Sequence record: MH359124
Source: Escherichia phage SF
DNA: 64,000 nucleotides
Reading direction: 5' to 3' (one strand)
Part shown: piece by piece, positions 1 to 64,000 of the stretch
How the letters are laid out: each line of letters begins with the position of its first letter
How positions within the stretch are numbered: position 1 is the first letter of the stretch
Made by a program: the position numbers and the translations under genes
The notes under the pieces: model-generated
Told to the model about the DNA's origin: nothing
The model's input: only the letters and a program-made list of their open reading frames with translations
Database searches by the model: none

Positions 1-1565
1 ACTGTCGTCTGAGCCTTTTTGGCTTCAGCCATTTTATTATTTAGCTTTTCAAATCTAGCATCTAATTCCTTTTTAACAACAGGAGTTTTATTAAGTTCAG
101 GGTCTTTAATAAGTTTACTTAAATCAGCATAAGACTTCTCAACGTTTTTAGCATTTTCCGGATTAGTCATATCAATTTTATCGATATAATCCTCAAATCT
201 AACTAAGGCTGCCCGAGTTTCATTAGCTTTTATATATGCCTCTTTACGTTCCTCTTCAGGTAACTCTTTTAATTTTGCCGATTCCGCAGCACGCTCATCG
301 CTTGTACTAAACTCTTCTTTATTGTCATTACCACGAACCCAGTTAGTAACGAATGTTTTGCCGCGTTGTAACATATCAAGACCTTTAGAAACGGTTCCTA
401 ATTCCCCATCGTCACGCTTCATTTGATATTTAGCGACTTTCTCTTGGTCTTCTTTCTTTAATTTGTTTCCGGTAGTTTCTTGGAATCCTTCCAAAGCACG
501 TCCTTCTATTTCGTCCGCGGTATCACCAAAACCTATAGCACGCAATATAGACGCGGAGAGTTTAGCCATTCCTAATTGAATTAGTTCACCTAAGTTCATT
601 AATGCTGTTCCTACACCTTTGACAATAGCAACGGTTAAACCACCCCAGTCTCCAGCTTCCCACAATTGTTTTATAGAGTCAATAGAAGTGAATATATCAC
701 TTAAGAATTTACCCCACTCTTTAGCTTCATCGGAGAATTTAGTAAAGTTTTCATCAAATAAATCCCAGGCAGAAGTGAACTTGTCTGTCCAATATTTGAA
801 ATGGACTATCAATAAATCAATACCGATAACAATACCAAGAATAAGTGCGGCCATTTTTGCTGCTTCAATAGCAGCCGTTATAGTGTATTTGAAAAGCATT
901 CCAGCAATTCTGTCTGAAATTGATATTGATTTATTAAACCCGGTTTGAACTGTTTTGGTGAGCATTGCAATTTTATCGCTCAATTTAAAGCTAATTCCAC
1001 CTTTAGAATCGGAAGTAGAATTAGCACTTTCTTGAACCGGGACCGGGAAGAAATCTTCGTCTGGCTTATTATCAATCTTTTCAGGTGTAGGTAATGCTTT
1101 AAACAACTCATCAGAAGTTTCGTTCTCAACCACTTTAACAGGTATTGCGTTCTCAATTACTTCAAGAGAGGTGCCTCCTGTGTTTTGAATAGTGGTAGAT
1201 GTTTGTAATTTTTGCTCTAATAATGTAGCTAATCGGTCTAACTTAGAGCTTATTGCACTAGAAACTTCGTTTATACTTTTAGTGACTTCAGTTTGTTTTT
1301 CAATAACTTCTGCGATAAGCTCTGTGCCTTCAGCAGTATTATCTGTCGAATTCTTTAAGTCTCCAATTGATTCAATAATTCCATTGCCTTTATCTTCTAC
1401 ACTTTGTGATGTGAGTTCAGACGCGGCTTGGACATCGTCTAGTTTTGATGAAATGTTATTCAATGCTTCTAATGAATCAGTAGCTGCTGTTGCAGCTACT
1501 TTTTGTGGTTTATTATCGGCAATGACCTTATTTCTACGCATGGATTTCATTTCTTCAGGTTTCAT
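1..1565 (-). CDS. 29: gp29 baseplate hub / tail length determinator (partial, C-terminus beyond window edge)
   Basis: Minus-strand ATG at 1565..1563 translates [22 protein letters not shown], matching the T4 gp29 N-terminus; start overlaps gp28 stop (ATGA); synteny 29-28-27-51. Frame assumed open to position 1. Confidence 0.8.
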   Translation of the reverse strand, partial: MKPEEMKSMRRNKVIADNKPQKVAATAATDSLEALNNISSKLDDVQAASELTSQSVEDKGNGIIESIGDLKNSTDNTAEGTELIAEVIEKQTEVTKSINEVSSAISSKLDRLATLLEQKLQTSTTIQNTGGTSLEVIENAIPVKVVENETSDELFKALPTPEKIDNKPDEDFFPVPVQESANSTSDSKGGISFKLSDKIAMLTKTVQTGFNKSISISDRIAGMLFKYTITAAIEAAKMAALILGIVIGIDLLIVHFKYWTDKFTSAWDLFDENFTKFSDEAKEWGKFLSDIFTSIDSIKQLWEAGDWGGLTVAIVKGVGTALMNLGELIQLGMAKLSASILRAIGFGDTADEIEGRALEGFQETTGNKLKKEDQEKVAKYQMKRDDGELGTVSKGLDMLQRGKTFVTNWVRGNDNKEEFSTSDERAAESAKLKELPEEERKEAYIKANETRAALVRFEDYIDKIDMTNPENAKNVEKSYADLSKLIKDPELNKTPVVKKELDARFEKLNNKMAEAKKAQTT

Positions 1566-2095
1566 TCAAGCAATCCAATAATTTCTGCTATACCCTTAAT
1601 AGGGCCATTAGGGCCTGGAATAGCAATAGTTGTCGAAAGGTCTTCTGCCCATTTGATTACAAAAGCAGGCATCTCAAGGAAAGAAATTTCTTTCTCTTCG
1701 TCATTAACTTTTATTAAGCAATTTGATAGCATTTCACTGATTGTAGCGAATTGTTCAAATTTGCCTGGGGGTCTAAAATAAAAAGTATTACCTTGAAATT
1801 GGAATTCTGTTCGTTGGCATACATAGACGTCATCTAGTTTATAAGTGAATCCATCTTTTTCAACTTCAGACTTAAGTTTGTTATTAAATTCCAATATGTG
1901 TAGACATGCAAAATCAAAATCCGCGGGACTCATATTTTTACAAATAGAATCAGCTAAGATTTTCATGTTTTCGTCAGGACCTTTAACATCCTTTAAAAGA
2001 TTATAATGTTTGAGCCCTAATTTGGGAATCATTACCTTTTTATTAGACTGTGGTAGAATTATTTTCTTTAGAGGTAGAATCAGATTTAAGTTCAT
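1562..2095 (-). CDS. 28: gp28 baseplate hub distal subunit
   Basis: 177-aa ORF, synteny between gp27 and gp29; start may be the internal [10 protein letters not shown] (about 2032) since the ORF overlaps gp27 by 53 nt. Confidence 0.8.
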
Positions 2096-3215
2096 TTTTA
2101 ACCTTAACTGGGTTAACAGGTTCTAACACCATTGAGTTGGTAAACATGTACAGATGAGTTTGTGAGTTGTTATTTGATAACTCATGAATAACTTCATCCA
2201 CGTAAAATTCGGATTTGAATTGGTTCTTTTGGTCAACAAATATAATTTTAGTGGCAGGCGTTATGTTAAAATTACCTGTAGTAGTGCATTTAGCATATCC
2301 GTCATATTGAGCCATTGTCTGAAGACGACTTGCTTCTTCAAATCCATTACGATAGGTCATTTCGGAATATCCACCCGATCTTGACACAAGAATAGCATTA
2401 TCACCATCGCCTGTAACAATAACCGGAATAGATGTATCTAAAAATGAATGAGCGAATACCGTGGCGTTTTTAATAGGGTCTCTTGTAAATTGGTTAGCTT
2501 TAGTCATCCAGGTGAAATCCCATACTAATGGATACTCAAGCTCTTGAATATACTGACCTACAGTATTTGGCTCGCCTACAATCATCTTAATGCCTTCCTG
2601 ACCAATAAGAGTATCATAGTCAATCATGTTTACGCCTAAAATATCTTGCCATACGAATACGAACTTATCACTCGCTGTAGCAAGTCCTAATTCTCTGACA
2701 TATGCCAAATAATCATCAAATGTGCTTGTCCAAGGGATATCAGGAACATAAGCATTAATAGTGTTTATTGGCGGAGTAATTAACGTACGGTCTTTATATA
2801 TGACACCTAACATTTCACGTATAGATTCTCCTGCGTCTGAGAAGAATGGTCGCCCAAATTTAAGGTTCTCTATAGAATGTATTGTTCCAAGCTCAATTGC
2901 AATAATATTGTCACCTTTTGAGTCCACAGACACAGAATAATGTCTACATCCATAAATTCGAGTTCTAACTTGGAGAGGTGTGTTTGAATTTGAAACAGAG
3001 ATTTGGACTATCTGTCTACCATCCATTTTAGTGTGGATGTTTTTAGTGTCATAAAATTGAAGAATCCCTTCATTTCTTCCATATAGCGAATCTCGCATGG
3101 TTAAAGTTGTTATTGTTGCTGCGAGTTCAATATATCTATTTTCTTGCCAAGCCGAATAATCTTGATATAATTTAACGCTTAAGTTAGGATATCCTGGACG
3201 TTGGAATACTGTCAT
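2043..3215 (-). CDS. 27: gp27 baseplate hub subunit
   Basis: 390-aa ORF, size and synteny match T4 gp27 (391 aa); 4-nt overlap with gp51. Confidence 0.85.
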
Positions 3216-3964
3216 TTTTTATGGTCCTTTTCTACTAATGTTAAAGCAATACCACGTTCAACAGGAATCATTTGCATAATAGAATCCAATGTGTATTGAC
3301 TCTTTACTAGTGAATGGTTTATCTGATAGAATGTAAAAATCTCATCAGGGTTAACTAACAATTTAAAAACCTCTAAGATATCAGTGTATGTTTTAACATG
3401 ACGTTCACAACAACCTAATCTAAGGGTCAAATTAATAGGGTTCATAGAAGCAATAACCTTCTCGAGCGAGTCAATGTCTATTGCTTCTATTACTTGGATT
3501 TGGTTCTCTTCAGTCAAATCATTCCATGGGTACCATTCATCATTATAATATATTTCTTTTATGTTTTCACTTATCATTAATGCTTTATTGTCATAAAACT
3601 TTTCAGGGAAAGAAAAACGTATTTTTATACCAGCAACATCAAGTTCAGGTTCGACTAGTTCTTTTTGATATATCTCAAATGGTGCAGTTTTTTCTTTAGA
3701 GCATTTAGGGCAAGTGAAAATAACAGGAACTTTTGTTTTGCCTATAGAGCCTGCAAAAACTTGCAGGAATATAAATGGTTGCCATGTTTTAGGGTACTCG
3801 CCAAAATAATCATCAATCAGATCGGCAATTATTTCTTTTTGTTCTTGCGGCGAACGATGTTCGATATCATTTCTAACTAGTAAAAAGTCTCTATAATCCG
3901 CCACAGTGAACGGCTTAAAACGATGAACACCATCCGGTAATTTACAACGAATTATATTAGCCAT
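3212..3964 (-). CDS. 51: gp51 baseplate hub assembly catalyst
   Basis: 250-aa ORF divergent from gp26 across a late-promoter region; synteny. Confidence 0.8.
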
Positions 3965-3981
3965 AATTACTCCTTTTCTAT

Positions 3982-3993
3982 TATTTATAAATA
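3982..3993. promoter_or_regulatory. overlapping divergent late promoters (TATAAATA on both strands) for gp26 (+) and gp51 (-)
   Basis: tatttataaata: TATAAATA on plus at 3986..3993 and on minus (TATTTATA) at 3982..3989, 20-25 nt from each start. Confidence 0.7.
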
Positions 3994-4011
3994 CACAATA
4001 AAGGAGTTAAC

Positions 4012-4638
4012 ATGTACAAATATACGTTTACCGTACGTTTAGGCGATAAAGAAGTGAATTGTAGAGCCTTTACTTTAAAAGAATATTTAGGACTCATTGG
4101 TGCGCGGGCTACCGGTACTATTGAATCAGCAGTGAACAATATTATCACTAATTGCTCTAACGCTAAAAACTTGACTAAACAAGAAGCCGAGCTATTGTTG
4201 GTAAATCTGTGGGCACATTCATTAGGTGAAGTGAATCAAGAACACACCTGGAATTGTTCCTGTGGGCATTCATTTCAAGTCTATATGAATTTATTGCACA
4301 CTCAATTAGATGAACAGGCCGATCCCTGGTATTCGTTCAGTGGTATTAAAATTAAGTTCCGTCAACCTAAATTATTTGACGATAAAAATATCGCATTAAT
4401 GATTGCTTCATGTATTGAGGCCGTTTTTGTCAATGGAGAGTCCATCCCTGTTGAAGATTTAACTGAAGCAGAAATAAACGACCTTTACGGCCTTATAACA
4501 GAAGATGACATGATCAATATTAAAAATCTTTTAGTATCGCCATCAATTTATCTGGCAACCCCTATTAAATGTCCCAAATGTGGGGCGTCACACGTTCACA
4601 CAATACGAGGCCTCAAAGAATTCTTTGAGTTACTATAA
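4012..4638 (+). CDS. 26: gp26 baseplate hub subunit
   Basis: 208-aa ORF (T4 gp26 is 208 aa), RBS AAGGAG upstream, TATAAATA late promoter upstream. Confidence 0.85.
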   Translation: MYKYTFTVRLGDKEVNCRAFTLKEYLGLIGARATGTIESAVNNIITNCSNAKNLTKQEAELLLVNLWAHSLGEVNQEHTWNCSCGHSFQVYMNLLHTQLDEQADPWYSFSGIKIKFRQPKLFDDKNIALMIASCIEAVFVNGESIPVEDLTEAEINDLYGLITEDDMINIKNLLVSPSIYLATPIKCPKCGASHVHTIRGLKEFFELL

Positions 4639-5036
4639 TGTCTAATATCAATAAACTTTATTCAGATATCGACCCAGAAATGCGTATGGATTGGAACAAG
4701 GACGTTGCTCGTTCTGTAGGACTTCGTTCTATTAAAAACAGTCTTCTTGGCATAGTGACAACTAGAAAAGGCTCACGCCCCTTCGACCCTGAATTTGGAT
4801 GCGATTTGGTCGACGAACTTTTCGAGAACATGACACCACTTACAGCCGATACGATTGAGCGTAATATCCAGGCAGCTGTTCGTAACTATGAGCCACGCAT
4901 CGACAAACTTTCTGTAAGTGTAACGCCAGTATATGATGACTATACGGTTATAGTAGAGATTAGATTTTCGGTCGTAGACAACCCTGACGATATTGAACAA
5001 ATTAAACTTCAGTTAGCGTCAAGCAATAGAGTGTAA
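4638..5036 (+). CDS. 25: gp25 baseplate wedge subunit (gpW/lysozyme-like fold)
   Basis: 132-aa ORF (T4 gp25 is 132 aa), translationally coupled to gp26 (ATGA overlap). Confidence 0.9.
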   Translation: MSNINKLYSDIDPEMRMDWNKDVARSVGLRSIKNSLLGIVTTRKGSRPFDPEFGCDLVDELFENMTPLTADTIERNIQAAVRNYEPRIDKLSVSVTPVYDDYTVIVEIRFSVVDNPDDIEQIKLQLASSNRV

Positions 5037-5116
5037 TGCTTCAAGGCAACCTATGTATAATGGTTTTAGGTCCTTCCGATACAGCCGGGAGATTATTAGT
5101 TAAAAGAGAGAACATT

Positions 5117-5530
5117 ATGAAGCTGGAAGATTTACAGGAAGAGTTAGACGCAGACTTAGCTATTGATATGACAAAGTTGCAATATGAGACGGCGAATAAT
5201 GTTAAGTTATACAGCAAATGGCTACGTAAGCACTCATTTATTCGTAAAGAAATGTTGCGTATAGAGACTCAGAAGAAAACTGCTCTAAAAGCAAGATTAG
5301 ACTACTACTCGGGACGAGGTGACGGTGATGAATTCAGTATGGACCGATACGAGAAATCTGAAATGAAAACTGTCCTGGCTGCCGATAAAGATGTACTTAA
5401 AATAGAGACTACTTTACAATACTGGGGAATTTTACTTGAGTTCTGTAGTGGTGCACTTGACGCAGTTAAGTCTCGTAGTTTTGCACTTAAACATATCCAG
5501 GATATGCGAGAATTTGAAGCGGGGCAATAA
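5117..5530 (+). CDS. uvsY: UvsY recombination mediator
   Basis: Translation from internal ATG 5117 gives MKLEDLQEEL...KLQYE..NNV.LYSKWL...DYYSGRGDGDEFSMDRYEKSEMKTVL, near-identical to T4 UvsY (137 aa); RBS AGAGAG upstream. Confidence 0.92.
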   Translation: MKLEDLQEELDADLAIDMTKLQYETANNVKLYSKWLRKHSFIRKEMLRIETQKKTALKARLDYYSGRGDGDEFSMDRYEKSEMKTVLAADKDVLKIETTLQYWGILLEFCSGALDAVKSRSFALKHIQDMREFEAGQ

Positions 5531-5754
5531 TGCGTTATTCAATTGAAGATGCCTTTAATAATGATGAAGAATTTGAAACTGAAATTAAATTCTTAATGGA
5601 AAAGTATCGTCTACGACGCCAGGATATTCGTATTCTGGCAGACCATCCTTGTGGCGAAGACGTCCTTTATATTAAAGGGAAGTTTGCTGGGTACATCGAC
5701 GAGTATTTTTATACAAAAGATATGGGTATCGATATGTGCATGCGATTTGTATAA
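5530..5754 (+). CDS. uvsY.-1-like small protein
   Basis: 74-aa ORF coupled to uvsY stop (ATGA overlap); position as in T4. Confidence 0.6.
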   Translation: MRYSIEDAFNNDEEFETEIKFLMEKYRLRRQDIRILADHPCGEDVLYIKGKFAGYIDEYFYTKDMGIDMCMRFV

Positions 5755-5786
5755 ATAGATATGTAATTTCAACTTAGGAGGCAATC

Positions 5787-5954
5787 ATGTCAGATAAGAT
5801 TTGTGTTGTCTGTAAAACTCCAATCGATTCTGCATTGGTTGTTGAAACAGACAAAGGACCAGCACATCCTGGACCTTGTTATAATTATGTCCAACAAATG
5901 CCGGTTTCAGAAAGTTCAGAAGAGCAATTGAACGAAACCCAACTTTTACTATAG
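5787..5954 (+). CDS. uvsY.-2-like small Cys-rich protein (55 aa; not in ORF track)
   Basis: Manually translated: MSDKICVVCKTPIDSALVVETDKGPAHPGPCYNYVQQM...; RBS AGGAGG 7 nt upstream; followed by a hairpin and T-run. Confidence 0.5.
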   Translation: MSDKICVVCKTPIDSALVVETDKGPAHPGPCYNYVQQMPVSESSEEQLNETQLLL

Positions 5955-5980
5955 TGTTACCTTTTTTGCCTATGGTTTTT

Positions 5981-6010
5981 GGCCCTTCCAAAAAGGTCGG
6001 GCCTTTTTTT
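5981..6010 (+). terminator. putative rho-independent terminator after uvsY.-2
   Basis: GGCCC...GGGCC hairpin followed by TTTTTTT between convergent genes. Confidence 0.45.
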
Positions 6011-6012
6011 AA

Positions 6013-6246
6013 TTAGAAGTCTTCTTCCTCATCCTCATCGTCGACGCCTTCAAGTTCGGCACGCTTACCTGCTAAGGCATCCCTGACAGAAATATCATCT
6101 GTATCTTTTAATTCCGTTTCTTTTATACGTTTCTTATAATAAGCTTCCAATTCTTCAAGCCCTTCTAAGGTATGACAACTAGCAATTTTACCCATGAATT
6201 CGTCAATAGATGCTTCGTATAAAAATTGTTTAAATTCAAGTACCAT
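6013..6246 (-). CDS. UvsW.1 small acidic protein
   Basis: 77-aa ORF immediately downstream of uvsW on the same strand, as in T4. Confidence 0.7.
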   Translation of the reverse strand: MVLEFKQFLYEASIDEFMGKIASCHTLEGLEELEAYYKKRIKETELKDTDDISVRDALAGKRAELEGVDDEDEEEDF

Positions 6247-6257
6247 TTTTATCTCCT

Positions 6258-6273
6258 AAGGGCCGAAGCCCTT
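6258..6273 (-). terminator. hairpin AAGGGC-cgaa-GCCCTT downstream of uvsW
   Basis: Perfect 6-bp stem with tetraloop. Confidence 0.45.
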
Positions 6274-7786
6274 ATAAATTAATTGTTTTCATTACATAGT
6301 TAAATTTCTCATCAGCGTAACGTTGGATACGATCAATACCGTGTTTTAACAAGTAATTAAGATGAGTATACTTCTTTTTAGTATTTAATGATTTAGGTTT
6401 TACACCTGCGTCATCTATGAGATCCCAAACTGTAGCAACAGCTTTAGAACCATGCTTACGAAGCACGCGACCTACGGTTTGAAGTACGATAATTTTTGAT
6501 TTAACACCATGGGCGAAAATAACATGATGAAGATTCTTGACTGAAATACCAGTAGAGAATACTCCATATGATGCGACAATAATAATGCCTTTACCATTTT
6601 CTGCCATGACTTTAAGCGCGTTACGTGTTTCAGTATCAACTTCACCTGATACGTAATAAACTTTTTCGTATCCAAGCTCTTTAATAGCTTCAAATATTTC
6701 TTTACCGTGTGTAACGTGTTTAAACATTACAAAGGCGTTCTCGTCTTTCTTAGCCAATTTGACTGAAAGTTGAGCAATCCACTTTGTACGTCGTTTTAGT
6801 CCGGTAATAATTTTAACTTCTTCTTGGTATGTTTTACCTTTTAATTTAACAGTGAATTCGTCCGGATAACGAAGGAAAATACTATTAATCTTAAGCTCAG
6901 TTACCTGTCCGTCTTCCATTAATTTAGACGTGCTAACAGGACGGAAGATTTCGCCGAACATACCTACGTACTGCATTACATTGGCTTTTCCGTCTCTTAA
7001 TGAGCCAGATAAACCGAATTTAAACATGCAATTATTTAATCCTGAGATGATTGAAGAAATACTTTTGCCTGTTGCTAAGTGGCATTCATCATTCATCATC
7101 ATACCGAACTGAGAGAACCATTCTTTAGGCTGCTTAACCACTGTTTGCCATGTACCAACAATAATTGGAGCGTCGTTTTTAGATTTGTCTGCTTTATCAG
7201 CACCACCGCCAATTTTCTTAATCATTGAATGACTAAACAAGCGATAATCAACAAAATCATTAGCCATCTGGGTTGTCAATGCTGTTGTAGGGACGATAAT
7301 GAGAATTTTACCTTCATAGTTCTCTAGATAATATCGAGCTAAAAGTGCTTGGATTAGTGATTTACCTGCTGATGTCGGAAGGTTTAAAATTCGCCGACGA
7401 TTAACTAGTCCTTCATATACTGCATCTTTTTGATACCAATGTGGTTCGATTTTGGAGTTGCCTGAATAAATTTCTTGTTTAGAAAGCCATGCGTCAAAAT
7501 CTTCCCTGGTAAGGTCTTCAGTCTCAAAGATTTTAGGGTCAATCCATACAGAATAACTCATATTGTTACAGAACTTTTTTATTTGTCCTACAAGTCCATA
7601 TGGTAACAAACGATTGTAATCTAAAAGTCGAATTCTACCATCCCATTGCCCATAGCGATATTTTGGGTTAAATTTATACCCGTCAGCTTCAAAGCTAAAA
7701 AAGTCACGAAGTTCGTAAAACGTACTTTCGTCGCATTCAATGCGAACGTGACTAAAATCATAAAAATGTACTTTAATGTCAGTCAT
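6272..7786 (-). CDS. uvsW: UvsW ATP-dependent DNA/RNA-DNA helicase
   Basis: 504-aa ORF with helicase motifs (LNLPTSAGKS Walker A, DECH box, TVGRVLR motif VI); size matches T4 UvsW; late promoter upstream. Confidence 0.92.
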   Translation of the reverse strand: MTDIKVHFYDFSHVRIECDESTFYELRDFFSFEADGYKFNPKYRYGQWDGRIRLLDYNRLLPYGLVGQIKKFCNNMSYSVWIDPKIFETEDLTREDFDAWLSKQEIYSGNSKIEPHWYQKDAVYEGLVNRRRILNLPTSAGKSLIQALLARYYLENYEGKILIIVPTTALTTQMANDFVDYRLFSHSMIKKIGGGADKADKSKNDAPIIVGTWQTVVKQPKEWFSQFGMMMNDECHLATGKSISSIISGLNNCMFKFGLSGSLRDGKANVMQYVGMFGEIFRPVSTSKLMEDGQVTELKINSIFLRYPDEFTVKLKGKTYQEEVKIITGLKRRTKWIAQLSVKLAKKDENAFVMFKHVTHGKEIFEAIKELGYEKVYYVSGEVDTETRNALKVMAENGKGIIIVASYGVFSTGISVKNLHHVIFAHGVKSKIIVLQTVGRVLRKHGSKAVATVWDLIDDAGVKPKSLNTKKKYTHLNYLLKHGIDRIQRYADEKFNYVMKTINL

Positions 7787-7815
7787 GTCAAATTACCATG
7801 TAATAAATATAGTTA

Positions 7816-7823
7816 TATTTATA
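7816..7823 (-). promoter_or_regulatory. late promoter TATAAATA for uvsW
   Basis: Plus-strand TATTTATA is TATAAATA on minus, 30 nt upstream of the uvsW ATG. Confidence 0.65.
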
Positions 7824-7836
7824 ATGAGGAAATACT

Positions 7837-8505
7837 ATGATCGATAAAGACTATATTGAAGAGTTACGTGCTCTTTCTGATAAAAAGGAAGCCAAAGCTA
7901 AACTGTTTGAATATGCGGAACAATTTGGCATTAGTGTTAAGAAAACAAAATCATTCGATAATATTGTTATTGATATCGAAGAAGCTCTTAAAGCACTGGC
8001 TGATGAACCATTACCTGAAACTGATGGATTATCTATCACCGATTTAATTACTGCCGCAGATGATGTGGACGGTGTTAATTTCACCAACGAAGAAGTTAAA
8101 GAAGAAGCTATTCTGTTGTTTGATTCTCCAACAGAACAAGTTGAAGTATTAGAAGTTGTCGAACAAGAAAAAGAATTCGACCATGATAAATTCGAAGAAG
8201 CAATTACTCAGGTTGTTGAATCTGAAAAAGAGCCTGAGACAGAGGTAAATAAAGAAGTAAAATTTGTTCTGCCTGAAAATTTTAGTCCTACACTCATTAA
8301 ATTAGGCAAAGCTCCAGGATATGTTACTGTTCCTTGGTGGATTTATCAATGGATAGCCGAAACCCCAGATTGGAAATCTCGCCCAACTAGTTTTGTGCAT
8401 GCTTCTGCTCACCAAACATTATTTAGCTTAATTTATTATATTAATCGCGATGGATCAGTTCTAATTCGTGAATCTCGTAATTCTTCTTTCGTAACATTAA
8501 AATAA
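7837..8505 (+). CDS. inh: Inh inhibitor of prohead protease gp21
   Basis: 222-aa ORF with acidic central region, position immediately upstream of hoc as in T4. Confidence 0.75.
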   Translation: MIDKDYIEELRALSDKKEAKAKLFEYAEQFGISVKKTKSFDNIVIDIEEALKALADEPLPETDGLSITDLITAADDVDGVNFTNEEVKEEAILLFDSPTEQVEVLEVVEQEKEFDHDKFEEAITQVVESEKEPETEVNKEVKFVLPENFSPTLIKLGKAPGYVTVPWWIYQWIAETPDWKSRPTSFVHASAHQTLFSLIYYINRDGSVLIRESRNSSFVTLK

Positions 8506-8514
8506 GGATAACTT

Positions 8515-9645
8515 ATGGCTTTTACAGTTGATATAACTCCTAAAACCCCTACTGGAGTTATAGATGAGACTAAGCAGTTTACTGCTACTCCCAGTGGTGA
8601 AACTGGAGGTGGAACTATTACCTATGCATGGAGTGTAGATGGTGCTCCTCAAGTAGGATCGGCAGAAACTTTTGATTATGTGTTAAAAGGACCTGCTGGA
8701 ACAAAAACAATTAAAGTTGTTGCAACAAATACTATTCCTGATTCTGAAGCTGAAACAGCTGAAATTAGTACAACTATCACAGTTCAAAATAAGACACAGA
8801 CAACTACGTTGGCAGTAACTCCTAATAGTCCTTCAGCTGGAGTAATTGGAACCCCAGTTCAATTTACTGCTTCCTTAGCTTCTCAACCGGCTGGAGCGTC
8901 TGCTACGTATCAATGGTATGTTGATGATTCTCAAGTTGGTGGAGAAACTAACTCTACATTTAGATATACTCCAACTACAAGTGGTGTAAAAAGAATTAAA
9001 TGTGTAGCCCAAGTAACCGCAACAGATTATGATGCAAAGGAAGTTACTTCGAATGAAGTATCATTGACAGTTAATAAGAAGACAATGAATCCACAGGTTA
9101 CATTGACTCCTCCTTCTATTAATGTTCAGCAAGATGCTTCGGCTACATTTACTGCTAATGTTACTGGCGCACCTGAGGCAGCACAAATTACTTACTCGTG
9201 GAAGAAAGATTCTTCTCCTGTAGAAGGGTCAACTAACGTATATACCGTTGATACTTCATCTGTTGGAAGTCAAACTATTGAAGTTACTGCAACTATTACT
9301 GCAACTGATTATGATAGCAAAACTATTACAGCAGAAGGTCAAGTTCAAGTGACTGATAAAGCTGCTCCAGAACCAGAAGGTGAACTACCTTATGTTCATC
9401 CTCTTCCACATCGTACTTCAGCTTACATCTGGTGTGGTTGGTGGGTTATGGATGAAATCCAAAAAATGACTGAAGAAGGTAAAGATTGGAAAACTGAAGA
9501 TCCAGATAGTAAATACTACCTGCATCGTTACACTCTTCAGAAGATGATGCAAGACTATCCAGAAGTTGATGTTCAAGAATCACGTAATGGATACATCATT
9601 CATAAAACTGCTTTAGAAACTGGTATCATCTATACATATCCATAA
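8515..9645 (+). CDS. hoc: Hoc highly immunogenic outer capsid protein (Ig-like domains)
   Basis: 376-aa ORF (T4 Hoc is 376 aa) with repeated Ig-like T/S-rich modules and conserved capsid-binding C-terminus; hairpin terminator follows. Confidence 0.9.
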   Translation: MAFTVDITPKTPTGVIDETKQFTATPSGETGGGTITYAWSVDGAPQVGSAETFDYVLKGPAGTKTIKVVATNTIPDSEAETAEISTTITVQNKTQTTTLAVTPNSPSAGVIGTPVQFTASLASQPAGASATYQWYVDDSQVGGETNSTFRYTPTTSGVKRIKCVAQVTATDYDAKEVTSNEVSLTVNKKTMNPQVTLTPPSINVQQDASATFTANVTGAPEAAQITYSWKKDSSPVEGSTNVYTVDTSSVGSQTIEVTATITATDYDSKTITAEGQVQVTDKAAPEPEGELPYVHPLPHRTSAYIWCGWWVMDEIQKMTEEGKDWKTEDPDSKYYLHRYTLQKMMQDYPEVDVQESRNGYIIHKTALETGIIYTYP

Positions 9646-9650
9646 TCGTA

Positions 9651-9672
9651 AGGGGCTTCGGCCCCTTTCTTC
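9651..9672 (+). terminator. terminator after hoc (AGGGGC-ttcg-GCCCCT plus T-rich tail)
   Basis: Perfect stem, tetraloop, tttcttcgttttt. Confidence 0.6.
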
Positions 9673-9746
9673 GTTTTTAAAGCATACAAAACACATCTTG
9701 AGATTGATGTATATAATGGCACAAACCAAATAATACGGGATTGATT

Positions 9747-9941
9747 ATGAGAGCTGAAGTTGAAGTTTATACATTACACGAGGCGGGATTTTCATTCGTA
9801 GAAATTGCTCAAAAAATCGGTTTACAACCTAAAGAAGTTGGATTACTATGGACTAAAGCCGAGACAGCTCGGTCAAAGTTTAAAGCAAAAGAAAAAGTTG
9901 TATACCGTAAACGTTTGATTAACAAAAAGGTGAAGAAATGA
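9747..9941 (+). CDS. 24.3-like small protein
   Basis: ORF begins at ATG 9747 (track start 9741 is TTG); position between hoc and rnlB. Confidence 0.5.
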   Translation: MRAEVEVYTLHEAGFSFVEIAQKIGLQPKEVGLLWTKAETARSKFKAKEKVVYRKRLINKKVKK

Positions 9942-10189
9942 GTTTTGCACAGGAATTAAGAGAAAGGGCCCTGGCCACTAAAGCCAATTTGTTGAAAGAT
10001 TTTATTACTAACTTCTCTGTGATGGCAGAGAAAGCCGCTGACAAAGGCCAGACACAATTTACATACTATCCGTCAAAGAATGATTTAACTATCACCGAGC
10101 AAATCGGGCAGTGGTTCCGTGATAACGGCTTTCAGTACAAAATTAATCACGACCAGCGTGATGGGCACTGGATAGAAATCAAGTTCTAG
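9938..10189 (+). CDS. 24.2-like small protein
   Basis: 83-aa ORF coupled to the upstream ORF (ATGA overlap). Confidence 0.5.
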   Translation: MSFAQELRERALATKANLLKDFITNFSVMAEKAADKGQTQFTYYPSKNDLTITEQIGQWFRDNGFQYKINHDQRDGHWIEIKF

Positions 10190-10308
10190 TATGCTTTACA
10201 TTTTTTGATGGTATAATGAATCTAGGTTTTATCCATTCAAATTAAACATTGGGCCGGAGATAGAGTCTCTGCTAATTATTTTGATATTATTATTTATAAT
10301 GGTGATTT

Positions 10309-11316
10309 ATGTTTAAGAAATACAGCAGTCTTGAAAACCACTACAACTCTAAGTTTATTGAAAAACTCTACACTAATGGTTTGACTACTGGTGTTTGGGT
10401 AGCACGTGAGAAAATCCATGGGACCAACTTCTCGTTAATAATTGAACGTGACAACGTCACATGCGCTAAGCGCACAGGCCCTATTCTTCCAGCAGAAGAT
10501 TTTTACGGCTATGAAATCGTACTCAAGAAGTATGATAAAGCTATTAAAGGCGTTCAAGAAGTCATGGAAAGTATTTCAACTTCAGTGCCGGTGTCATATC
10601 AAGTCTTTGGTGAATTCGCTGGTGGTGGAATTCAGAAAGGTGTTGACTACGGTGAAAAAGATTTCTATGTATTCGATATCATCATAAACACGGAAAGTGA
10701 TGATACTTATTATATGAGTGATTACGAAATGCAAGATTTCTGTAATACGTTTGGTTTTAAAATGGCACCAATGCTTGGTCGTGGAACATTTGATTCTCTT
10801 ATCATGATTCCAAACGACCTTGATTCTGTCTTAGCCGCTTATAATGCTACTGCGTCAGAAGACCTTGTAGAAGCAAATAATTGTGTATTTGATGCTAATG
10901 TTATTGGTGATAATACGGCAGAAGGTTATGTTCTGAAGCCTTGTTTCCCTAAATGGCTGCCAAACGGTACTCGTGTAGCTATTAAGTGCAAGAACTCTAA
11001 ATTCAGTGAAAAGAAAAAGTCCGATAAGCCTATTAAAACTCAGGTTCCATTAACCGAAATTGACAAAAACCTGCTTGATGTTCTAGCTTGTTATGTTACA
11101 TTAAATCGTGTTAATAATGTGATTTCTAAGATTGGAACTGTAACGCCAAAAGATTTTGGCAAAGTGATGGGATTGACTGTTCAAGATATTCTGGAAGAAA
11201 CTTCTCGTGAAGGTATTGTATTAACATCATCTGATAATCCGAATCTTGTTAAGAAAGAATTAGTCCGAATGGTGCAAGATGTTCTGCGTCCTGCATGGAT
11301 TGAATTAGTATCATAA
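10309..11316 (+). CDS. rnlB: RNA ligase 2 (Rnl2)
   Basis: 335-aa ORF; N-terminus [21 protein letters not shown] with nucleotidyltransferase motif I (EKIHGTNF); matches T4 Rnl2 (334 aa). Confidence 0.92.
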
Positions 11317-11319
11317 CGA

Positions 11320-11348
11320 AAAAAGGGACCGTAAGGTCCCTTTGTTTT
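11320..11348. terminator. bidirectional terminator between convergent rnlB and gp24
   Basis: aaaaaGGGACC-gtaa-GGTCCCtttgtttt: GC stem flanked by A-run and T-run. Confidence 0.65.
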
Positions 11349-12630
11349 ATTCATCAACGATGATTTTTGGCAATTTAACACCGAGTAAAACAGACAAGTC
11401 TGAACGTCCTGCCATTTTATCCATGTCCCCGCCATCAATTATTCTCGCTTCTTTTTCATCTTTTGCTACTGTGTAAGGATTTGCTGATAAAGCATATCTA
11501 ACCAATAATCCGATAGATGGTTGCAAGCTTTCTGGATCAACTACAACTTTAAATGCACCAACATGTTCTGGGTCATCTAAATCTACTCCTTCAGTGTATG
11601 GAGCATAAAAGATGGACCCTACAATTTCTTTTTCGCCGATATTTTCTACAACACCCACAATAACATAATCTAACGGACTGTTGGTGTCGCAGTAAAGAGG
11701 TAATCCATTTGCCAAGAATCCATAAGCATTTTGTGAAAGATACTTGTCATCTTCTGGCTTATGTTTTAACCAACCAGAAGCAGCAAGAATAGCAGCTGCA
11801 CGAGCTGAGGCTACACAAAACGTTGCAGTATAAGTTGTCTCTTTTTGAATGTGTGATACCATTTCACATACCATTCGATATAATGAACGACCTGCTTCTG
11901 GAGCGGATGCATAGCTCAAGTCAATAAATCCGGTGTCAGTAATTCCAGTAACTTTATAGCGTTTCGATACAGTAATTAAAGACTGAAGAATATCTTTATT
12001 AATTTCATCAGCCATTTCAGTGGCAAGCAAATCTTCTAAGAAGTTAGGGGCATCAAATCCATTCGCTTCCAAATCTTGCGCTAATTCAACCGTGAGACCA
12101 GTTTTAAGTTTACGAGATTTGACTGAAGTTTGCCATTTATTAATCTGGAATCTTGCATCAGAAATTTCGCTACCAGAGCTTTCAAATTTGCTTGTTACCG
12201 CTGCATCTGAAAATAACCGTACCTTTAAATGAACGACTGCAATCTGAAGAGCTAATTCTAGATCACTTTCTTGAATATCCGCAAATGGTGTATCTTCTAA
12301 CACTTTATAGACAATATTATTATATTTGAAAAAATCGCCTTTATTTAGTGTGACTTTTGATTCTTCTGTGAGCTCAGTAATTTTTTCTCGGTCTACATAT
12401 CCAACTTCGCCAGCATAAGTAGCACCAGTTTTAAATGTGAATTCGTTATCTGGGTTAAGATATTTGATACCATAAAAAGCAGCAACAGGTTGATTAGTTC
12501 TTTGTGTTGCTACAATGTCAGAATATATTAATTTAGTCGTAGCGCGAGTCAAAGCAACGAGATTTGGGCGACCAATTGAGTTGCTAGTAGACGTTGTAGA
12601 TTCACGCAATAATTTTTGGATTTTACTCAT
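11347..12630 (-). CDS. 24: gp24 capsid vertex protein
   Basis: 427-aa ORF (T4 gp24 is 427 aa), gp23-like fold region, RBS and late promoter upstream. Confidence 0.92.
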   Translation of the reverse strand: MSKIQKLLRESTTSTSNSIGRPNLVALTRATTKLIYSDIVATQRTNQPVAAFYGIKYLNPDNEFTFKTGATYAGEVGYVDREKITELTEESKVTLNKGDFFKYNNIVYKVLEDTPFADIQESDLELALQIAVVHLKVRLFSDAAVTSKFESSGSEISDARFQINKWQTSVKSRKLKTGLTVELAQDLEANGFDAPNFLEDLLATEMADEINKDILQSLITVSKRYKVTGITDTGFIDLSYASAPEAGRSLYRMVCEMVSHIQKETTYTATFCVASARAAAILAASGWLKHKPEDDKYLSQNAYGFLANGLPLYCDTNSPLDYVIVGVVENIGEKEIVGSIFYAPYTEGVDLDDPEHVGAFKVVVDPESLQPSIGLLVRYALSANPYTVAKDEKEARIIDGGDMDKMAGRSDLSVLLGVKLPKIIVDE

Positions 12631-12657
12631 TGCATTTTTTCCTTATGTGATATAGAT

Positions 12658-12665
12658 TATTTATA
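12658..12665 (-). promoter_or_regulatory. late promoter TATAAATA for gp24
   Basis: TATTTATA on plus, 28 nt upstream of the gp24 start. Confidence 0.65.
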
Positions 12666-12671
12666 AAGATT

Positions 12672-12702
12672 GTTTACAACGTATTTGGTATGTGATACTA
12701 TA
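12672..12702 (+). promoter_or_regulatory. T4-type early promoter (GTTTAC -35, TACTAT -10) for ORF 12732
   Basis: tGTTTACaacgtatttggtatgtgaTACTATag; downstream leader almost identical to 49557..49595. Confidence 0.6.
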
Positions 12703-12731
12703 GACTTATCAACTACAGAGGAGTAAACAAA

Positions 12732-13001
12732 ATGACTAAAGCACGTTTCTTACGAGATACTTTAAAAGTTCTGGAAGCTGAAGCAGTTAAGTTAGTAGAA
12801 AAATATGGTGCAAAAGTTAATGGTAATGCCTTCAACAAAGTATGGATGAAAGTTGATTCTGAAGCTCGAGCTAAAGGTTATTGGGCCACTGATAAACTTG
12901 CGTCATTCAAAAACAAAGACGGTTCTCCGGCATATGTCCAAGAAGGTATGCCTAATTGGCAAAATATTTTGAAAACTTACATCGAAATTGCACAGAAATA
13001 A
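12732..13001 (+). CDS. hypothetical Lys-rich 89-aa protein driven by an early promoter, antisense to the gp24/gp23 block
   Basis: RBS GAGGAG 8 nt upstream of ATG; early-promoter-like GTTTAC...TACTAT upstream; hairpin terminator downstream; no recognisable domain. Confidence 0.6.
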   Translation: MTKARFLRDTLKVLEAEAVKLVEKYGAKVNGNAFNKVWMKVDSEARAKGYWATDKLASFKNKDGSPAYVQEGMPNWQNILKTYIEIAQK

Positions 13002-13011
13002 AACCAAAAAT

Positions 13012-13029
13012 GGGAGACCGAAGTCTCCC
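13012..13029. terminator. terminator hairpin GGGAGAC-cgaa-GTCTCCC between ORF 12732 and gp23 3' end
   Basis: Perfect 7-bp stem; identical 18-mer recurs at 32353..32370. Confidence 0.55.
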
Positions 13030-13053
13030 AAAATAAGATTTAATCAATTAAGA

Positions 13054-14622
13054 TTAGATGCCTTTTACATATACACGGCGGAAGTAAGCGTTCTTACCAA
13101 GGCTGTTCAGGATAGACGGCATACCGGACTGGATGCGAGCACCTGGAGCCTGCAGGGAACTTTCAGCAAACGGGTTAACACCGATACCGTAACGAGTTTT
13201 AAAGCCCATTACCGGCTGGAAGTTCTTAGGATCGGAACCACGCAGTGGGGTAAGTGCAACGTAAGGAGCATAGTAAATACCTGCATCCATTTCGTTAGCA
13301 CCTTTGTAACCAACGGTGAAGTAATCCTGTTTAGCATACTGGTCGATGTATACGCGGTATTTACCACCAAGTACACCGGCAAATACAGACTTAGTAGTGT
13401 CGGTATTAAAACCAGAAGCCAGACCCTGTGCAGCATAAGAAATACCAGTATCAACTGAAGCCAGTACGTTAACTACGTTACGGGAAGCGATAATGAAGTT
13501 ACCTTCACCACGACCGGTTTGACGAGCAATTTCAACTGCTTCTTTATCAATCTGGAACAACAGAGCTTTAAAGCTTTCACCGGCCCAACGAGCACCACGG
13601 ATATCAATCGGGTCCTGGAAGTCAAATACGCCAGCTTTAGAACCAACGATATTAGTCATACCAGATTTACCAACCTGAGCGGAATAGTTAATCCAGTCAA
13701 CAACTTCACGGTTGATTTCCAGCATAATTTCAGTAGCAAGAATACCACTCAGTTCAGCATCAGCATCCATACCGTGTACTGCACGGAGGTCTTGTGCCAA
13801 TTCGATAGAGTAAGCTGCTTTCAGCTGACGAGATTTAGCTTCAATAACTTGTTTGTCGATACGGAAGCCCATTTCGTTCCACGGGTTGTCGGTAGAACCA
13901 TTGAAGCCTTCCTGAAGTTCAGCGATAGAAGTAGCCATACCTTCAGCGATTTCTACCAGTACACCAGCTTCCATTTGTTTCTTAATTTCAGCATCTAATT
14001 TAGCTGCATCGGTAGCACTAGCATCGATTGTTACTACAGCGGAAGCTTGCAGATACACAGTACCAGTTTCCTGGAAGAAGTGAGTATAGATATCACCTAC
14101 AACGGTTTGTGTGCTAGCAGCCAGAGCTGGGAATTTCTTAGCAGCACCCTGACCAGAGAACATCGCGTCTGGAGCATACATCGGATGGAAAGCTTCTTTA
14201 GCGCCAGCAGCGATAGGGTCTTTACCGTATACTGCACGGAGAGCAAATACCTGACCGGTAGGGCTGCTCATAGGCTGAACACCGCAAATATCAAAAGCGA
14301 TCAGATTAGGAATAGCACGACGAACCATACCCATAACGGCTGGCCCAATCTGGGTTACTGCACCAGAGGTTTGACCTGCTGCGATGTTCTGAGCATTATA
14401 ACCGTGGTCACCACCAATTTCAGCTTCGGTCAAGAAAGAACCAAATGCCTGAGCGATTTTCTCGTCTTTATATTCAGGGGATACTTCGAAATCTTTTTCC
14501 TGGTTTTCGAAGATTTTAGCGATAATAGCCTGCTTGCTATTAGCGATTTCTGGCAGGCCTTCACCTTCCAGCAGTTCTTTCCATTTGTCTACGAGCTGAG
14601 CTTTAGTTTTGATAGTAGTCAT
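13054..14622 (-). CDS. 23: gp23 major capsid protein
   Basis: 522-aa ORF beginning MTTIKTKAQLVDKWKELLEGEGLPEIANSKQAIIAKIFENQEKDF, near-identical to T4 gp23 (521 aa). Confidence 0.97.
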   Translation of the reverse strand: MTTIKTKAQLVDKWKELLEGEGLPEIANSKQAIIAKIFENQEKDFEVSPEYKDEKIAQAFGSFLTEAEIGGDHGYNAQNIAAGQTSGAVTQIGPAVMGMVRRAIPNLIAFDICGVQPMSSPTGQVFALRAVYGKDPIAAGAKEAFHPMYAPDAMFSGQGAAKKFPALAASTQTVVGDIYTHFFQETGTVYLQASAVVTIDASATDAAKLDAEIKKQMEAGVLVEIAEGMATSIAELQEGFNGSTDNPWNEMGFRIDKQVIEAKSRQLKAAYSIELAQDLRAVHGMDADAELSGILATEIMLEINREVVDWINYSAQVGKSGMTNIVGSKAGVFDFQDPIDIRGARWAGESFKALLFQIDKEAVEIARQTGRGEGNFIIASRNVVNVLASVDTGISYAAQGLASGFNTDTTKSVFAGVLGGKYRVYIDQYAKQDYFTVGYKGANEMDAGIYYAPYVALTPLRGSDPKNFQPVMGFKTRYGIGVNPFAESSLQAPGARIQSGMPSILNSLGKNAYFRRVYVKGI

Positions 14623-14639
14623 TTGTGTTAACCTTTAAA

Positions 14640-15452
14640 TTAGAAACGAGATGCGACTTTCGCATATAAACTTACATTAGAATTCTGTTCTACCTGAGTT
14701 GTGGTAGTGTCAACTGCTTCGGCAACAAAATTAAGACCGGCAGCGTCATTGTCAACTGTATTTATACTTTCGGTAATAGCGGCTTCTTCTTTAGTAGAAC
14801 CTTTAACCATTTCTACAATAGCAGTTAACTTAGTACCAAATGCGTCAGAATAATCCATACCTTCAACCAGGCCAATAACTTTTTCTTTCTGAGATTCAGT
14901 CAGGTCTTTCACGCTTTCATTAATAGCGGTTTCACGCTGAACGTAATTGATATATGCATCACGTTTGGTAACTTCTTCGAACAAACGAGCGGTTTCTTCT
15001 TTATGTTCGGCCAGCTCTTCTTCCATTTCTGCTACAACATCTACAGATTCTTCTGGAACAACAACGTTATGTTCAACAAACAGTTCTTTCAGACCACCAA
15101 GCATGGATTCGAACAAATCAGCTTTAATGCCTTTATCAACTGCGATTTGGTTTTCTGCGAGCCATTCTTTTGCAAGATGGTCTAGGAATTTAGAAGCTTG
15201 TTCAGCCAATTTTTTATCAGCTTTCTCTTCAGCATCTTCTTTAGCCTTTTCAACTTCTTCTTCGGCTTTTTCGGCGATGGCTTTGATATGAGATTCAGCC
15301 AGTTTGACTGCTTCCTGCTTAACGGTGGCTTCGAATACAGTGCTGAAATTAGCTTTAACGTCCGGAGACAGTTCTACTGATTCGAAAACACTATTAAGAG
15401 CAACTGAAGTCTCGATATTCTGAGCTTCTTTCAAAAGTTGTTCTTTGATCAT
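14640..15452 (-). CDS. 22: gp22 prohead core scaffold protein
   Basis: 270-aa highly acidic coiled-coil ORF between gp21 and gp23. Confidence 0.9.
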   Translation of the reverse strand: MIKEQLLKEAQNIETSVALNSVFESVELSPDVKANFSTVFEATVKQEAVKLAESHIKAIAEKAEEEVEKAKEDAEEKADKKLAEQASKFLDHLAKEWLAENQIAVDKGIKADLFESMLGGLKELFVEHNVVVPEESVDVVAEMEEELAEHKEETARLFEEVTKRDAYINYVQRETAINESVKDLTESQKEKVIGLVEGMDYSDAFGTKLTAIVEMVKGSTKEEAAITESINTVDNDAAGLNFVAEAVDTTTTQVEQNSNVSLYAKVASRF

Positions 15453-15485
15453 TTTAGTGTCCTGTGGTTTAGATTACATTATTAT

Positions 15486-16127
15486 TTATAATGCTTTTAA
15501 ACTCTCTGCGAGAGCTTTAAATGCTTCATCAGCACTGTTTTTGGTGATTTCCACCGAATTTTCTGATTCTGATATTTGTTTAGGAGTAACCCAAGCATCT
15601 GGAGCAGAAGGTCCCCATACGGCATCTACGCCGACGGTTAATTTAAATCCTTCGTTCACGATACGGTACCCTTTATTGGTGTCGGTTAAAGAACCAAGAC
15701 CACGAGAGGAAACACCTGGAATCCAACCAGCTCGTATATTAGCAGCTAATTTATCGCCGGGACCATGGTCGCCTTCAATAATTCTAGCACGTCCATATAC
15801 ATCGTTTCCTTTCCACCACATATCTTCAATAATGATAGCGGCTTGCATAGGGTCAACATTTGCACGAGGTGGATGGTTTAATTCTCCAAGGGCTTGTTTG
15901 GTTACGACTTGTTCTTTAATATAGTCGCTTACCGCTTTTTCCAAAACGCGTTTAGGATATAAACGTTTATTTCGGTTAACAACCTCTGCTTGAAGAAAAA
16001 TACCTTCTATATAAAGCCCTGGTTTTAAGCCAGAATCTTTTCCATCATGAGATTCCAACATTGGAACGCCATCAATAATCTCACCTGGTTGACCCCAAGT
16101 TTCAATAAGTAACTCGGGTTTATTCAT
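15486..16127 (-). CDS. 21: gp21 prohead core protease
   Basis: 213-aa ORF, size and position match T4 gp21. Confidence 0.9.
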   Translation of the reverse strand: MNKPELLIETWGQPGEIIDGVPMLESHDGKDSGLKPGLYIEGIFLQAEVVNRNKRLYPKRVLEKAVSDYIKEQVVTKQALGELNHPPRANVDPMQAAIIIEDMWWKGNDVYGRARIIEGDHGPGDKLAANIRAGWIPGVSSRGLGSLTDTNKGYRIVNEGFKLTVGVDAVWGPSAPDAWVTPKQISESENSVEITKNSADEAFKALAESLKAL

Positions 16128-16552
16128 TAGCTTAATCCTAATGCTTTACGACGTTTAAGAGCTTTTTTACGCTTACGCAAGCCTTTAACTTGGCCTGAAG
16201 GGTTAGCTTTTTTAGCTTTAACGACCTTACGAGCGATTTGTCTACGTTTTGCTTTAGAAAGACCGGTTGTTTGGAACGCGTTACGTTCACGAGTTTTACG
16301 GTCTTTAGTGCGGGTGACTTCACCGCGAGAAGAAACATGTTTAACGATAAACTCATTTAACTGTTCTTCATTAATAATGGAAGCCATTGCAACAGCTAAA
16401 TCCGTTTCAGTTTCAAGCATGTTCTCGATAATAGTATTTATATCGTCAATATCGAGAGCAGAAGACAATGCATCGATTCGGCCCTGTGCTTCAGGAATAA
16501 GTGCTTCGACATTTTCGAGTACCAATTCATAAGATTCAGGGATAAGATACAT
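16127..16552 (-). CDS. 68: gp68 prohead core protein
   Basis: 141-aa ORF with basic C-terminus, coupled to gp21 and gp67. Confidence 0.8.
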
Positions 16553-16782
16553 TATTCATCGTCCTCATCATCTTCGTCTTCGTCGTCATCGCCTTCATCG
16601 GCGTCGTCTTCCGAAGCTTTCTTTTCTTCTTCAGGTTCTTCGCCTTCAATCAAAAATTGAGAAGCGATTTCTGCTTTGCGTGCTTCAATCAAACGAACCG
16701 TTTTTTCTGCCATTGCACTTTCAAAAAACTTTCGAGTAGCAACGAGGTCGTTTGATTTAATAGCTTGAATTAAATCGTCCAT
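16552..16782 (-). CDS. 67: gp67 prohead core protein
   Basis: 76-aa ORF with poly-acidic C-terminus, coupled to gp20. Confidence 0.8.
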
Positions 16783-18353
16783 TAAAAATCCTCTTGTTCT
16801 TGGTCGGGGTCTTGGAAACGAGCCTCTTTCGACTCTTCTTCAATTTGCTTAGCCTCTTGTTCAATTTCCTCGTCAGACATCTGAAGAATATCTTTCATAG
16901 CTGTTCTGTGAGAAATATATTTACCAATAAATGGTTCGGCCATCTGAAGCATATTAATGCGACGCTCCAGAATCTCAGCATCCTTTAATTCCGAGAAATA
17001 ACTATCCCGATGAAATTTTATCTTAATATTATTTATTTCATCATTCCACTCATCTTCTGTAATAATTCCTTTAAGAATTAAATTAGTTTTAAGCGGGTCT
17101 AGGAATATCTCTTCAAATTTATGTTGCAGCTCACGAATAAATTTACCAAATGACAATTCATCTCGTGTAATAGAAGTACCAGCATCAAACTGTATACCAC
17201 CTTGGTCACTTGGAATACGGGTAATAGGAATACGTAAAGCCATATAAAGCGCATTACGGAACCAACGTACATCTTCCATATTTCCAGTATTATCTGCACC
17301 TGGTAATGTGTCAACTTCTGTTACTGCTTTACCATCACGTCGTTGTAACCAATAATCTTCGGTCATCGACATAATATGCTGCTGGTTTTTAATCTTGCCT
17401 GTAGTAGCATCATATGCAATACGGTTTTTCATCGTATTCATAACATGTTGCATATGTTCTGCTGCTTTTCTTGAAGGCATATTACCTGTATCAACGTACC
17501 ATACACGACGATCGGGAGCACGAGTAATACGATAAATTACAACAGCATCTTCAAGAAGTTTTAATTGGTTCGCTGGCTTAATAGCCCGATGCAAATAACC
17601 GATTATATTTTTACCACAACAATCAACTAAACCAGAATGGGCATAAACAATCGCGGCTTTAGGGATTTTTATTTTTGTGCCAGCTTCATATATACGACCG
17701 TCACAAGCATAAGATTCGTGTGATGTGTCATAAATGAAATATTCTTTATAACCCTTGACTATTTTAACACCGGCTTCAGTGGTTGTAATAACTTCACGGA
17801 CATATTGAACTTGACGTGGGTCTAAACGACGAAGCTCTTTAATACCTTCTTTAGGGCGTTTAGGGTCAATAATTTTATGGAAGAAAATTCGAGAATCCAC
17901 ATACCAACGTCTAAAATGATCTGAACCTTTACGTTGGAAAGATAAATGATTTAACACTTCATTAAATTCATCCAACATCATTGATTTGATATTTGGACTA
18001 AATTTTGTGTTGTCTAAATTTATAGAAACGACTTCTGTATCATCTTCATACACGATAGCATCAGAAACTATTTCAGAGACCGCGTTATCCACTTCATAGT
18101 TCGTCATCAAATTTCGATACGTATCGATTAATTCACGGGTTGATTTGAGCCCTGGTTCTTGACTACCGAACATTCTCTGAAACATAGCATTATATGTTTG
18201 CTGTGCTTCATTTTCAGATACTTCGTATTCTTTAGCGCCGTCGTCTAATTTTGGTGAGGTGATCGATTCTAAATTTTCTTTTTCTTGGTCTTTGTAATCA
18301 CGTTCGTCCATTTTTGCCCATGGAGCAAACAAACTTAAGATATTAAATTTCAT
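16782..18353 (-). CDS. 20: gp20 portal vertex protein
   Basis: 523-aa ORF (T4 gp20 is 524 aa); late promoter upstream. Confidence 0.95.
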
Positions 18354-18381
18354 TGTATTCTCCGAATGGGAATTATAGTTA

Positions 18382-18389
18382 TATTTATA
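18382..18389 (-). promoter_or_regulatory. late promoter TATAAATA for gp20
   Basis: TATTTATA within the repeated motif TAGTTATATTTATA, 29 nt upstream of gp20. Confidence 0.7.
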
Positions 18390-18437
18390 TGGACTTCTCC
18401 GTCATCACGGGAAGCTGGGGATTTCTCCCCAACCAGA

Positions 18438-18929
18438 TTATTCCCACCAATCAAGAGCAAGAGTTACTTCGAACGTTTCAATCTCGTTATTGCTGTCCCA
18501 GTCAAGAGATACTTCACCAACGTTAGTAGGCCACAAGCCAACAATTTCAACTTCTTTAGTGACCGTTTTAGCATCACGAGCAAATTGGCGAACGATAGCA
18601 GTCTTTTTATATTCAGCAGGTTTACCACCGGTAATTTCATTACCTTGTCCTGCTGCAATACCTTGCCAATCAACAAATTTCTGACGAATGCTATGAGCAT
18701 CATCGTTCATTACTGTAATAGTCCAATCATCGAATGTACGATCACCGGCCACATTAATTTTACGGTTCATATAAGAAACAGGAACCTTTTCAACGATCGC
18801 AGCAGGAAGAGCCGTAGCACGACACTGGAAGCTAAAGTTTTGCCCAAGATAAGAGATTTCTACTTCGAACAGGTTAGGGCGAGCGAAATCACCTGATTCG
18901 AAGGCACGAGTTACGTCATCTACAAACAT
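18438..18929 (-). CDS. 19: gp19 tail tube protein
   Basis: 163-aa ORF (T4 gp19 is 163 aa) beginning MFVDDVTRAFESGDFARPNLF. Confidence 0.92.
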   Translation of the reverse strand: MFVDDVTRAFESGDFARPNLFEVEISYLGQNFSFQCRATALPAAIVEKVPVSYMNRKINVAGDRTFDDWTITVMNDDAHSIRQKFVDWQGIAAGQGNEITGGKPAEYKKTAIVRQFARDAKTVTKEVEIVGLWPTNVGEVSLDWDSNNEIETFEVTLALDWWE

Positions 18930-19001
18930 ATTAGCCTCTGTAGTAATATGAGCTTAGGATTAACCAGATGCCCATAGAATTAATTTTAAACGATATAGTT
19001 A

Positions 19002-19009
19002 TATTTATA
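19002..19009 (-). promoter_or_regulatory. late promoter TATAAATA for gp19
   Basis: Same TAGTTATATTTATA motif upstream of gp19. Confidence 0.65.
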
Positions 19010-19041
19010 TGGGCTACCGAAATAGCCCATCAGGCGTCTTA

Positions 19042-21024
19042 TTAGCCACTTACAGTACCAATTAGTTCGTCGAAATCGGCACCAGTTGCTGTTGCTACAA
19101 AGTTCAACGTAATATAATTTATCGAGCGGGCAGGTTGTAAGTAGAAAGTAGCTACAAATTCATTACGGTCGATAACTGCTGGGGTGTTATTGGTAGTATC
19201 ACAAACAACTTTAAAGTTATATACACCACCAAGAGCTTTAATACCCTGTAAATATTGGGAAGTCTCTGTACGGAAAGAAGAACGGGTAAATGCGTTGTTC
19301 AATTCAAACAGGCGATATTTAGATGCTGAACCAATGTTCGTTTTAACCATATTGAACAAACGACGAACGTTAATACGGTCAAATGGTGAAGGAACAGAAG
19401 TGGCAGTTTTATCACCATACAGAACATACCCATCACCACCGGTACCAGTAACAGGGTTAATAGCTTCCTGATACAAACGATCACGCTGTGGTTGGCGAGT
19501 TTCAATTGCAAGCTTAATAACGTTAAGAATTTGTCCACGGTTATAACCGGCAGGAGACATCCAAGGCTGAGAAATATTGTCTGTGCGAGCACAAAGACCA
19601 GCAATATCAGCAGCTAATGGAACCCAACGATTCACATCATTATATTTGTCATATTGATATTTATAGTTACCGTCAATAGCAGCATAAGTAGAACTTATAT
19701 TAAAGTTATTATCAGTGTAAGTTCCTGACGCAGTACGCCAATCAACCAGATTATCAACTGCACGATTAACAGGAATACCGACTATAGTTGCACGTGGCGG
19801 TGAGCAAAGAACCAAACAATCTTGGCGAGAATCGCCAATTGCTACAACATGTTTCTGAACTGTAGAAGCAACTTCTAAAGATTCACCTGCGCAAGATCCG
19901 GCAATAAACAACTGCGCATTAACAGATTCACGGTCAGCAAACAAATCCCAAGCTTCCATTAAATCACCAGCGTCAACCGTTTCATTAGATGATAAGCCAC
20001 CATTCAGTTTGATTACACCAGAGAAACCTTTTGGCCAACCTTGTGCAGTAGCGAAAATATAATTGCTTGCGCCTTTAGCAAAGAAATCATCAATAAAGAT
20101 ATTACTACCATAAATATCGCGTTCACCACGTTTAGTAGAAAGAATTACGCTCTGAACTACAGCATCGTTACGACGAACGATAATTGCATATTGGTCATCA
20201 GTTTGTGGGCCATATCCAAACACTGCTTTAGCAGTAGATGCACGAGTACCACCATCAGGATAAATTTTTAACTGGGCTGAAGCACCTTTGTCATAGTCTG
20301 CTTTAGATACGATTTCAATTTCAAGCTGGTCGCCAAGTTCACCAGGATAAAGAGCAACTACGCCTGGGACACCATATTTTTTAATAGATTCTTGGAAAGT
20401 TAGAGAAGTAATAGCTTCTTCAGAAGTTTCAACTTCAGTTAACAGAATACCCGAATCGGTTACGATAGAACCAATTGTAATAACGCCGGAAAGTCCAGAA
20501 GAAGAACTGGCAACTTCGGCGGTCCAATTAGAACCCAATGCCGGATATTCATTAATTTCTTTTGCACGAGCAATAATTTTACCGGTTGGGATATAAATGT
20601 TAAGAATTTTACCATCGGCATCAACTGAAGTGACATAACCATCTGCTTCAACAGTTTCTGTCAAATACTTAACGATAATTTTATCACCAACTGCATAGTT
20701 ACTACCAGCAGCAGAGATTGTGAATTCAATATTGCCTGCTACAGGAGATGAGTTCTTAGCAGTATCACGATCAACTGCGCGTACAACACGAAGGTCATTA
20801 CCATATTGAAGGAAGTTCATAGCAGACATGAAATAATCTGCTGTATCTGTATTAGGAGTACCAAACATATCAACTAATGCAACTTCATCAGTGATTTGTT
20901 TAATCTGGAATGCTGGTCCCCATTGGAATTTTCCAGCCAGGGCAGCAGTACCAGTGGAGTTATTAACTACAGTACTCTGTACGGTAGTTTCTTTGAGCTC
21001 AACGCCCGGAGAGAGAAGTGCCAT
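19042..21024 (-). CDS. 18: gp18 contractile tail sheath protein
   Basis: 660-aa ORF (T4 gp18 is 659 aa) beginning MALLSPGVE. Confidence 0.95.
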   Translation of the reverse strand: MALLSPGVELKETTVQSTVVNNSTGTAALAGKFQWGPAFQIKQITDEVALVDMFGTPNTDTADYFMSAMNFLQYGNDLRVVRAVDRDTAKNSSPVAGNIEFTISAAGSNYAVGDKIIVKYLTETVEADGYVTSVDADGKILNIYIPTGKIIARAKEINEYPALGSNWTAEVASSSSGLSGVITIGSIVTDSGILLTEVETSEEAITSLTFQESIKKYGVPGVVALYPGELGDQLEIEIVSKADYDKGASAQLKIYPDGGTRASTAKAVFGYGPQTDDQYAIIVRRNDAVVQSVILSTKRGERDIYGSNIFIDDFFAKGASNYIFATAQGWPKGFSGVIKLNGGLSSNETVDAGDLMEAWDLFADRESVNAQLFIAGSCAGESLEVASTVQKHVVAIGDSRQDCLVLCSPPRATIVGIPVNRAVDNLVDWRTASGTYTDNNFNISSTYAAIDGNYKYQYDKYNDVNRWVPLAADIAGLCARTDNISQPWMSPAGYNRGQILNVIKLAIETRQPQRDRLYQEAINPVTGTGGDGYVLYGDKTATSVPSPFDRINVRRLFNMVKTNIGSASKYRLFELNNAFTRSSFRTETSQYLQGIKALGGVYNFKVVCDTTNNTPAVIDRNEFVATFYLQPARSINYITLNFVATATGADFDELIGTVSG

Positions 21025-21051
21025 TTTAATTCCTCTTAATTTGCTTTATTT

Positions 21052-23377
<2,326 letters not shown>

Positions 23378-24202
23378 TTATTGTTTTCTAGGACCAGGAG
23401 GGGTTGGTGGAGTCGGGATTGGAATATCATGAGTATAAGTTTGTTCAACTTCGCCATTCCAATCTTGTGCTTCAACGTCTCTCGGTTTAATTTCTGTATC
23501 AACTGATTCAAAAACGCTGGCGGCTGTTTGAAGGTCTCGTTCATTAGCATGAAAATCAAGATAAGTCGTTTTAATAAGGCCTTCTGCTGCGCCTACCGGA
23601 GGGTACATCCATCCATTTACTTCAAATGTTAATGACCACTCTAAACGTCGACGGGATAAATTATCACCGTCTATTTGTTCATCCATTGCTGCTGCCATCC
23701 ATACGACTTTAATATCCCTTTCAAATGGAATATCCTGCCCGTATTGCTCAATCATAGTCGTATTAAAATGCGGCTGAAAATATGGAATAATTTGCTCAAC
23801 GATTTGGAACATATCATCTTCATAACGAGTAAAGATGCTTAGTTCAAAAATCATTTTAATTGGTGATGGGTTGTATTGGTCTACAATATCCTTAGTCGAT
23901 TTACTCAAAAGAGAGTTATTCAATATATTCGTTTTAAATGTTGGGTTATAAACGAAATCTACCATTTGGAGATTTATACGTGGTAGAATAGTTTCGACTT
24001 TAGCCACATCTTCTTGTGAGTTTATAGAGGTCCATTTATTAAGTTTCATCATAAAGTGCTCTTTAGATGCGTACGTAATAGGAACTCTAATTAATTTATT
24101 GCCTGTAGACAATTGACGGTTAACTTGGATATTTGAAAACAAATCGCCCATCATTGTGATATATCGCCTGAACGACGAGTTGTAAAAATAGCCAAACATC
24201 AT
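23378..24202 (-). CDS. 15: gp15 tail sheath stabiliser / tail completion
   Basis: 274-aa ORF beginning MMFGYFYNSSFRRY (T4 gp15 MFGYFYNSSFRRY). Confidence 0.9.
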   Translation of the reverse strand: MMFGYFYNSSFRRYITMMGDLFSNIQVNRQLSTGNKLIRVPITYASKEHFMMKLNKWTSINSQEDVAKVETILPRINLQMVDFVYNPTFKTNILNNSLLSKSTKDIVDQYNPSPIKMIFELSIFTRYEDDMFQIVEQIIPYFQPHFNTTMIEQYGQDIPFERDIKVVWMAAAMDEQIDGDNLSRRRLEWSLTFEVNGWMYPPVGAAEGLIKTTYLDFHANERDLQTAASVFESVDTEIKPRDVEAQDWNGEVEQTYTHDIPIPTPPTPPGPRKQ

Positions 24203-24251
24203 TTCTCCTAACCGGCCTTTCGACCGGTGTTTGCTTTATCTTATCTATTTA

Positions 24252-25016
24252 TTAATTCATAAATCCGTCATCAAAGGGTGAATTTTGTCTACCACGGTTG
24301 TTAACTACTACATACGGCTCAACGTATTCACTTGCCTCTGAATTGATTTGCTCAACTTCAGAATATTCATCGATATTAATGTCATGGATACCGTCAAGAT
24401 TTCTAACAGGGTTAAGTTCCAAGTCACTAAATTCAGGTATATTGATACCTTCATTTTTCTGAAGCACCGGATTGATTTCTTCACCAGAGTAAATAAACTT
24501 GCCTGCAGTAATTTTACGAATCGCATTTTTACCTACTTGATAGAATGGGTCATATGGTTCAACCCAGTTAATCTCAAACAAACTATTGTCCATTGGGAAG
24601 TATATTAAATCACCTTCCTTGGGCTCCTGATTGTTGACCTGGTGTTTGAAAAGACCTGGGTTAATAGATAATGTAACTTCGTCTTGAACTTGCATTCCGA
24701 AGTTGCTGAAGAACGATTTCGCTCCTTCATAACCTTCAAATGAGTTCAGATATGCAGCAAATTTCCATGCTTTAGTAAATTTATTTTTAAGGTCCTCGCC
24801 AAAGATAAGGTCCACAGCAACATATTCACGTGGAACATAAAAACATTCAATACCGCGCATTTGTATGCTTTCTGCCACTAGAACATCGGCTAATGTCTGA
24901 CTATTCTCATAGTTATTAAAATTGACAAATGGATTGAGGATTTCGGTCTCATTTGTCTGAGAATACCCACCACGATTTTCTAGTTTGGCGAAAAGATTTT
25001 TATCATAAGTTGCCAT
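24252..25016 (-). CDS. 14: gp14 neck protein
   Basis: 254-aa ORF; size and synteny. Confidence 0.9.
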
Positions 25017-25017
25017 A

Positions 25018-25944
25018 TTAACCTACCAAAATACCAGCAGGAGGGTCCAGTAAATATAACTCTTCTCGTAAAGCTTCTTTCTCTAAACGAGCTTCATCAA
25101 TTAATCGAACGCCATCAACAGTGACGCCACCCGGTAACATCATACCTTGATGTTTAGCAAGAATTTGCCCATTAAGCTCTTTAGCTAATGCAGTTGCATA
25201 ATCTTTAACCCAGCGGTTGTTATATGCGCCTTGTTTAGTTGCAGGATCTTCACCAACTCGACGTCCGACCAAATTATGGTCTGGATTATCATAACGTTCA
25301 GAAATAGACCATGAATCACGAGGACCGACCTGTCCATAACCTACTGTATTTCCTACCATCTTATGGGTCTCAATATAAGAACGAACGTACGATTCAACAA
25401 TAATGACATCTTTCTGTCTAAAGTTACCCATTACTTTTAATTGCTCGTTTGCAGAGTTAAACCAAAAATCTGGAAGAGGAGCAATCATATCTTGAAGCAT
25501 ACCCATATAAGATACTAATTGAGAATAATACCCAAGGTCAGCGCCAAAAGCGTTCGGTCCATAGAATTTACCGCAATTACTACCCATGCCACCAGAAACA
25601 CCTGCCATTCCTAAAAGGAAATCAGTGAACCAAGGATAAGTTGCATTACCATCCATTGAAGTAATAGAGCCAACGTTTGTTCTTATAATTCTTGTTACAG
25701 CAAATACGTTAGAACCACGCATATCAAATACGCCGTGACGGTATTTTTCTTCGTCATCAACAAAAAATACATGGAAACCTTTATTCAACCCGTCAAAATG
25801 GTATTCACCATAAAGTTCTAACGCTCGTGAAATACAATCATAAATTTGATCTGTAGTTAATTCAACATTTACAATAGGAGCGCCTAAACGACGTAATATT
25901 ACATCCTTTAATTCTTTAGGGTTTTGTGCATTATAACCTGACAT
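25018..25944 (-). CDS. 13: gp13 neck protein
   Basis: 308-aa ORF; size and synteny. Confidence 0.9.
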
Positions 25945-25955
25945 ATAAATCCTTT

Positions 25956-25971
25956 AGGGCCCGAAGGCCCT
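25956..25971 (-). terminator. hairpin AGGGCC-cgaa-GGCCCT downstream of wac
   Basis: Perfect 6-bp stem with tetraloop. Confidence 0.45.
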
Positions 25972-25976
25972 TTTCA

Positions 25977-27419
25977 TTAAGCTGTAGGAAGTTCAACCCA
26001 TGCACCATCTTTACGAACATAGAATTTACCGTCTGAAGGAGCATCTTCGATATATCCAGCGTCCTTAAGAGTTTGGATTTCAGCTTCTGCAGCGGCCAAA
26101 TCAGTTTCAAGAGTAGCAATTCTAGAAGTTAAACCATTAATTGTCGTATCATGGTTTTTAACTGTTGGCAATATACCACGTTCTTCAACAGTCGAACCAT
26201 TTGGGTTGGTGCCGCTTATAAGTTTATTTAAACTAGTCACTTGTCCTTTAATACCGGACGAATTAGTTCCCAATTCGGTTTGAACGTTTTGAATGTTATT
26301 GCCTAGGTCAGTAACATCAGTTTCAAGAATACGAGTCCTATATAAAAGTGAACCAGCCGGTTCAGGTTGTCCACCATTTGAATCAACGCCAACCACCTGA
26401 TTAAGCCATGCTACGTTAAAACGTAAACCACTAGAAGAATCAACACCTAAAACTGTGTTAATACCTGAAATGGAATCGGTATTTAATTTGATCTTACCCT
26501 GAAGAGTAGTTGGTAAATCTGGAGAGCCTATAGTAGTTTCTAACGTTGTCAAACGTGGTTTAATACCGCCAGGCGAGTTAATGTCTGAATTTATTGTTGA
26601 TATAGAAAGACGATTGGCCTCGACTTGAGTTTTAATAGCGGTTGAATTAGGATATCCAACAAAATCTTTTAATGCCGCAATATCTCTGGTTTGGATAGAA
26701 ATGGATGAATCAATACCAGATAAACGAGTGTAAACCGGTACTGTTAACGATGGTCTAGGACCTATTTCTTGACGGAGGTTTTCAACTTCAGTTGTCAGAG
26801 CCCCAACATCAGAATCGGCAAATTTATTTTCTAACTCGGTTAAACGAACGCCTTGGTCAACCAACACTGAACTGTTAGTAATAATACGTCGTTTCATCCC
26901 GGTGCTTTCATTACCTTCGGTTGGGACACCATTAATATCTTGTCCAGTATATTGCCCTAATTCGGTTTTAATCCAAAGAAGGTCGTTACGCACCGTACGA
27001 TACACCGAATCTGTTTCTGGATTAACTACTCCGATATTAGCAATAGTATCATCTAGTTTTTCTTCAGTGTTTAAAATATCAACACCGTGTGAATTTACAG
27101 TGTGTTTTAATACTTCAATATCATCAGTGTTATTTCCAATTTGTGCTAAAGCATCTACGTCACCAGAAACATCCAAGATACTTTTAATTGTGACAATATC
27201 GGCATTAGCGGTATCTAAAGATTCTGCGATAGTCTTAACGTTATCGTTAATTGTTTCTACATTTCGTTGAACTTCTGATATTGGACGGTTCATTACTCCT
27301 TCAGAACCGTATAACGTATCAGCGCCAGTTATTTCTTCTGAATTTTTAATCCAGTTTAAACGTTTTTGACCCTCATCAGGAGGGCCATCAACATATGGTA
27401 GACTTTTTAATTCGATCAT
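25977..27419 (-). CDS. wac: fibritin (whisker antigen control)
   Basis: 480-aa coiled-coil ORF with C-terminal foldon-like GYIEDAPSDGKFYVRKDGAWVELPTA. Confidence 0.92.
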   Translation of the reverse strand: MIELKSLPYVDGPPDEGQKRLNWIKNSEEITGADTLYGSEGVMNRPISEVQRNVETINDNVKTIAESLDTANADIVTIKSILDVSGDVDALAQIGNNTDDIEVLKHTVNSHGVDILNTEEKLDDTIANIGVVNPETDSVYRTVRNDLLWIKTELGQYTGQDINGVPTEGNESTGMKRRIITNSSVLVDQGVRLTELENKFADSDVGALTTEVENLRQEIGPRPSLTVPVYTRLSGIDSSISIQTRDIAALKDFVGYPNSTAIKTQVEANRLSISTINSDINSPGGIKPRLTTLETTIGSPDLPTTLQGKIKLNTDSISGINTVLGVDSSSGLRFNVAWLNQVVGVDSNGGQPEPAGSLLYRTRILETDVTDLGNNIQNVQTELGTNSSGIKGQVTSLNKLISGTNPNGSTVEERGILPTVKNHDTTINGLTSRIATLETDLAAAEAEIQTLKDAGYIEDAPSDGKFYVRKDGAWVELPTA

Positions 27420-27428
27420 TTTTTACCC

Positions 27429-28979
27429 TTAGTAATGGACTTTAATAATATAATTTAAAGATATATTCCATGGTCTAGTTTCATAACCAATTAATCCTTC
27501 ACGATTAAGTGTACCAAGGGCATCTCTCGGTCCACCTAATTCGAAGCCGTCATTTGTGAAATATGATGCGTTATCCCAATCAGAGTATTTTCTAGTACCC
27601 AAATAACCTTGATATACGGATGCTCCGAATGGTGCCTCATGACGTTGATATTCGCCCCATCCACCTGCGTGTTTATGATATGACATTTGCTGTGCTTGGA
27701 CACCGCCAACATGCATTCCGTCACATCCTACACCAAGTCTATCCTTCCCATAGCCATCTTGTCCTCGTTGATTTAAAATATGGCTGCCTGTGCCAGCTCC
27801 TCTAACAAAAAGACCGCGCATGTCTGGAATTCCAGGATTATTCCAATCACCGCCAAATCTTGTTCCAACCACATTTCGATAGTCCGGAAATTGGTCTCCA
27901 GAAATGGTCCCACCATGACATAAAACCCAACCTGGAGGAGCGCTATCACCTGCGAACATTTGAATTGTTCCAACAGGAACACGTTCAGATGCATATCTCT
28001 CTGTTGCAACTGGCTGGTCACCGTTTTTCCACATTCCGCCACGCGACCAAATTCCATTTGCTGTGAGGTGATCTAAATTTAAAGAACCATTAATAGTTTG
28101 TCCACCGCGTGTATTAATTACATCTGCGTTCCATGCTAATGCTCCGGAGCTATCGCCTTCTGGTGCAACACCGGCCTGCGTCGTTAATTTTACGACTCCA
28201 CGCATAGAACCGGTAGCTCCTCTACCATTTAGCGTTTCACCTGTTACAGCAACATCTCCCAAATTACTATTAATTTCCGCTTGTGTTCCTAGACGTATAA
28301 CACCTTTATATTCTTGTGTTGCAACAGAATTCATAAAGGTATACGGGGAAATTGAATATCCTTCGCGAAGAGTTCCTTGACGTGTTTGAGCCACCGTAGC
28401 TAAACGCACAACACCTGTAATAGATTCTGAAGCCGGGTCGTTATTAGGAGCTATTTGAGAAATTAATTTTATTGCTAATTGCTGCGTTTTAAGCGGAGTC
28501 ATTGCTGTGGTGTCATCAGACCCGGCAAGTGCAGCGGTTTGAGTTGCAATTTTAATAACACCGTTAGTTGTTTCTGTTGAATAACGAGTAGAGAACGTGT
28601 TATCAATAGTTTGGTCTAATTTAAGCGGAGTAATAGAAACAGTGTCTAAAGTGCCAGCAATGGCCTCCTCTTGTGTTGCATATTTAGTTACGCCGTACTG
28701 TGTTTCTGACGCGTTCGGATACTGAAGTCTTGCATTTAATGTGGCGGGTGTAACAACCTTAGTACTATTAAAACCGTCAAGAACTTCTTGTTCCGTCGCT
28801 AATTGAATTACGCCTTTTTCTGTTTCACTTGCGTCCGGAACACCTTTAACACCATATGCGCTAATTGAGGCTAAGGCCGTCTGGACATTGGTTACTGAAC
28901 TATCAAAATTTGACCCGGTAGGGTCAAATTCAACATATACAGATTCGTTCGAAACGTGTTGATATGTATTGTTACTCAT
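27429..28979 (-). CDS. 12: gp12 short tail fibre
   Basis: 516-aa ORF; size and synteny between gp11 and wac. Confidence 0.9.
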
Positions 28980-29635
28980 GCGGTTCTCACAAAATAATAA
29001 AAGGTTGTAGGTGAAGTATGGTTGTCAAGAGTAAGGGTTTGCGCACCTAGTAAATTCCAAGTGCCGTACCCGGACTTAGCCTGAGACACTATTTCTTGAG
29101 AAACCGTGATACCATAAGCGGAATACGTTGGGAGTACGTGTCTTTGGTTATCTAAATATGTTATTTGTAATTTAGTCCCATCAGTAGGGTCATCTTTATA
29201 CTCTGCAATAGCCAATTGGTCGGAAATCGCATTACGGAGAGTAGTACGTAATTGTACAACAAATTCGTCGGCTGTCATACCTACGGTAGCATTAACAGGA
29301 AGCCCGTAAACTTTTACAATAACAGGGCTTCCATCGGGTAAACTAGGGTCAGTTACACTTCCACTAAAGGACCAATAATCTACCTGTGAAGTTCCTTCAG
29401 GAGATACACCTGAGGTGTTAATTGTAACTGTTCCTACATCTGCTCTAGCAATATTATGAACATCGTTTATTGCAGATTCTACGTTATCATCGTAGAATCC
29501 TTTTGCCAATTGAGAAATAGTTACAGAACCTACGCCTTGGTTGTTTAAAATATCAATTTGAGTAGGATTTTTTCTAAATCCTAAAAAATCTGCTTCGCGG
29601 GATATTACTCCCGCTTTAGTATTAAGTATGGTCAT
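28976..29635 (-). CDS. 11: gp11 baseplate wedge / short tail fibre attachment
   Basis: Start placed at ATG 29635 ([20 protein letters not shown]), overlapping the gp10 stop. Confidence 0.88.
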
Positions 29636-31449
29636 TATGCAATCCTTACCCAACGGTATACGGTAATTGACGGTTGAATATTATTTACGGCTTGAGGCGG
29701 TATGTGTGTACTATTCGTTGTGGCGTGGCCTTCACGGTATTTGGTGTATATAGGACCTTCTGCATCAGGGTCGTATTGACATCCACCAATAATAATTGTA
29801 CCGTTCTCATCGGAAATAAGAACTTTCTCGTCAGTTTGAGTAGGAGGTAAATCAGAATTAGTTAGTGTGTTAGACGTTGTTCCGACTGTTCCACCGGCTG
29901 TATGTGTAGGATTCCCGCTAGAATCAAGGTCGTTATTATTTAATGCAAAATTAGGATCGCTAATATCGTCGTTCCATCCAACTAATACTTTTCCTTGTCC
30001 CCATAATTTCCAAGAACCAAATCCTAAATACGTGGCTGGGTTATTAGGGTTCACTGCATTTTCGTAAATAGTACCGACAGGGTAAATAGTGTTAAAAATA
30101 TTTGCAATAGATGAGAATTCCCTGCTATATGCCGGAACAGATTCTACATTAGGCCATCCGATATTATTGAAATCGGTCAAAGCCACATCGCCGGTCACAT
30201 TTACGGTTGCACCTTGTGCGACATACTTTTCATCAGTTGTATCTAAAATGTCATCGATACTTAATAAAGTGCCTAAATCGTTATTAAACCATGTAATATC
30301 AATAATGTCTTGGTCTTCAAACTTACGGTCAAAGACTAAAGCACGTGCAATAGTTGCATCGTTATCATCATATTCAATAGAATAATCGGTGTTAGATGTA
30401 ACCCAAGTCCCACCTAAAGCTGAACACTCGGTAGAAGTTTCTGCATCAGCACCTTCACATCTGAACATAGGTAAACCAACAGTACCAGCTAATTCTTGAA
30501 GAATACCATTAAAACGAACTTCTAAAGAATTGGTATTGACCGGTTCTGAAGGATTAACTCCAAATGCCGAAAAAGGAATAGATTTCAAAGTTGACAAATC
30601 AGCGACATATACACTTCCTTCTAAGGAAGGACGGGTTGTTAATTTCGAATCTAAAATACGTATTTGGCGGCGAGAATAAGAACTGCGTAATTGTGTAATC
30701 CCATCCAAAAAGGTTTCAATTTGTACGGTGTCGCCAATATTACATGGTTGTCTTAAACGGATGTTTTTACCATCTAACGCAACGATTTCTCCAGGATTAG
30801 CTCCTGGAGAACCAAAGTCACTATTGTCACTGAACGCATCGCCGTAGTATAATTCGTTACCACGATGTTTTACACGGATATTATTCACATTATAAGAAAC
30901 AGACCCAAATACATCAAGAAAATCAGTTTGACCTTGAACTTCGACTAAAAATTCTTTACGAGCTACACTACTAATATCAGAACTAGTAATTTTGTCTATT
31001 TGTTTATTTTTAACGTATTCCCAGCGCCCAGGAGAACAGTAAACTAATTCTAAGTCTGAAAACTGCACATTGATTTCTACTGGGCTAGAAGAACCTTTAA
31101 TAGTATCACCACTGGCAGCAATTAATGTTACAGGGTTAATATTCCATGTGGCGAATACATCACGGGCTCTAATTACTTTATTATAATCTTCCACTGTTCC
31201 TTTAGGTAAATTTATAGAAACACGCCCTGTTGAAGTATCAATTGCGTATGATTTACCCCATTCAGCAGCTAAATTAAGTCCATCTGAAGAATGGTATGTT
31301 TTCCAGGCACCAGCGGAATACGGAACTTCGCCATCGCCTAATTCATAATACAACTCATCAAAGTTTTCATTAATTTTTGCACCACCACGACGAAGGTAAT
31401 CGCCTTGTCCGTCATCAACGAAGTTCCCAATTTTAATATTTTGTTTCAT
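29635..31449 (-). CDS. 10: gp10 baseplate wedge subunit
   Basis: 604-aa ORF (T4 gp10 is 602 aa). Confidence 0.9.
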
Positions 31450-32312
31450 TATTGAGCGACCCTAATTTTCTGAGTTGAAATAACTTTAGCTGCCACTCGA
31501 AGACCATTTATATGTGAAGAAACTGTCATAGTGGCAAAATTGTTAATTATCGAAAAACTAATATTCGCAATTTCATCTTCTTCGTTATCATTACCAACGC
31601 GCATCACTGCGTATTCGGTTGAAATAACTCTTGAATTAATTGTATCTATTAGAATATTTATTTCGCATGATTTAATTTTTCTGCCGTTGGCAGATTGGCA
31701 TGTAACCAAAAGTTTAGCAGCATTATATTCAGTTTTATAAAATAGAGGAATATTGACATAGTCTGAAATAATATTCCATGTCCCGTCTACAGGAATTTCG
31801 GTATGACTAAACATACTTTCTGTAGAATAATCCCATATTGAACCGCCTACACCAGAAGAAATACAACGAAGAGTAACTTTAGTATAAGGTGTAGTTATAA
31901 CTAAATTACCTGCAACACCTTTAATAGAATCTAATGCTTGGATACTTAATGGGTTGTTTACAGAAATTGACCCGTTTGAATTTATAAATTCCACGGAATC
32001 GCCGAGTTCACCTCTAGCAACAGTAACAATAACACCACCGGTAGAAGCATCTATGTCATGTCTACTTCCTACTGGAACAGGGGTGAAATAATCAGTAGGG
32101 CCTCCTTTTTGGTAGTATCCAGTGGCATGGATTATTTGTCCATTTGGTCCTGTCCCATTAGCAGTTGCCATTTTTCGTTGGTCACCAAACGCATTGTAAA
32201 TAGCATTTATATCATTGTTTATTTTAACACCGCCGTCAAAAAGGATATCGCCTGTAGAAGCGTTACCAATTTCGCCAACGTCAATCAATTGTTTTGGAGT
32301 TTGAATATACAT
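31449..32312 (-). CDS. 9: gp9 baseplate wedge / long tail fibre socket
   Basis: 287-aa ORF (T4 gp9 is 288 aa); late promoter upstream. Confidence 0.9.
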   Translation of the reverse strand: MYIQTPKQLIDVGEIGNASTGDILFDGGVKINNDINAIYNAFGDQRKMATANGTGPNGQIIHATGYYQKGGPTDYFTPVPVGSRHDIDASTGGVIVTVARGELGDSVEFINSNGSISVNNPLSIQALDSIKGVAGNLVITTPYTKVTLRCISSGVGGSIWDYSTESMFSHTEIPVDGTWNIISDYVNIPLFYKTEYNAAKLLVTCQSANGRKIKSCEINILIDTINSRVISTEYAVMRVGNDNEEDEIANISFSIINNFATMTVSSHINGLRVAAKVISTQKIRVAQ

Positions 32313-32337
32313 GTGGCTAATCCTTAATAGTTTATAC

Positions 32338-32345
32338 TATTTATA
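32338..32345 (-). promoter_or_regulatory. late promoter TATAAATA for gp9
   Basis: TATTTATA 26 nt upstream of the gp9 start. Confidence 0.65.
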
Positions 32346-32352
32346 CACGAAA

Positions 32353-32370
32353 GGGAGACCGAAGTCTCCC
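32353..32370 (-). terminator. hairpin GGGAGAC-cgaa-GTCTCCC downstream of gp8
   Basis: Identical to the hairpin at 13012..13029. Confidence 0.5.
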
Positions 32371-32374
32371 TAAA

Positions 32375-33379
32375 TTAGAACATAAACAAAATATTGATCT
32401 CTTCGGTTTGGTCCATTGCCATAATAATAGGTGGACGGTTTTCCATATAAATCATTTCACCAGAATGACGCTGTAAATCTCTGGGGTCATAATAATCCTT
32501 TTCAGCCTTTATATTAGGGTCATTAGGACGGAGTTTAGCTTCCAAGGGGTTTGTGATAATAGAAATTTGTCTAAATCCTTTATTACCAGGCAGTGCTGCA
32601 TTAGGGAAATAAACTGAGTCTAAATAGGCTTTAAAACGAATTATGTTTGCTTTAACTCTATACACAAGGCCAAAATCATCTTGTTGCCAGGTTAGATTGT
32701 TTTCATATCCCCAACGAGCAGGGTCTTCTTTAACTTCTTCCGGCCATGGAACGACTATATATTCATTAGTACATCGGTTTATAGACACATCAGGTGGAAT
32801 CTCATAAAGATACTCCCATATATATCCGTCACCAACTTCGATAATCCCTTCAGCATCTCCACGGCCTTCAGGAGGGGTTAAAGACCTAACAGACGGAGTC
32901 CATTTACCACCTAATTTAAGACATTCTTCTTTGTTGTCGAGAGACTCAATAGAACACATCCCAACATCAGGAACATCTACGCAACGGTATACTAACCATC
33001 CGGCCCCGACTTCAGTGGCATTATATGGGGCTGTATTACATACGACTATATCATTTATTTTGAATGTATAAGGGTCTGGATAACGAATATCTCCCCAGTC
33101 ACGTCTAGGAATAACCGAGTCTAACATAGATGGGATAACTTTAACTAAACCCATCATGTTAGTCCACATATCTGTTACACCTAAAACCGAGTCTGTTGGA
33201 TACGGTGGGGCGAAGCCCACCTCATTTTCATTAGCAGCCCATGGTTCAGACCGACCAAACGTTATAAAGATGGTGTTTTTATTATCACCATCACCTATTG
33301 AATTGTAGAAATTCAACATTTTTTCAGTTCTAAATTTTGAAGTAACTATCGCACGATAGACAACACTTGAATCATTCAT
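32375..33379 (-). CDS. 8: gp8 baseplate wedge subunit
   Basis: 334-aa ORF (T4 gp8 is 334 aa). Confidence 0.9.
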   Translation of the reverse strand: MNDSSVVYRAIVTSKFRTEKMLNFYNSIGDGDNKNTIFITFGRSEPWAANENEVGFAPPYPTDSVLGVTDMWTNMMGLVKVIPSMLDSVIPRRDWGDIRYPDPYTFKINDIVVCNTAPYNATEVGAGWLVYRCVDVPDVGMCSIESLDNKEECLKLGGKWTPSVRSLTPPEGRGDAEGIIEVGDGYIWEYLYEIPPDVSINRCTNEYIVVPWPEEVKEDPARWGYENNLTWQQDDFGLVYRVKANIIRFKAYLDSVYFPNAALPGNKGFRQISIITNPLEAKLRPNDPNIKAEKDYYDPRDLQRHSGEMIYMENRPPIIMAMDQTEEINILFMF

Positions 33380-36300
33380 CTAATTTAACCTGTGGTGGAT
33401 TAATCGGGTCTCTAGGATTTCCCACGTTATCTAACAATCTTTCATTAACAAGCTCTCTAAATCTAGAGAACGTTGTACCTGATGCATCAAATAATGGGCT
33501 CATTGGCTTGCGTCGTTCGGACGGTAATTGTCCTTGGAAAATAGAATTATCATTTTCTTCGTCATAATTTGCAGGTAAAGGGTATTCGATACCGGCATAA
33601 GGACCGGCATCATAAATTACTTCACCTGTAACAGGATTGAATTCTACATTACCTTGAGGGTCTAAACGAGCGACGCGGTCTGCATATTCCGTAGGCAGTC
33701 CGGAATCCCACTTATAATTTTTATATTTATTAATAATAGTTTCAACATGTTTAAGCGTTAATCCTGTGTTAATAAACATTGTTAATAAGGTTATTGCAAT
33801 AAATCCAAATCCTACCGGATGTACAAAACGTAGTACGTCAGATTTCCAACGAGAGGATGGAAGATTTGACTTTATTTTCATGACGTAATAAGCTCTACCA
33901 CGATTAAAATAATCAATAGTGTTTTGGGCAAGTTCTTTACCTTTAATACCGCGAACTATTTCACCTTCAAAATCTGCTAGTCTTTCGGCTTTTACTTCTT
34001 GACCGACTAAAAGCCTACCTAAAAGGTTATGAATAGTCACAGTCCATTGTAATTTACCTTTAGAATAGCTTCTTTCTAAATATGTAACATTACATCTACC
34101 TGTAGCGGTGTATATAGTTTGTCCAACCAAATCTTCACTTATAGAATCAGATTGAATTATGATATCGTACTCTGTTCCAGCAGATGACTCAATTTCCACT
34201 TCAACGTCTTCGTTATAAAGAACTTTAAACAAAAACTTATACGACGCTTCAGTTCCTTTAGTAGAATAAAAATCGTAACTTCTGGACTCAAAGAACCTAG
34301 AAACTAGATCACGTTTCTCAGCATTCAAATAAATGTTCCGTTTATAAATTTCAGACCAAAGATATTCCCATGCGTGTTCTTCTCGTGGGTATTTATTTTT
34401 AATCAAATTCAATAAGTTATTATAATGAGTCCCGTATCCATCAGAAAGATATTGAATATACGCTTCACAAAATGCTTCAAAGTTTGTATTATCCAACAGA
34501 TAAGACTCTGGCATCATTGTAGTGAGTAATGGGCGTAAATCCGGGTCAGCTAGACCTGTTTCTTCAACAGGAACCCAAGAAGTTTCTTTTTCTTGGTTTT
34601 GTAATGAGGAGGTCAAAAATACGTTAGTGGGCTTCCAAATTATAGAAACATTATCTCTAACACGATAACTAAAATCGTAATATGAAATTATTTCACCTGA
34701 TGATTTATAAAACAACATACCAGATGCGTATTTTTTAAATCCAGTGAATTCTATATTCGGCATAACAATCTTACAATCACCATCATTCCAGTATTCATGA
34801 ACTTTACGATCAGGTGAAGTGCTAGGGTGGCTTTCCACTACCTTTGTGTAAAGCAAATCAGAATAAATCACTACCGCTCTATCAGAGTTATTAATCCAAG
34901 AACGTGTGCCTGATTTTCTAGAATAACTAAAGAAAGGTTCTGCATAATACTGCATAGGAGTTGGTGAAAAAGTTTCCCAATTACTTTCTTCGTTTGATGC
35001 GAAAATCATCATATGGTAATGTTTATCTGCGAGCCATTCTCTAGGATATTCATACTTAACTGCTTCTAAAAGTCCATACTTAGATTGCGTTTCTGGGTCG
35101 TCAACAATATCAGATTCTAAAAATTTAAAATTACTAGAGGAGATATAAAGCTCAACACCATCAGTAGACATATTGGTGAAAGCCGGTTCTATACGACGGC
35201 GTTCTTCTTCGGTATTACCAAATATCCTTTTAAATGTTCCAGCGTCATGGTCTAAAACGTATACACCTTTATCAACGGAATCCAAAATAGGCTTTGTTCT
35301 TGGGTCGTCATTAACGTTTTCGACTTCACCAATAATAAGAGCGAATATTCTTCCACCAACAGAATCCATTTTATAACAAACTGCTTTAGGGTTGCCTGTT
35401 ATTGTAAACGTCTCGGGTTCAAACAACCGTTCGGAATAGGTCGGAGATAATGGATCTGAATCAATAGGAGCGTTACTGGTTTTAACGAAGCGAACTTTAT
35501 CTCTGGCCGCAATATAAACATAGTCATCATTACAAGTAATAGCTTCTGCAATACGTGATACGTTTCCTGGTAATGACGCGTATGTACCGAAAATCTCTAC
35601 ATCAAAACCTAAATTTAATCGGTCCCCGATTTTAGCAAACGTTACATCTTGTGAACTGAAACGAACATCATTAGCAGACCAACGAATATCGGATGATTTA
35701 CGCCCGTAAAAAATCTTATCATAGCCGAGCAAATACGTCGTATATTCTGATTGGTAATATACGGTTCGTGAAAGTGGATATCCTACACGGTCATTAAGCA
35801 ATTTAACCGCTTTCCATGTTTGGCCTTTATCATTAGACACTTTTACAATAGGTTGGAATCTTTCAAAAAGGTAAAGAATTCCTTCAGATTCCATTAGATA
35901 TACTCGATTTATATCTTTACATACGTCCTGGATATGCCCCTGGATTTCATGATACTGATTTTCGCCAATTATAAAATTTCTAATCGATGACACATCGGTG
36001 TATGCAGGACTAAATTGGAACGACTCGCTCATCAGCGCTGCCATGATCGTGTCATTATTAAAATCAACGTAGTTGGTATTATTTTTTGTAAATTTTTCAG
36101 AAATAAACTCATTAGCTAATTGCATTTCAATCATATGTTGGAATGTATAAGCGTTTATTTCAAATGTTTCAAACTCTTCGGTGTATCTCCAATCAGACTG
36201 CTCAAATCCCTCCGCTGCTGTAGCCACACGCATCATATATGTTGTTAATGAATTTAAACCAGACTCAAAGAAATTGTTATCAGCGGTATATCCTAAATTA

Positions 36301-36470
36301 GTCCATCTATAGCTATTACGGGGAATTGCTTCCCCATTAGCTGTTTTGGTCTCAGCTATTTCCACAAAATAGTAGAAATTAGCGCCAACCTCATCCCAGC
36401 GAATTTGAACTTGGTTTGCGGACAATTTAGATAATCTGAGACTCGTGACTGCTGGCGCTTTTACTGTCAT
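33372..36470 (-). CDS. 7: gp7 baseplate wedge initiator
   Basis: 1032-aa ORF (T4 gp7 is 1032 aa). Confidence 0.92.
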   Translation of the reverse strand: MTVKAPAVTSLRLSKLSANQVQIRWDEVGANFYYFVEIAETKTANGEAIPRNSYRWTNLGYTADNNFFESGLNSLTTYMMRVATAAEGFEQSDWRYTEEFETFEINAYTFQHMIEMQLANEFISEKFTKNNTNYVDFNNDTIMAALMSESFQFSPAYTDVSSIRNFIIGENQYHEIQGHIQDVCKDINRVYLMESEGILYLFERFQPIVKVSNDKGQTWKAVKLLNDRVGYPLSRTVYYQSEYTTYLLGYDKIFYGRKSSDIRWSANDVRFSSQDVTFAKIGDRLNLGFDVEIFGTYASLPGNVSRIAEAITCNDDYVYIAARDKVRFVKTSNAPIDSDPLSPTYSERLFEPETFTITGNPKAVCYKMDSVGGRIFALIIGEVENVNDDPRTKPILDSVDKGVYVLDHDAGTFKRIFGNTEEERRRIEPAFTNMSTDGVELYISSSNFKFLESDIVDDPETQSKYGLLEAVKYEYPREWLADKHYHMMIFASNEESNWETFSPTPMQYYAEPFFSYSRKSGTRSWINNSDRAVVIYSDLLYTKVVESHPSTSPDRKVHEYWNDGDCKIVMPNIEFTGFKKYASGMLFYKSSGEIISYYDFSYRVRDNVSIIWKPTNVFLTSSLQNQEKETSWVPVEETGLADPDLRPLLTTMMPESYLLDNTNFEAFCEAYIQYLSDGYGTHYNNLLNLIKNKYPREEHAWEYLWSEIYKRNIYLNAEKRDLVSRFFESRSYDFYSTKGTEASYKFLFKVLYNEDVEVEIESSAGTEYDIIIQSDSISEDLVGQTIYTATGRCNVTYLERSYSKGKLQWTVTIHNLLGRLLVGQEVKAERLADFEGEIVRGIKGKELAQNTIDYFNRGRAYYVMKIKSNLPSSRWKSDVLRFVHPVGFGFIAITLLTMFINTGLTLKHVETIINKYKNYKWDSGLPTEYADRVARLDPQGNVEFNPVTGEVIYDAGPYAGIEYPLPANYDEENDNSIFQGQLPSERRKPMSPLFDASGTTFSRFRELVNERLLDNVGNPRDPINPPQVKLDE

Positions 36471-38437
36471 TGTGAAATAGGCTCCAAATCTATGGTTAAA
36501 TATTGCGGACGTAAGTCATTTTCAAATACAATTAACGACCCGTCTTTAGTAAAGATAACATCATCAGCTGGGTCTGAATAGAGTTCAATAGTTTGAACTT
36601 CAAACCTATCAGAAGTTAAATCAATTTTAGCTATATTCCAATAAATTGAATCAGCCGGATAATTTACTTCACCTATAGAGTAATATTTGTTTCTTCCGTC
36701 CTTAACATTAAGTTTATTAAAATCGTCACCAGTATATGGTTGAATATAAGCGTTTTCTATAACGTCGCCATCTGCAAACGGGCCAATAATAACTTGTCCA
36801 ATGCCGCGGTCATTTCTATCTGAACCTACAATGCGAACGTCGTATTTAATAGTAACTTCCGTTTCAGGGTCAACGCGTAAACTATCAAATGAAAACACGT
36901 TAGATTCTAATGTTCTATCTTTAATCTGGTTATTGTATTTAATACCTGTTTCAGGTGTTTTGTAGAAGTTCTGTACCTCGCGAACCATTTGAATAGTCGC
37001 AGACGAACCAATGATAGAAATATCTGCGTCATCGACATACGTTAGCATTTTAGATTTTGCGAATGACGAGTTAAAAATTTCCACGTCTTCAATATAATAA
37101 CGGTCGATTTTATTAATAATTTGGCCTTCTAACCATTGTTCAGATTCCTGTAATTTGTTCAATGCATACGTAACGCGAATATTCATTTTAATAAACAAAT
37201 AATCAGGAGAAATAACAACAGGAGTTATCGTCCCTAAGTTATACTCATTAAGATAATTTTTAATATCGTCTCGTTGGACGGAAGTCAAATATAACCCAGA
37301 CTTAGGTTTAGCAGCAATAAATGCGTACCCAGGCTTAGATGAATCCGTAAATGTCTGAACCGCTTGAATAATAGAACCAAATCGCTCAGAGACGAATGTG
37401 TCGTAATCAGTCGCGGTCACACATCGTTGTTGAGTTTCGCGTTTAATTGTACCTAATTCACGGATACGTTCAATATCTTCAGGGTCGCCGCCGCCATCCG
37501 CGCCAACGAAGTCAGGGTTATTACTTGGGTTTTCATTAATTCCAATAACCGTGATATTAGCTAATGTATCAGCATAAGAAAATCCTACTGCACCATTTGC
37601 TTCAGCACCATTAGTAGAAATATATTCAATTACGATTTTAGAACCCTGAACAGGTTTAAGGCCACCAATATAGTTAGATGTTAACGCACCTTCTGATGTG
37701 TTAATAGAGATTTCGCCTTCACCAAAATAAAATTCAGTGTTCCCATCAACTGTTTCACGCATATAATAGATTGTTGACGTAGAACCAGCGTGAACCATCG
37801 ACTTACGAGTCCAGTTAATCCATTCTGCTCCGTCAACATACAACTTAACCAAATTACGGTCAATATTCTTATCACGAATAATGATAGGTTTTAATCTATC
37901 AAATGTTAATTCAGTGCGAACAATACGTCCTTGAGCTAATCGAAGACGTGGAAAATATTGGTTATTTTTGTCTTTAACTACAATGACATCTTCAGTAGAA
38001 ACAAAGTTATACGGGTTAACAGAAGTATCTTTAGCGTATGCTAAGAAACGAGTGCCACGTGGAATGGTGATATAGTTTCTATTTAATGCATCCGTACATG
38101 TGAGCATAATTTCTGTTTGTGCTGCTGATTTAGATGAAGGCAGATATCCGTTATCTTGAGCCGCTTGTACAACAGAACTACGCAAGTTTGCAGTACGCAT
38201 AAAACTTTCATACACTGCACTATTACTGAACTGTTGGATGTAAAGAGTGTTATATGCTAAAAGGTCACACAATACGTTTAAACGTGAACCTTCAAAATCA
38301 TAATCAAGAAATTCATTCTGTCCGTTGAGCCATTCGATAATGTTCTGTTTGATTTCGGCAAATGTGCCCCCGATAAAAATCTCGGGAATAGCATTCGCTG
38401 TTCGGGTTAATTGATAATTTACAGGAGTGTTTGCCAT
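36467..38437 (-). CDS. 6: gp6 baseplate wedge subunit
   Basis: Start placed at ATG 38437 (MANTPVNYQLTRT) with RBS AGGAA; about 656 aa (T4 gp6 is 660 aa). Confidence 0.9.
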   Translation of the reverse strand: MANTPVNYQLTRTANAIPEIFIGGTFAEIKQNIIEWLNGQNEFLDYDFEGSRLNVLCDLLAYNTLYIQQFSNSAVYESFMRTANLRSSVVQAAQDNGYLPSSKSAAQTEIMLTCTDALNRNYITIPRGTRFLAYAKDTSVNPYNFVSTEDVIVVKDKNNQYFPRLRLAQGRIVRTELTFDRLKPIIIRDKNIDRNLVKLYVDGAEWINWTRKSMVHAGSTSTIYYMRETVDGNTEFYFGEGEISINTSEGALTSNYIGGLKPVQGSKIVIEYISTNGAEANGAVGFSYADTLANITVIGINENPSNNPDFVGADGGGDPEDIERIRELGTIKRETQQRCVTATDYDTFVSERFGSIIQAVQTFTDSSKPGYAFIAAKPKSGLYLTSVQRDDIKNYLNEYNLGTITPVVISPDYLFIKMNIRVTYALNKLQESEQWLEGQIINKIDRYYIEDVEIFNSSFAKSKMLTYVDDADISIIGSSATIQMVREVQNFYKTPETGIKYNNQIKDRTLESNVFSFDSLRVDPETEVTIKYDVRIVGSDRNDRGIGQVIIGPFADGDVIENAYIQPYTGDDFNKLNVKDGRNKYYSIGEVNYPADSIYWNIAKIDLTSDRFEVQTIELYSDPADDVIFTKDGSLIVFENDLRPQYLTIDLEPISQ

Positions 38438-38445
38438 TTTAATTC

Positions 38446-38739
38446 CTATTTTATAAAGACTTTTGACGAGGCCTGAGAAACAGTATCCCCGCATGAAATT
38501 GGGTCGGCCATTTGAACGGCCTTTTTACCGGTGACGTATACTTTAGATGTACGAGGTTCAGTAACACCTCCATGAGTCTCGTATGGTTTTTTAATTTCTG
38601 TATGAGGTGTTATTTGGTCTCCTGCCACAAGAACAGGAATACCGCCGGTGAACACTTTAGATTGGGAAGCATTTATTACAGTAGGAGGCCATGCTTCATG
38701 ACCTGATGTAACGCACTTGTCGTAACTTAAGCCAGACAT
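38446..38739 (-). CDS. 5.4: gp5.4 PAAR-repeat baseplate spike tip
   Basis: Start at ATG 38739 gives a 97-aa protein [19 protein letters not shown]...PISCGDTV matching T4 gp5.4; RBS GAGG upstream. Confidence 0.88.
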
Positions 38740-38741
38740 TT

Positions 38742-39257
38742 TCACGGCCTCACATAAACATAGTTTCGTAATTGTTGAGCCCATTTGCTCCAATTTCCTA
38801 CTATAGTTTTTGTATAAACCTTAGTAAGAGTTTTTTGTACTGGAGCCGGTGGAGGTTCCGTACCAGAGTCACTTCTAGAACCGCCTGATGAACTTTCTTC
38901 TTGGTAATTATAAATCATTTCAACCGTATAACTAAACACTTTACGAAGATTCTGAGGAGCTCTCCACAAATATAACTGTGTGGATTCATCTTTTGGTAAA
39001 TCGTCCCATGAAGATGCGGTTTTAAAATCGTCATTTAATCGGTATTTCAATGCATCCGAAGAAAAGCTAAACACACTTTCATATGTTCCATATAAACGAT
39101 TACCATCTACCGTAATGCCTTGTGTCGGTTCATAATCTGTTATATTTATTGACACTAAAGTTTCGGTTGTTTCTAACTGTGGAGTAAAAAGGACGTCAAT
39201 AGACGCCCCTTCCATGTCTTCTCCTAAGTCGGTATTTAAAGGAAGTATTTGTGCCAT
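38742..39257 (-). CDS. conserved protein at the gene 5.1 position (between gp5 and gp5.4)
   Basis: 171-aa ORF, synteny only. Confidence 0.6.
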
Positions 39258-39260
39258 ATA

Positions 39261-40994
39261 TTACCCAATATCAATACGAGATCCGTCAACAGTGTATTGT
39301 CCTGAAGCTATTGAGCTCATTGTAGACATTGTCTCTGACCAATCCCCGGCAACAGTCATATCAACATTACCATTAACAGTCCATTTAACGTTTCCGTTGA
39401 CGGTGTAATCATGATTCCCTTCGACCTGAGTTTTAGCATCGCCTTTAACAAGAATATCTGCGTTTCCATCAACAACTATTTTGATATTGCCCTTAACGTA
39501 AAGAGTTCCATCGCCTTCAACAGTTTTAGATTGGTTACCACGAATAAAGATTGTGTCATTGCCGTCTATTTGATGGAGGCGGTCTGCCATGTTATAATAT
39601 ATTTCGTTAGCACCAACGTTAACAAGTTTATCACCGGAAATCAAGAAGTTCCCATCACCATTAGTGATGTCAAAAAGGTCTTCTACAGTTTTACGAGTGC
39701 GACGACCGGACGGAGAAACTTCCTCATATGACCCTGTTGGATGAACTAAGCGATAACGTTCGTTACCTGGAGTGTCGTCAAACTCTTGGATATGACCGCT
39801 TTCTGTTTCCATAGCGTGAACATACGGGTATTCACCACGATAACTTGATTCCGGTTCTTTAAAAAGGATACGCGAATCTAACGGAACAGGAGGACCGGCT
39901 GGGTCTTCTGGATCTGTATTTCTAGTAACTAAATCGGCACCAACTCCCGGTGAAGGCGGTGTTTTAACAGGAACACCATATGATTCCATGTTACCAGTTA
40001 AAATAATTGTTGTTACACGTGAAGCACGCCCTTTAGTCTGTTGGAACCATAACGAATCGCGTCCAGATTTGTATGCGGTTTTCCAATCACCTGCGGCCAT
40101 TGCTTTAAGCATAGTATTGAATTTTGCTACACCACCAACGCCCATCTGGAAGCACATGTTTTCTAATGCCATTTGGCGAGATCTGTTCATTTTAGCATAA
40201 ACAGGACCTACTTTAGAATTAGAACGAATGTCTTTCTGCATCTTAGCAAGGTCCTTCTCAAATAACGCTGTTGCTTCTTCTAACGTAATAGTTCCCGGAT
40301 TTCCTGTTACTTCACGCCCTACTTGATCAGATAACAATTTATTAATCCGAGACATATCTCGGGTTTTTTCCATTACGATAAGGTGTCCAATACCTACTGT
40401 AGGATATCCGAGATGGTCCCAATACACTTTATCACGAAGACCTTCGTCACGACGTAACATTTCTGTTATTGTAAAATTAGGGTCATCATCTTCTGGAATA
40501 TTTGCTAAATCTGTATCATCTGGGTTTATACCATAATCTAAGTTGTTATCTTGAATTACGTTAGAGTTCGAATAATAACCAGCTTCACCACCTTGGTTTA
40601 GTACGTTCGTATCATTACCTAAACGTCGCGGATACTGACCTGTCGGGTCTGAAAAACCTTCAAGTCTATTAGGCTTTTCACGTACTATTCCGCCGTATGT
40701 ACCAAGTACAATCCCGTTTGTTTTCCATTTGTCTAAGAAATGACCATATACTCGAGTTCCTTCAACAGGACCTGTAACAGAACCACCAATACCAGACATT
40801 GATGCAGACGTAATAGGTTGAATAACAGTCATCCATGGAAGTTTTTCTGTAGGAATACCTTGTACGTCACCTTGTGCTCTCTGTGCTGGATGAAGACCAA
40901 CGACTCGAACTCGAACTCGCCCTTGTTTTAATGGGTCCATTCTGTCCTCGACAACGCCCACGAACCAATTAAGGCTACTGCTAATCATTTCCAT
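39261..40994 (-). CDS. 5: gp5 baseplate hub / cell-puncturing spike with lysozyme domain
   Basis: 577-aa ORF with T4-lysozyme-like domain (RDEGLRDKVYWDHLGYPTVGIGHL) and C-terminal beta-helix VxGxxxxx repeats. Confidence 0.95.
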   Translation of the reverse strand: MEMISSSLNWFVGVVEDRMDPLKQGRVRVRVVGLHPAQRAQGDVQGIPTEKLPWMTVIQPITSASMSGIGGSVTGPVEGTRVYGHFLDKWKTNGIVLGTYGGIVREKPNRLEGFSDPTGQYPRRLGNDTNVLNQGGEAGYYSNSNVIQDNNLDYGINPDDTDLANIPEDDDPNFTITEMLRRDEGLRDKVYWDHLGYPTVGIGHLIVMEKTRDMSRINKLLSDQVGREVTGNPGTITLEEATALFEKDLAKMQKDIRSNSKVGPVYAKMNRSRQMALENMCFQMGVGGVAKFNTMLKAMAAGDWKTAYKSGRDSLWFQQTKGRASRVTTIILTGNMESYGVPVKTPPSPGVGADLVTRNTDPEDPAGPPVPLDSRILFKEPESSYRGEYPYVHAMETESGHIQEFDDTPGNERYRLVHPTGSYEEVSPSGRRTRKTVEDLFDITNGDGNFLISGDKLVNVGANEIYYNMADRLHQIDGNDTIFIRGNQSKTVEGDGTLYVKGNIKIVVDGNADILVKGDAKTQVEGNHDYTVNGNVKWTVNGNVDMTVAGDWSETMSTMSSIASGQYTVDGSRIDIG

Positions 40995-41569
40995 TATGCA
41001 ATCTCCATCTCACGAATCAAATCTGTTATAAACGAGTTTATATCTTCTTTTGCAACGATTTTTATTTTACGAAGTTTTTCATTATCTAATACTGCCGCTT
41101 CATAAGTATCTACTGCAGCTAAAGGTCCTTTATATTGTGGATACTTACGAGCTTTATCGCCTTTATCATACCATACTAATGGCTCATCTGGATATGAAAC
41201 TAAGTTATAAAATTTCTCGCGTTTTTCGTTAATATGATAAAGAACTTGGTCTCCGCCAGCATTTGCATATTTCTGAATAGAAGCTTGATACGCTGCTTCC
41301 TGAGATGTAATCCAACCATAATACGGATCATAGTTATCATTACACATCAAAAGGACCCAGTATAATTGAGGGTTGCCATAAATTATGTTTGCTAGTTCTT
41401 CAGGACGCGGAGAGCCTTTAATGTAATAAGAACGTAATCTATAATTGGCAGCAACACGCTTAAAGTACTCTTTATAGTTACGAAATATGTCTGTCATAGG
41501 AATAGTAGGTGCGTTCTTATTAACTGTTTTAGCACTATATCCTATTGGGTCGAAGAATGTAAATAACAA
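40994..41569 (-). CDS. 53: gp53 baseplate wedge subunit
   Basis: 191-aa ORF beginning MLFTFFDPIGYSAKTVNKNAPTIPMTDIFRNYKEYFKR; divergent from gp4 across a late-promoter region. Confidence 0.88.
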   Translation of the reverse strand: MLFTFFDPIGYSAKTVNKNAPTIPMTDIFRNYKEYFKRVAANYRLRSYYIKGSPRPEELANIIYGNPQLYWVLLMCNDNYDPYYGWITSQEAAYQASIQKYANAGGDQVLYHINEKREKFYNLVSYPDEPLVWYDKGDKARKYPQYKGPLAAVDTYEAAVLDNEKLRKIKIVAKEDINSFITDLIREMEIA

Positions 41570-41596
41570 GATAGTCTCCTTCCAATATGAAATTGG

Positions 41597-41619
41597 TATA
41601 AATAATAATACTATTTATA
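41597..41619. promoter_or_regulatory. divergent late promoters for gp4 (+, 41597..41604) and gp53 (-, 41612..41619)
   Basis: ggTATAAATAataatacTATTTATAagg in the 61-bp gp53/gp4 divergent spacer. Confidence 0.7.
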
Positions 41620-41630
41620 AGGAGGACAAC

Positions 41631-42080
41631 ATGGCCTACTCTGGTAAATGGGTCCCAAAAAATTTAAAAAAATACCGTGGAGACCATACCAAAATAACGT
41701 ATCGTTCAAACTGGGAAAAATTCTTTTTCGAATGGTTGGATAAAAATCCAGAAATTATTGCATGGGGTAGTGAAACAGCAGTAATTCCATATTTTTGTAA
41801 TGCTGAAGGTAAGAAACGTCGATACTATATGGACATATGGATGAAAGATGCATCAGGTCAAGAGTTCTTTGTAGAAATAAAACCAAAGAAAGAAACTCAG
41901 CCGCCTATTAAGCCTGTAAATCTTACGACCGCAGCAAAGAAACGTTATATGAACGAGATCTACGTGTGGTCTGTGAACTGTGATAAATGGAAAGCTGCTT
42001 CTGCTGTCGCAGAAAAGAGAAATATAAAATTTCGAGTTCTAACCGAAGATGGACTTAGGAAACTCGGATACAAGGGGTAA
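41631..42080 (+). CDS. 4: gp4 head completion protein
   Basis: ATG 41631 with RBS AAGGAGG; [43 protein letters not shown] matches T4 gp4. Confidence 0.92.
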
Positions 42081-42082
42081 TT

Positions 42083-42904
42083 ATGAGCATATTCCAAATT
42101 ATATCTGAAGGCGTACAAGCCCCTAAGATTGCTCAGTCTATGAATGAAAGAAAATGGATTGAGATAGGATTAGAATACAAGAAAGCTAAAGAGAAAGGAA
42201 TCACTGCAAAAGCATTTGCAGAATCAAAAGGAATAAAATACTCGTCGTTTACATCTGCAATGTCTAGATATGCATCATCTATTAAGACTGCACAGAAAAT
42301 TGAAACGCTTGAATCTAAACCTAAAAATAAACTCAATAAGCAAGAACGTCAACTTCTGATGATAAACTCGTTTCGCAGTTCAATACGAGAAAAGATTAGA
42401 AATGAAGGCGCAGCAGTAAACAACAAATCATCTAAGTGGTTTGTTGAAACAATTAAGAAAAGTGTAAAAGGTCATAAAGTAGTCAAGCCTACGCCAGGCA
42501 AAATTTATACTTACGTGTATGATGCTAAACATAAAGATACTCTGCCATATTGGGACCGATATCCTTTGATTATTTATTTAGGATTAGGTAAACATAATTT
42601 GATGTATGGGCTAAACTTGCACTATATCCCACCTAAAGCACGTCAACAGTTTCTTGAAGAATTGCTGAAGCAATATGCTAGCACAACTACTATTACTAAT
42701 AACACAAAGTTGAAGATAGACTGGAGCAAGGTGAAAGGATTTCAAGGTGCTGACAAAATGATTAAAGCATACCTGCCAGGCCACATTAGAGGAACAATAA
42801 CAGAAATAGCTCCTAAAGACTGGGCTAACATAATCATGTTACCTACTCAGCAGTTTATGTCAAAAGGAAAACGTTTCTCTGCGAATACTGTTTGGAAATC
42901 TTAA
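42083..42904 (+). CDS. 2: gp2 DNA end protector protein
   Basis: 273-aa ORF (T4 gp2 is 274 aa), synteny 4-2-3-1. Confidence 0.88.
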
Positions 42905-43006
42905 TTCTATTCTCTTCCGTTCTTCTGATATTCTGTTGAACCAGATTAATGGAAGAGACCTAAAACCATTATACTGCATTTTTATTAAAGCGTTTTTGAG
43001 GTGCTT

Positions 43007-43591
43007 ATGACTCGTCCAGCGAGACAGATTTTTAACCAAACAAATATAACAAACTTTGTTGTGGATATCCCGGATAGTACACGAACTTCAGGTTTTGTGC
43101 TCAATGCCCAAACGGCTCCACTACCAGGTGTGAGAATTCCTGTTGTTGAAACTGTGACTGGCACAATGGGGTTAGGACGTGCAATGCGTGCAGGCACCAC
43201 ATTTGAATATGACCCTTTTGTTGTACGATTTATAGTTGATGAAGACATGACGTCCTGGATGAACATGTATAAATGGATGCTCAGCACTAATAACTATATA
43301 ACCGGGCATAATACTGCACACTCCGATGGTCCTGAGTTTGTTACTTTGCACATTTTAAACAACAATAAGACAGAAGTAGTTTTGACGGCAAATTTCTATA
43401 AACCATGGATTTCCGATTTGAGTGAAATTGAATTTAGTTACACTGAAGACTCTGACCCTGCCGTTACGTGCGTAGCAACTATTCACTACGCGTATATGAC
43501 GATAGAAAAGGATGGCGAAGTCATTGTATCTCAACAACCACGTCAAGCTGCCGAATCTAAATCCATTTCTAGACACCCTTCCTTGCGCTAA
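43007..43591 (+). CDS. 3: gp3 tail completion / sheath stabiliser
   Basis: ATG 43007 (MTRPARQIFNQTNITNFVVDIPDS) with RBS GAGGTG; the track start at 43001 is GTG. Confidence 0.85.
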   Translation: MTRPARQIFNQTNITNFVVDIPDSTRTSGFVLNAQTAPLPGVRIPVVETVTGTMGLGRAMRAGTTFEYDPFVVRFIVDEDMTSWMNMYKWMLSTNNYITGHNTAHSDGPEFVTLHILNNNKTEVVLTANFYKPWISDLSEIEFSYTEDSDPAVTCVATIHYAYMTIEKDGEVIVSQQPRQAAESKSISRHPSLR

Positions 43592-43645
43592 TCGCTTCTA
43601 GCTCCATATGTTATAATCGTTCATAAATTATATGAGGAAAATCCT

Positions 43646-44380
43646 ATGGAGCTAATCTTTTTAAGCGGCATCAAACGTAGTGGTAAAGACACTACTGCTG
43701 ATTACATCAATTCAAACTTTAAATCCATAAAATATCAATTAGCATATCCAATTAAAGACGCTCTAGCAATAGCTTGGGAACGTAAACACGCCGAAAACCC
43801 AGATGTATTCACTGAGTTGAAATATGAATACTTTGAAGGCATTGGATACGACCGTGAAACGCCATTAAATCTCAATAAATTGGATGTTATTGAATTATTG
43901 GAAGAAACGCTAATTTATTTACAACGACAATACCTGCCAATTAATGGTGTTAACGTATTATCATCACTAGAAGGTGGATACTCATATCTAGATATTAAAC
44001 CGTACGAAGCCCTGCGTGAAGCTATAAATAATATCAACGACACGTGGTCGATCCGCCGTCTTATGCAAGCCCTCGGTACGGATGTTGTCGTTAATTTATT
44101 TGACCGTATGTATTGGGTTAAGCTTTTTGCATTAAACTATATGGATTATATTGGAAGTGATTTCGATTACTACGTTGTGACCGATACACGCCAAGTCCAT
44201 GAAATGGAAACCGCTAGAGCGATGGGTGCTACAGTTATTCATGTGGTTCGCTCTGGTACGGAATCCACTGATAAACATATTACAGAAGCTGGGTTGCCTA
44301 TTGAAGAAGGCGACTTAGTTATTACAAACGACGGCTCTTTAGAAGAGCTTTATTCTAAAATTGAAAAAATCTTAAGGTAA
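43646..44380 (+). CDS. 1: gp1 deoxynucleoside monophosphate kinase
   Basis: 244-aa ORF with P-loop LSGIKRSGKDTTAD; matches T4 gp1. Confidence 0.92.
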   Translation: MELIFLSGIKRSGKDTTADYINSNFKSIKYQLAYPIKDALAIAWERKHAENPDVFTELKYEYFEGIGYDRETPLNLNKLDVIELLEETLIYLQRQYLPINGVNVLSSLEGGYSYLDIKPYEALREAINNINDTWSIRRLMQALGTDVVVNLFDRMYWVKLFALNYMDYIGSDFDYYVVTDTRQVHEMETARAMGATVIHVVRSGTESTDKHITEAGLPIEEGDLVITNDGSLEELYSKIEKILR

Positions 44381-44384
44381 TAAA

Positions 44385-45070
<686 letters not shown>

Positions 45071-45082
45071 TTTTCAAAAACA

Positions 45083-45118
45083 GTTTACATAAGGATGATG
45101 GCGTGTTACTATCATCCT
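45083..45118 (+). promoter_or_regulatory. early promoter with stem-loop (PeSL-like) for the ipI-locus gene
   Basis: GTTTACA, then inverted repeat AGGATGAT...ATCATCCT enclosing TACTAT. Confidence 0.6.
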
Positions 45119-45146
45119 ATCAAATAAACAACCTCAAGGAAATAAA

Positions 45147-45458
45147 ATGAAAACCTATCAAGAGTTTATCGCTGAAGCTACTAAAGCCGATAAAAATTTT
45201 ATTATTAACACCACCGGTCCGTTAGATGATGAATACGCTAATGCTATTATTAAGTCAATTTCTAATCAAGGCGTTGAAGTAACAAATTTCGAATATAAGA
45301 AAAATGATACTTATATGATAATTAGTATCAAAAAAGGTTCAAAAGCCAAAATTAAATCCGCATTTGGTGTTATGCGAGTTGACCAAATCGATAACCACGA
45401 TTTTTCACAAACAGGGGCCAAACGCCAAAATACCATTTCTTCTAAAGGCATAAAATAA
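45147..45458 (+). CDS. internal protein (ipI locus) with capsid-targeting leader
   Basis: N-terminus MKTYQEFIAEA, the T4 internal-protein capsid targeting sequence; early promoter upstream; position adjacent to 57B. Confidence 0.8.
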   Translation: MKTYQEFIAEATKADKNFIINTTGPLDDEYANAIIKSISNQGVEVTNFEYKKNDTYMIISIKKGSKAKIKSAFGVMRVDQIDNHDFSQTGAKRQNTISSKGIK

Positions 45459-45494
45459 TTTACAACACGATAGGACTATGTTATAATAGTCCTA
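45459..45494 (+). promoter_or_regulatory. early promoter TTTACA-17-TATAAT embedded in a stem-loop (PeSL)
   Basis: aTTTACAacacgaTAGGACTAtgtTATAATAGTCCTAtc: -10 lies in the loop of an 8-bp inverted repeat. Confidence 0.7.
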
Positions 45495-45519
45495 TCAAAA
45501 CAACCAAATGGAACCTAAA

Positions 45520-45783
45520 ATGAAAACTTTCAACGAATTCATCTCAGAATCGTCTGGTGTGAAAATTAACAAAGCGGTCAATCAGGTTATTGCTGATATT
45601 CTTAATTTGTATAACATTGACTTAACTCCGCATATCACGCTTGGTAACAAACGAAACTTTTTCATATTTGACACATCCGAACTTGATGAAAATCAGTTCA
45701 ATAACATTCAACGTTTTGCGAATGATAAAGGTCTTCGACACGAGCCTGGCGGCTATAAAAAATACGCAATATATTTGAAATAA
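45520..45783 (+). CDS. internal-protein-like (CTS variant MKTFNEFISE)
   Basis: Start at ATG 45520; CTS-like N-terminus; PeSL-type promoter-stem-loop upstream. Confidence 0.65.
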   Translation: MKTFNEFISESSGVKINKAVNQVIADILNLYNIDLTPHITLGNKRNFFIFDTSELDENQFNNIQRFANDKGLRHEPGGYKKYAIYLK

Positions 45784-45852
45784 AGGTATACAAGCCTATA
45801 GGGATATGTTATAGTAGTCCTATCAAAACAAATGAGTAAATGGAGAAATAAA

Positions 45853-46038
45853 ATGAAACGCGCTGAACTGATTCGTAATGTTGCTATAGTAATTGCTTCA
45901 ATGGCTTTTAGTTTTTCGATGTTTGTAGGATTCATTTGTGGACTACTGACAACAACTGAAAACTCTATCTCATTGGTAGTAGCATTTCTAATCGGCTTAA
46001 TCGCTATCGTTATGGATAAAATTGCAAAAGGTGAGTAA
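45853..46038 (+). CDS. small membrane protein (2 predicted TM helices)
   Basis: Start at ATG 45853 with RBS GGAG; hydrophobic segments VAIVIASMAFSFSMFVGFICGLL and LVVAFLIGLIAIV. Confidence 0.5.
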   Translation: MKRAELIRNVAIVIASMAFSFSMFVGFICGLLTTTENSISLVVAFLIGLIAIVMDKIAKGE

Positions 46039-46039
46039 A

Positions 46040-46402
46040 ATGAAATATCATGTATATGCGGATTTTGAAGCAAATCCTTCTAAAGACCATGATTGTCGTT
46101 TGATACGCAGACCATTTGATTCAGCAGCTCAAGCATGGGCTTGGATTAAAACTTGTACTCCTTCTTACACTTTCTTTGAAGTGGTAGATGATAACGGTGT
46201 TCTACATCCAGAACCTACAGAAACTATTAATTTCCTTCTGTTTGCTGGTTACGACTGTTATCCTCTTGGCGGTATTGACGATCTTGTTGCTACAGGAAAA
46301 ACTGTTGAAGCTCTTCGTGAAATCTATAAAAATGCTGAAGAAAATTTTGACTGGTACCAGATTGTCAGTGCACATACTTTTGAAGTGGTGGAACACTCAT
46401 GA
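46040..46402 (+). CDS. hypothetical protein
   Basis: ATG 46040 with RBS GGTGAG; 120 aa; no recognisable motif. Confidence 0.6.
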   Translation: MKYHVYADFEANPSKDHDCRLIRRPFDSAAQAWAWIKTCTPSYTFFEVVDDNGVLHPEPTETINFLLFAGYDCYPLGGIDDLVATGKTVEALREIYKNAEENFDWYQIVSAHTFEVVEHS

Positions 46403-46689
46403 TTCTTTATGCTAAAGTAAAATCTGTCGAGAATGGATATGAAAGCGATCAACGTGCAGCTAAAGCACTAGTCGATGACTATGGTATTTTGACTAATTTT
46501 GAAGTTGAAAAGGTTTACATCGACCGTTCGTCTTCACAGGTTAAATTGCTCTGTGAAGATGATAAATTTAACACAGTTAACTTTGATTTCTTTATTGAAA
46601 CAGAAAAAGGCCCTCTTGAATATGATATTTTCAAGAATCCTTTGAAATTACGTTGCATTGAATATAATTACATTAATATGGTACGGTGA
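46399..46689 (+). CDS. hypothetical protein
   Basis: 96-aa ORF coupled to the upstream gene (ATGA overlap). Confidence 0.6.
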   Translation: MILYAKVKSVENGYESDQRAAKALVDDYGILTNFEVEKVYIDRSSSQVKLLCEDDKFNTVNFDFFIETEKGPLEYDIFKNPLKLRCIEYNYINMVR

Positions 46690-46693
46690 TTAA

Positions 46694-47209
46694 ATGAATA
46701 TTTGTTTAGGCAGTACAATTCCTAAAGGTTACGTAATTGATGTCACTACCTATGAAAGTGATGGCGACAATTATAAAACCAAAACATTGTTTGAAGTGGA
46801 AGAGCATGAGCTCCAACAGTTTAAATATCTCTTGAAGAAATTTAAGAGCCGTCATTCTAGCACCAAAGCCGAACGTTATTGCGGTAATACACCATTCGGT
46901 CGTTGTTCGCTTATTATCTACGAATATCTGGTTGAAGGACTGTTCTCAGACCAACTCCAACCGGAATTTATTAAAAAGGTCTTTGGCATCGAAGTAGACC
47001 TTGGTGATAAATCTGAAGAAGACGAAGCCCGCGTATTCGACCTGTTCTTTGTGAAAGGCGGTGAGATATCTCAAGGACTTATTTATATTCTTGGCTATGC
47101 TTCTGAATACTATGATTACGATTTCTTGCGTGTAGTTGAACGTGTCGAATTTGCTTATATTGAAGAAGAAATCGTTTTGCCAACCGTTAAAATGATTGAT
47201 TTGCTTTAA
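46694..47209 (+). CDS. hypothetical protein
   Basis: 171-aa ORF, acidic; no recognisable motif. Confidence 0.6.
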   Translation: MNICLGSTIPKGYVIDVTTYESDGDNYKTKTLFEVEEHELQQFKYLLKKFKSRHSSTKAERYCGNTPFGRCSLIIYEYLVEGLFSDQLQPEFIKKVFGIEVDLGDKSEEDEARVFDLFFVKGGEISQGLIYILGYASEYYDYDFLRVVERVEFAYIEEEIVLPTVKMIDLL

Positions 47210-47288
47210 GAATTATGTGTTATTATTAATTCATACCATCTATTACCAAAGGTGCTCTAAAGTGCCTTTCATAATAGAAAGTTATTTA

Positions 47289-47362
47289 GGCCCTGTAGCT
47301 CAACGGTTAGCAGCAGTCCCCTCATAAGGGAAAGGTTACCAGTTCGAATCTGGTCTGGGTCA
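47289..47362 (+). tRNA. tRNA with anticodon CAT (Met/Ile2 type)
   Basis: Manual cloverleaf: acceptor GGCCCTG/CTGGGTC (one mismatch), D-arm GCTC-AACGGTTAG-CAGC, anticodon loop CTCATAA, T-arm ACCAG-TTCGAAT-CTGGT; 6 nt before the next tRNA. Stems are imperfect. Confidence 0.6.
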
Positions 47363-47368
47363 TATATT

Positions 47369-47445
<77 letters not shown>

Positions 47446-47463
47446 ACTTTAAGTGAGGAAAAT

Positions 47464-47808
47464 ATGAAAGGCAACATTTATCTGGTAGTTCATGATTTAA
47501 CGTTTTATTTTAACGAATATGATACAGTTATTTCTCATCGATTGATTAATTCGCTGTATCAGCATGCCGATTACATCTATGTTCAAAATGAATTTGGTCA
47601 TTGGAAGTTCATTAAAAATCGTTCTGGGTTAACTAGTTTTGAATACTTTGACCGTAAAGACCTTTTAAACGAAATCCCATTGCAACATCGGTTCCAGAAA
47701 CGTGAATCATTATATTATTGCCGCCATATACCAAACGCCGAATGTGTTAATGAAGCGATTAATCTATGGCGTCGGCGTCGAGAGCAAATTGATGATATGC
47801 CAAAATAA
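47464..47808 (+). CDS. hypothetical protein
   Basis: ATG 47464 with strong RBS GAGGAA; 114 aa; the track ORF start at 47416 lies inside tRNA-Arg. Confidence 0.6.
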   Translation: MKGNIYLVVHDLTFYFNEYDTVISHRLINSLYQHADYIYVQNEFGHWKFIKNRSGLTSFEYFDRKDLLNEIPLQHRFQKRESLYYCRHIPNAECVNEAINLWRRRREQIDDMPK

Positions 47809-47959
47809 GAAGCCGGGTCGCTACCGGTAAGTCGTCGGACTGATGTTCCCTGCGTAAGGACTGGTCTTAAATAAATCTTTATGATTTGTTAATATCCCCT
47901 TACATCACAGCAGAAACGGCGCACAGAATTATCGATTCGAGGAAATATCTTTGCCGTAA

Positions 47960-48150
47960 GCCGAGTAGCGTTTTTGACGGAACGTTCGGATATGGTCGAG
48001 ATATGGCCTTTTAAAAATATTGAGTAGCGTCAACTGCTTAATAACCGGGTTCGAATCCCGGCGTTTCGTACAAACACTTGCCTTAGCAGGTGGAACCCCG
48101 ACAAGGTTGCCGCAAGGCATAGCCCCTTCCGAAAGGTTGGGGCTTTTTGG
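47960..48150 (+). ncRNA. candidate small stable RNA with tRNA-like T-arm and terminator (possibly analogous to T4 rnaC/rnaD)
   Basis: 385-bp ORF-free stretch next to the tRNAs; tRNA-like T-arm CCGGG-TTCGAAT-CCCGG (48045..48061) and pairing 7-nt acceptor-like strands; GC hairpin plus T-run at 48121..48148. Boundaries approximate. Confidence 0.35.
48121..48148 (+). terminator. rho-independent terminator (AGCCCC...GGGGCT plus TTTTT)
   Basis: agccccttccgaaaggttggggcttttt at the end of the ORF-free RNA region. Confidence 0.65.
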
Positions 48151-48193
48151 CATAATAATAAATAGATAAGTTAATTAACTTAGGAAAAGCAAA

Positions 48194-48658
48194 ATGAAAT
48201 CATACGCCGAATTTTTGACTGAACAATCTAGTTCAGATGTAAAAGCCGCTGCGATTGCAGCAATTCAAGCAGGTAAATATTCTTACAAAGACGCCTCTGA
48301 TGAAGAACGTTTCCGTTTTATTAGAGATTTTAAAGCCGAAGGTTTTACTAATGCTAATACTGTTAGCCGAGTTTTTAAAAGCCTAGCTGCATCAGGTGAA
48401 TTGTTCCAGAAAGCTACAGGTAAAGCACCTGCGCCAAAAGCGGACCCTAAAGCCGCTCAAGAAAAAAATATCGCCAAAGGAATTATTTCTAAGTATGAAG
48501 CAATTCTTAAAGAGCTTTTAGTAATCAAAACAGAAGGCCAGAAACTGGCACGAGCACATAGCTTCAAAGATAATCCTCACGCTCATAGCCTTGAGTATGT
48601 TGAAGATATCCAAAAACTTATTAAAGACCGTATCTGGTCTGCTAAACAAATTAAATAA
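48194..48658 (+). CDS. internal-protein-like (CTS variant MKSYAEFLTE), 154 aa
   Basis: CTS-like N-terminus; flanked by near-identical terminator hairpins. Confidence 0.7.
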   Translation: MKSYAEFLTEQSSSDVKAAAIAAIQAGKYSYKDASDEERFRFIRDFKAEGFTNANTVSRVFKSLAASGELFQKATGKAPAPKADPKAAQEKNIAKGIISKYEAILKELLVIKTEGQKLARAHSFKDNPHAHSLEYVEDIQKLIKDRIWSAKQIK

Positions 48659-48664
48659 TAGAAT

Positions 48665-48691
48665 GCCCCTTCCTTACGGTTGGGGCTTTTT
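48665..48691 (+). terminator. rho-independent terminator after IP gene 48194, near-copy of 48121..48148
   Basis: gccccttccttacggttggggcttttt. Confidence 0.65.
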
Positions 48692-48829
48692 GGTATCTAG
48701 GCCTTTCCGGGAATCTCTAGGCATCATTTAGTTTATACCCTTTATAATAATATATTATCCTACCTTTTAATTGCCTCTCTCTGCCCTAGAATTCCCCGGA
48801 ACTTTTTAAAAATTTTTTTTCACAAAACT

Positions 48830-48859
48830 GTTTACATCCCTGTTCTTCCGTGGTACTAT
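48830..48859 (+). promoter_or_regulatory. early promoter GTTTACA...TACTAT
   Basis: ctGTTTACAtccctgttcttccgtggTACTATac upstream of ORF 48902. Confidence 0.55.
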
Positions 48860-48901
48860 ACAACTATCAACTACCGATACAGAAAAAACTTGGAGAATGA
48901 A

Positions 48902-49165
48902 ATGGATAATTACGGCGAACTGTTCAACTTCTTTATGAAATGTGTTCCAGAAGATTTCGGACGTACGGTGAATGATATTAAAGTTATCGGTCCTGAACAC
49001 CCTGTGTATGAAACCTATGCAGTAATGGGTAATGAAGACGGACAGTGGTATACAATTAAAGTTGTGATTAATATGTTCTCGGCCGAAGGCTACGCCAAAT
49101 CGTCTACCAAAGTTTACCATGATAACGATTTTGATGCGGAAGATTATTTCAATAATATGAAATAA
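48902..49165 (+). CDS. hypothetical protein
   Basis: ATG 48902 with RBS GGAG; early promoter at about 48830..48859. Confidence 0.55.
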   Translation: MDNYGELFNFFMKCVPEDFGRTVNDIKVIGPEHPVYETYAVMGNEDGQWYTIKVVINMFSAEGYAKSSTKVYHDNDFDAEDYFNNMK

Positions 49166-49223
49166 ATGTGTACATGGGCTCATGATTAAGATATTATGAG
49201 CCCTATTAATGAGAAAGAATGTT

Positions 49224-49529
49224 ATGAGTCTTTATACTGAACTGAATAAAAAATCTGAAGAATCTGCTGAAACTATTTTTAAAAACGTGCAAAAGCGTAT
49301 TTTAGAAAAGATGTATAACACTGCAGCTAAAGGTGAAAAATCTTGCCGGTTTCCGATGAGGTGTTCTTCTGATTTATGCGCAAATACTATTGAATGGCTG
49401 GAAAGTGAAGGTCTTACGGTAGAGAAAAACCCGGCGACTTCTATTGACAGTGAATCATATATTAGTATTTCTTGGGATAAACCACGTATTAATGAAGGAC
49501 ACTACAAGTTGTTGAGTTGGAAAAATTAA
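49224..49529 (+). CDS. hypothetical protein
   Basis: ATG 49224 with RBS GAGAAAG. Confidence 0.55.
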   Translation: MSLYTELNKKSEESAETIFKNVQKRILEKMYNTAAKGEKSCRFPMRCSSDLCANTIEWLESEGLTVEKNPATSIDSESYISISWDKPRINEGHYKLLSWKN

Positions 49530-49537
49530 AATAATGA

Positions 49538-49566
49538 TGTACAAGCACCAAAGATGGTGATACTAT
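49538..49566 (+). promoter_or_regulatory. early promoter for ORF 49596 (leader duplicated at 12690..12731)
   Basis: tgatactatagacttatcaactacagaggag shared with the 12732 upstream region; -35 is TGTACA here. Confidence 0.55.
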
Positions 49567-49595
49567 AGACTTATCAACTACAGAGGAGAAACAAA

Positions 49596-49823
49596 ATGGC
49601 TACAGTTAGTATTGATGTCGTTGATTATGAATACACTGAAGAAGTTATTCGCAACCGTCACCCTGAAGTTCGTATCGATTCAGTCCAAGATTCCAAGTTC
49701 TGGACAACTGAGCTTAATCTGAGTGGTCCTTATGAAGCTGTTAAGAAGTTCATGGTTGAAGAATACTGTGAAGGCATGCACCCGGAAGACGCCGAGTTTT
49801 ATGTCAATTTGATTAAAAAATAA
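49596..49823 (+). CDS. hypothetical acidic protein (75 aa)
   Basis: RBS GAGGAG; promoter and leader nearly identical to the one upstream of 12732. Confidence 0.6.
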   Translation: MATVSIDVVDYEYTEEVIRNRHPEVRIDSVQDSKFWTTELNLSGPYEAVKKFMVEEYCEGMHPEDAEFYVNLIKK

Positions 49824-49893
49824 TTTACAAACTCTTGAGAGCAGAGTATAATGCTCTCATTGGATAATAAACCACCAATTGAAAGGTAATAAT

Positions 49894-50487
49894 ATGAACA
49901 CACTGAAGAAACTTGTTGAATTCATCCGCACTAAACTGGGTACTGCTATGGCTAAAAATCTAACTGTCGAAGAACAGTATAACGCAGCTGCAGATAAGTT
50001 GATTACCCAAATCAAAGAACTAAAAACGGCTTCTGTTAAATCTATTAATGAAGAAAAACGTATTCGCGAACTTGTTATTGAAAAGAATAAGCAAGCCGCT
50101 TCTAAGGAACGTGAAATTCGTAAGCTCCTGGCTGAAGGACAAGATGTTACCATGCATGCTAAGCTTGGTCTTCTGTATCGTCGAACTGCCGAACAACTTA
50201 ATACAAAAGCTGATGGGTATGCCGCTATGCGAATTGAAATTGCTCGTAAGGTGGTTGAACTTGACGACGCTCGTCAGAATCTGGCAATCAAACTCGAATA
50301 CATTCGTGAAACTCGAGCAGCTAATGCCCTTGGTATCTCTACGGCCGATGATGTAATTGAAATCGCTGCACTGACTAAGGTTGATATCGAAGACACTCTG
50401 ACTCGTGTTGAAACGTTCAATGGCACTCCAACCGGTGTCGAAACCACTTCTGCTGATGTACAAGAATATATTAACTCTTTGAAATAA
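49894..50487 (+). CDS. coiled-coil protein (possibly PspA/IM30-like; weak inference)
   Basis: ATG 49894 with RBS AAAGG; 198 aa, predominantly helical and charged heptad-like; hairpin terminator follows. Confidence 0.6.
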
Positions 50488-50495
50488 AATAATAC

Positions 50496-50517
50496 GGAGG
50501 ACTCCGGTCCTCCTTTT
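50496..50517 (+). terminator. rho-independent terminator after ORF 49894 (GGAGGAC-tccg-GTCCTCC plus TTTT)
   Basis: Perfect 7-bp stem and T-run. Confidence 0.65.
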
Positions 50518-50536
50518 GGATAATAAAGGAGTTAAC

Positions 50537-51133
50537 ATGCGAAACCAAAATAATGATATTGACTCGATGTTCGAAGAGTTCCGAAATAAGGTAAATCCAC
50601 CTACGTCTTTAGTTGATTCATTACGATATGTTGCAACTGGACGTAAATGGTACTGGTCGTCTTCTTATGAGACAACTGAATATGCAAATAACCGAAAATC
50701 TTTATTAGCCCCAGGTATTATGATTCATGATATCGGAGCTATTGCTAAACTAGTTGCAGACCATGATATTAGATTCACCGATTTCGTTGCTCCTACGTGG
50801 TCTGTTTGTTGTTTAAACACTGAATGGGAATATATCAGCGAACGCTCTGAAGATTATTATGGTTTTAGAGACAAGCTTTTAAGGTCTAACATGTTTTATA
50901 TTGATACAGAAGTTCTGGTCAATAATAAAAAATACTATTTCACTTTAATAGTCGATTCTGAAACTATGTATGAAGGCAAGCCTTTGCTTAAAAGAGTTGA
51001 TGCTTTAAGTGCTATTGATGCGCTTTATGAAACCATGGTTGTTAGTCCTAATTTCACTAACAATTTAATCCTTGAGCAATTTATTATGGAATGTAGAGAA
51101 TATGTCAAAGCCAACCCTATACATGCCAAGTAA
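50537..51133 (+). CDS. hypothetical protein (199 aa)
   Basis: ATG 50537 with RBS AAGGAG; C-terminal region contains the FIMECRE junction motif. Confidence 0.65.
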   Translation: MRNQNNDIDSMFEEFRNKVNPPTSLVDSLRYVATGRKWYWSSSYETTEYANNRKSLLAPGIMIHDIGAIAKLVADHDIRFTDFVAPTWSVCCLNTEWEYISERSEDYYGFRDKLLRSNMFYIDTEVLVNNKKYYFTLIVDSETMYEGKPLLKRVDALSAIDALYETMVVSPNFTNNLILEQFIMECREYVKANPIHAK

Positions 51134-51497
51134 GCCCTGGGCGTATGAATACAAGCGTAAATTAATCCCAAATGAAGTACTATTTGGCCCTATTTTAGCT
51201 TTAGCATTTTTAATCTTTATGATTATAGGAGCTGTTTTAGATTCTAGTGAAGTTATATCGTCTGATGCAGTGTTTTTACTTATTATAGTCGGGTCGTTTA
51301 TTGTACCATTTTTATTAATGCCTATTAACTGGGTAGGATATTGGCACCAAGGCCGTCATCACAGAGCCCGATTAAGAGAATGGAAAGTTCAGTGCGCAAA
51401 AGCCCAAGCTCAGTATGATGAAGCTGTTAAAAAGTACGAATATGAAGAAGCTATGGAATTCGTTAAGGAAATAAGATGCAAAAGCCTCAACTCTTAA
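51102..51497 (+). CDS. small membrane protein (2 TM), ECR-family paralog
   Basis: Start at 51102 (alternative 51123); TM segments ILALAFLIFMIIGAVL and VFLLIIVGSFIVPFLL; C-terminus EFVKEIRCK. Confidence 0.6.
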   Translation: MSKPTLYMPSKPWAYEYKRKLIPNEVLFGPILALAFLIFMIIGAVLDSSEVISSDAVFLLIIVGSFIVPFLLMPINWVGYWHQGRHHRARLREWKVQCAKAQAQYDEAVKKYEYEEAMEFVKEIRCKSLNS

Positions 51498-51835
51498 CCG
51501 TATGGCCTTCTCTTGGTGAGAACATTCTAATTTTTATTATGAGTATTGGCGTGGGATTTGCCTTTGGATTAGTTGGATTTCTTATTGACGGCGTTGTGTT
51601 AGGATTTATAGGGAACACTGGTGGATTCACAGACCAATGGCAGGACTTACGGTATACCCAAGCCTTTGCATCCATCGCATCATTTTGTACTGTAGTCTAT
51701 TTTTACTATGATTTTATAAACCATAACAAGAAAAATAAAAAGGTTTACGCTTCTCAAATGATTAGTTATAATGAACTCCTAGCTAGACGTGAAAATGAAA
51801 CAATAGAAAACTTTATTAAGGAATGTAGAAAATGA
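51476..51835 (+). CDS. small membrane protein (2 TM), ECR-family paralog
   Basis: TM segments; C-terminus ENFIKECRK; coupled to the downstream gene. Confidence 0.65.
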   Translation: MQKPQLLTVWPSLGENILIFIMSIGVGFAFGLVGFLIDGVVLGFIGNTGGFTDQWQDLRYTQAFASIASFCTVVYFYYDFINHNKKNKKVYASQMISYNELLARRENETIENFIKECRK

Positions 51836-52137
51836 GTAAGATTATTGAAATTAAAGTACCAGAGTTTAATGATGCCAAATCCGCTTCAGATGCAATTTAT
51901 AAACTTCTGAATCAAGCTGAACGTATCGAAGAAGAAGCAACAAAGATCGCAGACCAATATGCCGTATCATTTTCTGTAGGTGATTATGGTAGCGGTCGTA
52001 CTTATTATCCTAAGGGTGAAATCGTATCCCAGTGGATGAAAAATGAAATTGAAAATAATGGTGGCGATGTTAAGCGTGAAGGTAATGGTTACGTTATTAC
52101 TGAAGGTGCTTGGGTTTCGTCTTCTGCGTTGTGCTAA
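51832..52137 (+). CDS. small protein, member 1 of a tandem paralog triplet (C-terminus GAWVSSSALC)
   Basis: 101 aa; shares C-terminal G-W-[VI]-[SA]-S-S-x-x-C and upstream spacer GCTAAGGAA with the next two ORFs. Confidence 0.65.
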   Translation: MSKIIEIKVPEFNDAKSASDAIYKLLNQAERIEEEATKIADQYAVSFSVGDYGSGRTYYPKGEIVSQWMKNEIENNGGDVKREGNGYVITEGAWVSSSALC

Positions 52138-52146
52138 GGAACCACT

Positions 52147-52419
52147 ATGTCTAAAGAACAAACCGAACTGGCTGAAGCCGTAGCAAAAATCTATGCAGCT
52201 ATTGAGGCTGCCAAAGAAATTGCTGATAAACAAAACACAACATTCGACTTGTATCCAGCTTATGGTATGGGTGGAACATATCATTCACCCGGACAGCTTA
52301 AAGCCGATCTTGAACGTTGTACAAAAAACGGCTATGCTGAATGGGCTGACGTTTACCAATACGACTACAACCTGAGCCTCGAAACTGGTGGTTGGATCGC
52401 ATCTTCTCACACTTGCTAA
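52147..52419 (+). CDS. small protein, member 2 of the tandem paralog triplet (C-terminus GGWIASSHTC)
   Basis: 90 aa; conserved C-terminus and RBS context. Confidence 0.65.
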   Translation: MSKEQTELAEAVAKIYAAIEAAKEIADKQNTTFDLYPAYGMGGTYHSPGQLKADLERCTKNGYAEWADVYQYDYNLSLETGGWIASSHTC

Positions 52420-52428
52420 GGAAACCAT

Positions 52429-52626
52429 ATGTCTCGTGAATTAGATTGTGCTGTACGTACTGCAGTAGCTGCCCTGGAAAACCTGTTCCAAATTGCAACA
52501 GAAGAACGCGAAGAAGTTACATTATGGATTGAAGATAACGCAGGTCTGAATCTCCAGGACGCGATCTCATTATCCCACAATAGTATCACTGTTCAAGGCT
52601 GGGTATCGTCTAGTTATTCTTGCTAA
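52429..52626 (+). CDS. small protein, member 3 of the tandem paralog triplet (C-terminus QGWVSSSYSC)
   Basis: 65 aa; conserved C-terminus and RBS context. Confidence 0.65.
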   Translation: MSRELDCAVRTAVAALENLFQIATEEREEVTLWIEDNAGLNLQDAISLSHNSITVQGWVSSSYSC

Positions 52627-52630
52627 AACA

Positions 52631-52670
52631 GTTTACAACAAGATAGGGCTATGTTATAGTAGTCCTATCA
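52631..52670 (+). promoter_or_regulatory. early promoter with stem-loop (PeSL)
   Basis: GTTTACAacaagaTAGGGCTAtgtTATAGTAGTCCTAtc. Confidence 0.65.
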
Positions 52671-52688
52671 AATTAAATGGAGTCCACA

Positions 52689-52928
52689 ATGATTTATTAC
52701 GAAAGTATTGGAACCGAAGTGGTTGCTAAAACCATTACTCGTGAAAAGTTTGCAAAGATATTCGATATGCGTTATAAAAAATCTGAACACAAAGGCATTC
52801 GATTCGAAGATGCGCACTGTACAATTTGCCCTTATAATGAAGACATAAATGGTACAATCGTTCCATTGGTAGAGGCTTCACATGATGACCTCTGGGATGA
52901 ATATAATATCGCATGTCGCGAAATTTAA
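52689..52928 (+). CDS. hypothetical protein
   Basis: ATG 52689 with RBS GGAG; PeSL-type promoter upstream. Confidence 0.55.
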   Translation: MIYYESIGTEVVAKTITREKFAKIFDMRYKKSEHKGIRFEDAHCTICPYNEDINGTIVPLVEASHDDLWDEYNIACREI

Positions 52929-52953
52929 GTAATCTAAATTCGAGGAAATTATT

Positions 52954-53910
52954 ATGATGTTAGTTATTGGTTCTCGTGCACTTCACTATCATGGACTTAT
53001 TGATTCTAATGCTATCAAAAATAGTGACTGGGACTTTATTGCAGACCAAGGTTCTTGGAATGCATTCAAAAATCAAATGATGGGTGTATATGTTCATCAA
53101 GATAACCCTGATGTCCAAGTTTTCAAATGCTTCCATAATGGACGCGAAACTCATTTTGAAGCATATATTGTTCCGGCAATCACTAATGTCCGTGAATTAG
53201 TCGGTGAACTCACTCCTGAAGATTTCACATCTTCTTACGACCTTTTAAAATACGCCAAGAAAAATTTGACCAAAGACCGTTTGAACGGGTTTTACTGGGC
53301 AACTCCTGAGATATGTCTTGCAATTAAGATGTCTCATCGTTTCAAGAAAAATAATCCATTCTTTTTAAAGACTATGAACCATATTCAGTATCTTCGTGGT
53401 AAAGGTGTTACACTGAACGACGAACTTACTGAAATTATGCTGAAACGCCAGAAAGAAACCTTGAACTATGCTCACCCAGTTCTTGACACTTCTAAAAGTG
53501 CGTTCTTTAAAGATGACATCTATACATATGACCATGATACTATTCATGAAGCCATTGCACTAACAGACCGCCCGGCTTATACATTTTACATGAAAGATGG
53601 TTCTGAAGTCATGACCTCACGCGAGAAGTTTGAATCATTACCAGAAATGGTAAAATTGGCTGGTGTATACGAAGAATCATGTGTACTAGCATTAGAACGT
53701 TCTCAGATTCCTAACGACTTTAAAATTAACCCTGAAGCCAGTTTTATGATGGCATTGGAAAAAGTCTGTACAAGCATCACCTCTGGTTGGTTCCGTGAGT
53801 ATGCCTGGGAAAACTATAGCAAAGTAGTAAGTATGTACCAAAGCTTAGGACATGATGATTACGTCAAACGTTTCAAACAAAATTTCCATATGGTAAAACC
53901 TTTCAAATAA
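52954..53910 (+). CDS. 318-aa protein with putative Pol-beta-type nucleotidyltransferase motif
   Basis: RBS GAGGAA; N-terminus MMLVIGSRALHYHGLIDSNAIKNSDWDFIA fits h-G-S...D-x-D, with a possible third carboxylate in HFEAYIV. Motif-level inference only. Confidence 0.7.
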   Translation: MMLVIGSRALHYHGLIDSNAIKNSDWDFIADQGSWNAFKNQMMGVYVHQDNPDVQVFKCFHNGRETHFEAYIVPAITNVRELVGELTPEDFTSSYDLLKYAKKNLTKDRLNGFYWATPEICLAIKMSHRFKKNNPFFLKTMNHIQYLRGKGVTLNDELTEIMLKRQKETLNYAHPVLDTSKSAFFKDDIYTYDHDTIHEAIALTDRPAYTFYMKDGSEVMTSREKFESLPEMVKLAGVYEESCVLALERSQIPNDFKINPEASFMMALEKVCTSITSGWFREYAWENYSKVVSMYQSLGHDDYVKRFKQNFHMVKPFK

Positions 53911-53922
53911 CTTCACAAAACT

Positions 53923-53962
53923 GTTTACATAATTATAGGGACTATGTTATAGTAGTCCTATT
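53923..53962 (+). promoter_or_regulatory. early promoter with stem-loop (PeSL)
   Basis: GTTTACAtaattaTAGGGACTAtgtTATAGTAGTCCTAtt. Confidence 0.65.
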
Positions 53963-53981
53963 AAAACATGAGGAGAATATT

Positions 53982-54287
53982 ATGAAATTAACAGAAACCA
54001 ATCGAATCGGTCTTTTAACAATATTTGCATCACCTTTTTACGCAGCTCTTTCTGTTGCAGTATTACAAAAGGCCTACGATATGGATGGAGTTACTGGTTT
54101 TGTATTCTTATCGCCGTTTTTGCTATTCGTTGGAGCATTGTTATTATACGCCACGACTAGTTTCGACCATAATGTCTGGGTCAATTATAAATGTAAATTG
54201 TCTGAAGAAGAACACGCAGAAGCTCGTAAAAAAGCTATTGAATCTACCAATCTAGAAAATTTCATTAAAGAATGTCGAGGAAAATAA
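53982..54287 (+). CDS. small membrane protein (2 TM), ECR-family paralog
   Basis: RBS GAGGAG; TM segments; C-terminus ENFIKECRGK. Confidence 0.65.
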   Translation: MKLTETNRIGLLTIFASPFYAALSVAVLQKAYDMDGVTGFVFLSPFLLFVGALLLYATTSFDHNVWVNYKCKLSEEEHAEARKKAIESTNLENFIKECRGK

Positions 54288-54288
54288 T

Positions 54289-54975
54289 ATGAATAGTTCT
54301 AAAGTGTTTAATAGTCAAGCTCGTGCAGTAGGTGGTTTTGCTCATGCGATTAAAAACGAGCAGATTAAAAACGAGCCTATGTTCTTTAACTGCGATTTGA
54401 ATTTTGCTTTTGATAATGGCGGTCCAATTACTCGTAGCTTTATCCAAAATCTTCCTGACGATTGGAAAGACTCGGATGTAGTATTTGATTCACGAGTCCA
54501 CATGCTGATGCCTGGTTGGTATCCTGCTATTCCTGGATATCACCATGATGATGTTCCTCGCCCTGATATTCCAGTTGGTCAACACTTTATTACTGCAGGA
54601 CAACCTGATTATGACAATCCTCGCTATTTGTCTGAACATATTCTTGGTCTTGTTAACGCTGATGTGTGTCCTACTCATTTTGCAACAGGAGCTGCAGAGT
54701 TCAGTCAGATTCCTGATGGCGAACTTATCTATCGCCAGTGGCACAAAGAAGTCCTCGAAAAAATTGAAAAAGGCGAACTAGAGAAATGGGAAGCTCCAGA
54801 TCGTACTCTTCTTCAGTTTGATTGGCAAACATGGCACACTGGTTCTCGTGCAATTAGTAATGGATGGCGTTGGTTCGGACGTGTATCTCGTAATACAGGC
54901 CGAGTTAAAAAGATTACCAATGAAATTCGTGTCAATGCTCAAGTTTATCTGGAATTCCCTATGGAAGGCTGGTAA
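54289..54975 (+). CDS. 228-aa His/Asp/Trp-rich protein (possible metal-binding enzyme)
   Basis: RBS GAGGAA; motifs PGYHHDD and CPTHF; no confident family assignment. Confidence 0.65.
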   Translation: MNSSKVFNSQARAVGGFAHAIKNEQIKNEPMFFNCDLNFAFDNGGPITRSFIQNLPDDWKDSDVVFDSRVHMLMPGWYPAIPGYHHDDVPRPDIPVGQHFITAGQPDYDNPRYLSEHILGLVNADVCPTHFATGAAEFSQIPDGELIYRQWHKEVLEKIEKGELEKWEAPDRTLLQFDWQTWHTGSRAISNGWRWFGRVSRNTGRVKKITNEIRVNAQVYLEFPMEGW

Positions 54976-55466
54976 TGATACATAAAATTCACTGGACAAA
55001 CATGGACGATGGCGACGAAGGTATTTCATATTATTCTATAGATTGGACAGGATGTCCATCCTACTTAGTGAAACATATTTGCCAAGAATTTAAAATCGAC
55101 CAGCCAGCAGGTATTATCGTGAACAGATACATTAATGGATATCAACCTATCGATGAAGTAATACGAACAACTCAAGCTGAGCTTGAAAGGTTTTTCAATA
55201 AGTGTCAATGGATAACAGGATGGATTATATTTGTACCGTCTATATGGTTTTTCAGTACTAAGGTGAGTTCTTTCGGTTTTGTTGATATTATTGCTATCTT
55301 ATTAGCATCTAGTATCATAAGTGTTGTTGGTGGCATCATTGGCGGCGGTACCGCCGCCATCATTATTAATCTTATTAAAAGTAGTTTACAAGAACATAAA
55401 GACAAGATAAAGGCCAAGAATAATGAAGTTGAACGTTTTATTACCGAATGCAGGAATTTGAGATGA
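54975..55466 (+). CDS. membrane protein with N-terminal soluble domain and 2 TM, ECR-family paralog
   Basis: C-terminus ERFITECRNLR; TM segments WIIFVPSIWFF and IIAILLASSIISVVGGIIGG; ATGA coupling. Confidence 0.65.
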   Translation: MIHKIHWTNMDDGDEGISYYSIDWTGCPSYLVKHICQEFKIDQPAGIIVNRYINGYQPIDEVIRTTQAELERFFNKCQWITGWIIFVPSIWFFSTKVSSFGFVDIIAILLASSIISVVGGIIGGGTAAIIINLIKSSLQEHKDKIKAKNNEVERFITECRNLR

Positions 55467-55699
55467 GTATAGCAATTTACATTAAATCAGAATCATGTGA
55501 TTCTTATCTGTACACATACGATAAAGATGTGTCAGAAGAAAAAATCAAAGACGACCTTAATATGGACCTTGATTTGTTCCGTCCTATTTCAGATTACAAA
55601 CTAGCATTCTCCGATAGCGAGCGTCCTGATAAAGAAACTCGCATTGAAGAATTTATGTCCGAATTAATGGCCAAATCATGGGACCGAGATGATGAGTAA
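55463..55699 (+). CDS. hypothetical acidic protein
   Basis: ATG 55463 with RBS AGGAA, overlapping the upstream stop; alternative start 55448. Confidence 0.5.
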   Translation: MSIAIYIKSESCDSYLYTYDKDVSEEKIKDDLNMDLDLFRPISDYKLAFSDSERPDKETRIEEFMSELMAKSWDRDDE

Positions 55700-56147
55700 G
55701 AAAAATAAAGTGAAAGAACTATCAGCCGGTATTATTTTCATGACAAAAGATAAAGAGTTATTCATGGGCCGTGTGACTGGTTCTCGTCCTAAAGGTTCTT
55801 TAACTCATCGGTGGGATATTCCTAAAGGCCGTGTCGAACCTGGCGAATCTCCTATTGAAGCCGCTATTCGTGAATGCGAAGAAGAAACTGGGTTTACACA
55901 ATATGACCCTGCCTTCCTGAAAGACCTAGGTGAACATCATTACTCAGACAATAAGAATATTCATCTGTTCCTATATACCATCCCTGTAGAGCACGAGCAA
56001 TTCAGAAACAGTGTTTGTAATTCCTATCATACATTCCCAGACGGACGACAGATTCCTGAATTTGATGCATTCGCTTTAATTAAACCTTCTCAATGGGAAT
56101 ATGTAATGGGCAAATCATTATATAAGGTGCTCACTACCCTCCTATAA
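55689..56147 (+). CDS. nudE: NudE Nudix hydrolase
   Basis: Nudix box GRVEPGESPIEAAIRECEEETGF; 152 aa; directly upstream of e, as T4 nudE (e.1). Confidence 0.88.
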   Translation: MMSKKNKVKELSAGIIFMTKDKELFMGRVTGSRPKGSLTHRWDIPKGRVEPGESPIEAAIRECEEETGFTQYDPAFLKDLGEHHYSDNKNIHLFLYTIPVEHEQFRNSVCNSYHTFPDGRQIPEFDAFALIKPSQWEYVMGKSLYKVLTTLL

Positions 56148-56181
56148 GTAATAAATACCTCCTATAAACGTGGGAGGTATT

Positions 56182-56670
56182 ATGAATATATTTGAAATGC
56201 TTCGTAATGACGAAGGTCTTAGACTGACTTTATACAAAGACACTGAAGGCTTTTGGACGATTGGCATAGGCCATTTAGTAGCAAAGAACCCATCTTTAGC
56301 CGTAGCTAAAGCTGAACTTGACAGAATGATCGGACGTAAATGCGACGGTACAATTACCCTTGATGAGGCTGAAAAGCTATTTAATGAAGACGTTGATAAA
56401 GCTGTTCGCGGAATCTTGGGTAATGCTAAACTTAAACCGGTATATGATTCTTTAGATGCAGTTCGTCGATGTGCGTTGGTCAATATGGTCTTCCAAATGG
56501 GTGTAGCAGGCGTCGCTGGTTTTACTAATTCTCTTCGTATGCTTCAACAGAAACGTTGGGACGAAGCGGCAGTAAATCTAGCCCAATCTAAATGGTATCG
56601 TCAGACACCTAATCGCGCGAAACGCGTAATCTCAACATTTAAAACAGGAACTTGGAAAGCGTATATATGA
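56182..56670 (+). CDS. e: lysozyme (endolysin e)
   Basis: [32 protein letters not shown]...[19 protein letters not shown]...[16 protein letters not shown], near-identical to T4 lysozyme; RBS GGGAGG. Confidence 0.97.
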
Positions 56671-56948
56671 AAACATATAGTGAATTTTTATCAGAATCTA
56701 TTCTTAACGAAGCTACTGACACCTTTGCAACTAAGCTAGGTGCAGCTTTGGTTGAAGCCGAAAGTCTATTAGCACGTATTTCTGAACTTGCTAGTAAGAT
56801 AGATACTCGCAAATTTGAACGTACAAGCGATATCGTTAAGCTTGAAGCCTTGTTGCGTATGTGCGATAAACCGGAAGAAATCGCCAAGAACGGTTCGCTG
56901 ATGAAACAACGTCTTGAAAAATATATTTCAGGCGCTTCAGAAAAATAG
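56667..56948 (+). CDS. internal-protein-like ([14 protein letters not shown]), 93 aa
   Basis: CTS leader; ATGA coupling to e; at the T4 ipIII position. Confidence 0.7.
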
Positions 56949-56949
56949 T

Positions 56950-56999
56950 GTTTACTTCCTCCAAGGGTTTTGATACTATACATTCATCAACTACTTGGA
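56950..56999 (+). promoter_or_regulatory. early promoter for denV with inverted repeat enclosing -10 and RBS
   Basis: GTTTACttCCTCCAAGggttttgaTACTATacattcatcaactaCTTGGAGGaa. Confidence 0.65.
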
Positions 57000-57006
57000 G
57001 GAAATT

Positions 57007-57420
57007 ATGACTCGTATCAATTTAACACTTGTTTCTGAACTGACCGACCAACATCTTATGGCTGAGTATCGTGAATTACCACGCGTATTTGGTGCAGTCC
57101 GTAAACATGTTCAAAACGGTAAACGTGTAAAGGATTTTAAAATCTCTCCAACATTTATCTTAGGCACAGGTCACGTAACATTCTTTTACGACAAACTCGA
57201 ATTTTTACGTTTACGTCAAATCGAGCTAATCGCTGAATGCTTGAAACGTGGTTTCAAAATCAAGGACACAACTGTCCAGGATATTTCCGACATCCCTGCC
57301 GAATTTCGTAATAATTATATCCCGACTGAAGCGTCCATTGCGATAAGTCAAGCACGCTTAGACGAAAAAATTGCCCAACGTCCTACTTGGTACAAATACT
57401 ATGGTAAATCAATTTACTAA
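57007..57420 (+). CDS. denV: DenV endonuclease V (pyrimidine dimer DNA glycosylase)
   Basis: [34 protein letters not shown]...[22 protein letters not shown], matching T4 DenV (138 aa); early promoter upstream. Confidence 0.95.
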
Positions 57421-57451
57421 GGAAAAAGGTGGCGATGGTAAAGCTTAAACA

Positions 57452-57481
57452 GTTTACGCTTAAGTATTAATATGGTATAAT
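57452..57481 (+). promoter_or_regulatory. early promoter GTTTAC-18-TATAAT for the ipII-like gene
   Basis: aGTTTACgcttaagtattaatatggTATAATtac. Confidence 0.65.
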
Positions 57482-57511
57482 TACTCTATCAAAACAAACA
57501 AGGAAACAAAA

Positions 57512-57814
57512 ATGAAAACATATCAAGAATTTATTACCGAAGCGCGAGTGAGTGCAGGTAAATTAGAAGCCGCTATAAATAAAAAGGCCCATTCATTTCA
57601 CGATTTGTCCGATAAAGACCGTAAGAAACTTGTAAGCCTTTATATTGACAAAGAGCGTATTCTCGCTCTTCCTGGCGCTAATGAAGGTAAACAGGCCAAG
57701 CCTTTGAATGCTGTCGAAAAGAAAATTGATAACTTTGCTTCTAAATTCGGTATGTCTATGGATGACCTTCAGCAAGCGGCTATCGAAGCAGCTAAAGTAA
57801 TTAAAGGTAAATAA
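57512..57814 (+). CDS. ipII: internal protein (ipII-like, 100 aa)
   Basis: MKTYQEFITEA CTS; 100 aa matches T4 IPII length; early promoter upstream. Identity as IPII versus another IP is uncertain. Confidence 0.7.
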   Translation: MKTYQEFITEARVSAGKLEAAINKKAHSFHDLSDKDRKKLVSLYIDKERILALPGANEGKQAKPLNAVEKKIDNFASKFGMSMDDLQQAAIEAAKVIKGK

Positions 57815-57816
57815 CA

Positions 57817-57846
57817 GTTTACTTTCTCCTAGAATTGTGATAGTAT
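57817..57846 (+). promoter_or_regulatory. early promoter upstream of a long structured leader and IP gene 58086
   Basis: GTTTACtttctcctagaattgtgaTAGTATattc; transcript would traverse repeat copy A. Confidence 0.55.
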
Positions 57847-57984
57847 ATTCATAATTACTTGGAGAGGTAAAATGACTCAATGAAAAAATTTTAATGAAGC
57901 CACACTGGTATAAGTATTAAGGCAAAAATATTTACATTCAAATAACATGGGAACAAGCTGGACCTCATGATTCTATGAGGGATT

Positions 57985-58085
57985 CCCGCCAACCTGTAAT
58001 AAGGTCGAGCCCAAGTGCGGTAATGGGTAATACAGAAATGGACAATTCGCGTGCCATGGAATGGCACAAACCTAGAGAGAACAAA
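57985..58085 (+). repeat. direct repeat copy A (~100 bp) immediately upstream of IP gene 58086
   Basis: ccaacctgtaataaggtcgagc[c/g]caa..tgcggtaatgggt...cgtgcca.ggaatggc.caa...agagaa...aaATG shared with copy B; internal hairpin GTGCCA-tggaa-TGGCAC. Confidence 0.7.
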
Positions 58086-58415
58086 ATGAAAACATATCAA
58101 GAGTTTATCACTGAAGTTACATTATCTGCGGAACAGAAAGCTGCTATCGAAGAAGGTAAAAATCCCAAAGTAACATATAAAGTAAATAGTAAAGGCGTTT
58201 TTGATGGCTTGGTTCAAGACCCTGAATTGAAAAAAGCTCTTTCTAAAACTAATGCGTACTTTGCTCCTAAATTTAACACAGCCGGTGTACTTATTGGATT
58301 GGATGTATTCAACTCTAAAGGTGTTCTATCTAATGCCTTTGGTTATGCCGCTAACAAAATTACTAAAGCCGCATGGGAATCCAATACCAAACAAGCTCAA
58401 AAGCCTAGAGTATAA
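58086..58415 (+). CDS. internal-protein-like (CTS MKTYQEFITEV), 109 aa
   Basis: CTS leader at the internal ATG of ORF 57975..58415; flanked by paired ~100-bp direct repeats. Confidence 0.75.
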   Translation: MKTYQEFITEVTLSAEQKAAIEEGKNPKVTYKVNSKGVFDGLVQDPELKKALSKTNAYFAPKFNTAGVLIGLDVFNSKGVLSNAFGYAANKITKAAWESNTKQAQKPRV

Positions 58416-58475
58416 TTCTTGCCTAATAAAGGGAAACGCAACCTCTCCTTATGAACGTCGAGTCCTCTGAGTGAT

Positions 58476-58587
58476 GTACCTTTTCCAACCTGTAATAAGG
58501 TCGAGCGCAATGCGGTAATGGGTTTACATAGCGAGTCGAAGGACATAACACGTGCCACGGAATGGCCCAACCTAAAAGAGAAACTAA
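58476..58587 (+). repeat. direct repeat copy B (~110 bp) immediately upstream of ORF 58588
   Basis: Same motif as copy A with small indels; hairpin GCCA-cggaa-TGGC shows compensatory changes. Confidence 0.7.
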
Positions 58588-59127
58588 ATGAGAACATTTT
58601 TAACTGGACCTTATCTATCCCTGATGAATGCTTTTACACACCATTCTGATGCTAGAGTAGAAGAAATTTGTAAGAATGGTTATATCCCGCCATTTGAAGA
58701 CGTACTCAAGCAGTACTGTACACTTCGTTTAGACGGCGGCAGACAATCAGGTAAATCAACTGCAGTAACTAATTTTGCGGCTAATTGGCTGCACGACGGT
58801 GGAACAGTTATTGTTCTTTCTAATACTTCAGCTTATGCTAAAATTTCTGCTGGCAACATTAAAAAAGAATTTTCTCGTTATTCTAGCGATGATATTCGAT
58901 TCCGTTTATTTACTGATTCTGTCCGTAGTTTTATTGGCAATGAAGGTTCTAAATTCCGTGGATTAACGCTTTCTCGTATTCTGTATATAATTGACGAGCC
59001 TATTAAAGCTCCTGATATGGATAAGATTTACAATGTCCATATTAAATCAGTACAGCACTGCTGCAAAAGCAAATATTGCATCAGCGGTACTGCTCGTCCT
59101 CAATTTTTTGTGATTGGACTGCAATGA
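58588..59127 (+). CDS. P-loop NTPase (Walker A GGRQSGKST, Walker B ILYIIDE)
   Basis: 179-aa ORF with Walker motifs; at the T4 vs.8 position by synteny. Confidence 0.7.
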   Translation: MRTFLTGPYLSLMNAFTHHSDARVEEICKNGYIPPFEDVLKQYCTLRLDGGRQSGKSTAVTNFAANWLHDGGTVIVLSNTSAYAKISAGNIKKEFSRYSSDDIRFRLFTDSVRSFIGNEGSKFRGLTLSRILYIIDEPIKAPDMDKIYNVHIKSVQHCCKSKYCISGTARPQFFVIGLQ

Positions 59128-59432
59128 TGACCACTATTGAAGTTTTTGAGTATTGTTATAACAGCCCAGTATGCAATAAAAGGGCTCTTGTAGAAAATTA
59201 CGAGATTTACCATTTTAAACCTAAACGATACCGTTTGACTAAAGGTCCGTTCGCAGGGCAGCAGGTTCTTTGTACTGCTCCTAATGCACGGTTGATGACT
59301 AGTATTCCGCATTTCAAAATGGAATTTATTGATGGGCCATTTAAGGGATTAATCACTCAAAGTTTAATGGCGTTTAATTCCGACCCATTTTTGATTAAAG
59401 AAAAATCTTGGATAAATTTATTTTCTAATTGA
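59124..59432 (+). CDS. hypothetical Cys-containing protein
   Basis: ATGA coupling; 102 aa. Confidence 0.55.
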   Translation: MMTTIEVFEYCYNSPVCNKRALVENYEIYHFKPKRYRLTKGPFAGQQVLCTAPNARLMTSIPHFKMEFIDGPFKGLITQSLMAFNSDPFLIKEKSWINLFSN

Positions 59433-59438
59433 GGTTAT

Positions 59439-59801
59439 ATGAAAGCATATCAAATTCTTGAAGGTGCACATAAAGGCACTATTTATTTTGAAGACGGTAC
59501 TCAAGCCCGGATTATCGTCTCTAAGACTTTTAAAGAAGACGCTATTGTAGACCCGGAAATTTTCTACGGTTTGAATGCCCGTGAAATTGAAATTGAACAT
59601 CAACCTAAAGTTAAAATTGAAGGTGGTCAACACCTGAACGTTAACGTTCTGCGTCGTGAAACTTTGGAAGATGCAGTTAAGCATCCAGAAAAATATCCGC
59701 AGCTGACCATCCGTGTATCCGGTTATGCAGTTCGCTTTAACTCTCTGACTCCGGAACAGCAGCGCGACGTTATCGCTCGTACCTTTACTGAGAGTCTATA
59801 A
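59439..59801 (+). CDS. autonomous glycyl radical cofactor (GrcA/YfiD-like)
   Basis: C-terminal [59 protein letters not shown] carries the RVSGY glycyl-radical signature, matching E. coli GrcA and the T4 Y06I protein (from memory). Confidence 0.9.
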
Positions 59802-60025
59802 TGGCTAAATTGATTATAGAAGGGTCTGAAGATGTTTTAAAATGTTTTGCCGCCTGGTTTAGTTGCTCAGGCGAGCAATCATTCATTGAAGCATTTAGAA
59901 CGTGTGATATTACTGGAAAATATCCGTCAACCGATATCACCGTACGCGGATATGGTATTAATGAGCCTATCCAATTGGTCGAATATGACCTTGCCACAGA
60001 TGAGGAAATTCCTTATGTCGATTGA
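59801..60025 (+). CDS. hypothetical protein
   Basis: 74-aa ORF, ATGA coupling to the GrcA-like gene. Confidence 0.55.
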   Translation: MAKLIIEGSEDVLKCFAAWFSCSGEQSFIEAFRTCDITGKYPSTDITVRGYGINEPIQLVEYDLATDEEIPYVD

Positions 60026-60281
60026 AGACATCAAAGGCTACAAGCCGCATACCGATGATAAAATCAGTAAAGTGAACGCTATTAAAGATGCAGAAGTCCG
60101 TCTTGGATTGTTGTTTGATGCTCTGATTGAAGAAGCATATATCTTGAAAGAAAATGAAACAGAGCAACAAACCAAAGAAGATATGGATGCAGTGCAGGCT
60201 CTTAAGTATGCTAAGCAACATCTAAAAGAGGCCAGCATGTGGGCATGTCGTGCAGTATTTCGACCTGAGGAAAAATACTAA
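60015..60281 (+). CDS. small protein at the T4 vs.4 position (candidate Acb2-like cyclic-nucleotide sponge; synteny only)
   Basis: ATG 60015 with RBS GAGGAA; 88 aa; third ORF upstream of regB as T4 vs.4. Functional call is positional inference. Confidence 0.5.
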   Translation: MSIEDIKGYKPHTDDKISKVNAIKDAEVRLGLLFDALIEEAYILKENETEQQTKEDMDAVQALKYAKQHLKEASMWACRAVFRPEEKY

Positions 60282-60496
60282 TGGCTTCTACTATTACCGG
60301 GTTATTAGACTTTCAAGAAAAGGTCAACAAAATTTGTAGTGAATACTTAAAGTATCTTGAAGAAGACCTTGAAGATTGTAAGGAAGAAGGCGAAGAAGAC
60401 TATGCTGACCAGCGTAGTCGCCAAATCGAAGAGATGAGGCATTTCGCCGATATGGTATCTAAAGAATCTTGGGCTTTAACTCCATTTTATCAATAA
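60281..60496 (+). CDS. hypothetical acidic protein
   Basis: 71-aa ORF, ATGA coupling. Confidence 0.55.
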   Translation: MASTITGLLDFQEKVNKICSEYLKYLEEDLEDCKEEGEEDYADQRSRQIEEMRHFADMVSKESWALTPFYQ

Positions 60497-60500
60497 AGTT

Positions 60501-60550
60501 GTTTACTTCTCCTCTAGATGTGTTACTATAGACCTGTCAACTAGAGGAGA
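60501..60550 (+). promoter_or_regulatory. early promoter for regB with inverted repeat CCTCTAG...CTAGAGG
   Basis: GTTTACttctCCTCTAGatgtgtTACTATagacctgtcaaCTAGAGGag. Confidence 0.65.
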
Positions 60551-60557
60551 AATCAAA

Positions 60558-61016
60558 ATGACTATCAATTCAGACGTTTTTATCCGCCGTAATAAACTCC
60601 GTCGAATCTTTGAAACGGAGTTCCGCAAAATAAATGCTGGTATAAAAGATGCTGCAAAGTCTCTTGGACTACCAGGCTTTCATATCAAGTATTCTCAACA
60701 TCTCTTAGATCGTGCTATCCAGAGAGAAATAGATGAGAATTACGTTTTTGAATTATTTCGTAAAGTAAAAAATCATGTTAAAGAAGTTGCAGAATTTTTA
60801 TCAATGCCTGCACGTCCAGATGTTGATGAAGATTTTGTCGAAGGTGTCGAATATCGCCCAGGCCGTTTAGAAATAACTGACGGAAATCTTTGGTTAGGAC
60901 TTACAGTTTGTCGCGAAAATCCGGCATTCAAAATGAAGACTCTCCAATGCAGAATGGCTATTATTAACAGTAAACGACTACCAGGAAAAGCTTCTAAAGC
61001 AGTGATTAAAATCTAG
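60558..61016 (+). CDS. regB: RegB site-specific endoribonuclease
   Basis: MTINSDVFIRRNKLRRIFETEFRKIN...HIKYSQHLLDRAIQREIDENYVFELF...GVEYRPGRLEITDGNLWLG...LQCRMAIINSKRLPGKASKAVIK matches T4 RegB; early promoter upstream. Confidence 0.93.
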   Translation: MTINSDVFIRRNKLRRIFETEFRKINAGIKDAAKSLGLPGFHIKYSQHLLDRAIQREIDENYVFELFRKVKNHVKEVAEFLSMPARPDVDEDFVEGVEYRPGRLEITDGNLWLGLTVCRENPAFKMKTLQCRMAIINSKRLPGKASKAVIKI

Positions 61017-61024
61017 AGGTAAAC

Positions 61025-61567
61025 ATGAGAAAAGCACTACTCGCTGGTCTATTTGCTCTTTCATTATCAGCACATAGCTCCGAGCATACTTTTAGTAATG
61101 TCCAACTCGATAACTTGAATTATGCTTATCAGTTTGGGGAACAGTTTTCTAAGGACGGAAAATTTAAAACGCATGAAAATATGCATAAGAAAGGACTTGG
61201 ATACATAATGGCCGCAATACTATGGCAGGAATCATCTGCCGGTATTAATCTTAAAGATAAGAAAGGTCACCATGCGTATGGAATGTTCCAAAATTATCTA
61301 CCAACAATGAAGGCAAGAATTAACCAGCTTGGTTATAATATGTCTGATGCCCAAATTAAGAAAATGCTATCTAAGCGGTCTAATTCAGCCAGATGGGCTT
61401 ATATCGAATTTTCTTATTGGTTAAATATACATAACGGGGATATAAGAAAAGCTATATCCTCATATAATGCGGGATGGAAGACAAGTGCTGGAAGTAAATA
61501 TGCTTCTGAAGTCCTAGAAAAGGCTAATTACCTTAAATCAAATAAACTACTGGAAATAAAAGAATGA
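61025..61567 (+). CDS. secreted lytic-transglycosylase-like protein (signal peptide plus SLT-type ES...GMFQ motif)
   Basis: N-terminal signal peptide MRKALLAGLFALSLSAHS; motif LWQESSAGINL...AYGMFQ; at the T4 vs.1 position. Confidence 0.65.
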   Translation: MRKALLAGLFALSLSAHSSEHTFSNVQLDNLNYAYQFGEQFSKDGKFKTHENMHKKGLGYIMAAILWQESSAGINLKDKKGHHAYGMFQNYLPTMKARINQLGYNMSDAQIKKMLSKRSNSARWAYIEFSYWLNIHNGDIRKAISSYNAGWKTSAGSKYASEVLEKANYLKSNKLLEIKE

Positions 61568-61911
61568 CCAAAATGTTGGCTTTAATAGTTGGCTTGGTTT
61601 CATTTAACACTCTTGCTAATACTACATATACTGATGTAACGGAGTATACAAACAGAACGGCGTCTGATTATTGTGGTAAAAGTCAAGAGTGTAAAGTAGA
61701 TTTTTCACAAAAATTGTTATATGCATATAAAGACGGAGAAAAAGATGGGGCGTCTAGTAGGTTCAAGGCGTCTACCTTAATTAAAAGATACTATAAAAAA
61801 TGGCAAATATTAGAATGCTCGGTGGCGGAACCTAAAGATAAGGCAGCATGCAATTCTATGGTGGACCGTCTAGTTGACTCTTATACTAGAGGACTTGCAG
61901 CAAGTGATTAA
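61564..61911 (+). CDS. 115-aa protein with hydrophobic N-terminus (size and position match T4 vs)
   Basis: Synteny (regB, vs.1, vs) and length 115 aa; no motif. Confidence 0.5.
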   Translation: MTKMLALIVGLVSFNTLANTTYTDVTEYTNRTASDYCGKSQECKVDFSQKLLYAYKDGEKDGASSRFKASTLIKRYYKKWQILECSVAEPKDKAACNSMVDRLVDSYTRGLAASD

Positions 61912-62371
61912 AAACTATATCAAGGGCGATATTGTCGCCCTGTTTTCTAAAGGTAATAATATCGCTCACGGGTGTAATTGTTTTCATACAATGGGCGCTG
62001 GTGTGGCAGGACAATTAGCAAAGGCTTATCCAAAAATTCTGGAAGCCGATAAACTTCAAACCGAATTCGGAGACGAGTCTAAACTCGGGACTTATTCGGT
62101 TTATGAAAAATATTTTAAGACACATAAAGCTTATTGCTTTAATCTTTATACACAGTTTGAGCCTGGACCTAATTTTGAGTACTCTGCTTTAATGAATTGT
62201 ATAATAGAATTAAATGAATTCGGAAAGAATAAGATAACAAAACCTGTAATTTATATGCCAAGAATTGGTGCAGGTATCGGTGGTGGAAACTGGGATGTCA
62301 TCGAAGAGATTTTAGATACGTATTCCACTAAACTAGAAATTGTGATTGTTGATTGGGAACCATTATTATGA
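61874..62371 (+). CDS. macro-domain-like protein (possible ADP-ribose-binding/processing fold)
   Basis: Gly-rich motifs GDIVALF...HGCNCFHTMGAGVAGQLAKAYP and MPRIGAGIGGGNWDVIEEIL; 165 aa. Start may be downstream; overlaps the upstream ORF by 38 nt. Confidence 0.55.
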   Translation: MTLILEDLQQVIKNYIKGDIVALFSKGNNIAHGCNCFHTMGAGVAGQLAKAYPKILEADKLQTEFGDESKLGTYSVYEKYFKTHKAYCFNLYTQFEPGPNFEYSALMNCIIELNEFGKNKITKPVIYMPRIGAGIGGGNWDVIEEILDTYSTKLEIVIVDWEPLL

Positions 62372-62580
62372 ATATACATTATCCACATCCATATGACCCA
62401 AAGAATAAGGCAGTAATTATTCGTCAATGGGAACGCATTTGTCGTACTAAATGTCCAATTAATAGTCCGCATGATGTAGATAAAGACTACATTGGAACAT
62501 TCGTTGAATATACCTTTATTGATAAGAAAGGTCGTAAACAACACGTAGAAGAATATTGCTTAAAGGTGACATGGTTATGA
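62368..62580 (+). CDS. hypothetical protein
   Basis: ATGA coupling; 70 aa. Confidence 0.5.
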   Translation: MNIHYPHPYDPKNKAVIIRQWERICRTKCPINSPHDVDKDYIGTFVEYTFIDKKGRKQHVEEYCLKVTWL

Positions 62581-62762
62581 GTTTAAGTAAAGAACAAAAA
62601 GACCGACTGTTTTCTCTTATTCATGAAGTTATGGATAAAAACAATGAATTGGAAAAAGTTTGTGATGAATGCGGTCCTTTTAATACCGATGAATATGAAG
62701 AACTGTGTAAAGATTTCGACGATAAAGAACAAGAACTTATTGATTATATAAATTCCTTATGA
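62571..62762 (+). CDS. small acidic protein, paralog pair member 1
   Basis: SKEQKDRLFSLIHEVMDKNNELE resembles TREQKNEIRFLISEIISLERDL of the next ORF. Confidence 0.5.
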   Translation: MVMSLSKEQKDRLFSLIHEVMDKNNELEKVCDECGPFNTDEYEELCKDFDDKEQELIDYINSL

Positions 62763-62947
62763 TTACTCGCGAACAAAAGAATGAAATACGATTTTTAATC
62801 AGCGAAATTATTAGTTTAGAACGAGATTTATCTTTTGAATTGGCTTCGGATTATGGAGATGCTGAAACATACTACGAATTAGTAAAATCTATCGATAAAG
62901 CTGAAAATGATTTAGAAACATATTTAGAAAATTTAACTAAGGACTAA
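62759..62947 (+). CDS. small acidic protein, paralog pair member 2
   Basis: ATGA coupling; similar to the upstream ORF. Confidence 0.5.
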   Translation: MITREQKNEIRFLISEIISLERDLSFELASDYGDAETYYELVKSIDKAENDLETYLENLTKD

Positions 62948-62948
62948 G

Positions 62949-63530
62949 ATGGCGAGTTTAATTTTTACTTATGCAGCAATGAATGCTGGAAAATCTGCTT
63001 CTCTTTTGACTGCTGCACATAATTATAAAGAACGTGGCATGGGTGTATTAGTTCTTAAACCGGCTATTGATACTCGCGATTCAAAAGGTGAAATAGTCTC
63101 TCGTATTGGTATTCGTCAAGACGCCAATATAATTACAAAAGACATGGATATCTTTGAATTCTATAAATGGGCTGCAGCACAAAAGGATATTCATTGTGTA
63201 TTTGTTGACGAAGCTCAGTTCTTAACCACTGAAAAGGTGTATCAACTTAGTCGTATTGTTGACGTATACAATGTGCCGGTAATGGCATATGGACTACGAA
63301 CAGATTTTAAAGGTAATCTATTTGAAGGTTCTCAAGCATTAATGGCTATTGCCGATAAGCTTGTTGAACTTAAAGGTGTCTGTCATTGTGGTAAAAAGGC
63401 CACAATGGTAGCTAGAGTCACGGAAGACGGACTTCCAATTACAGATGGCAGTCAAATTGAAATTGGTGATACCGATAGATATGTGTCATTATGCCGGAAG
63501 CATTGGAATGATTTGACAGGGTTGTTATAA
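62949..63530 (+). CDS. tk: thymidine kinase
   Basis: 193-aa ORF (T4 Tk is 193 aa) with P-loop YAAMNAGKSASLL and Zn ribbon CHCGKKAT...SLCRKHW. Confidence 0.95.
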   Translation: MASLIFTYAAMNAGKSASLLTAAHNYKERGMGVLVLKPAIDTRDSKGEIVSRIGIRQDANIITKDMDIFEFYKWAAAQKDIHCVFVDEAQFLTTEKVYQLSRIVDVYNVPVMAYGLRTDFKGNLFEGSQALMAIADKLVELKGVCHCGKKATMVARVTEDGLPITDGSQIEIGDTDRYVSLCRKHWNDLTGLL

Positions 63531-63557
63531 ATACTAATATCTAACCAAGAGGTATAT

Positions 63558-63770
63558 ATGCAGCAATTAAACGAAAGACAACTTCGTAATCTTACTGTAA
63601 CCCAATTGGATGAAATCCGAAGAGAATTAGGACATTCTATTTCTCATTTAAACGAGGATATCCGTCAAACTGGTTCTAAAGCTGATTATACACGCAAGCG
63701 CAAGCTGGAAAAATACCTCACAGATGTTAAGGCCGTCCAAAGGCGAAAAATAAATACTGGCCAAAATTAA
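63558..63770 (+). CDS. small basic protein (rI.-1 position)
   Basis: 70-aa ORF between tk and rI. Confidence 0.55.
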
Positions 63771-63782
63771 CAGGAGGCCTAT

Positions 63783-64000
63783 ATGGCCTTAAGAGCGATA
63801 GCCATTGCGGCGATGCTGGGGTTTTTTGCAGCAACAACTCCTATCGTTGGCACTGCATATGTCGACCCATACTTTGACAACTTTATGGAATCAGGGATTA
63901 AAAACGTATATACTTTGTTCGAAATTCAAAATGTTGAGAATTCCGAAAAATTTTATAAGTATATGGCAAAGCATTACAAAAATAGCCCCTGTGATGATGC
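63783..64000 (+). CDS. rI: rI lysis-inhibition regulator (partial, continues beyond window)
   Basis: MALRAIAIAAMLGFFAATTP...DPYFDNFMESGIKNVYTLFE matches the T4 RI N-terminus (signal-anchor plus periplasmic domain). Confidence 0.8.
   Translation, partial: MALRAIAIAAMLGFFAATTPIVGTAYVDPYFDNFMESGIKNVYTLFEIQNVENSEKFYKYMAKHYKNSPCDD

Follow-up and report, generated by a model that had tools for sequence, protein, structure and literature searches.

The mobile regulatory cassettes and PeSLs of T4-type phages have been described in some detail, and the PST/T4 early promoter that accompanies them has the consensus TTTACW..N17..TAYWAT (Arbiol et al. 2010, PMC2839356; Comeau et al. 2014, PMC4122927). 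ORFan cassettes of the T4 type pair a small gene without an assigned function with a conserved early promoter, and are present or absent between close relatives. The morons of lambdoid phages are autonomous promoter-gene-terminator units that lie between conserved late genes. In T4 itself, the space between capsid genes 24 and 23 is occupied by the homing endonuclease gene segD, for which a specific promoter could not be identified (Edgell et al. 2010, PMC2988022).

Here we analyse the same space, hereafter the slot, in Escherichia phage SF (record MH359124), from which a stretch of 64,000 nucleotides was examined (the window). The window derives from a T4-like Mosigvirus (RB69-like), and a 901-bp stretch around the locus is 99.6% identical to PhAPEC2, APCEc01 and many others. 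The slot element is a further example of the T4-type early-promoter ORFan cassettes, located where T4 has segD. It shares with those cassettes a small gene without an assigned function, a conserved early promoter and presence or absence between close relatives; its recombination junctions fall in the promoter and leader, and it lies near plastic, non-essential genes inside a conserved core. With the T4 segD locus it has in common the slot, the antisense orientation, a promoter-like region after the late box and the gp23 terminator hairpin. In contrast to that locus, the cargo is a protein of 89 aa rather than 223 aa, without nuclease motifs. Like a lambdoid moron, the element is an independent unit between structural genes, dispensable and patchily distributed. 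Unlike a moron, it would be expressed early in lytic growth and not from a prophage, it points in the opposite direction to the flanking operon, and it borrows the hairpin of its neighbour, which on the ORF strand is no proper terminator. The gene itself was known before: it has been annotated as hypothetical as RB69ORF188c/189c, JS98 orf173 and PhAPEC2_170, and in more than 180 other records. These named genes belong to one family with it, although the RB69 copy differs in consisting of two frameshifted fragments. A full-text literature search for the locus names found no paper.

Results

Organisation of the spacer

The flanking genes were assigned to gp24 and gp23 from the PhAPEC2 record, and their coordinates confirm the 423-bp spacer described in the original prediction (Table 1). 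Its account of the contents was also sound. The plus-strand reading frame of 89 codons is indeed Lys-rich (14.6% Lys, pI 9.6), and it is preceded by an early promoter, predicted by motif match, and by the strong RBS GAGGAG. The promoter comprises a -35 element, GTTTAC (12672-12677), and a -10 element, TACTAT (12696-12701), separated by 18 nt, with a TG at 12693-12694; both elements match the PST/T4 consensus. It stands back to back with the gene-24 late promoter, with 6 nt between the two, and the A/T-rich late box lies just upstream of the early -35 element.

Table 1. Coordinates of features at the slot and of the related promoter-leader copy in the window.
Feature	Position	Strand	Basis or remark
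Gene 24, capsid vertex protein, left flank	11347..12630	-	ORF list and PhAPEC2 annotation
Gene 23, major capsid protein, right flank	13054..14622	-	ORF list and PhAPEC2 annotation
Gene 24/gene 23 spacer	12631..13053		423 bp
Gene-24 RBS	12640-12644	-	
Gene-24 late promoter box TATAAATA	12658..12665	-	Sequence; left boundary of insert
T4-type early (sigma-70) promoter, predicted	12672..12701	+	Motif and homology
Promoter-leader module A (-10 region, initial transcribed region, RBS)	12692..12731	+	Exact repeat
RBS GAGGAG	12718-12723	+	8 nt 5' of the ATG
89-aa basic protein gene (RB69ORF188c/189c family, phrog_6003)	12732..13001	+	ORF; phrog_6003 E 2e-45
gp23 intrinsic terminator hairpin	13011..13030	-	Terminator scan, folding
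Inserted cassette, approximate extent versus empty slot	12666..13010	+	Comparison with Lutter and 81-95-bp slots
Second module A copy, fused to frd.3 homologue (ORF 49596..49823)	49557..49596	+	32-nt repeat

A generic promoter scan of the AT-rich spacer region found four promoters against 3.0 expected in shuffled sequence, which is no enrichment, and so the promoter call rests on homology to the early-promoter family and on a published prediction for RB69. Within the window, strong matches to an early-type promoter (GTTTAC/ATTTAC, about 18 nt, TAnnAT, then RBS and ATG) are confined to the plus strand, and the slot promoter belongs to a repeat family, D1, common to four other plus-strand promoters. 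Homologues of it precede the slot genes of JS98, JE01, F2, IME08 and L009 as well as T4 segD, and the empty slot of phage Lutter lacks it. For RB69, an HMM predicted the equivalent as early promoter Pe:109605 on the minus strand, and late promoter Pl:109573 was placed at the equivalent of the gene-24 late box (Nolan 2006, PMC1524935 supplement).

Between the stop codons of the ORF and gene 23 lies a hairpin, GGGAGAC-CGAA-GTCTCCC, which is more stable than shuffled sequences on both strands (z = -4.9 on the plus strand and -4.0 on the minus strand). On the gp23 strand it forms a C(UUCG)G tetraloop followed by a T-run at 13001-13010 (TTTTTGGTTTT). On the ORF strand it folds at -13.5 kcal/mol and is followed by AAAAUAAG, without a U-tract, and the terminator scan scored an intrinsic terminator on the minus strand only, with none serving the ORF strand. 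The ORF had been described as convergent with gp23 and ending at a shared hairpin. The hairpin is present there, but it is shared only physically, as the terminator belongs to the gp23 strand. It occupies the same position in all relatives compared, and a 90% copy is found at 32350-32379, between genes 8 and 9 (identified by size). From the alignments, the hairpin appears to lie at or near the right boundary of the insert, a junction that is approximate. A search of the spacer against Rfam returned no family (best E-value 0.07, far below the gathering score).

A promoter-leader found at several loci

The leader of the slot gene had been described as nearly identical to that of ORF 49596. Consistent with this, positions 12692-12723 repeat 49557-49588 exactly over 32 nt, a match of which none would be expected by chance, and, if a 1-nt indel is allowed, the two leaders agree at about 41 of 42 positions up to and including the ATG. 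The -35 regions of these two best copies of module A are unrelated. Weaker copies at 48850, 56970 and 60520 define a promoter sub-family, TACTATA-ACnTATCAACTAC.

The RB69 counterpart of the 49557 promoter serves another gene, RB69ORF145c (54 aa), whose leader is identical to that of the slot gene through ATGACTA, in a run of 48 nt. Past RB69ORF145c there is a second early promoter and then frd.3. The window has neither ORF145c nor the second promoter, so that module A leads straight into the frd.3 homologue (ORF 49596), and the junction between window and RB69 falls within the RBS-to-ATG leader. Module A is therefore found in close relatives in front of four cargos, namely the Mosig-type slot ORF, its Dhaka-type allele (LF82-9), ORF145c (RB69) and frd.3 (window), which matches the behaviour of T4-type mobile regulatory cassettes. 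These comparisons indicate that the promoter-leader is an exchangeable module, swapped independently of its cargo with junctions at the RBS. The proposal that the gene arrived as a promoter cassette is right in its essentials: the insert does hold the -35, -10, leader and ORF, but the repeat is no proof that the gene arrived together with that particular promoter.

Strict membership of the PeSLs was ruled out, as the slot promoter has no stem-loop. Between 12620 and 12740 there is no inverted repeat of 6 nt or more except the palindrome CTATAG, and what adjoins the promoter upstream is instead the late promoter of gene 24. Other parts of the window do have true PeSL-like promoters; one of these, at 45469-45496, served as a positive control and has a perfect inverted repeat of 11 bp. 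The slot does have the repeated sequence at replacement junctions that characterises PeSLs, located in the RBS and leader, both between LF82-9 and the window and between RB69 and the window at 49557.

An insertion relative to most T-even genera

To compare the slot across T-even genomes, its length was read from the span of joined matches in a sensitive blastn search using the spacer and 400 bp of each flank. This span is 1223 bp in the window and 883 bp in most Tequatrovirus genomes (Lutter, fPS-65, slur03, PE37 and others), whose slots are about 83 bp long. Slots of about 81-95 bp are found in Klebsiella T4-likes, Serratia X20 and Acinetobacter Ac42. The Lutter slot consists of the gene-24 start and RBS, TATTTATA, 17 nt, a hairpin (GGGACC-CGAA-GGTCCC) and the gene-23 stop; it holds the late box and hairpin only, with no GTTTAC. 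The late box is kept in filled and empty slots alike, and the sequences part directly to its right. When nine genomes were aligned on this box, the filled slots departed from the empty one directly after TATTTATA and continued into an early promoter. The insert, starting at this point, is made up of promoter (-35 and -10), leader and cargo.

Given that most T-even slots are 81-95 bp long and have no early promoter, we regard the promoter and ORF as an insertion, with the direction of events (gain or loss) taken by parsimony from a sampled survey. This agrees with the original prediction, which would have been contradicted by an ORF conserved here in T4 and all relatives; the ORF is absent from T4 and from most genera. 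The same prediction placed segD at this position in T4, which is correct, and segD has the same antisense orientation.

The 89-aa protein

The dN/dS ratio of the ORF is 0.146 between the window and L009, 0.03 between JS98 and JE01, and 0.10-0.13 in comparison with LF82-9, while the length of homologues is kept at 84-90 aa down to 30% identity. Judged by these substitution patterns, the ORF is a real gene under purifying selection. AlphaFold2, run with eight sequences, gave a model with a pLDDT of 90.8 and a pTM of 0.75, in which helices at 3-25 and 31-48 are followed by a beta-hairpin (52-60/66-70) and a helix at 76-88. The predicted fold, three helices with an inserted beta-hairpin, is a confident one. 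Residues M1, K3, F6, G31, N32, N35 and Q70 are invariant across the family and N30 is nearly so; none of the invariant positions is of a catalytic type.

We found no structural or family match that points to a function. NCBIfam contained nothing meaningful for the protein, PHROGs returned only phrog_6003, a family without an assigned function, and no match of a profile search against the PDB was better than E 0.7. The sole Pfam match, DUF4859, was seen in 2 of 11 members, which are a near-identical pair, at E 0.003; it was rejected as a below-cutoff match that does not recur across members. A cytochrome b5-like domain was also set aside, the similarity covering about 30 residues of a repeat protein. 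As had been proposed, the gene is unrelated to segD. BLASTP against T4 SegD yielded 18.9 bits over 17 residues and no nuclease was matched in Pfam, which excludes a GIY-YIG endonuclease.

In the RB69 reference, +1 and -1 frameshifts divide the gene into ORF188c and ORF189c, and the leader has three substitutions. The copy in phage mogra is also split. These broken copies argue that the gene is dispensable, although the RB69 frameshifts could be sequencing errors of a 2003 record.

Alleles of the slot and their exchange

A tblastn search with the 89-aa protein matched 186 phage records, 184 of which cover at least 80% of it. The matches fall into 119 records of the Mosig type (at least 80% identity) and 67 below 60% identity; the Mosig-type cassette itself fills the slot in 118 records. 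PhAPEC2 and many further Mosigviruses encode a protein 100% identical to the window protein. In Dhakavirus the allele (JS98 orf173) is 34% identical and occupies the identical slot, adjoining a duplicated gene 24, and a metagenomic T4-like contig, L009, carries a 62%-identical variant in the same slot. More distant relatives, at 30-35% identity, are found in the rV5-like contigs ABPH49 and L011, where they lie within long stretches of small genes that share one orientation, including one with similarity to T7 gp0.6. In an exhaustive profile search, only nine of 1.84 billion representative proteins matched. Two of these are large repeat proteins, one with cytochrome-b5-like repeats and one eukaryotic and Ig-like, which reach significance only by the summing of repeats; we therefore treat them as spurious or as local motif resemblance and reject them as homologues. 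A scan of IMG/VR yielded six Dhaka-type loci only. The family is small, phage-only and always in early-gene-type contexts.

Five variants of the slot were distinguished: the Mosig-type allele, the Dhaka-type allele, the Dhaka-type allele with segD, segD alone, and the empty slot. Several genomes combine parts of these across genera. The cassette of the Tequatrovirus JE01 is almost identical to that of the Dhakavirus JS98 (99% amino-acid identity, dS 0.16) and lies between flanks of the Tequatrovirus type. In the Mosigvirus LF82-9, identity to the window extends from gene 24 across the promoter and leader as far as GAGGAG; there follow a Dhaka-type ORF and, 3 nt on, a GIY-YIG gene 57% identical to T4 SegD, and near-identity to the window (97-100%) is regained about 30 nt inside gene 23. 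This composite of Dhaka-type ORF and segD is present in 38 records, including IME08 (Dhakavirus) and F2, which is labelled a Tequatrovirus, yet has a Mosig-like gp23 3' end. In L009 a Mosig-like ORF stands behind a promoter-leader resembling that of T4 segD (TATTAT...ACAAACGGAG). With three types of promoter-leader and three cargos (Mosig-type ORF, Dhaka-type ORF and segD), at least five combinations are thus seen. Between the window and JS98, gp23 is 84% and gp24 70% identical, and the slot ORF only 34%, for which a diverse allele pool or fast evolution is a better fit than simple vertical descent. Together these data support the conclusion that the contents of the slot pass from genus to genus.

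The 3' end of gene 23 in segD genomes

Ahead of T4 segD stands ATTTAC-N18-TATTAT, a homologue of the promoters in the other filled slots. This homology suggests a candidate promoter for T4 segD.

In genomes with segD, the nine terminal codons of gene 23 (F-R-R-V-Y-V-K-G-I-stop) show a cluster of synonymous changes when compared with relatives that lack it. There are nine such changes in LF82-9 and F2 relative to the window, where the next approximately 300 nt have only scattered differences (97-100% identity), six in IME08 relative to JS98, and three in T4 relative to Lutter. The protein is unaltered in all cases. In the window, the last nine codons of gp23 are of the segD-less type and read TTC CGC CGT GTA TAT GTA AAA GGC ATC; the LF82-9 codons are TTT AGA CGC GTC TAC GTT AAA GGA ATT.

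Such a cluster is the pattern that would be expected of a homing-endonuclease target made resistant. A resistant gp23 target would explain the replacement of the Mosig-type allele by the Dhaka-type allele with segD through co-conversion. T4 SegD reportedly does not drive the homing of its own gene, which counts against co-conversion.

Discussion

The interpretation that we consider likely is that a self-contained early unit, consisting of promoter, RBS leader and small gene, has entered between the terminator of gene 23 and the late promoter of gene 24, opposing the capsid genes. Under such a model, host sigma-70 RNA polymerase would transcribe the gene in the first minutes of infection, and given that the hairpin has no U-tract on the ORF strand, some early transcripts probably run on antisense to the gene 23 3' end until stopped downstream. 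The basic 89-aa protein most likely binds a host or phage macromolecule stoichiometrically, and would act as an accessory factor of the host-takeover or counter-defence type rather than as an enzyme or virion component. The cassette may have spread by homologous recombination in the conserved gp23/gp24 flanks and at short promoter and RBS homologies and, where a segD-type homing endonuclease is linked, also by co-conversion. A more ambitious version, which we put forward as a doubtful possibility, makes the protein the prototype of a new fold family among early phage effectors, for example a counter-defence or host-takeover factor, with its target bound through the N30/G31/N32/N35 loop and Q70, and with its place in the slot kept by segD-type endonucleases that would cut at the gene 23 3' end and so drive replacement of its alleles between T-even genera. 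The slot would then, if this is true, be a site of natural 'gene drive', with an endonuclease driving an accessory effector.

The ORF might alternatively be tied functionally to segD, either as hitch-hiking cargo or as an accessory or immunity factor of SegD, in which case the window copy would have been left without its endonuclease. The arrangement of the composite gives this some appeal, since in all 38 records, drawn from Mosigvirus, Dhakavirus and a Tequatrovirus-labelled genome, the Dhaka-type allele and, 3 nt downstream, segD make up one operon; the tract replaced in LF82-9 runs exactly from the RBS of the ORF to the patch of nine synonymous changes at the gp23 3' end, as in co-conversion; and T4 segD uses the same slot behind a homologous promoter. 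However, segD is missing from most carriers (118 Mosig-type records and the majority of Dhakaviruses), T4 has segD but not the ORF, the neighbours inspected at the rV5-like loci ABPH49 and L011 include no annotated or Pfam-detected endonuclease, and T4 SegD is said not to drive its own homing, so that we judge a functional tie unlikely. We find it quite improbable that the main function lies in the RNA, with antisense transcription across the gene-23 terminator and 3' end, or interference with the gene-24 late promoter, tuning capsid expression and the ORF being secondary. The lack of a plus-strand U-tract does make read-through into antisense gp23 plausible, the two promoters are back to back at a distance of 6 nt, and the position and orientation of the early promoter are the same with three cargos (two ORF alleles and segD). 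Against this, the protein is under strong purifying selection (dN/dS 0.03-0.15) and is predicted to be well folded, its homologues in unrelated phages are not antisense to capsid genes, and most T-even phages manage without a promoter here.

A gene ancestral to this T-even position and lost in most lineages, with no insertion, would account for the identical slot in two genera whose alleles are only 34% identical, which suggests long residence, and for a promoter region that is homologous even in T4. The empty slots of distant genera (Klebsiella, Serratia and Acinetobacter T4-likes) and of most Tequatrovirus are nevertheless compact and without a promoter remnant, recent transfers into other genera are demonstrable in JE01, LF82-9 and F2, and the identities between the two genera (gp23 84%, gp24 70%, ORF 34%) speak against ancestry. 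Taken with these observations, ancestral presence is highly improbable. The chance that the ORF is a fortuitous reading frame in an AT-rich spacer is negligible. It has no known domain and is broken in the RB69 reference, but the dN/dS of 0.03-0.15 effectively refutes such an origin, and the coverage of at least 80% in 184 of 186 records, the constant length down to 30% identity, the confident AlphaFold2 model and the strong RBS all argue for a gene.

An inserted early unit at this position does not overturn current understanding. The 23/24 slot lies in the most conserved structural module of the T4-like phages, yet has at least five states, and it offers a compact natural example of the shuffling of accessory genes and promoters within a core region. 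It also illustrates how a gene next to a homing endonuclease may be taken by it from one genus to another. Phage engineers would find in the slot a site that demonstrably tolerates insertion and already has a predicted early promoter. The orphan in it, under purifying selection and predicted to be well folded, is a reasonable candidate for screens of early host-interaction and counter-defence functions.

The slot gene and its neighbourhood

The slot gene itself is disrupted in the RB69 reference (locus L012, 5292-5532), where two frameshifts (+1 and -1), a cluster of substitutions and three changes in the leader leave the fragments annotated as ORF188c and ORF189c. Either the RB69 reference copy is a pseudogene, or the old sequence contains an error. 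Within the 89-aa protein, residues 51-70 (window 12882-12941; WATDKLASFKNKDGSPAYVQ) are similar to the start of the cytochrome-b5-like repeats (WTTEKLAVYNGKNNQPAYIAV) of a 655-aa metagenomic protein. This match reached significance only by summing five repeats, which makes a chance resemblance of a local motif the probable explanation. Beside the slot, gene 24 is present in two tandem copies in JS98-type phages (L002, 835-3399) and in a metagenomic T4-like contig (L009, 1337-3901).

Regulatory elements and small ORFs

Further features noted in the window and at the T4 locus (L005) are listed below.

Promoters, hairpins and small ORFs in the window and at the T4 segD locus
Feature	Position	Remarks
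Early promoter family, perfect 11-bp inverted repeat with the -10 box in its loop	45442-45506, 45770-45834, 52615-52679, 53939-53968	
Stem-loop GGGAGACCGAAGTCTCCC, same as the 23/24 slot hairpin	32350-32379	Flanked by minus-strand late genes of 334 aa and 287 aa
GC-rich terminator-like hairpin GCCCCTTCC-GAAAGG-TTGGGGCTTTTT, three copies	5982-6013, 48122-48153, 48665-48696	Repeat family D9
Promoter-leader A fused to frd.3 homologue	49557-49600	Compared with L015 (RB69 72.3-72.6 kb)
Six small ORFs with near-identical first 30-34 nt	Starts 45143, 45516, 48194, 56667, 57508, 58082 (+)	Repeat families D4, D6, D7
Candidate promoter ATTTAC-N18-TGATATTAT	L005, about 4735-4800	Upstream of T4 segD

The inverted-repeat promoters of the early region, exemplified by GATAGGACTAT-gttata-ATAGTCCTATC at 45469-45496, are PeSL-like elements. 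The second copy of the slot hairpin immediately adjoins a TATAAATA late box, an arrangement similar to that of an empty 23/24 slot; judged by size only, the late genes flanking it are putatively genes 8 and 9. At the second copy of promoter-leader A, the frd.3 homologue is joined directly to the promoter-leader, with the junction falling within the leader between RBS and ATG. The window lacks both RB69ORF145c and the early promoter that comes after it in RB69. The six small ORFs share the 5' start ATGAAAAC-TAT-AAGA-TTTAT..., encoding M-K-T/S-Y-...-E-F, which suggests a paralogous early-gene family, or 5' coding and leader modules held in common.

The segD-associated form of the slot

The candidate promoter upstream of T4 segD occupies a position homologous to that of the early promoters in filled slots; Edgell et al. 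2010 (PMC2988022) reported that a segD-specific promoter could not be identified. We also compared gp23 3' ends between the window (13054-13083) and L008, L013, L014 and L005. In the last nine gene 23 codons (FRRVYVKGI*), segD carriers differ from segD-less relatives by 3-9 clustered synonymous substitutions, and the window has the unmodified version. Past this cluster, the next ~300 nt of LF82-9, a segD-carrying Mosigvirus, are near-exact to the window (97-100% identity). The clustered synonymous changes at the gene 23 3' end of segD genomes have the look of a site targeted by an endonuclease, or of an immunity site.

Follow-up and report, generated by a model that had tools for sequence, protein, structure and literature searches.

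What brings nearly the same promoter and leader to two genes 37 kb apart? The question arises in the 64,000-nt stretch of Escherichia phage SF (record MH359124) analysed here, hereafter the window, which belongs to an RB69-like T-even phage (Mosigvirus). Within the window the 32-nt sequence GTGATACTATAGACTTATCAACTACAGAGGAG has exactly two occurrences, 12692-12723 and 49557-49588, each on the + strand. On its 3' side copy 1 continues with a T and AAACAAAATG, and copy 2 with AAACAAAATG without the T; the stretch common to both is 42 nt with this single indel and runs from the extended -10 element to the ATG (copy 1, 12692..12734; copy 2, 49557..49598). A sequence-only reading had pointed to this repeat, an identity of 30 nt or more ahead of two unrelated genes, and it is borne out, with coordinates correct to a few bases. 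The genes themselves are indeed dissimilar. The first encodes 89 aa (ORF89, 12732-13001) and belongs to phrog_6003; the second encodes 75 aa (49596-49823, + strand) and is a homolog of frd.3 (PF05798 Phage_FRD3, E = 5.4e-38; phrog_1764). Their BLASTP E value is 8.6 and, as far as sequence comparison goes, there is no detectable homology between them.

Both copies are predicted to be T4-type immediate-early promoters used with host sigma70. They carry the features of T4-type early promoters described by Nolan 2006 (PMC1524935), including a GTTTAC-like -35 element, a TAnnAT -10 with A at -11 and T at -7, a GT-rich/TG extended -10 and an A-rich UP-like region, and each is correctly oriented and directly precedes an ORF of the early-gene strand. 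Copy 1 reads TTTACA-17-TACTAT and copy 2 TGTACA-17-TACTAT, with TG before the -10 in both; the hexamers lie at 12696-12701 (extended as TG-n-TACTAT) and 49561-49566. Transcription would start at an A about 7 nt downstream of the -10, near 12708 and 49573, giving in each case an A-rich, unstructured leader of about 24 nt. The Shine-Dalgarno (SD) sequence GAGGAG (12718-12723 and 49583-49588) stands 7-8 nt 5' of the ATG, with TAAACAAA between them in copy 1 and AAACAAA in copy 2. The -35, the spacer and all further upstream sequence differ between the copies, and an internal patch alone is common to both. Specifically, the -35 elements GTTTACA (12672..12678, +) and TGTACA (49538..49543, +) are locus-specific and lie outside the repeat, the latter accompanying ORF145c in other genera, and the AT-rich upstream region is tatagattatttataaagatt in copy 1 and ggaaaaattaaaataatga in copy 2. 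The orthologous positions in RB69 correspond to the predicted early promoters Pe:109605 (copy 1) and Pe:72567 (copy 2) of Nolan 2006 (PMC1524935, Additional file 3), to which an HMM from the T4 early consensus gave scores of 29.9 and 33.

Judged from alignments with relatives, copy 2 came to stand before frd.3 only secondarily, when 213 bp with ORF145c were deleted. Locus 2 belongs to the e.8-e.6/tRNA hyperplastic region and is found in three architectures. In most relatives, among them RB69, phi25-307, HX01 and LF82-9, the cassette here precedes ORF145c, not frd.3, and this ORF145c-bound form is 47/47 identical to copy 1. Compared with the same four phages the window lacks 213 bp, comprising ORF145c and frd.3's own promoter; in LF82-9 frd.3 has the native leader AGAGGAGAAACAAAATGGCT. 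The distance between the repeats is 213 bp. Copy 2 is a chimera, with promoter and leader of ORF145c as far as AGAGGAG (49582..49588, +) and then the native frd.3 leader AAACAAAATGGCT, and the T is missing because the crossover between the two leaders would have fallen inside this common SD. About 10% of relatives share the loss of ORF145c with the window; among the 60 best records 13 have the fused cassette-frd.3 form, and the remainder span 313 bp in two pieces. In five Tequatroviruses without frd.3 at this place the -35/spacer TGTACAAGCACCAAGGATGGTG goes with ORF145c, which argues that the promoter was originally that of ORF145c. The reverse polarity, with ORF145c inserted into a fused ancestor and not deleted, is formally possible. 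The same locus has an ORF146c module (49209..49529, +), which is served by a stem-loop promoter of its own (the -10 lies at 49192) and is missing in LF82-9 and PST; on either side of the module the -35 element is directly repeated, as AAATAAATGTGTACA and AAATAATGATGTACA, and these repeats form the junction of the indel. Also encoded in the window's hyperplastic region are IP-like genes whose starts, MKTYQEF..., are conserved.

Locus 1 is part of the virion module, where ORF89 (allele A, 12732..13001, +) is an early-strand gene between late genes 24 and 23. The upstream region of copy 1 doubles as the gene 24 late promoter on the opposite strand: the motif TATAAATA (12658..12665, -), identified with the late-promoter consensus given in Nolan 2006 (PMC1524935), stands back to back with the -35 element of copy 1, and the gp24 ORF spans 11347-12630 (-). 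Between ORF89 and gene 23 is a GC-rich hairpin, GGGAGAC-CGAA-GTCTCCC (13011..13030), that has a terminator score on the - strand only (for gene 23); a near-identical second copy of it is present at 32350-32379. In Mosigvirus, Dhakavirus, Gaprivervirus and one Tequatrovirus, genes of the ORF89 family are found at the g24/g23 site and have a -35 of their own, and the -35 context of copy 1 is also found in JS10, VR7 and G28. Given its presence there in four genera, the family is an old resident of this site and not a recent arrival. ORF89 has two alleles, about 32% identical. In LF82-2 the Mosigvirus promoter extends as far as CAGAGGAG and is followed by a JS10/G28-type leader and allele B, which adjoins a homing endonuclease; the junction of the allele swap is the SD. 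At this locus RB69 differs by three substitutions in its copy and has a broken ORF (ORF189c/188c).

How, then, might ORF145c have come to share a leader with ORF89? Tequatrovirus ORF145c has the same -35/spacer and coding sequence as its Mosigvirus counterpart, but a different leader that is 6 nt longer. In a comparison of LF82-9 with PST, identity is 95.6% over the upstream 45 nt and 91.7% over the coding sequence, whereas the stretch from the -10 to the ATG is only 76% identical with a 6-nt length difference; it is precisely this divergent stretch that agrees completely with locus 1. Because the leader differs while its flanks agree, the -10-to-ATG patch appears to have been replaced in Mosigvirus, and this 40-46-nt patch points to ectopic gene conversion. 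Alternatively, a non-coding leader may just change more quickly than the sequence on either side of it. Outgroup signals for the direction of conversion are mixed: TACTAT, the SD GAGGAG and the distance from SD to -10 resemble locus-1 outgroups, and AGACTT and TACAGA resemble locus-2 outgroups.

Overall, we consider it probable that the near-identity arose by recombination at short regulatory motifs, in two steps, and not from a jumping element. In the first step a gene-conversion patch, from about -15 through codon 2, would have homogenised the promoter/leader stretches of ORF89 (g24/g23) and ORF145c (e.8-e.6 hyperplastic region) in an ancestor of RB69-like phages, leaving 47 identical nt. 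In the second, in a sub-lineage including the window, the SD and leader before ORF145c and before frd.3, which form direct repeats of AGAGGAG(T)AAACAAAATG, would have been the site of a crossover that removed 213 bp and fused the ORF145c promoter to frd.3, with the missing T as its footprint. ORF89 and frd.3 would now share a strong early promoter and the leader from which they are translated.

The sequence-only reading had fitted the repeat to the promoter-early-stem-loop (PeSL) model of a mobile regulatory cassette, which in canonical form would mean that a promoter-plus-gene unit, for example a mini-circle, had passed between g24/g23 and the hyperplastic region. We regard this as unlikely, even with a setting that suits it. 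Both copies have a sigma70-like promoter with spacing of about 17 nt, AT-rich sequence upstream and an SD and start codon on the 3' side, before small ORFs of unknown function; the surroundings are plastic, with indels among close relatives, locus 2 being hyperplastic and locus 1 beside a two-allele gene; and the topology of the ORF145c loss, of which the deletion product only is seen, is exactly that of mini-circle excision between tandem elements. The -10-in-loop stem-loops noticed elsewhere in the window are also real, and neighbouring promoters (z -2.7 to -5.8) are true stem-loop PeSL-like elements. The closest third relative of the cassette, the promoter and leader of regB (60507..60560, +; 40-41/47 positions; gene product matched to REGB_T4, E = 3.5e-53), has an 11-bp stem, TTCTCCTCTAG / CTAGAGGAGAA, that pairs the spacer with the SD. 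Weaker members of this promoter sub-family lie at 56970..57009 (+), where a 10-bp stem pairs the spacer with the SD, and at 48850..48889 (+), upstream of e.8. The same fold test, however, finds no stable stem-loop in either copy of the cassette (RNA z = -0.03 and -0.09; DNA z = -0.10 and +0.30), the best inverted repeats being a 5-bp TGATA/TATCA stem and, in copy 1 only, an AT-rich pairing of 8 bp that encloses a 45-nt loop, so the defining feature of a PeSL, a stable stem-loop in or beside the promoter that could serve as terminator or attenuator, is absent.

Movement of a unit also fits poorly with distribution: among the 135 phage records and the 2 complete metagenomic genomes the cassette has no locus besides these two. 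When flanking genes are compared, only the -10-to-ATG patch is common, the ORF89 family with its -35 context has long been at g24/g23, the tie to frd.3 is secondary, and the cassette has not moved together with a gene. What survives of the model is its account of indel and replacement junctions inside the promoter and leader motifs of close relatives. It is therefore partly supported: the cassette is neither a canonical PeSL nor a self-mobile gene-plus-promoter unit, and its shuffling behaviour fits.

The leader also suggests how the two genes may be regulated. RegB has the strong-site consensus GG*AGRAYARAA; its sites are degenerate, secondary structure shields them from being cut, and regB SDs were reported cleaved in the T4-related phages tested (PMC3014915). 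Matches to GGAGRAYARAA are only partial, at 8/11 in copy 1, 9/11 in copy 2 and 8/11 in the window's own regB leader. In both copies GGAG falls in the SD, within an intergenic translation-initiation region of a predicted early transcript, and the leaders show no significant structure (z = +0.37 and +0.22), with GGAG unpaired and an A-rich 3' flank. Since these properties resemble those of the regB leader, the cassette leader is a plausible candidate RegB target, and the mRNAs of ORF89 and frd.3 are probably switched off early by RegB cleavage. As a second alternative, functional selection on a specific operator (for RegB/S1, RegA or another early post-transcriptional regulator), whose exact sequence both genes would require, could account for the repeat, with recombination incidental. 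The resemblance to the regB leader would agree with this, as would the conservation of the 32-mer, 100% in 132/135 records against 2-5% difference in flanking DNA. We nevertheless judge it quite improbable, because convergence is not expected to yield 47/47 identity that covers positions variable in all other early promoters of the window, Tequatrovirus ORF145c functions with a different leader, point variants of the cassette are tolerated in HX01, LF82-9, CCU7 and RB69, and RegB sites are degenerate.

Chance resemblance, in which two sites happen to fit the T4-type consensus for early promoter and SD well, has a very small probability. TG-n-TA..AT, an ATCAA close to the start and SDs of GGAG type are indeed common to all early promoters here, and several other pairs have common exact words of 17-22 nt. 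Among the 105 pairs formed by the window's 15 credible early promoters, however, copies 1 and 2 are the most similar (45/47 positions; mean 30.3, sd 4.1; next best 41), 3.6 sd over the mean, with a longest exact word of 32 nt versus 22 nt in the next pair. In 100 dinucleotide-preserving shuffles there were zero matches to GTGATACTATAGACTTATCAACTACAGAGGAG, even at <=3 mismatches. The identity also runs into non-consensus positions and, between copy 1 and RB69 ORF145c, into the second and third codons; together these results effectively refute chance. An assembly or sequencing artefact duplicating a short segment, as the suspicious tandem triplication at the locus in the related record OLB35 (flagged UNVERIFIED) might suggest, has a negligible probability and is refuted by >70 genomes, sequenced independently of one another, and the two complete metagenomic genomes, in which both copies recur with the same surroundings.

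Recombination at short regulatory motifs, the reading we prefer, makes this a well-resolved natural case of T-even phages rewiring small accessory genes. Four independent junctions were identified (the SD accounts for two and the -35 for one, and the fourth is a patch from the -10 to the ATG), indicating that recombination at 7-17-nt regulatory motifs can delete, swap and re-promote genes with expressibility kept. More speculatively, the working units of T-even module exchange might be the core motifs (-35, extended -10 and SD GGAG), with stem-loops unneeded, and conversion might spread a -10-to-SD segment giving immediate-early expression and RegB-sensitive shut-off; we hold this as a tentative suggestion. 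If true, unrelated genes, including one antisense in the capsid gene cluster, would have been recruited into one regulatory class. Through the four junctions the PeSL idea now covers RB69-like phages and promoters that lack a stem-loop, and a testable link to RegB control is offered. For annotation, the case is a warning that near-identical Mosigvirus genomes may differ in the gene behind a given promoter.

Overall, the case is clear but ordinary, an instance of the module shuffling already known from T4-type phages, and no new kind of element. Shuffling at the T4 internal-protein (IP) locus was reportedly described by Repoila et al. in 1994 (cited in PMC4122927). There too, small non-essential early genes are exchanged between T-evens via short conserved sequences at gene boundaries, but the genes are others, and the conserved sequence is coding (an N-terminal targeting peptide) as well as regulatory. 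RB69 has the same two promoter sites (Nolan 2006), but its locus-2 copy drives ORF145c and not frd.3; the available portions of that paper (PMC1524935) do not mention the near-identity of Pe:109605 and Pe:72567. With the regB leader and RegB sites (Uzan and Miller 2010, PMC3014915) the cassette shares the unpaired SD GGAG and A-rich 3' flank, but it lacks the 11-bp stem of the window's regB promoter. PeSLs are known in RB49/phi1 (Arbiol 2010, PMC2839356) and in PST/T4 and nt-1/KVP40 (Comeau 2014, PMC4122927), with a promoter consensus of TTTACW-N17-TAYWAT in those of PST/T4 type (PMC4122927); our literature search found no paper naming both PeSL and RB69. The cassette resembles them in its AT-rich region, early sigma70-type promoter, SD, start codon and small variable ORFs downstream, and in having indel or replacement junctions between close relatives inside the elements. 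The breakpoints here are at the SD, the -10/spacer and the -35, whereas the AT-rich region was proposed for RB49 ORF192 (PMC2839356, PMC4122927). A further difference is that one of the events here would be a short conversion-like patch between loci 37 kb apart, and not the excision or insertion of a cassette.

The exact 32-mer GTGATACTATAGACTTATCAACTACAGAGGAG occurs twice in the window, at 12692-12723 (copy 1) and 49557-49588 (copy 2), both on the + strand. In 100 dinucleotide-preserving shuffles no match to it was found, even with three mismatches allowed. After the 32-mer, copy 1 continues with T-AAACAAAATG and copy 2 with AAACAAAATG, giving 42 nt in common with one indel. Copy 1 precedes ORF89 (12732-13001, + strand; 89 aa; phrog_6003) and copy 2 precedes frd.3 (49596-49823, + strand; 75 aa; full-length match to Pfam Phage_FRD3, E = 5.4e-38). 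No homology between the two proteins was detectable by BLASTP (E = 8.6) or family searches; the sole Pfam match of ORF89, to DUF4859, fell under the gathering score and was given no weight. The claim of the sequence-only reading that a near-identical promoter and leader stands before two unrelated genes is borne out: the 32-nt identity holds, and the downstream ORFs show no detectable kinship.

When the window's 15 credible early promoters are compared pairwise (105 pairs), copies 1 and 2 rank first, with 45/47 positions identical against a mean of 30.3/47 (sd 4.1), and their longest exact word is 32 nt versus 22 in the next pair. Their likeness exceeds the promoter consensus, yet it stands at the end of a graded series. 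The cassette (the shared stretch from extended -10 to ATG) forms a sub-family with the promoters at 48854 and 56974 and above all with the one at 60524, and members of a second sub-family (45482, 45810, 52655, 53948) have common words of 17-22 nt.

As read from the sequence, the repeat spans an extended -10, the predicted start of transcription, a leader of ~24 nt, the SD GAGGAG, and the ATG. The -35 elements, GTTTACA at 12672-12678 (copy 1) and TGTACA at 49538-49543 (copy 2), both on the + strand, lie outside the repeat; each is followed by a 17-nt spacer and TG-n-TACTAT. This -35/spacer/-10 arrangement fits the T4/PST-type early consensus, TTTACW-N17-TAYWAT (PMC2839356, PMC4122927). The orthologous RB69 sites appear among the early promoters predicted by Nolan et al. 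2006, as Pe:109605 (score 29.9) and Pe:72567 (score 33) (PMC1524935). From spacing only, we infer transcription starts at the A at 12708 (copy 1) and the A at 49573 (copy 2). Transcription of ORF89 and frd.3 from a strong sigma70 promoter should begin as soon as the phage infects, and translation should proceed from an unstructured leader bearing a strong SD.

Copy 2 lies in the e.8-e.6 hyperplastic region, beside tRNA genes. In RB69, phi25-307, HX01, and LF82-9 the same cassette precedes ORF145c (54 aa, phrog_5461) and equals copy 1 of the window over 47 nt, a stretch that takes in the T and ATGACTA. In these four phages a separate promoter serves frd.3, which lies downstream of ORF145c; the native frd.3 leader in LF82-9 is AGAGGAGAAACAAAATGGCT. 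Copy 2 is therefore a chimera, composed of the ORF145c promoter and leader through AGAGGAG and then the frd.3 leader. Direct repeats AGAGGAG(T)AAACAAAATG are found 213 bp apart, and a crossover within AGAGGAG would lead to loss of ORF145c and of frd.3's own promoter. Such a crossover would also explain the (t/a) difference between the copies recorded in the sequence-only reading. Of the 60 best records, 13 show the fused cassette-frd.3 form, among them PhAPEC2, CCU7, ESh27, JQD51, and the NHEP phages, and the others have the extra 212-213 bp. Insertion of ORF145c is less likely than its deletion, because the -35/spacer TGTACAAGCACCAAGGATGGTG goes with ORF145c in five Tequatroviruses without frd.3 there. 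Following the deletion reading, frd.3 would be the present target of copy 2 as the result of a secondary event.

ORF145c itself is 96-98% identical at the protein level between Mosigvirus and Tequatroviruses T2, PST, RB5, and G28 (extracted loci L009 and L012-L015 versus L001). This identity is notably high across two genera and hints at recent inter-genus exchange. The last ORF145c codons (…ATTTACATCTAA or …GTTTACATCTAA) hold the -35 element of the promoter for the following gene (L001 3940-3965; L013 395-440).

The match between the two loci probably reflects a short patch of ectopic gene conversion between two already similar early promoters. In the Tequatroviruses PST, G28, teqhad, ZJUN4, and PhiZZ23, the -35/spacer and coding sequence of ORF145c are conserved, and the stretch from -10 to ATG is GTGTTATTATAGACTTATCAAAACAAATACAGAAACGGAGAAATAAATG, which exceeds its Mosigvirus counterpart by 6 nt. 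Between LF82-9 and PST, identity is 95.6% over the upstream 45 nt, 76% from -10 to ATG, and 91.7% in the coding sequence. The patch that diverges and the part identical to locus 1 (the ORF89 site) are one and the same, the signature expected of such conversion. At locus 1, the outgroups JS10 (Dhakavirus) and G28 (Tequatrovirus) have GTGTTACTATAGACCTATCAAAA(A)CATGAGGAGATTAAAAATG in the same -35 context, and VR7 (Gaprivervirus) keeps the -35 context with a different -10 and leader. The cassette has TACTAT, the SD GAGGAG, and the SD-to--10 distance in common with the locus-1 outgroups, and AGACTT and TACAGA in common with the locus-2 outgroups. Signals on the direction of conversion from JS10, VR7, and G28 at locus 1 and from PST, G28, teqhad, ZJUN4, and PhiZZ23 at locus 2 are mixed.

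Copy 1 is flanked by gene 24 (11347-12630, - strand) and gene 23 (13054-14622, - strand), where the window, which belongs to an RB69-like Mosigvirus, is 99% identical to Shigella phage phi25-307; the putative promoter of copy 1 drives the small ORF89 antisense to the capsid genes. We rejected the arrival of ORF89 together with its promoter: the g24/g23 site holds ORF89-family genes and their -35 context in four genera, and because both are resident there, the cassette was not carried in with a gene. The AT-rich 'UP' region of copy 1 probably doubles as a late promoter, because the gene 24 late-promoter motif TATAAATA (12658-12665, - strand) sits 6 nt from the early -35 on the opposite strand. 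This back-to-back layout is visible also in JS10, VR7, and G28. In RB69 (L011 3200-3640; NC_004928 109200-109640, reverse strand) the locus-1 cassette has three substitutions and ORF89 is broken into two small annotated ORFs, 189c and 188c, which points either to a dispensable gene in decay in that strain or to errors in the old sequence. A GC-rich hairpin, GGGAGACCGAAGTCTCCC, follows gene 23/ORF89 at 13009-13038 and recurs 19 kb away at 32350-32379 with 90% identity; terminator hairpins are therefore repeated modules too.

Further junctions fall at SD and -35 motifs. LF82-2 locus 1 has the exact Mosigvirus promoter through CAGAGGAG, then a leader of the JS10/G28 type, ATTAAAAATGAAC, and a divergent ORF89 allele (only ~32% protein identity) that is likewise near the JS10/G28 type. 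Directly downstream, a homing endonuclease gene is inserted before gene 23 (L007 701-1630), and the divergent allele may have been imported by homing-associated co-conversion. Mosigvirus genomes of the LF82 series carry this allele. At locus 2, the window has ORF146c, which is absent from LF82-9 and PST, where the ORF145c promoter directly follows e.8. This module, an ORF with its own stem-loop promoter, is bounded by the -35-region direct repeats AAATAAATGTGTACA and AAATAATGATGTACA (window 49130-49215 and 49495-49580, compared with L005 630-715 and L009 1095-1180). In this phage group, module boundaries thus fall again and again at SD, -10, and -35 motifs.

Across 135 GenBank phage records (212 places), the cassette occurs at these two loci only. 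An exact IMG/VR scan with a 28-nt core gave no match, and a metagenome scan turned up no further context: its only hits were two complete Mosigvirus genomes and a fragment, in which the cassette again sat at these loci. OLB35 (MH992122; L022 2900-3680, reverse strand) has three tandem cassettes with chimeric 146c, frd.3, and 145c fragments at locus 2; its first 50 kb has no further copy. This record is flagged UNVERIFIED, and the triplication, left out of evidence, may be real or may have arisen when a population mixed for the two locus-2 architectures was mis-assembled.

Apart from the two copies themselves, the promoter/leader most like the cassette, at 60524, drives regB (REGB_T4, E = 3.5e-53). 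RegB cuts GG^AG in SDs of early mRNAs, with strong sites GGAGRAYARAA, and regB SDs are cleaved in the T4-related phages tested (PMC3014915). Copy 1 matches this motif at 8/11 positions, copy 2 at 9/11, and the window's regB leader at 8/11. Given the resemblance to the regB leader and these partial matches, RegB-mediated early shut-off of cassette mRNAs is a reasonable inference. At regB (60507-61016; 152 aa), the promoter spacer and the SD form an 11-bp stem, TTCTCCTCTAG / CTAGAGGAGAA (RNA z = -4.05). The SD would be hidden in read-through transcripts and exposed in those from regB's own promoter, which lack the 5' arm. A 10-bp stem gives promoter 56974 the same spacer-SD pairing design. Six small ORFs (87-154 aa; + strand starts 45147, 45520, 48194, 56667, 57512, 58086) begin with an MKTYQEFI(A/T)E-like sequence, which resembles the capsid-targeting sequence of T4 internal proteins. 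DNA repeat families D4, D6, and D7 consist of the conserved 5' ends of these ORFs, which could be recombination sites too.

Promoter-early stem-loops (PeSLs) of T4-type phages comprise an AT-rich region, an early promoter, a stable stem-loop, and an SD with start codon, and go with indels in hyperplastic regions (PMC2839356, PMC4122927). The cassette has all of these features except the stem-loop: neither RNA or DNA folding nor a search for inverted repeats gave a significant structure in it. Specifically, RNA and DNA fold z-scores are -0.03 and -0.10 for copy 1 and -0.09 and +0.30 for copy 2. Elsewhere in the window they are -5.8 and -3.65 at promoter 45482 and -4.05 and -2.79 at 60524, with RNA values of -4.6 at 49192, -2.7 at 49847, and -3.3 at 56974. 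Copy 1 only has an 8-bp AT-rich inverted repeat between the -35 TTGTTTAC (12670-12677) and the SD-ATG spacer GTAAACAA (12723-12730); it has a 45-nt loop, needs the extra T, and is not energetically significant in folding. No paper linking PeSLs to RB69 was found in the library searched. The mobile PeSL cassette proposed earlier survives in part: small early genes are indeed shuffled by recombination at promoter/leader elements, but there is no stem-loop and no mobile unit of gene plus promoter, and the copy 2 target is secondary to a deletion. Phenomena of this class have been on record since 2010, and the prediction of both promoters dates from 2006. Because it lacks a stem-loop, did not travel with a gene, and occupies only two loci in the records scanned, the cassette is not a canonical PeSL; its shuffling behavior is PeSL-like.

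Follow-up and report, generated by a model that had tools for sequence, protein, structure and literature searches.

What are six small genes doing in one phage genome that open with nearly the same ten residues and then diverge? The window, meaning the whole 64-kb stretch (64,000 nucleotides) of Escherichia phage SF (MH359124) that was analysed, comes from a Mosigvirus (RB69-like), and a sequence-only reading of it had proposed that these genes carry the leader that directs T4 internal proteins into the head. All six ORFs are found on the plus strand at the coordinates and with the N-termini given there; they open MK[TS][YF]x[ED]F[IL]xE and then differ fully, and six-frame scans of the whole window with strict and with loose leader patterns return the same six and zero extras. 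They are listed here with the residue after the predicted cut and the pI of the predicted mature protein.

45147-45458, plus strand: 103 aa, leader MKTYQEFIAE, then A; pI 9.5; Ip7-like.
45520-45783, plus strand: 87 aa, leader MKTFNEFISE, then S; pI 9.0; Ip9-like.
48194-48658, plus strand: 154 aa, leader MKSYAEFLTE, then Q; pI 9.6; phrog_2280.
56667-56948, plus strand: 93 aa, leader residues 7-10 FLSE, then S; pI 6.3; phrog_3499.
57512-57814, plus strand: 100 aa, leader MKTYQEFITE, then A; pI 9.7; Ip2.
58086-58415, plus strand: 109 aa, leader MKTYQEFITE, then V; pI 9.7; phrog_3966.

Three of the ORFs have an earlier start (ATG 45508, TTG 56652, ATG 57975), and the MK(T/S) starts were preferred: it is these that follow the shared AAGGAAA..AAAATG ribosome-binding context, and they are kept in relatives. 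The probability that the shared N-termini are a product of chance or an annotation artefact is virtually nil, and we rejected it: six leaders are seen where 100 shuffled versions of the window yield 0 matches, and the motif is conserved across hundreds of phage genomes. By all-vs-all BLASTP of the six proteins, most pairs are alike over the first 10-15 residues at most and a few are weakly alike over the first ~43 residues at most (best E about 1e-5); because the similarity is confined to the N-terminal part, we take the bodies to be unrelated, as had been read from the sequence. The mature sizes would be 77-144 aa, with a pI of 9.0-9.7 for five of six and 6.3 for 56667. For each protein GenBank contains a 100%-identical copy, and four of the six families already carry an internal head or virion protein label in PHROGs.

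Whether this is the T4 capsid-targeting sequence can be asked residue by residue. Mutagenesis of T4 IPIII assigned positions 4 and 7 to targeting and positions 8 and 10 to gp21 processing, and foreign proteins are packaged in T4 by the first 10 residues alone (PMC9026906). In all six leaders position 4 is Y or F, position 7 is F, position 8 is Ile/Leu, and position 10 is Glu (FIAE, FISE, FLTE, FLSE, FITE and FITE), so the identification holds, and aligning the N-termini, as had been suggested, displays the I/L-x-E cleavage context of gp21 in every one. The head machinery that would act on them is encoded in the same window.

15486-16127, minus strand: gp21 prohead protease (Pfam Peptidase_S77, E = 3e-107), the expected remover of the leaders.
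14640-15452, minus strand: gp22 scaffolding core protein (Pfam T4_CASP, E = 2e-89), the leader's target structure.

The window also encodes gp23, gp24, and gp20, and I/L-x-E sites are present where T4 cuts: LRE followed by S in gp24 (residues 8-10), LTE followed by A in gp23 (64-66), and LIE followed by T in gp21 (7-9). The residue past the cut is Ala in T4 Ip1-3 and is unusual in two of the six, Gln in 48194 and Val in 58086.

The overall best explanation, which we hold to be probable, is that the six genes are T-even 'internal proteins' that work as follows. Each protein would be made with a 10-residue N-terminal capsid-targeting sequence, which would dock it on the gp22 scaffolding core during prohead assembly; gp21 would cleave past Glu10 (I/L-x-E), and the small mature protein, in most cases basic, would stay beside the DNA inside the head. 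On infection it would be ejected into the cell together with the genome, and would therefore act ahead of any phage gene expression. In the cell, it would most likely bind and block a host nuclease that recognises sugar-modified cytosines, a type IV enzyme of the GmrSD/BrxU or McrBC kind. That all six are packaged and injected is very probable, with packaging, cleavage, and ejection inferred from the sequence; a literature search for virion proteomics of these Mosigvirus proteins found none.

The surroundings of the genes bear on another possibility, namely that part of the set, 48194 and 58086 above all, consists of ordinary early proteins of the cytoplasm, and that the leader is kept mainly as a portable promoter, ribosome-binding, and recombination DNA module and not as a packaging signal. 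The classical ip loci, 57B-tRNA and e-denV-vs.8, contain five of the six genes, with 48194 just downstream of the tRNA cluster, and strong early-type promoters are found directly upstream.

45084-45112, plus strand: early-type promoter TTTACA-17-TACTAT with a stem-loop around -10, directly upstream of 45147 (repeat families D2/D3/D5).
45459-45487, plus strand: early-type promoter TTTACA-17-TATAAT, TG-extended, with a stem-loop, upstream of 45520.
57453-57481, plus strand: early-type promoter TTTACG-17-TATAAT, TG-extended, upstream of Ip2 (57512).

The perfect late promoter TATAAATA is absent directly upstream of all six, as a cytoplasmic role would have it; in T4, however, the genes of the proven internal proteins ipII and ipIII are likewise preceded by early promoters, and TATAAATA stands upstream of e alone, so that the missing late promoters are weak counter-evidence. 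The leaders are conserved as DNA too and show little synonymous variation across the window, and recombination breakpoints fall on them, as befits a DNA module; against this, the amino-acid pattern survives both nucleotide and amino-acid changes in divergent relatives (MLEYSEFLKE, MKSFKEYLTE, MKFNEFLTE), and in the two unannotated families, 48194 and 58086, the leader is kept in relatives whose bodies are down to 37-55% identity. RB69 tolerates degenerate leaders, scrambled in ORF127c and with E10A in ORF123c, leaderless IPIII functions in trans (PMC9391042), the post-cut residues Q and V are unusual, and 48194 and 58086 are without internal-protein annotation among the records listed. Set against these points are the retention of key residues 4, 7, 8, and 10 in all six and the sufficiency of ten residues for packaging in T4, and we judge a merely cytoplasmic role quite unlikely.

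Homology to RB69 stops at 45546, leader codon 9 in the region of gene 45520, and at 57541, leader codon 10 of 57512; around 48194 it is lost at 48148 and returns at 48642. Since RB69 homology ends at leader codons, the genes are swappable cassettes, and the cassette sets differ between RB69, TH58, and the window. The 48194 cassette lies between two copies of a direct repeat.

48122-48153, plus strand: terminator-like hairpin GCCCCTTCCGAAAGGTTGGGGCTTTTTGG, the left copy (D11).
48665-48696, plus strand: terminator-like hairpin, the right copy (D11), 88% identical to the left.

The homology for body swaps between phages would come from both sides: on the left from the promoter and leader DNA that the genes share, on the right from promoter or terminator elements that recur. 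Units of early promoter plus stem-loop recur beside small accessory genes at 45072, 45473, 45801, 48819, 52646, 53939, and 57467, and coincide with breakpoints against RB69. Promoter-early stem-loop (PeSL) cassettes were reportedly described in the hyperplastic regions of T4-type phages by Arbiol et al. in 2010. The window's units are like them in flanking small accessory genes, and differ in that the left homology of the ip genes reaches inside the gene, across the leader codons, and in that 48194 is flanked by terminator hairpin repeats instead of promoters.

What the bodies are can be answered furthest for 57512, which by its sequence is Ip2. It is identical to T4 IpII at 81 of 86 positions (94%) over residues 1-86, with the final 14 residues different; it matches phrog_7857 (E = 5e-55), and many phage records contain a 100% identical copy, in several cases under the name ipII or internal protein II. 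With RB69ORF124c it shares promoter and leader at 94% identity, and the homology stops exactly at 57541. T4 Ip2 blocks the ECOR21 GmrSD/BrxU enzyme (PMC12373910), the inhibition being known for the T4 allele only. The sequence-only reading had called the internal proteins unassigned, which stands for five of them in the sense of having no known target, and does not stand for Ip2 or for the internal head or virion protein labels already carried in PHROGs. An exact match of the bodies to known IPI, IPII, or IPIII had been named there as counting against the idea; Ip2 in part gives such a match, and none of the six resembles the body of IpI or IpIII, with BLASTP matches confined to the leader.

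Gene 45147 is the ortholog of RB69ORF156c (96% identical), matches phrog_2667 'internal head protein' (E = 2e-38), has 68% identity with a protein deposited as Ip7, occurs in 280 phage records, and has a 100% identical copy in Shigella phage JK42; 45520 fills the slot held in RB69 by an IpI homolog. Both have full-length homology to the named prototypes, Ip7 and Ip9. The Ip4-Ip10 prototypes, including these two, gave no reproducible inhibition of the tested GmrSD variants (Supplementary Fig. 9, PMC12373910), so the window's Ip7-like and Ip9-like proteins may act on other targets. A modest addition here is that the Ip9-like body is found without leader in unrelated phages: in the siphoviruses Kagunavirus and Seuratvirus it is leaderless and opens an early operon, and the 'internal head protein' label there was probably transferred in error, while in Kuttervirus it forms a domain close to the C-terminus of a large protein (755-861 aa) whose gene neighbours structural genes.

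The start codon of 56667 shares an ATGA overlap with the stop of lysozyme e, and a second processing-type site, LNE followed by A, is at residues 13-15. It matches phrog_3499 'internal head protein' (E = 1e-46; 495 records), and RB69ORF127c is the same gene with its leader scrambled by a -1/+1 frameshift pair. Gene 48194 matches phrog_2280 'unknown function' (E = 1e-53) and is found in 510 phage records, called hypothetical in every annotated record among those listed; its relatives' leaders include MKSYAQFLNE.., MKTYNEFLMTE.., and MLEYSEFLKE in Tegunavirus. The body is absent from RB69, where the same site holds another leader-bearing ORF, ORF149c. The AF2 model (pLDDT 73.8) has a 3-helix N-domain, a disordered K/P/A linker, and a C-terminal helical hairpin. 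Gene 58086 is the ortholog of RB69ORF123c (98% identical) and matches phrog_3966 'unknown function' (E = 3e-32; 89 records, mostly Mosigvirus); it is labelled 'hypothetical' in nearly every record listed, and the homolog in Dhakavirus AnYang retains MKTYQEFITE on a body 37% identical. As a modest addition from sequence comparison, these two widespread 'hypothetical' families, phrog_2280 and phrog_3966, merit annotation as putative internal proteins.

As to function, Ip1, Ip2, and Ip3 each inhibit a different GmrSD enzyme (PMC12373910): Ip1 acts on GmrSD-CT596, Ip2 on GmrSD-ECOR21/BrxU, and Ip3 on GmrSD-ECOR17. Bas37_0260, a leader-bearing protein of the ipI locus, inhibits McrBC (bioRxiv 10.1101/2025.11.20.689424). 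Every leader-bearing protein whose target is known, four in all, thus inhibits a type IV restriction enzyme (PMC12373910; bioRxiv 10.1101/2025.11.20.689424), which makes 'candidate injected effectors', as the genes had been called, a fair description. For the five proteins besides Ip2, we lean towards an anti-defence role for at least some; targets specifically within the GmrSD family are less likely than not.

The proteins might instead be packaged and have no target, as generic basic core or counter-ion proteins that aid scaffold assembly and neutralise or condense head DNA, their diversity being neutral drift in dispensable genes. The basic pI of five of the six suits this, as do the about 360 copies per internal protein that T4 holds, non-essential for assembly (PMC9958956), the inactivity of Ip4-10 mentioned above, and the fact that neither fold nor domain points to a function; fold searches of the six proteins gave no functional lead. 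Yet the four characterised proteins are highly specific inhibitors with zero cross-protection, and the bodies are swapped as entire cassettes instead of drifting. The families are 97-100% identical across dozens of phages, which argues for selection on the body, and the leaderless Ip9-like early gene makes no sense as head filler, being found in siphoviruses without a T4-type head core. We give the generic role little probability.

If the genes are anti-defence cargo, one may go further and picture the five non-Ip2 proteins as a pre-loaded, swappable arsenal tuned to arabinosyl-hydroxy-cytosine DNA, at least one of them blocking a non-GmrSD target, with the Ip9-like body as a portable anti-defence module; this is speculative, and we think it rather doubtful as a whole. 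Such targets may be nucleases like McrBC or DNA glycosylases active against sugar-modified cytosines, and the module may use three delivery routes: T-even head cargo with the leader, leaderless early gene, and domain of the large Kuttervirus protein. The T-even leader would then be a tag grafted onto existing cytoplasmic inhibitors for a head start. Internal proteins in general are first responders, already in the cell as the DNA arrives, and since all four with a known target disarm restriction of modified phage DNA, the set carried helps decide which strains are infectable, which matters for choosing or engineering therapeutic T-even phages. The window yields a concrete test list, five leader-bearing proteins besides Ip2 in a phage with arabinosylated DNA.

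The leader-directed class of injected proteins is already well described, the idea has been in the literature since 1994, and the window adds no new principle. Like the T4 Ip proteins, those of the window have the leader with its key residues, the loci, the protease and scaffold genes, and small, mostly basic mature proteins. The order here is e-[56667]-denV-Ip2-[58086]-vs.8, whereas T4 has e-ipIII-ipII-denV-vs.8, and the DNA is arabinosylated where that of T4 is glucosylated; Mosigvirus DNA carries 5-arabinosyl-hydroxy-cytosine and is cut by BrxU (PMC13390438). Bas37_0260 of Tequatrovirus Bas37/KarlGJung shares the leader MKTYQEFIAE and the two-gene ipI locus layout, and its neighbour bas37_0261 is a homolog of 56667 (48% identity); its body has no homolog in the window, by BLASTP (leader-only matches) or by tblastn with the body (nothing). 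The polymorphic ip genes of T-even phages, Ip4-Ip13, are credited to Repoila, Tetart, Bouet & Krisch (EMBO J 1994), as relayed by PMC9026906 and PMC12373910; the window differs in that its alleles are those of a Mosigvirus, about 70% identical to the prototypes, and in that 48194 and 58086, which have no Ip name among the records listed, are found away from the ipI locus. Further away are other anti-defence or take-over proteins that are pre-packaged and ejected: T4 Alt, P1 DarA/DarB, and the ejection proteins of giant phages such as SPN3US, whose propeptides are removed by protease (PMC5694885). These have other targeting signals, are far larger, and bear no sequence relationship to the six, yet they follow the plan proposed here, in which a protein enters the head, is cut by the prohead protease, and reaches the cell along with the DNA to act ahead of gene expression.

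The sequence-only reading had noticed six ORFs that begin with a capsid-targeting leader of the MKTYQEFI type and then diverge. The ORF list over 44-60 kb has all six on the + strand with the quoted N-termini, at exactly the positions used here as gene names. A six-frame scan of the whole window, using the strict pattern MK[TS][YFW]x[ED]F[ILVM]xE and a second, looser one, matched these ORFs alone, and 100 shuffles of the window gave 0 matches; it is confirmed that six shared N-termini far exceed chance. The divergence of the bodies is borne out as well, all-against-all BLASTP confining similarity to residues 1-10/15 in most pairs, with at most weak similarity over the first ~43 residues in a few. 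The six are identified as follows, with Ip numbering based on GenBank and UniRef names.

45147, + strand: Ip7-like; RB69ORF156c ortholog (96%), phrog_2667, 68% to deposited Ip7
45520, + strand: Ip9-like
48194, + strand: phrog_2280 ('unknown'); 510 records, 'hypothetical' in all annotated records among those listed
56667, + strand: RB69ORF127c ortholog; phrog_3499 ('internal head protein'), 495 records, 48% to bas37_0261 of Bas37
57512, + strand: Ip2; 81/86 identical to T4 IpII, last 14 residues different; many phages have an identical copy, in several cases deposited under the name ipII
58086, + strand: phrog_3966 ('unknown'); RB69ORF123c ortholog, 89 records, almost all among those listed 'hypothetical'

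The sequence-only reading named an exact match of the bodies to known IPI, IPII or IPIII as a refutation; of the six, only 57512 has a body of this kind, that of Ip2. IpI, IpIII and the McrBC inhibitor Bas37_0260 of phage Bas37 are all absent from the window, and none of the six matches any of them past the leader. A 100%-identical copy of every one exists in GenBank. Scanned against Pfam and NCBIfam, the six had no hit above threshold, and PDB sequence searches with Ip2, 48194 and 45520 gave no match. By word-indexed and exhaustive protein searches the families are small and phage-restricted (2-17 clusters each; 10 representatives for the Ip9-like body), and no bacterial homologs were found that might hint at a target.

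In T4 IPIII, residues 1-10 are enough for packaging; positions 4 and 7 set targeting, 8 and 10 set cleavage by gp21, and Asp at position 10 blocks cleavage while targeting is kept (PMC9026906; PMC9958956). The description of the leader as a T4-type targeting and gp21-processed signal agrees with its key residues, since all six have Tyr or Phe at 4, Phe at 7, Ile or Leu at 8 and Glu at 10. With the leader removed, the proteins would be 77-144 aa long and in 5/6 cases basic (pI 9.0-9.7); 56667 is near neutral (pI 6.3) and has an additional LNE|A site at residues 13-15, the bar marking the predicted cut. The head genes for gp20 portal, gp21, gp22, gp23 and gp24 lie on the - strand in the left half of the window, including the gp21 prohead protease (Peptidase_S77, E 3e-107) and the gp22 scaffold (T4_CASP, E 2e-89). 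I/L-x-E sites are found at the T4 cut positions of gp24 (LRE|S, 8-10), gp23 (LTE|A, 64-66) and gp21 (LIE|T, 7-9). Hence the phage itself encodes the components that recognise the leader and cut it off. The interpretation of the leader-bearing proteins as candidate injected effectors is supported, with packaging, cleavage and ejection as predictions.

Both unannotated families, 48194 and 58086, keep the leader even in their most divergent members. The 48194 homolog in Tegunavirus begins MLEYSEFLKE, and the forms in Tequatrovirus begin MKSYAQFLNE(A/V)VLNE|A. The 58086 homolog in Dhakavirus AnYang has a body only 37% identical and the N-terminus MKTYQEFITE, and it is encoded directly 3' of denV, adjoining annotated internal proteins. 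These widespread 'hypothetical' families deserve annotation as putative internal proteins.

RB69-like Mosigvirus phages (TH58, ST2, phiE142 and RB69) match the region at ~95% identity across 90-92% of its length. The + strand order is gene 1 (dNMP kinase), 57A, 57B, 45147, 45520, tRNA.4-.2 homologs, tRNA-Met, tRNA-Arg, 48194, the e.8-e.2 block, nudE, lysozyme e, 56667, denV, 57512, 58086 and vs.8. Between the two ip loci lie the following ORFs, the two larger ones among small accessory genes:

51072-51497, 51476-51835, 53982-54287 and 54975-55466, + strand: four hydrophobic ORFs sharing a C-terminal F-[IV]-[KT]-E-C-R motif (repeat family D19; for example ENFIKECRK, ENFIKECRGK, ERFITECRNLR); in RB69 their counterparts carry the annotation of predicted membrane proteins of the e.2/e.3/e.4 type
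51832-52137, 52147-52419 and 52429-52626, + strand: three tandem paralogs (101, 90 and 65 aa) ending in W-[VI]-[SA]-S-S-x-x-C and stop, with repeated gene junctions (D8)
52954-53910, + strand: larger conserved ORF, 318 aa, RB69ORF134c ortholog
54289-54975, + strand: larger conserved ORF, 228 aa, RB69ORF132c ortholog

Against RB69, homology at 45520 ends at 45546, the ninth leader codon, and restarts at 45786, directly after the stop codon; by this comparison RB69's IpI-like body is replaced by the Ip9-like body. Homology with RB69ORF124c likewise covers promoter and leader and stops at 57541, in Ip2 the tenth codon of the leader, placing the Ip2 body as the replacement of the ORF124c body. RB69 has another leader-bearing ORF at the site of 48194 and lacks the 48194 body, and its ORF125c is absent from the window. 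On either side of the 48194 cassette lies a copy of a terminator-like hairpin (48122-48153 and 48665-48696), and early promoter and stem-loop repeats recur across the region (families D2, D3 and D5). RB69 has seven leader-type ORFs, two with damaged leaders: in ORF127c (12555-12836 of the RB69 stretch) a -1/+1 frameshift pair across 22 nt changes the leader to MKTYMNFYQNLSLNE, and in ORF123c (13980-14309) Glu10 becomes Ala. Judged from sequence, this would be either real decay or 2003 sequence errors. TH58 has 5/6 of the set and lacks the Ip7-like gene. Because the contents of RB69 and TH58 differ from the window, each relative has a separate ip set. We also observed that the 'ip7 protein' of Escherichia phage OLB35 (77 aa) is a natural chimera of an Ip7-like N-terminal part and the last ~33 residues of the Ip9-like protein, such as a deletion joining neighbouring ip7 and ip9 genes, in the order seen in the window, could produce.

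A strong T4 early-type promoter and conserved 5' leader lie directly upstream of each of 45147, 45520 and 57512; the T4 ipIII promoter region has a match at 57815-57870, 5' of 58086, and the start of 56667 overlaps the stop codon of e (ATGA). A perfect late promoter TATAAATA had been expected for head-cargo genes but is found directly upstream of 0/6. The test does not discriminate, because T4 ipII and ipIII, which encode proven head proteins and have the same arrangement, likewise lack it; copies of TATAAATA in the T4 locus precede e only. In the window, near-consensus copies TATAAGTAATAAATA lie at 56143-56157, upstream of e. In the intergenic DNA around 48194 and 58086, Rfam matched nothing but the two tRNAs. 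Two non-coding elements were noted:

47815-48155, + strand, between the ORF150c-like gene and 48194: GC-rich, folding far better than shuffles (z = -4.0), with a tRNA-like T-arm CCGGGTTCGAATCCCGG and a terminator hairpin at its end
57975-58085 and 58470-58587, + strand: ~110-nt element, one copy each directly upstream of the ATG of 58086 and of vs.8

No tRNA is called in the first by ARAGORN or by Rfam; it is perhaps a degenerate tRNA, or else a stable small RNA of the kind of T4 rnaC/rnaD. The second was dropped as a regulatory RNA, its structure not being significant (z = -0.3 and +1.3) and Rfam giving no match; RB69 has the vs.8 copy only, and cassette insertion probably left the element as a duplicate of a 5' region.

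With the leaderless Ip9-like body as query, tblastn and exhaustive HMMER searching gave the small family of 10 representatives at 50% clustering, including three kinds of leaderless relatives in phages without a T4-type head core:

Kagunavirus Bas70, 2507-2725 of its stretch: 72 aa, 58% identity; first gene of a rightward small-gene block, divergent from regulator and helicase-primase genes
Seuratvirus KS_S4, 2492-2716 of its stretch: 74 aa, 45% identity
Kuttervirus (pertopsoe_86, ~1990-2231 of its stretch): domain close to the C-terminal end of a protein of 755-861 aa, encoded next to structural genes; 31% identity

In phrog_7673 the leaderless proteins align only from profile position 19-25 onward, and the AF2 model of the Ip9-like protein (pLDDT 88.8) pairs a floppy leader helix with a compact alpha-beta-beta-alpha-beta-beta body. 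From the homologs, the late match start and the model, the T-even protein has the look of an independent module to which a tag and a short linker have been added. Fold searches gave no functional clue. For two of the three phages the deposited name of the leaderless gene is 'internal head protein', a label probably mis-transferred to the siphovirus genes via homology.

The six-gene set is a textbook feature of T-even phages. Polymorphic ip genes have reportedly been known since Repoila et al. in 1994, and experimental work on the 'injected effector' hypothesis is already under way for such proteins. The additions here are modest: two 'hypothetical' families to flag, base-precise cassette breakpoints at the leader end, and the leaderless spread of the Ip9-like module.

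As to function, the type IV restriction enzymes of the GmrSD type that T4 Ip1, Ip2 and Ip3 block are highly diverged; each inhibitor has its own enzyme and gives no protection against the other two (PMC12373910). IPIII is active in the cytoplasm also without its leader (PMC9391042). Bas37_0260, a fourth leader-bearing protein, from the ipI locus, blocks McrBC (bioRxiv 10.1101/2025.11.20.689424); we confirmed that Bas37 is KarlGJung and inspected the locus directly. Mosigvirus DNA carries 5-arabinosyl-hydroxy-cytosine and is cleaved by the GmrSD-family enzyme BrxU (PMC13390438), so type IV restriction is a real threat to Escherichia phage SF. Prototypes of Ip4-Ip10, Ip7 and Ip9 included, gave no reproducible inhibition among the GmrSD variants tested (PMC12373910), which weakens a narrow GmrSD reading for the five unassigned proteins (all but Ip2). 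By analogy, what these five provide is most likely pre-delivered inhibition of the same kind as that of the known leader-bearing inhibitors.

Follow-up and report, generated by a model that had tools for sequence, protein, structure and literature searches.

The early-gene region between the tRNA genes and nudE of Escherichia phage SF is a mosaic that includes an apparently undescribed nucleotidyltransferase gene pair

Introduction

[quoted passage not shown] 2010, PMC2839356; Comeau et al. 2014, PMC4122927). The same two studies describe PeSLs of T4-type phages as recombination substrates and map differences between close relatives to PeSL cassettes. In T4, the interval considered here (67.5–71.2 kb) reads nudE, e.2 to e.8, rnaC, rnaD and tRNA-Arg, and in RB69, whose genome dates from 2003, it corresponds to ORF130c–ORF150c (AY303349/NC_004928, 66.2–74.8 kb), where e.2–e.6, e.8 and frd.3 are already named in the annotation.

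Two enzyme systems serve as references for the nucleotidyltransferase (NTase) of this locus. In the GlnD–PII system, an enzyme with NTase and HD domains uridylylates and de-uridylylates a small protein, whereas in MenA–MenT and AbiEi–AbiEii a small gene lies upstream of the NTase gene. Herein we compare these systems with the locus found in a 64,000-nucleotide stretch of sequence record MH359124 (hereafter the window).

Results and discussion

The RB69 region ORF130c–ORF150c has the same gene set and order as the locus and aligns with it at about 95% nucleotide identity across 94% of the region, and coverage of 80% or more is reached by 128 phage records. Judged by this similarity, the source phage is RB69-like (Mosigvirus) and the 8-kb locus is a known one, sequenced already in RB69, and not a novel island. 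We are thus fairly confident that the hyperplastic early-gene region known to extend from the tRNA genes to nudE/e in T-even phages is present here in its Mosigvirus (RB69-type) form. The window differs from RB69 in that RB69 has ORF149c/148c in place of the 154-aa cassette and carries ORF145c, which is missing from the window (an indel); moreover, the first gene of the tandem triplet is intact in the window but split into ORF139c and ORF138c in RB69 by a 1-nt insertion. The distance from tRNA-Arg to nudE is 8,243 bp, compared with 8,601 in RB69, 8,697 in Dhakavirus, 7,425 in Gaprivervirus and 7,329 in Karamvirus, and with 3,682 in T4, 3,680 in JD18 and 3,691 in T6. The initial annotation, which had described an expanded island of ~8 kb, was therefore right about the size (T4 and T6 have about 3.7 kb, making the region 2.2 times as long as that of T4), although "expanded" applies only relative to Tequatrovirus and Jiaodavirus, since four genera normally have a locus of 7.3–8.7 kb.

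Table 1 Features of the locus and its boundaries (window coordinates).
Feature	Position	Strand	Remarks
tRNA-Met (47289-47362), tRNA-Arg (47369-47445)	47289..47445	+	left boundary; ARAGORN, Rfam tRNA
114-aa ORF (RB69ORF150c homologue)	47464..47808	+	phrog_3355, unknown function
rnaD (T4 "species 2" stable RNA) homologue	47805..47924	+	84% identity to T4; alignment, blastn
rnaC (T4 "species 1" stable RNA) homologue	47932..48070	+	98.6% identity to T4; alignment, blastn
Intrinsic terminator after rnaC, first twin	48122..48153	+	88% identical to copy at 48665
154-aa Lys-rich ORF	48194..48658	+	N-terminus MKSYAEFLTE/Q; swappable cassette
Second twin terminator	48665..48696	+	near-identical pair brackets 154-aa cassette
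Early-type promoter before e.8	48831..48859	+	TTTACA-17-TACTAT, TG extension
e.8 orthologue	48902..49165	+	85% to T4 (tblastn)
PeSL	49169..49208	+	TGTACA-17-TATTAT; 11-bp stem over −10 box
106-aa ORF (RB69ORF146c homologue)	49209..49529	+	occupies T4 e.7 position
frd.3 homologue	49596..49823	+	Pfam Phage_FRD3; 59% to T4 frd.3
PeSL	49824..49865	+	TTTACA-17-TATAAT; 8-bp stem around −10 box
e.6 orthologue	49894..50487	+	88% to T4; occurs in JD18, Aeromonas phage 31 too
Intrinsic terminator after e.6	50496..50513	+	
e.5 orthologue	50537..51133	+	47% to T4; soluble
e.4 orthologue, two-TM membrane protein	51102..51497	+	54% to T4; start uncertain: 51072, 51102 or 51123
e.3 orthologue, membrane protein	51476..51835	+	35% to T4; C-terminus ...ENFIKECRK
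Three tandem W-x-S-S-S-x-x-C-tail genes (51832-52137, 52147-52419, 52429-52626)	51832..52626	+	
PeSL	52632..52673	+	TTTACA-17-TATAGT; 11-bp stem
79-83-aa ORF (RB69ORF135c homologue)	52689..52928	+	function unknown
318-aa nucleotidyltransferase	52954..53910	+	Pol-beta-type NTase domain (DUF7277) + helical DUF7275
PeSL	53924..53965	+	TTTACA-18-TATAGT; 8-bp stem
101-aa two-TM membrane protein (RB69ORF133c)	53982..54287	+	C-terminus ...ENFIKECRGK
228-aa protein (RB69ORF132c)	54289..54975	+	
e.2 orthologue, membrane protein, 163 aa	54975..55466	+	25% to T4; C-terminus ...ERFITECRNLR
78-83-aa acidic ORF (RB69ORF130c)	55463..55699	+	absent from T4
nudE (Nudix hydrolase)	55689..56147	+	right boundary

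The region is a mosaic, in which a T4-collinear backbone (rnaD, rnaC, e.8, e.6, e.5, e.4, e.3 and e.2) is combined with inserted cassettes (Table 1). All of its genes lie on a single strand; strand and flanks are those of T4, and the T4 homologues are mostly in the same order. The inserts comprise ORF150c between tRNA-Arg and rnaD, the terminator-bracketed 154-aa cassette, ORF146c with frd.3 in place of e.7, a 3.1-kb block between e.3 and e.2 (three tail genes, ORF135c, the NTase, a membrane paralogue and the 228-aa protein), and ORF130c ahead of nudE, which it also adjoins in Gapriver-, Dhaka- and Karamvirus. T4 is without ORF150c, the 154-aa cassette, ORF146c, the tail array, ORF135c, the NTase, ORF133c, the 228-aa protein and ORF130c; it instead carries e.7 and segB, and its frd.3 is located elsewhere. 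The claim that about 20 ORFs have no T4 counterpart was accordingly true of 11 of the 18 ORFs, while a tblastn search of the whole T4 genome matched the other seven (e.8, frd.3, e.6, e.5, e.4, e.3 and e.2). In that search no T4 homologue was detected for the ORF150c and ORF146c homologues or for the ORF133c homologue, which is a paralogue of e.2 and e.3. Likewise, the four two-TM proteins reported earlier are indeed membrane proteins and paralogues, but three of them correspond to T4 e.2, e.3 and e.4; a FIxECR motif is also present in the C-terminal region of e.5. The "coiled-coil protein" is, from its similarity, T4 e.6, in which a coiled coil is plausible given its composition (a single Pro, with long stretches lacking Pro or Gly). 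Three features lay beyond the earlier description: rnaD and rnaC, the capsid-targeting-type (CTS-type) N-terminus with which the 154-aa ORF begins, and the association of the triplet with the NTase. The rnaC homologue contains a tRNA-like T-arm, and Rfam has no family for rnaC.

The PeSLs and terminators recognized in the initial annotation are real; the PeSLs, which place early promoters of the sigma-70 type ahead of the genes, fit the published definition and match the T4/PST consensus TTTACW-N17-TAYWAT, and their activity in the window is predicted. The last two PeSLs in Table 1 belong to one four-copy repeat family (45473, 45801, 52646 and 53939), and cassette borders carry repeated PeSLs and the twin terminators. 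Taken overall, the promoter scan was barely above expectation (40 found vs 32 ± 7 in shuffled sequence), the PeSL subset alone being distinctive, and the late-promoter consensus TATAAATA had no match within the island. Based on promoter consensus and orthology with T4 early-region genes, the genes of the region would be expressed early. As in the published hyperplastic regions (PMC2839356, PMC4122927), small ORFs are clustered between core blocks and differences between close relatives map to PeSL cassettes; unlike the published cassettes, one swap in the window is bounded by twin terminators. Locus comparisons contradict an identical gene content across all Tevenvirinae: the content varies by genus and even among close relatives, and, with its dense PeSLs, the locus deserves the term "hyperplastic hotspot".

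The triplet, NTase, 228-aa protein, e.2 and ORF130c form a block that is common to Mosig-, Dhaka- and Gaprivervirus at the same position (54–85% amino-acid identity) and partly to Karamvirus (the tail–NTase–ORF130c part), so that the T4 lineage is as likely to have lost the block as the present one is to have gained it. It is therefore conceivable, although we lean slightly against it, that the long form is ancestral and that the short form of T4, T6 and JD18 arose by deletion of the e.3–e.2 block and ORF130c. T4 has documented spontaneous multi-kb losses of accessory regions, and its e.2, beside the presumed site of deletion, has decayed: the frame is interrupted by two stops, and the C-terminal motif can still be read. 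However, T6 has an intact e.2 at an equally short locus, which indicates that the decay is T4-specific and not a deletion scar, and the PeSLs flanking the sub-blocks fit insertion equally well. Rather unlikely, in our view, is a lineage-specific expansion that brought in some 20 new genes, without T4 counterparts, for host takeover or anti-defence. The excess length, the 11 ORFs without T4 homologues, and the cassette swaps and tandem paralogue arrays, which typify arms-race genes, speak for it, as do the proven anti-defence roles of the nearby ipIII and internal proteins and of the tRNA locus (vs Septu); the published roles concern these neighbours only. Against it, seven ORFs and two RNA genes have T4 orthologues, four genera share the long form (the 2003 RB69 genome has it in nearly identical form), and PADLOC, Pfam, NCBIfam and PHROGs gave the island proteins no functional assignment and placed none in an anti-defence or takeover family.

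Within the Mosigvirus-type mosaic, the 154-aa ORF is probably a packaged and injected internal head protein, as judged from its ten N-terminal residues. These resemble the CTS of T4 IPI, IPII and IPIII (MKTYQEFIAE) and end in an L-x-E cleavage-type site; like the T4 internal proteins, the ORF is Lys-rich and occupies a cassette-swap position, but the rest of the protein bears no relation to any known internal protein. The swap relative to RB69 (48149–48641, ORF149c/148c on the RB69 side) falls exactly between the twin terminators. Five flanking ORFs have the same type of N-terminus, four of which have RB69 counterparts that carry an internal-head-protein or virion-protein annotation, and a 5′ coding repeat is shared with two of the flanking CTS-type ORFs (one annotated as ipI, the other, in RefSeq, as an internal head protein). 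The ORF is 77% identical to a Dhakavirus gene, and all 510 of its 510 database homologues are labelled "hypothetical".

The 228-aa protein probably adopts a fold like that of Fe(II)/2-oxoglutarate (2OG) dioxygenases. Of the best 50 Foldseek PDB matches to its structural model, 49 were Fe(II)/2OG oxygenases (mostly PhyH-like) or a DUF4867 structure, at TM-scores of only 0.3–0.4, and H85/H86, D87/D88, H183 and R194 are invariant with the spacing of PhyH-like dioxygenases (proline hydroxylase H11, HygX, GriE). One UniRef entry is labelled "phytanoyl-CoA dioxygenase family", and no match was found at the sequence level in Pfam or PDB. Its description as His/Asp-rich holds only weakly, the composition being just mildly enriched (H 3.9%, D 7.0%), though an invariant HHDD cluster is present.

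The tandem triplet of paralogues noted earlier is real, and its members belong to a family of 60–150-aa proteins (at least 877 clusters) ending in W-x-[S/A/P]-S-S-x-x-C-COOH; among 141 representatives, 133 have the motif at the very C-terminus. The genes form arrays of 1–5 lying just upstream of the NTase gene, and the proteins have no Pfam domain, none being DNA-binding or AbiEi/MenA-like. The NTase motif proved equally genuine, being part of an N-terminal Pol-beta-type domain (DUF7277). Together, the array and the NTase constitute a widespread and apparently undescribed gene pair, for which neither a name nor a publication was found in the literature. Tail ORFs lie upstream on the same strand at 73 of 80 NTase loci, and account for 188 of 766 upstream ORFs as against 2 of 2,437 others (odds ratio 396), although the loci are phylogenetically non-independent and the Fisher p-value thus overstates the evidence. 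After de-replication at 60% NTase identity, the motif was found in 18/18 lineages and the tail family, by homology, in 17/18, while the next most common neighbour family reached 3/18 and no other gene co-travels. Reciprocally, an NTase is immediately downstream of three out of three distant tail proteins. Order and strand are constant wherever the pair occurs, which includes T4-like phages, Phapecoctavirus, Otagovirus, jumbo phages and metagenomic contigs with differing replication genes.

By structural similarity, the NTase has the toxin-like MenT/AbiEii fold: its nearest solved structures are MenT1, MenT3 (TglT) and MenT4, and AbiEi also appears among the matches. This resemblance, the strict linkage, and a gene order like that of MenA–MenT and AbiEi–AbiEii would suit a toxin–antitoxin-like pair, in which the toxin would be directed against host tRNA or some other component of the host and would be neutralised, or have its timing set, by the small proteins. 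We nevertheless regard such a pair as improbable, because it is unusual for one enzyme to be paired with an array of as many as five divergent antitoxin paralogues, the tail proteins lack a DNA-binding or antitoxin-like domain, and an invariant Ser-Ser...Cys at the extreme C-terminus is more in keeping with a site of modification or recognition. The phage-encoded NTase also falls outside DUF1814, the family of the MenT/AbiEii toxins, by sequence (Pfam gives DUF7277 and DUF7275), and where those toxins have AbiEi or MenA it is accompanied by tail proteins. Mere co-inheritance of independent accessory genes is very improbable: in the window, array and NTase are separated by a PeSL and ORF135c and may hence be separate transcription units, but this is the sole conserved neighbourhood across the 18 lineages in otherwise unrelated phages, and its order and strand never vary.

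The conserved neighbourhood suggests that the tail-protein array and the NTase would form a two-component system, which may be analogous to GlnD–PII. As in GlnD, the NTase domain is followed by a helical domain (DUF7275, highly conserved) with an invariant H...HD...D-like cluster, and the enzyme appears genetically tied to small proteins with invariant hydroxyl residues; the target in PII is a Tyr in a loop, whereas here it would be a Ser or Cys in the C-terminal tail. Across the locus, the repeated regulatory cassettes may act as recombination substrates that shuffle modules, and within the 3.1-kb block the NTase would most likely act on, or be controlled through, the invariant W-x-S-S-S-x-x-Cys tail.

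The long form of a variable locus

Used as a megablast query against 50,697 phage records, the region between tRNA-Arg and nudE (window positions 47464-55700) matched 831 of them. The best matches were RB69-like coliphages (95-96% identity over 93-99% of the query), and the window is therefore assigned to Mosigvirus. RB69 itself aligns at 95.1% identity across 94% of the region, which by this alignment corresponds to RB69 ORF130c-ORF150c, where e.2, e.3, e.4, e.5, e.6, e.8 and frd.3 had already been named in the RB69 annotation of 2003. The left border is formed by tRNA-Met and tRNA-Arg and the right border by nudE, whose product belongs to the Pfam NUDIX family and is 63% identical to T4 NudE.

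The interval from tRNA-Arg to nudE measures 8,243 bp in the window and 3,682 bp in T4 (Tequatrovirus), so the initial annotation was correct in calling the region expanded relative to T4. As a general description the term does not hold. When loci anchored on nudE were fetched from other genera and measured from the last tRNA to nudE, long forms were found in RB69 (Mosigvirus, 8,601 bp), vB_EcoM_005 (Dhakavirus, 8,697 bp), VR7 (Gaprivervirus, 7,425 bp) and PG7 (Karamvirus, 7,329 bp), and short ones in T6 (Tequatrovirus, 3,691 bp) and JD18 (Jiaodavirus, 3,680 bp). A block comprising three tandem paralogues (the triplet), ORF135c, the genes for a 318-aa and a 228-aa protein, e.2 and ORF130c (ORFs named after their RB69 homologues) is common to Gaprivervirus and Dhakavirus at 54-85% amino-acid identity, and triplet-type, 318-aa and ORF130c genes are present in Karamvirus too. 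Because loci of 7.3-8.7 kb and this block recur across genera, the long form is common and T4 carries a short variant of the locus rather than the norm, which is a useful correction. Gaprivervirus and Dhakavirus additionally carry an HNH/restriction-type endonuclease gene between the 318-aa and 228-aa genes, a mobile-element insertion that the window lacks.

Upstream of the region by 2.4 kb lies a homologue of 57B, labelled "RNA ligase" in RefSeq; published work identifies T4 57B as the anti-CBASS nuclease Acb1, and so a known anti-defence gene lies at that distance from the island. The window has two tRNA genes (Met, Arg) and no segB, as in RB69; eight tRNA genes, interrupted by segB, are present in T4 and T6, and about 20 in Karamvirus PG7. 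The cluster itself varies widely, and in T6 it is a published anti-defence locus.

A mosaic on a T4 backbone

All 18 protein ORFs of the island lie on the plus strand and are tightly packed. The earlier view that they have no recognisable T4 counterparts was wrong: when each island ORF was compared by tblastn with the full T4 genome, seven found a match, namely e.8 (85% identity), e.6 (88%), e.5 (47%), e.4 (54%), e.3 (35%), e.2 (25%) and frd.3 (59%, to a gene that T4 carries at 146.6 kb). What had been described as a coiled-coil protein is e.6, and three of the supposed four paralogous membrane proteins are e.4, e.3 and e.2. The same searches gave no T4 match for the other 11, which are the ORF150c type, a 154-aa ORF, the ORF146c type, the triplet, and the ORF135c, 134c, 133c, 132c and 130c types. 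Homologues of the T4 stable RNAs rnaD (84% to T4) and rnaC (98.6%), both aligned over their full length, had also been overlooked in a 385-bp "intergenic" stretch after the first ORF; they are identified by this homology and by their location downstream of tRNA-Arg. In T4 the two directly follow tRNA-Arg, whereas in the window a 345-bp ORF of the RB69ORF150c type intervenes. Rfam reported the two tRNAs only; rnaC and rnaD, for which Rfam has no family, came to light in the alignment with T4.

The region is thus a mosaic, in which insertions at four or five points interrupt a T4-collinear backbone, the biggest being a 3.1-kb block between e.3 and e.2. Against RB69 it is collinear at 95-96% except in two places: the segment holding the 154-aa ORF is swapped for ORF149c/148c in RB69, exactly between twin terminators, and RB69 carries, between ORF146c and frd.3, a further segment with ORF145c. 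With respect to e.2, the T4 copy is a decayed gene with two in-frame stop codons, and the 161-bp "non-coding" gap before T4 nudE still encodes a conserved C-terminal ...NNFITECRKLK. T6 and the window have intact e.2 genes of 162-163 aa, overlapping nudE or ORF130c, and the intact T6 copy weakens the idea that the T4 decay is a deletion scar.

Coordinates of features in the window (unless another genome is named)
Feature	Position	Strand
57B homologue	44615-45070	+
tRNA-Met and tRNA-Arg (end of tRNA-Arg, 47445)	47289-47445	
Strong PeSLs (early promoter fused to stem-loop)	45084, 45459, 49169, 49824, 52632, 53924	
PeSL family, four copies	45473, 45801, 52646, 53939	
rnaD homologue	47805-47924	
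rnaC homologue	47932-48070	
Twin intrinsic terminators	48122, 48665	
Segment swapped in RB69	48149-48641	
Late-promoter-like element	48157-48164	
154-aa ORF	48194-48658	+
Flanking CTS-type ORFs	45147, 45520, 56667, 57512, 58086	+
CTS-type genes with repeated 5' ends	45143, 45516	
F-[IV]-x-E-C-R motif sites (also in T4 e.5 and the T4 e.2 remnant)	51080-51101, 51812-51833, 54260-54280, 55435-55455	
Triplet of tail-protein genes	51832-52626	+
Intact counterpart of RB69ORF139c/138c	51832-52137	+
Split RB69ORF139c/138c	RB69 locus segment 7725-8031	
318-aa nucleotidyltransferase	52954-53910	+
228-aa protein (RB69ORF132c)	54289-54975	+
e.2, intact	54975-55466	+
e.2, intact, T6	T6 locus segment 7519-8007	
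e.2, decayed, T4	T4 67472-67960	
nudE start	55689	
HNH/restriction-type endonuclease gene, VR7	VR7 locus segment 10813-11463	
HNH/restriction-type endonuclease gene, vB_EcoM_005	vB_EcoM_005 locus segment 10649-11299	

Regulatory cassettes and the hyperplastic region

The flanks 57A/57B/tRNAs and nudE/e/denV are found in all genera, and between them the locus varies from 3.7 to 8.7 kb, with differing gene sets and with indels even in comparison with RB69. [quoted passage not shown] Counting as strong those in which a stem of 8 bp or more, with three or more G-C pairs, wraps around the -10 box, a whole-window scan returned six, all within 45-54 kb (four in the island and two just upstream); the rest of the 64 kb yielded none of similar quality. 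A repeat search recovered one PeSL family in four copies and a pair of intrinsic terminators, 88% identical, that flank the 154-aa ORF; a third terminator follows e.6. The initial annotation had described a hyperplastic region punctuated by PeSL-type promoter stem-loops and terminators, and both elements are borne out, the first by variable gene sets between core flanks together with PeSL enrichment, the second by four strong PeSLs and three terminators within the island.

In the published class of hyperplastic regions (Arbiol et al. 2010, PMC2839356; Comeau et al. 2014, PMC4122927), PeSLs are strong early promoters/terminators and mediate recombination, whereas those of the window are predicted from sequence. 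The swaps, indels and PeSLs fit the published model, in which such regions are reshuffled via repeated regulatory cassettes, and because its plasticity fits that model the island is already known, as the RB69-type version of an established hyperplastic region on a T4 e.2-e.8 backbone. The original observation is confirmed in part and its interpretation supported in part, and as an island the region has little significance, being the RB69 locus and matching the published T4-type picture of promoter/terminator cassette shuffling.

A candidate injected protein

The 154-aa ORF between the twin terminators begins with MKSYAEFLTE|Q, an N-terminus that resembles the capsid targeting sequence (CTS) MKTYQEFIAE and includes a gp21-type (L/I)-x-E cleavage site; the CTS consensus is reportedly due to Mullaney and Black in 1996. 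The pattern MK[ST][YF]x[ED]F[IL]xE occurs in just six ORFs of the window, the other five of which flank the island, and for four of those five the RB69 counterparts are internal head or virion proteins in RefSeq. The 5' coding sequence of the 154-aa ORF repeats the 5' ends of two upstream CTS-type genes, and its product contains 13.6% Lys. The cassette is found in about half of Mosigviruses and in roughly 400 Tequatroviruses, and is absent from T4 and RB69. As internal proteins IPI and IPIII are injected anti-defence proteins, the 154-aa product may by analogy be regarded as a candidate injected protein, and its gene as the candidate within the island for which the earlier suggestion of anti-defence functions is most concrete. 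If true, the product would not be purely "early", and the CTS-type cassette offers a concrete candidate for a new injected anti-defence protein. Six candidate internal proteins are encoded within 13 kb, several with a PeSL ahead. The T4 late-promoter consensus TATAAATA was not found in the island, and the sole late-promoter-like element there is AATAAATA, a 7/8 match located 30 nt before the 154-aa ORF starts.

Functional assignment of the island genes

Searches of all ORFs against Pfam, PHROGs, NCBIfam and PADLOC assigned no function within the island, with FRD3, DUF7277 and DUF7275, besides the NUDIX family of nudE, the only families above threshold; weak matches (Peptidase_S78_2, spectrin, HisJ and others) were discarded as noise. 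Sequence searches of the PDB, by single sequence or profile, gave no match for the 318-aa and 228-aa proteins, e.6, e.5 or the 154-aa ORF, and literature searches by ORF name, DUF number, phrog_899 and description found nothing on these genes.

The initial annotation had listed four two-TM membrane proteins. Two hydrophobic segments are indeed present in e.4, ORF133c and e.2, but e.3 has one broad segment and a weaker one. C-termini of these proteins read ENFIKECRK, ENFIKECRGK and ERFITECRNLR, with the variant MEFVKEIRCK in e.4, and a C-terminal F-[IV]-x-E-C-R is common to e.3, ORF133c and e.2 as well as to the soluble e.5 and its T4 counterpart. In Karamvirus PG7 a gene just upstream of the 318-aa homologue ends in ...ENFIRICRK. 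The motif might serve as an interaction tag common to these proteins, or mark a recombination junction.

The 228-aa protein, previously called His/Asp-rich, is only mildly so (His 3.9%, Asp 7.0%) yet carries an invariant HHDD cluster. It is highly conserved, at 68-92% identity among the best 120 of 1,288 clusters (E ≤ 0.001), and 471 phage records contain a homologue, among them phages of Aeromonas, Mycobacterium and Gordonia. The protein gave a confident AF2 model (pLDDT 90), and 49 of the 50 best Foldseek matches in the PDB are Fe(II)/2OG dioxygenases (mostly PhyH-like) or DUF4867, at low TM scores of 0.26-0.42 and E-values of about 1e-3. The hallmarks of such enzymes are a double-stranded beta-helix fold, an HxD/E...H iron triad and, some 10 residues beyond the distal His, an Arg that binds 2OG; H85, H86, D87, D88, H183, R194 and R198 are invariant, and their spacing along the sequence fits HxD...H...R. 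No Pfam 2OG-oxygenase or PhyH profile matched the query or 50 family members. Because the Foldseek matches and the residue arrangement agree, even without a profile match, the protein is likely a member of the Fe(II)/2-oxoglutarate dioxygenases. A role for it and for the 318-aa enzyme in the arabinosyl-5-hydroxycytosine DNA modification of RB69 was considered and set aside, given that the published pathway (gp3, 28, 45-55 and 159) is encoded elsewhere in the genome and includes no island gene.

A nucleotidyltransferase tied to a large family of small proteins

The 318-aa protein consists of DUF7277 (residues 2-101) and DUF7275 (residues 120-305) according to Pfam. Homologues occur in 732 phage records, none of them T4, from Straboviridae, Phapecoctavirus and Otagovirus and from phages of Acinetobacter, Stenotrophomonas, Gordonia, Streptomyces and Vibrio, and a large protein collection holds more than 2,200 clusters. 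The nucleotidyltransferase motif noted earlier is real: hG[GS] (G6-S7), [DE]h[DE] (D25-x-D27) and a third carboxylate (E69) are invariant in 52 aligned homologues with identities down to 47%, the spacing between GS and DxD (17 residues) being above typical. In the same alignment the C-terminal domain is still more conserved (H128, H174, H194-D195-H198, C243, C272). With a confident AF2 model (pLDDT 93, pTM 0.87) that has the Pol-beta nucleotidyltransferase fold, the protein is a nucleotidyltransferase of Pol-beta type. Among solved structures its closest relatives are DUF1814/AbiEii toxin enzymes; by sequence it falls outside that family, since Pfam gives DUF7277 and DUF7275 only and not DUF1814, and PADLOC gave no match.

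The triplet, reported earlier as tandem paralogues and upheld as such, lies 328 nt upstream of this gene on the same strand. When the island proteins were searched by tblastn against four distant loci of the 318-aa enzyme, triplet proteins were unexpectedly matched just upstream in all four. The ORFs at these loci encode proteins of 60-105 aa with an N-terminal helix, a central (G/A)xYGxGxxYYP and an invariant end W-x-x-S-S-x-x-C; some have two motif copies, and arrays contain 2-5 genes. We accordingly define the module as an array of genes for 60-150-aa proteins ending in W-x-[SAP]-S-S-x-x-C-COOH (tail proteins), directly upstream of the nucleotidyltransferase on the same strand, an arrangement present in T4-like, rV5-like, Otagovirus-like and jumbo phages. 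Within the window the tail motif is confined to the triplet, and T4 has neither motif nor enzyme.

Linkage was quantified in 80 viral-contig loci retrieved with the enzyme alignment, scoring the ending W..[SN]S.{0,2}C in same-strand ORFs up to 2.5 kb upstream. It was carried by 188 of 766 ORFs there and by 2 of 2,437 elsewhere (odds ratio 396 across phylogenetically non-independent loci), both exceptions lying further upstream on the same strand, and at least one such ORF was present in 73 of the 80 loci. De-replication at 60% enzyme identity left 18 lineages, all of which have the upstream motif and 17 of which have the homologous tail family; no other gene family was common to more than three. 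The 228-aa protein was accordingly rejected as part of the module, being shared with the enzyme in 2 of the 18 lineages and lying far from it in Gordonia phages. Reciprocally, three of three distant tail proteins from metagenome assemblies were followed within 4-200 nt by a DUF7277/DUF7275 gene, in gene contexts that had nothing else in common. An exhaustive HMM scan yielded at least 877 tail-protein clusters (50% identity, E ≤ 1e-3); among the best 141 representatives, W(-8) was conserved in 136, S(-5) in 137 and S(-4) in 134, and Cys was the last residue in 135 and the sole Cys in 86. The family has no Pfam domain and its members are hypothetical in every source. A JGI label of "seryl-tRNA synthetase" on one of them is probably spurious, an artefact of similarity in the N-terminal helix; MenT3, a structurally related toxin, reportedly acts on tRNA-Ser.

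A single gene of this family is split into RB69ORF139c and ORF138c by one extra T in the RB69 record (a frameshift or sequencing error); the split copy also has Pro in place of Ser(-4), and the window copy is intact at 101 aa. That reference annotations hold decayed or split genes, as in T4 e.2 and here, is a further useful correction.

Because order, strand and adjacency are strict across unrelated phages, tail proteins and nucleotidyltransferase appear to be functionally coupled. The invariant hydroxyls, together with the thiol and carboxylate that end a flexible tail, point to a site of recognition or modification, for which the nucleotidyltransferase would be a plausible modifier. We tentatively propose, as a reading that is possible though short of probable, that triplet and enzyme are halves of an undescribed phage system, in which a nucleotidyltransferase of MenT/AbiEii fold with a metal-site-like C-terminal domain acts covalently on the W-x-S-S-S-x-x-Cys tails. 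A Ser or Cys of the tail might be nucleotidylylated as a switch, by analogy with GlnD acting on PII; alternatively, Ser could be activated for elimination and closure of a thioether with the terminal Cys, resembling lanthionine or AviCys chemistry. The diversified arrays would then serve as effectors in phage-host conflict. The presence of 1-5 diverged paralogues and a tandem-duplication signature at their junctions would fit diversifying or dosage selection, by which T-even phages are documented to adapt. The leading alternative is a toxin-antitoxin arrangement like MenAT or AbiE, with which both the structural neighbours and the gene order are in line; MenT and AbiEii are toxic, transfer nucleotides to tRNA acceptor ends and are neutralised by a cognate antitoxin encoded upstream, and of these traits the 318-aa protein is comparable to them in gene order alone, with small genes upstream.

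The value of the locus thus lies in the embedded module, in which a very large small-protein family is strictly tied to a toxin-like nucleotidyltransferase across unrelated phage lineages. The module is apparently undescribed: it lacks a name, its small proteins have no Pfam family, and no publication on it was found. RB69, grown on E. coli, is a tractable phage in which it can be tested directly, and either a new protein-modification chemistry or a new class of phage effectors might emerge.
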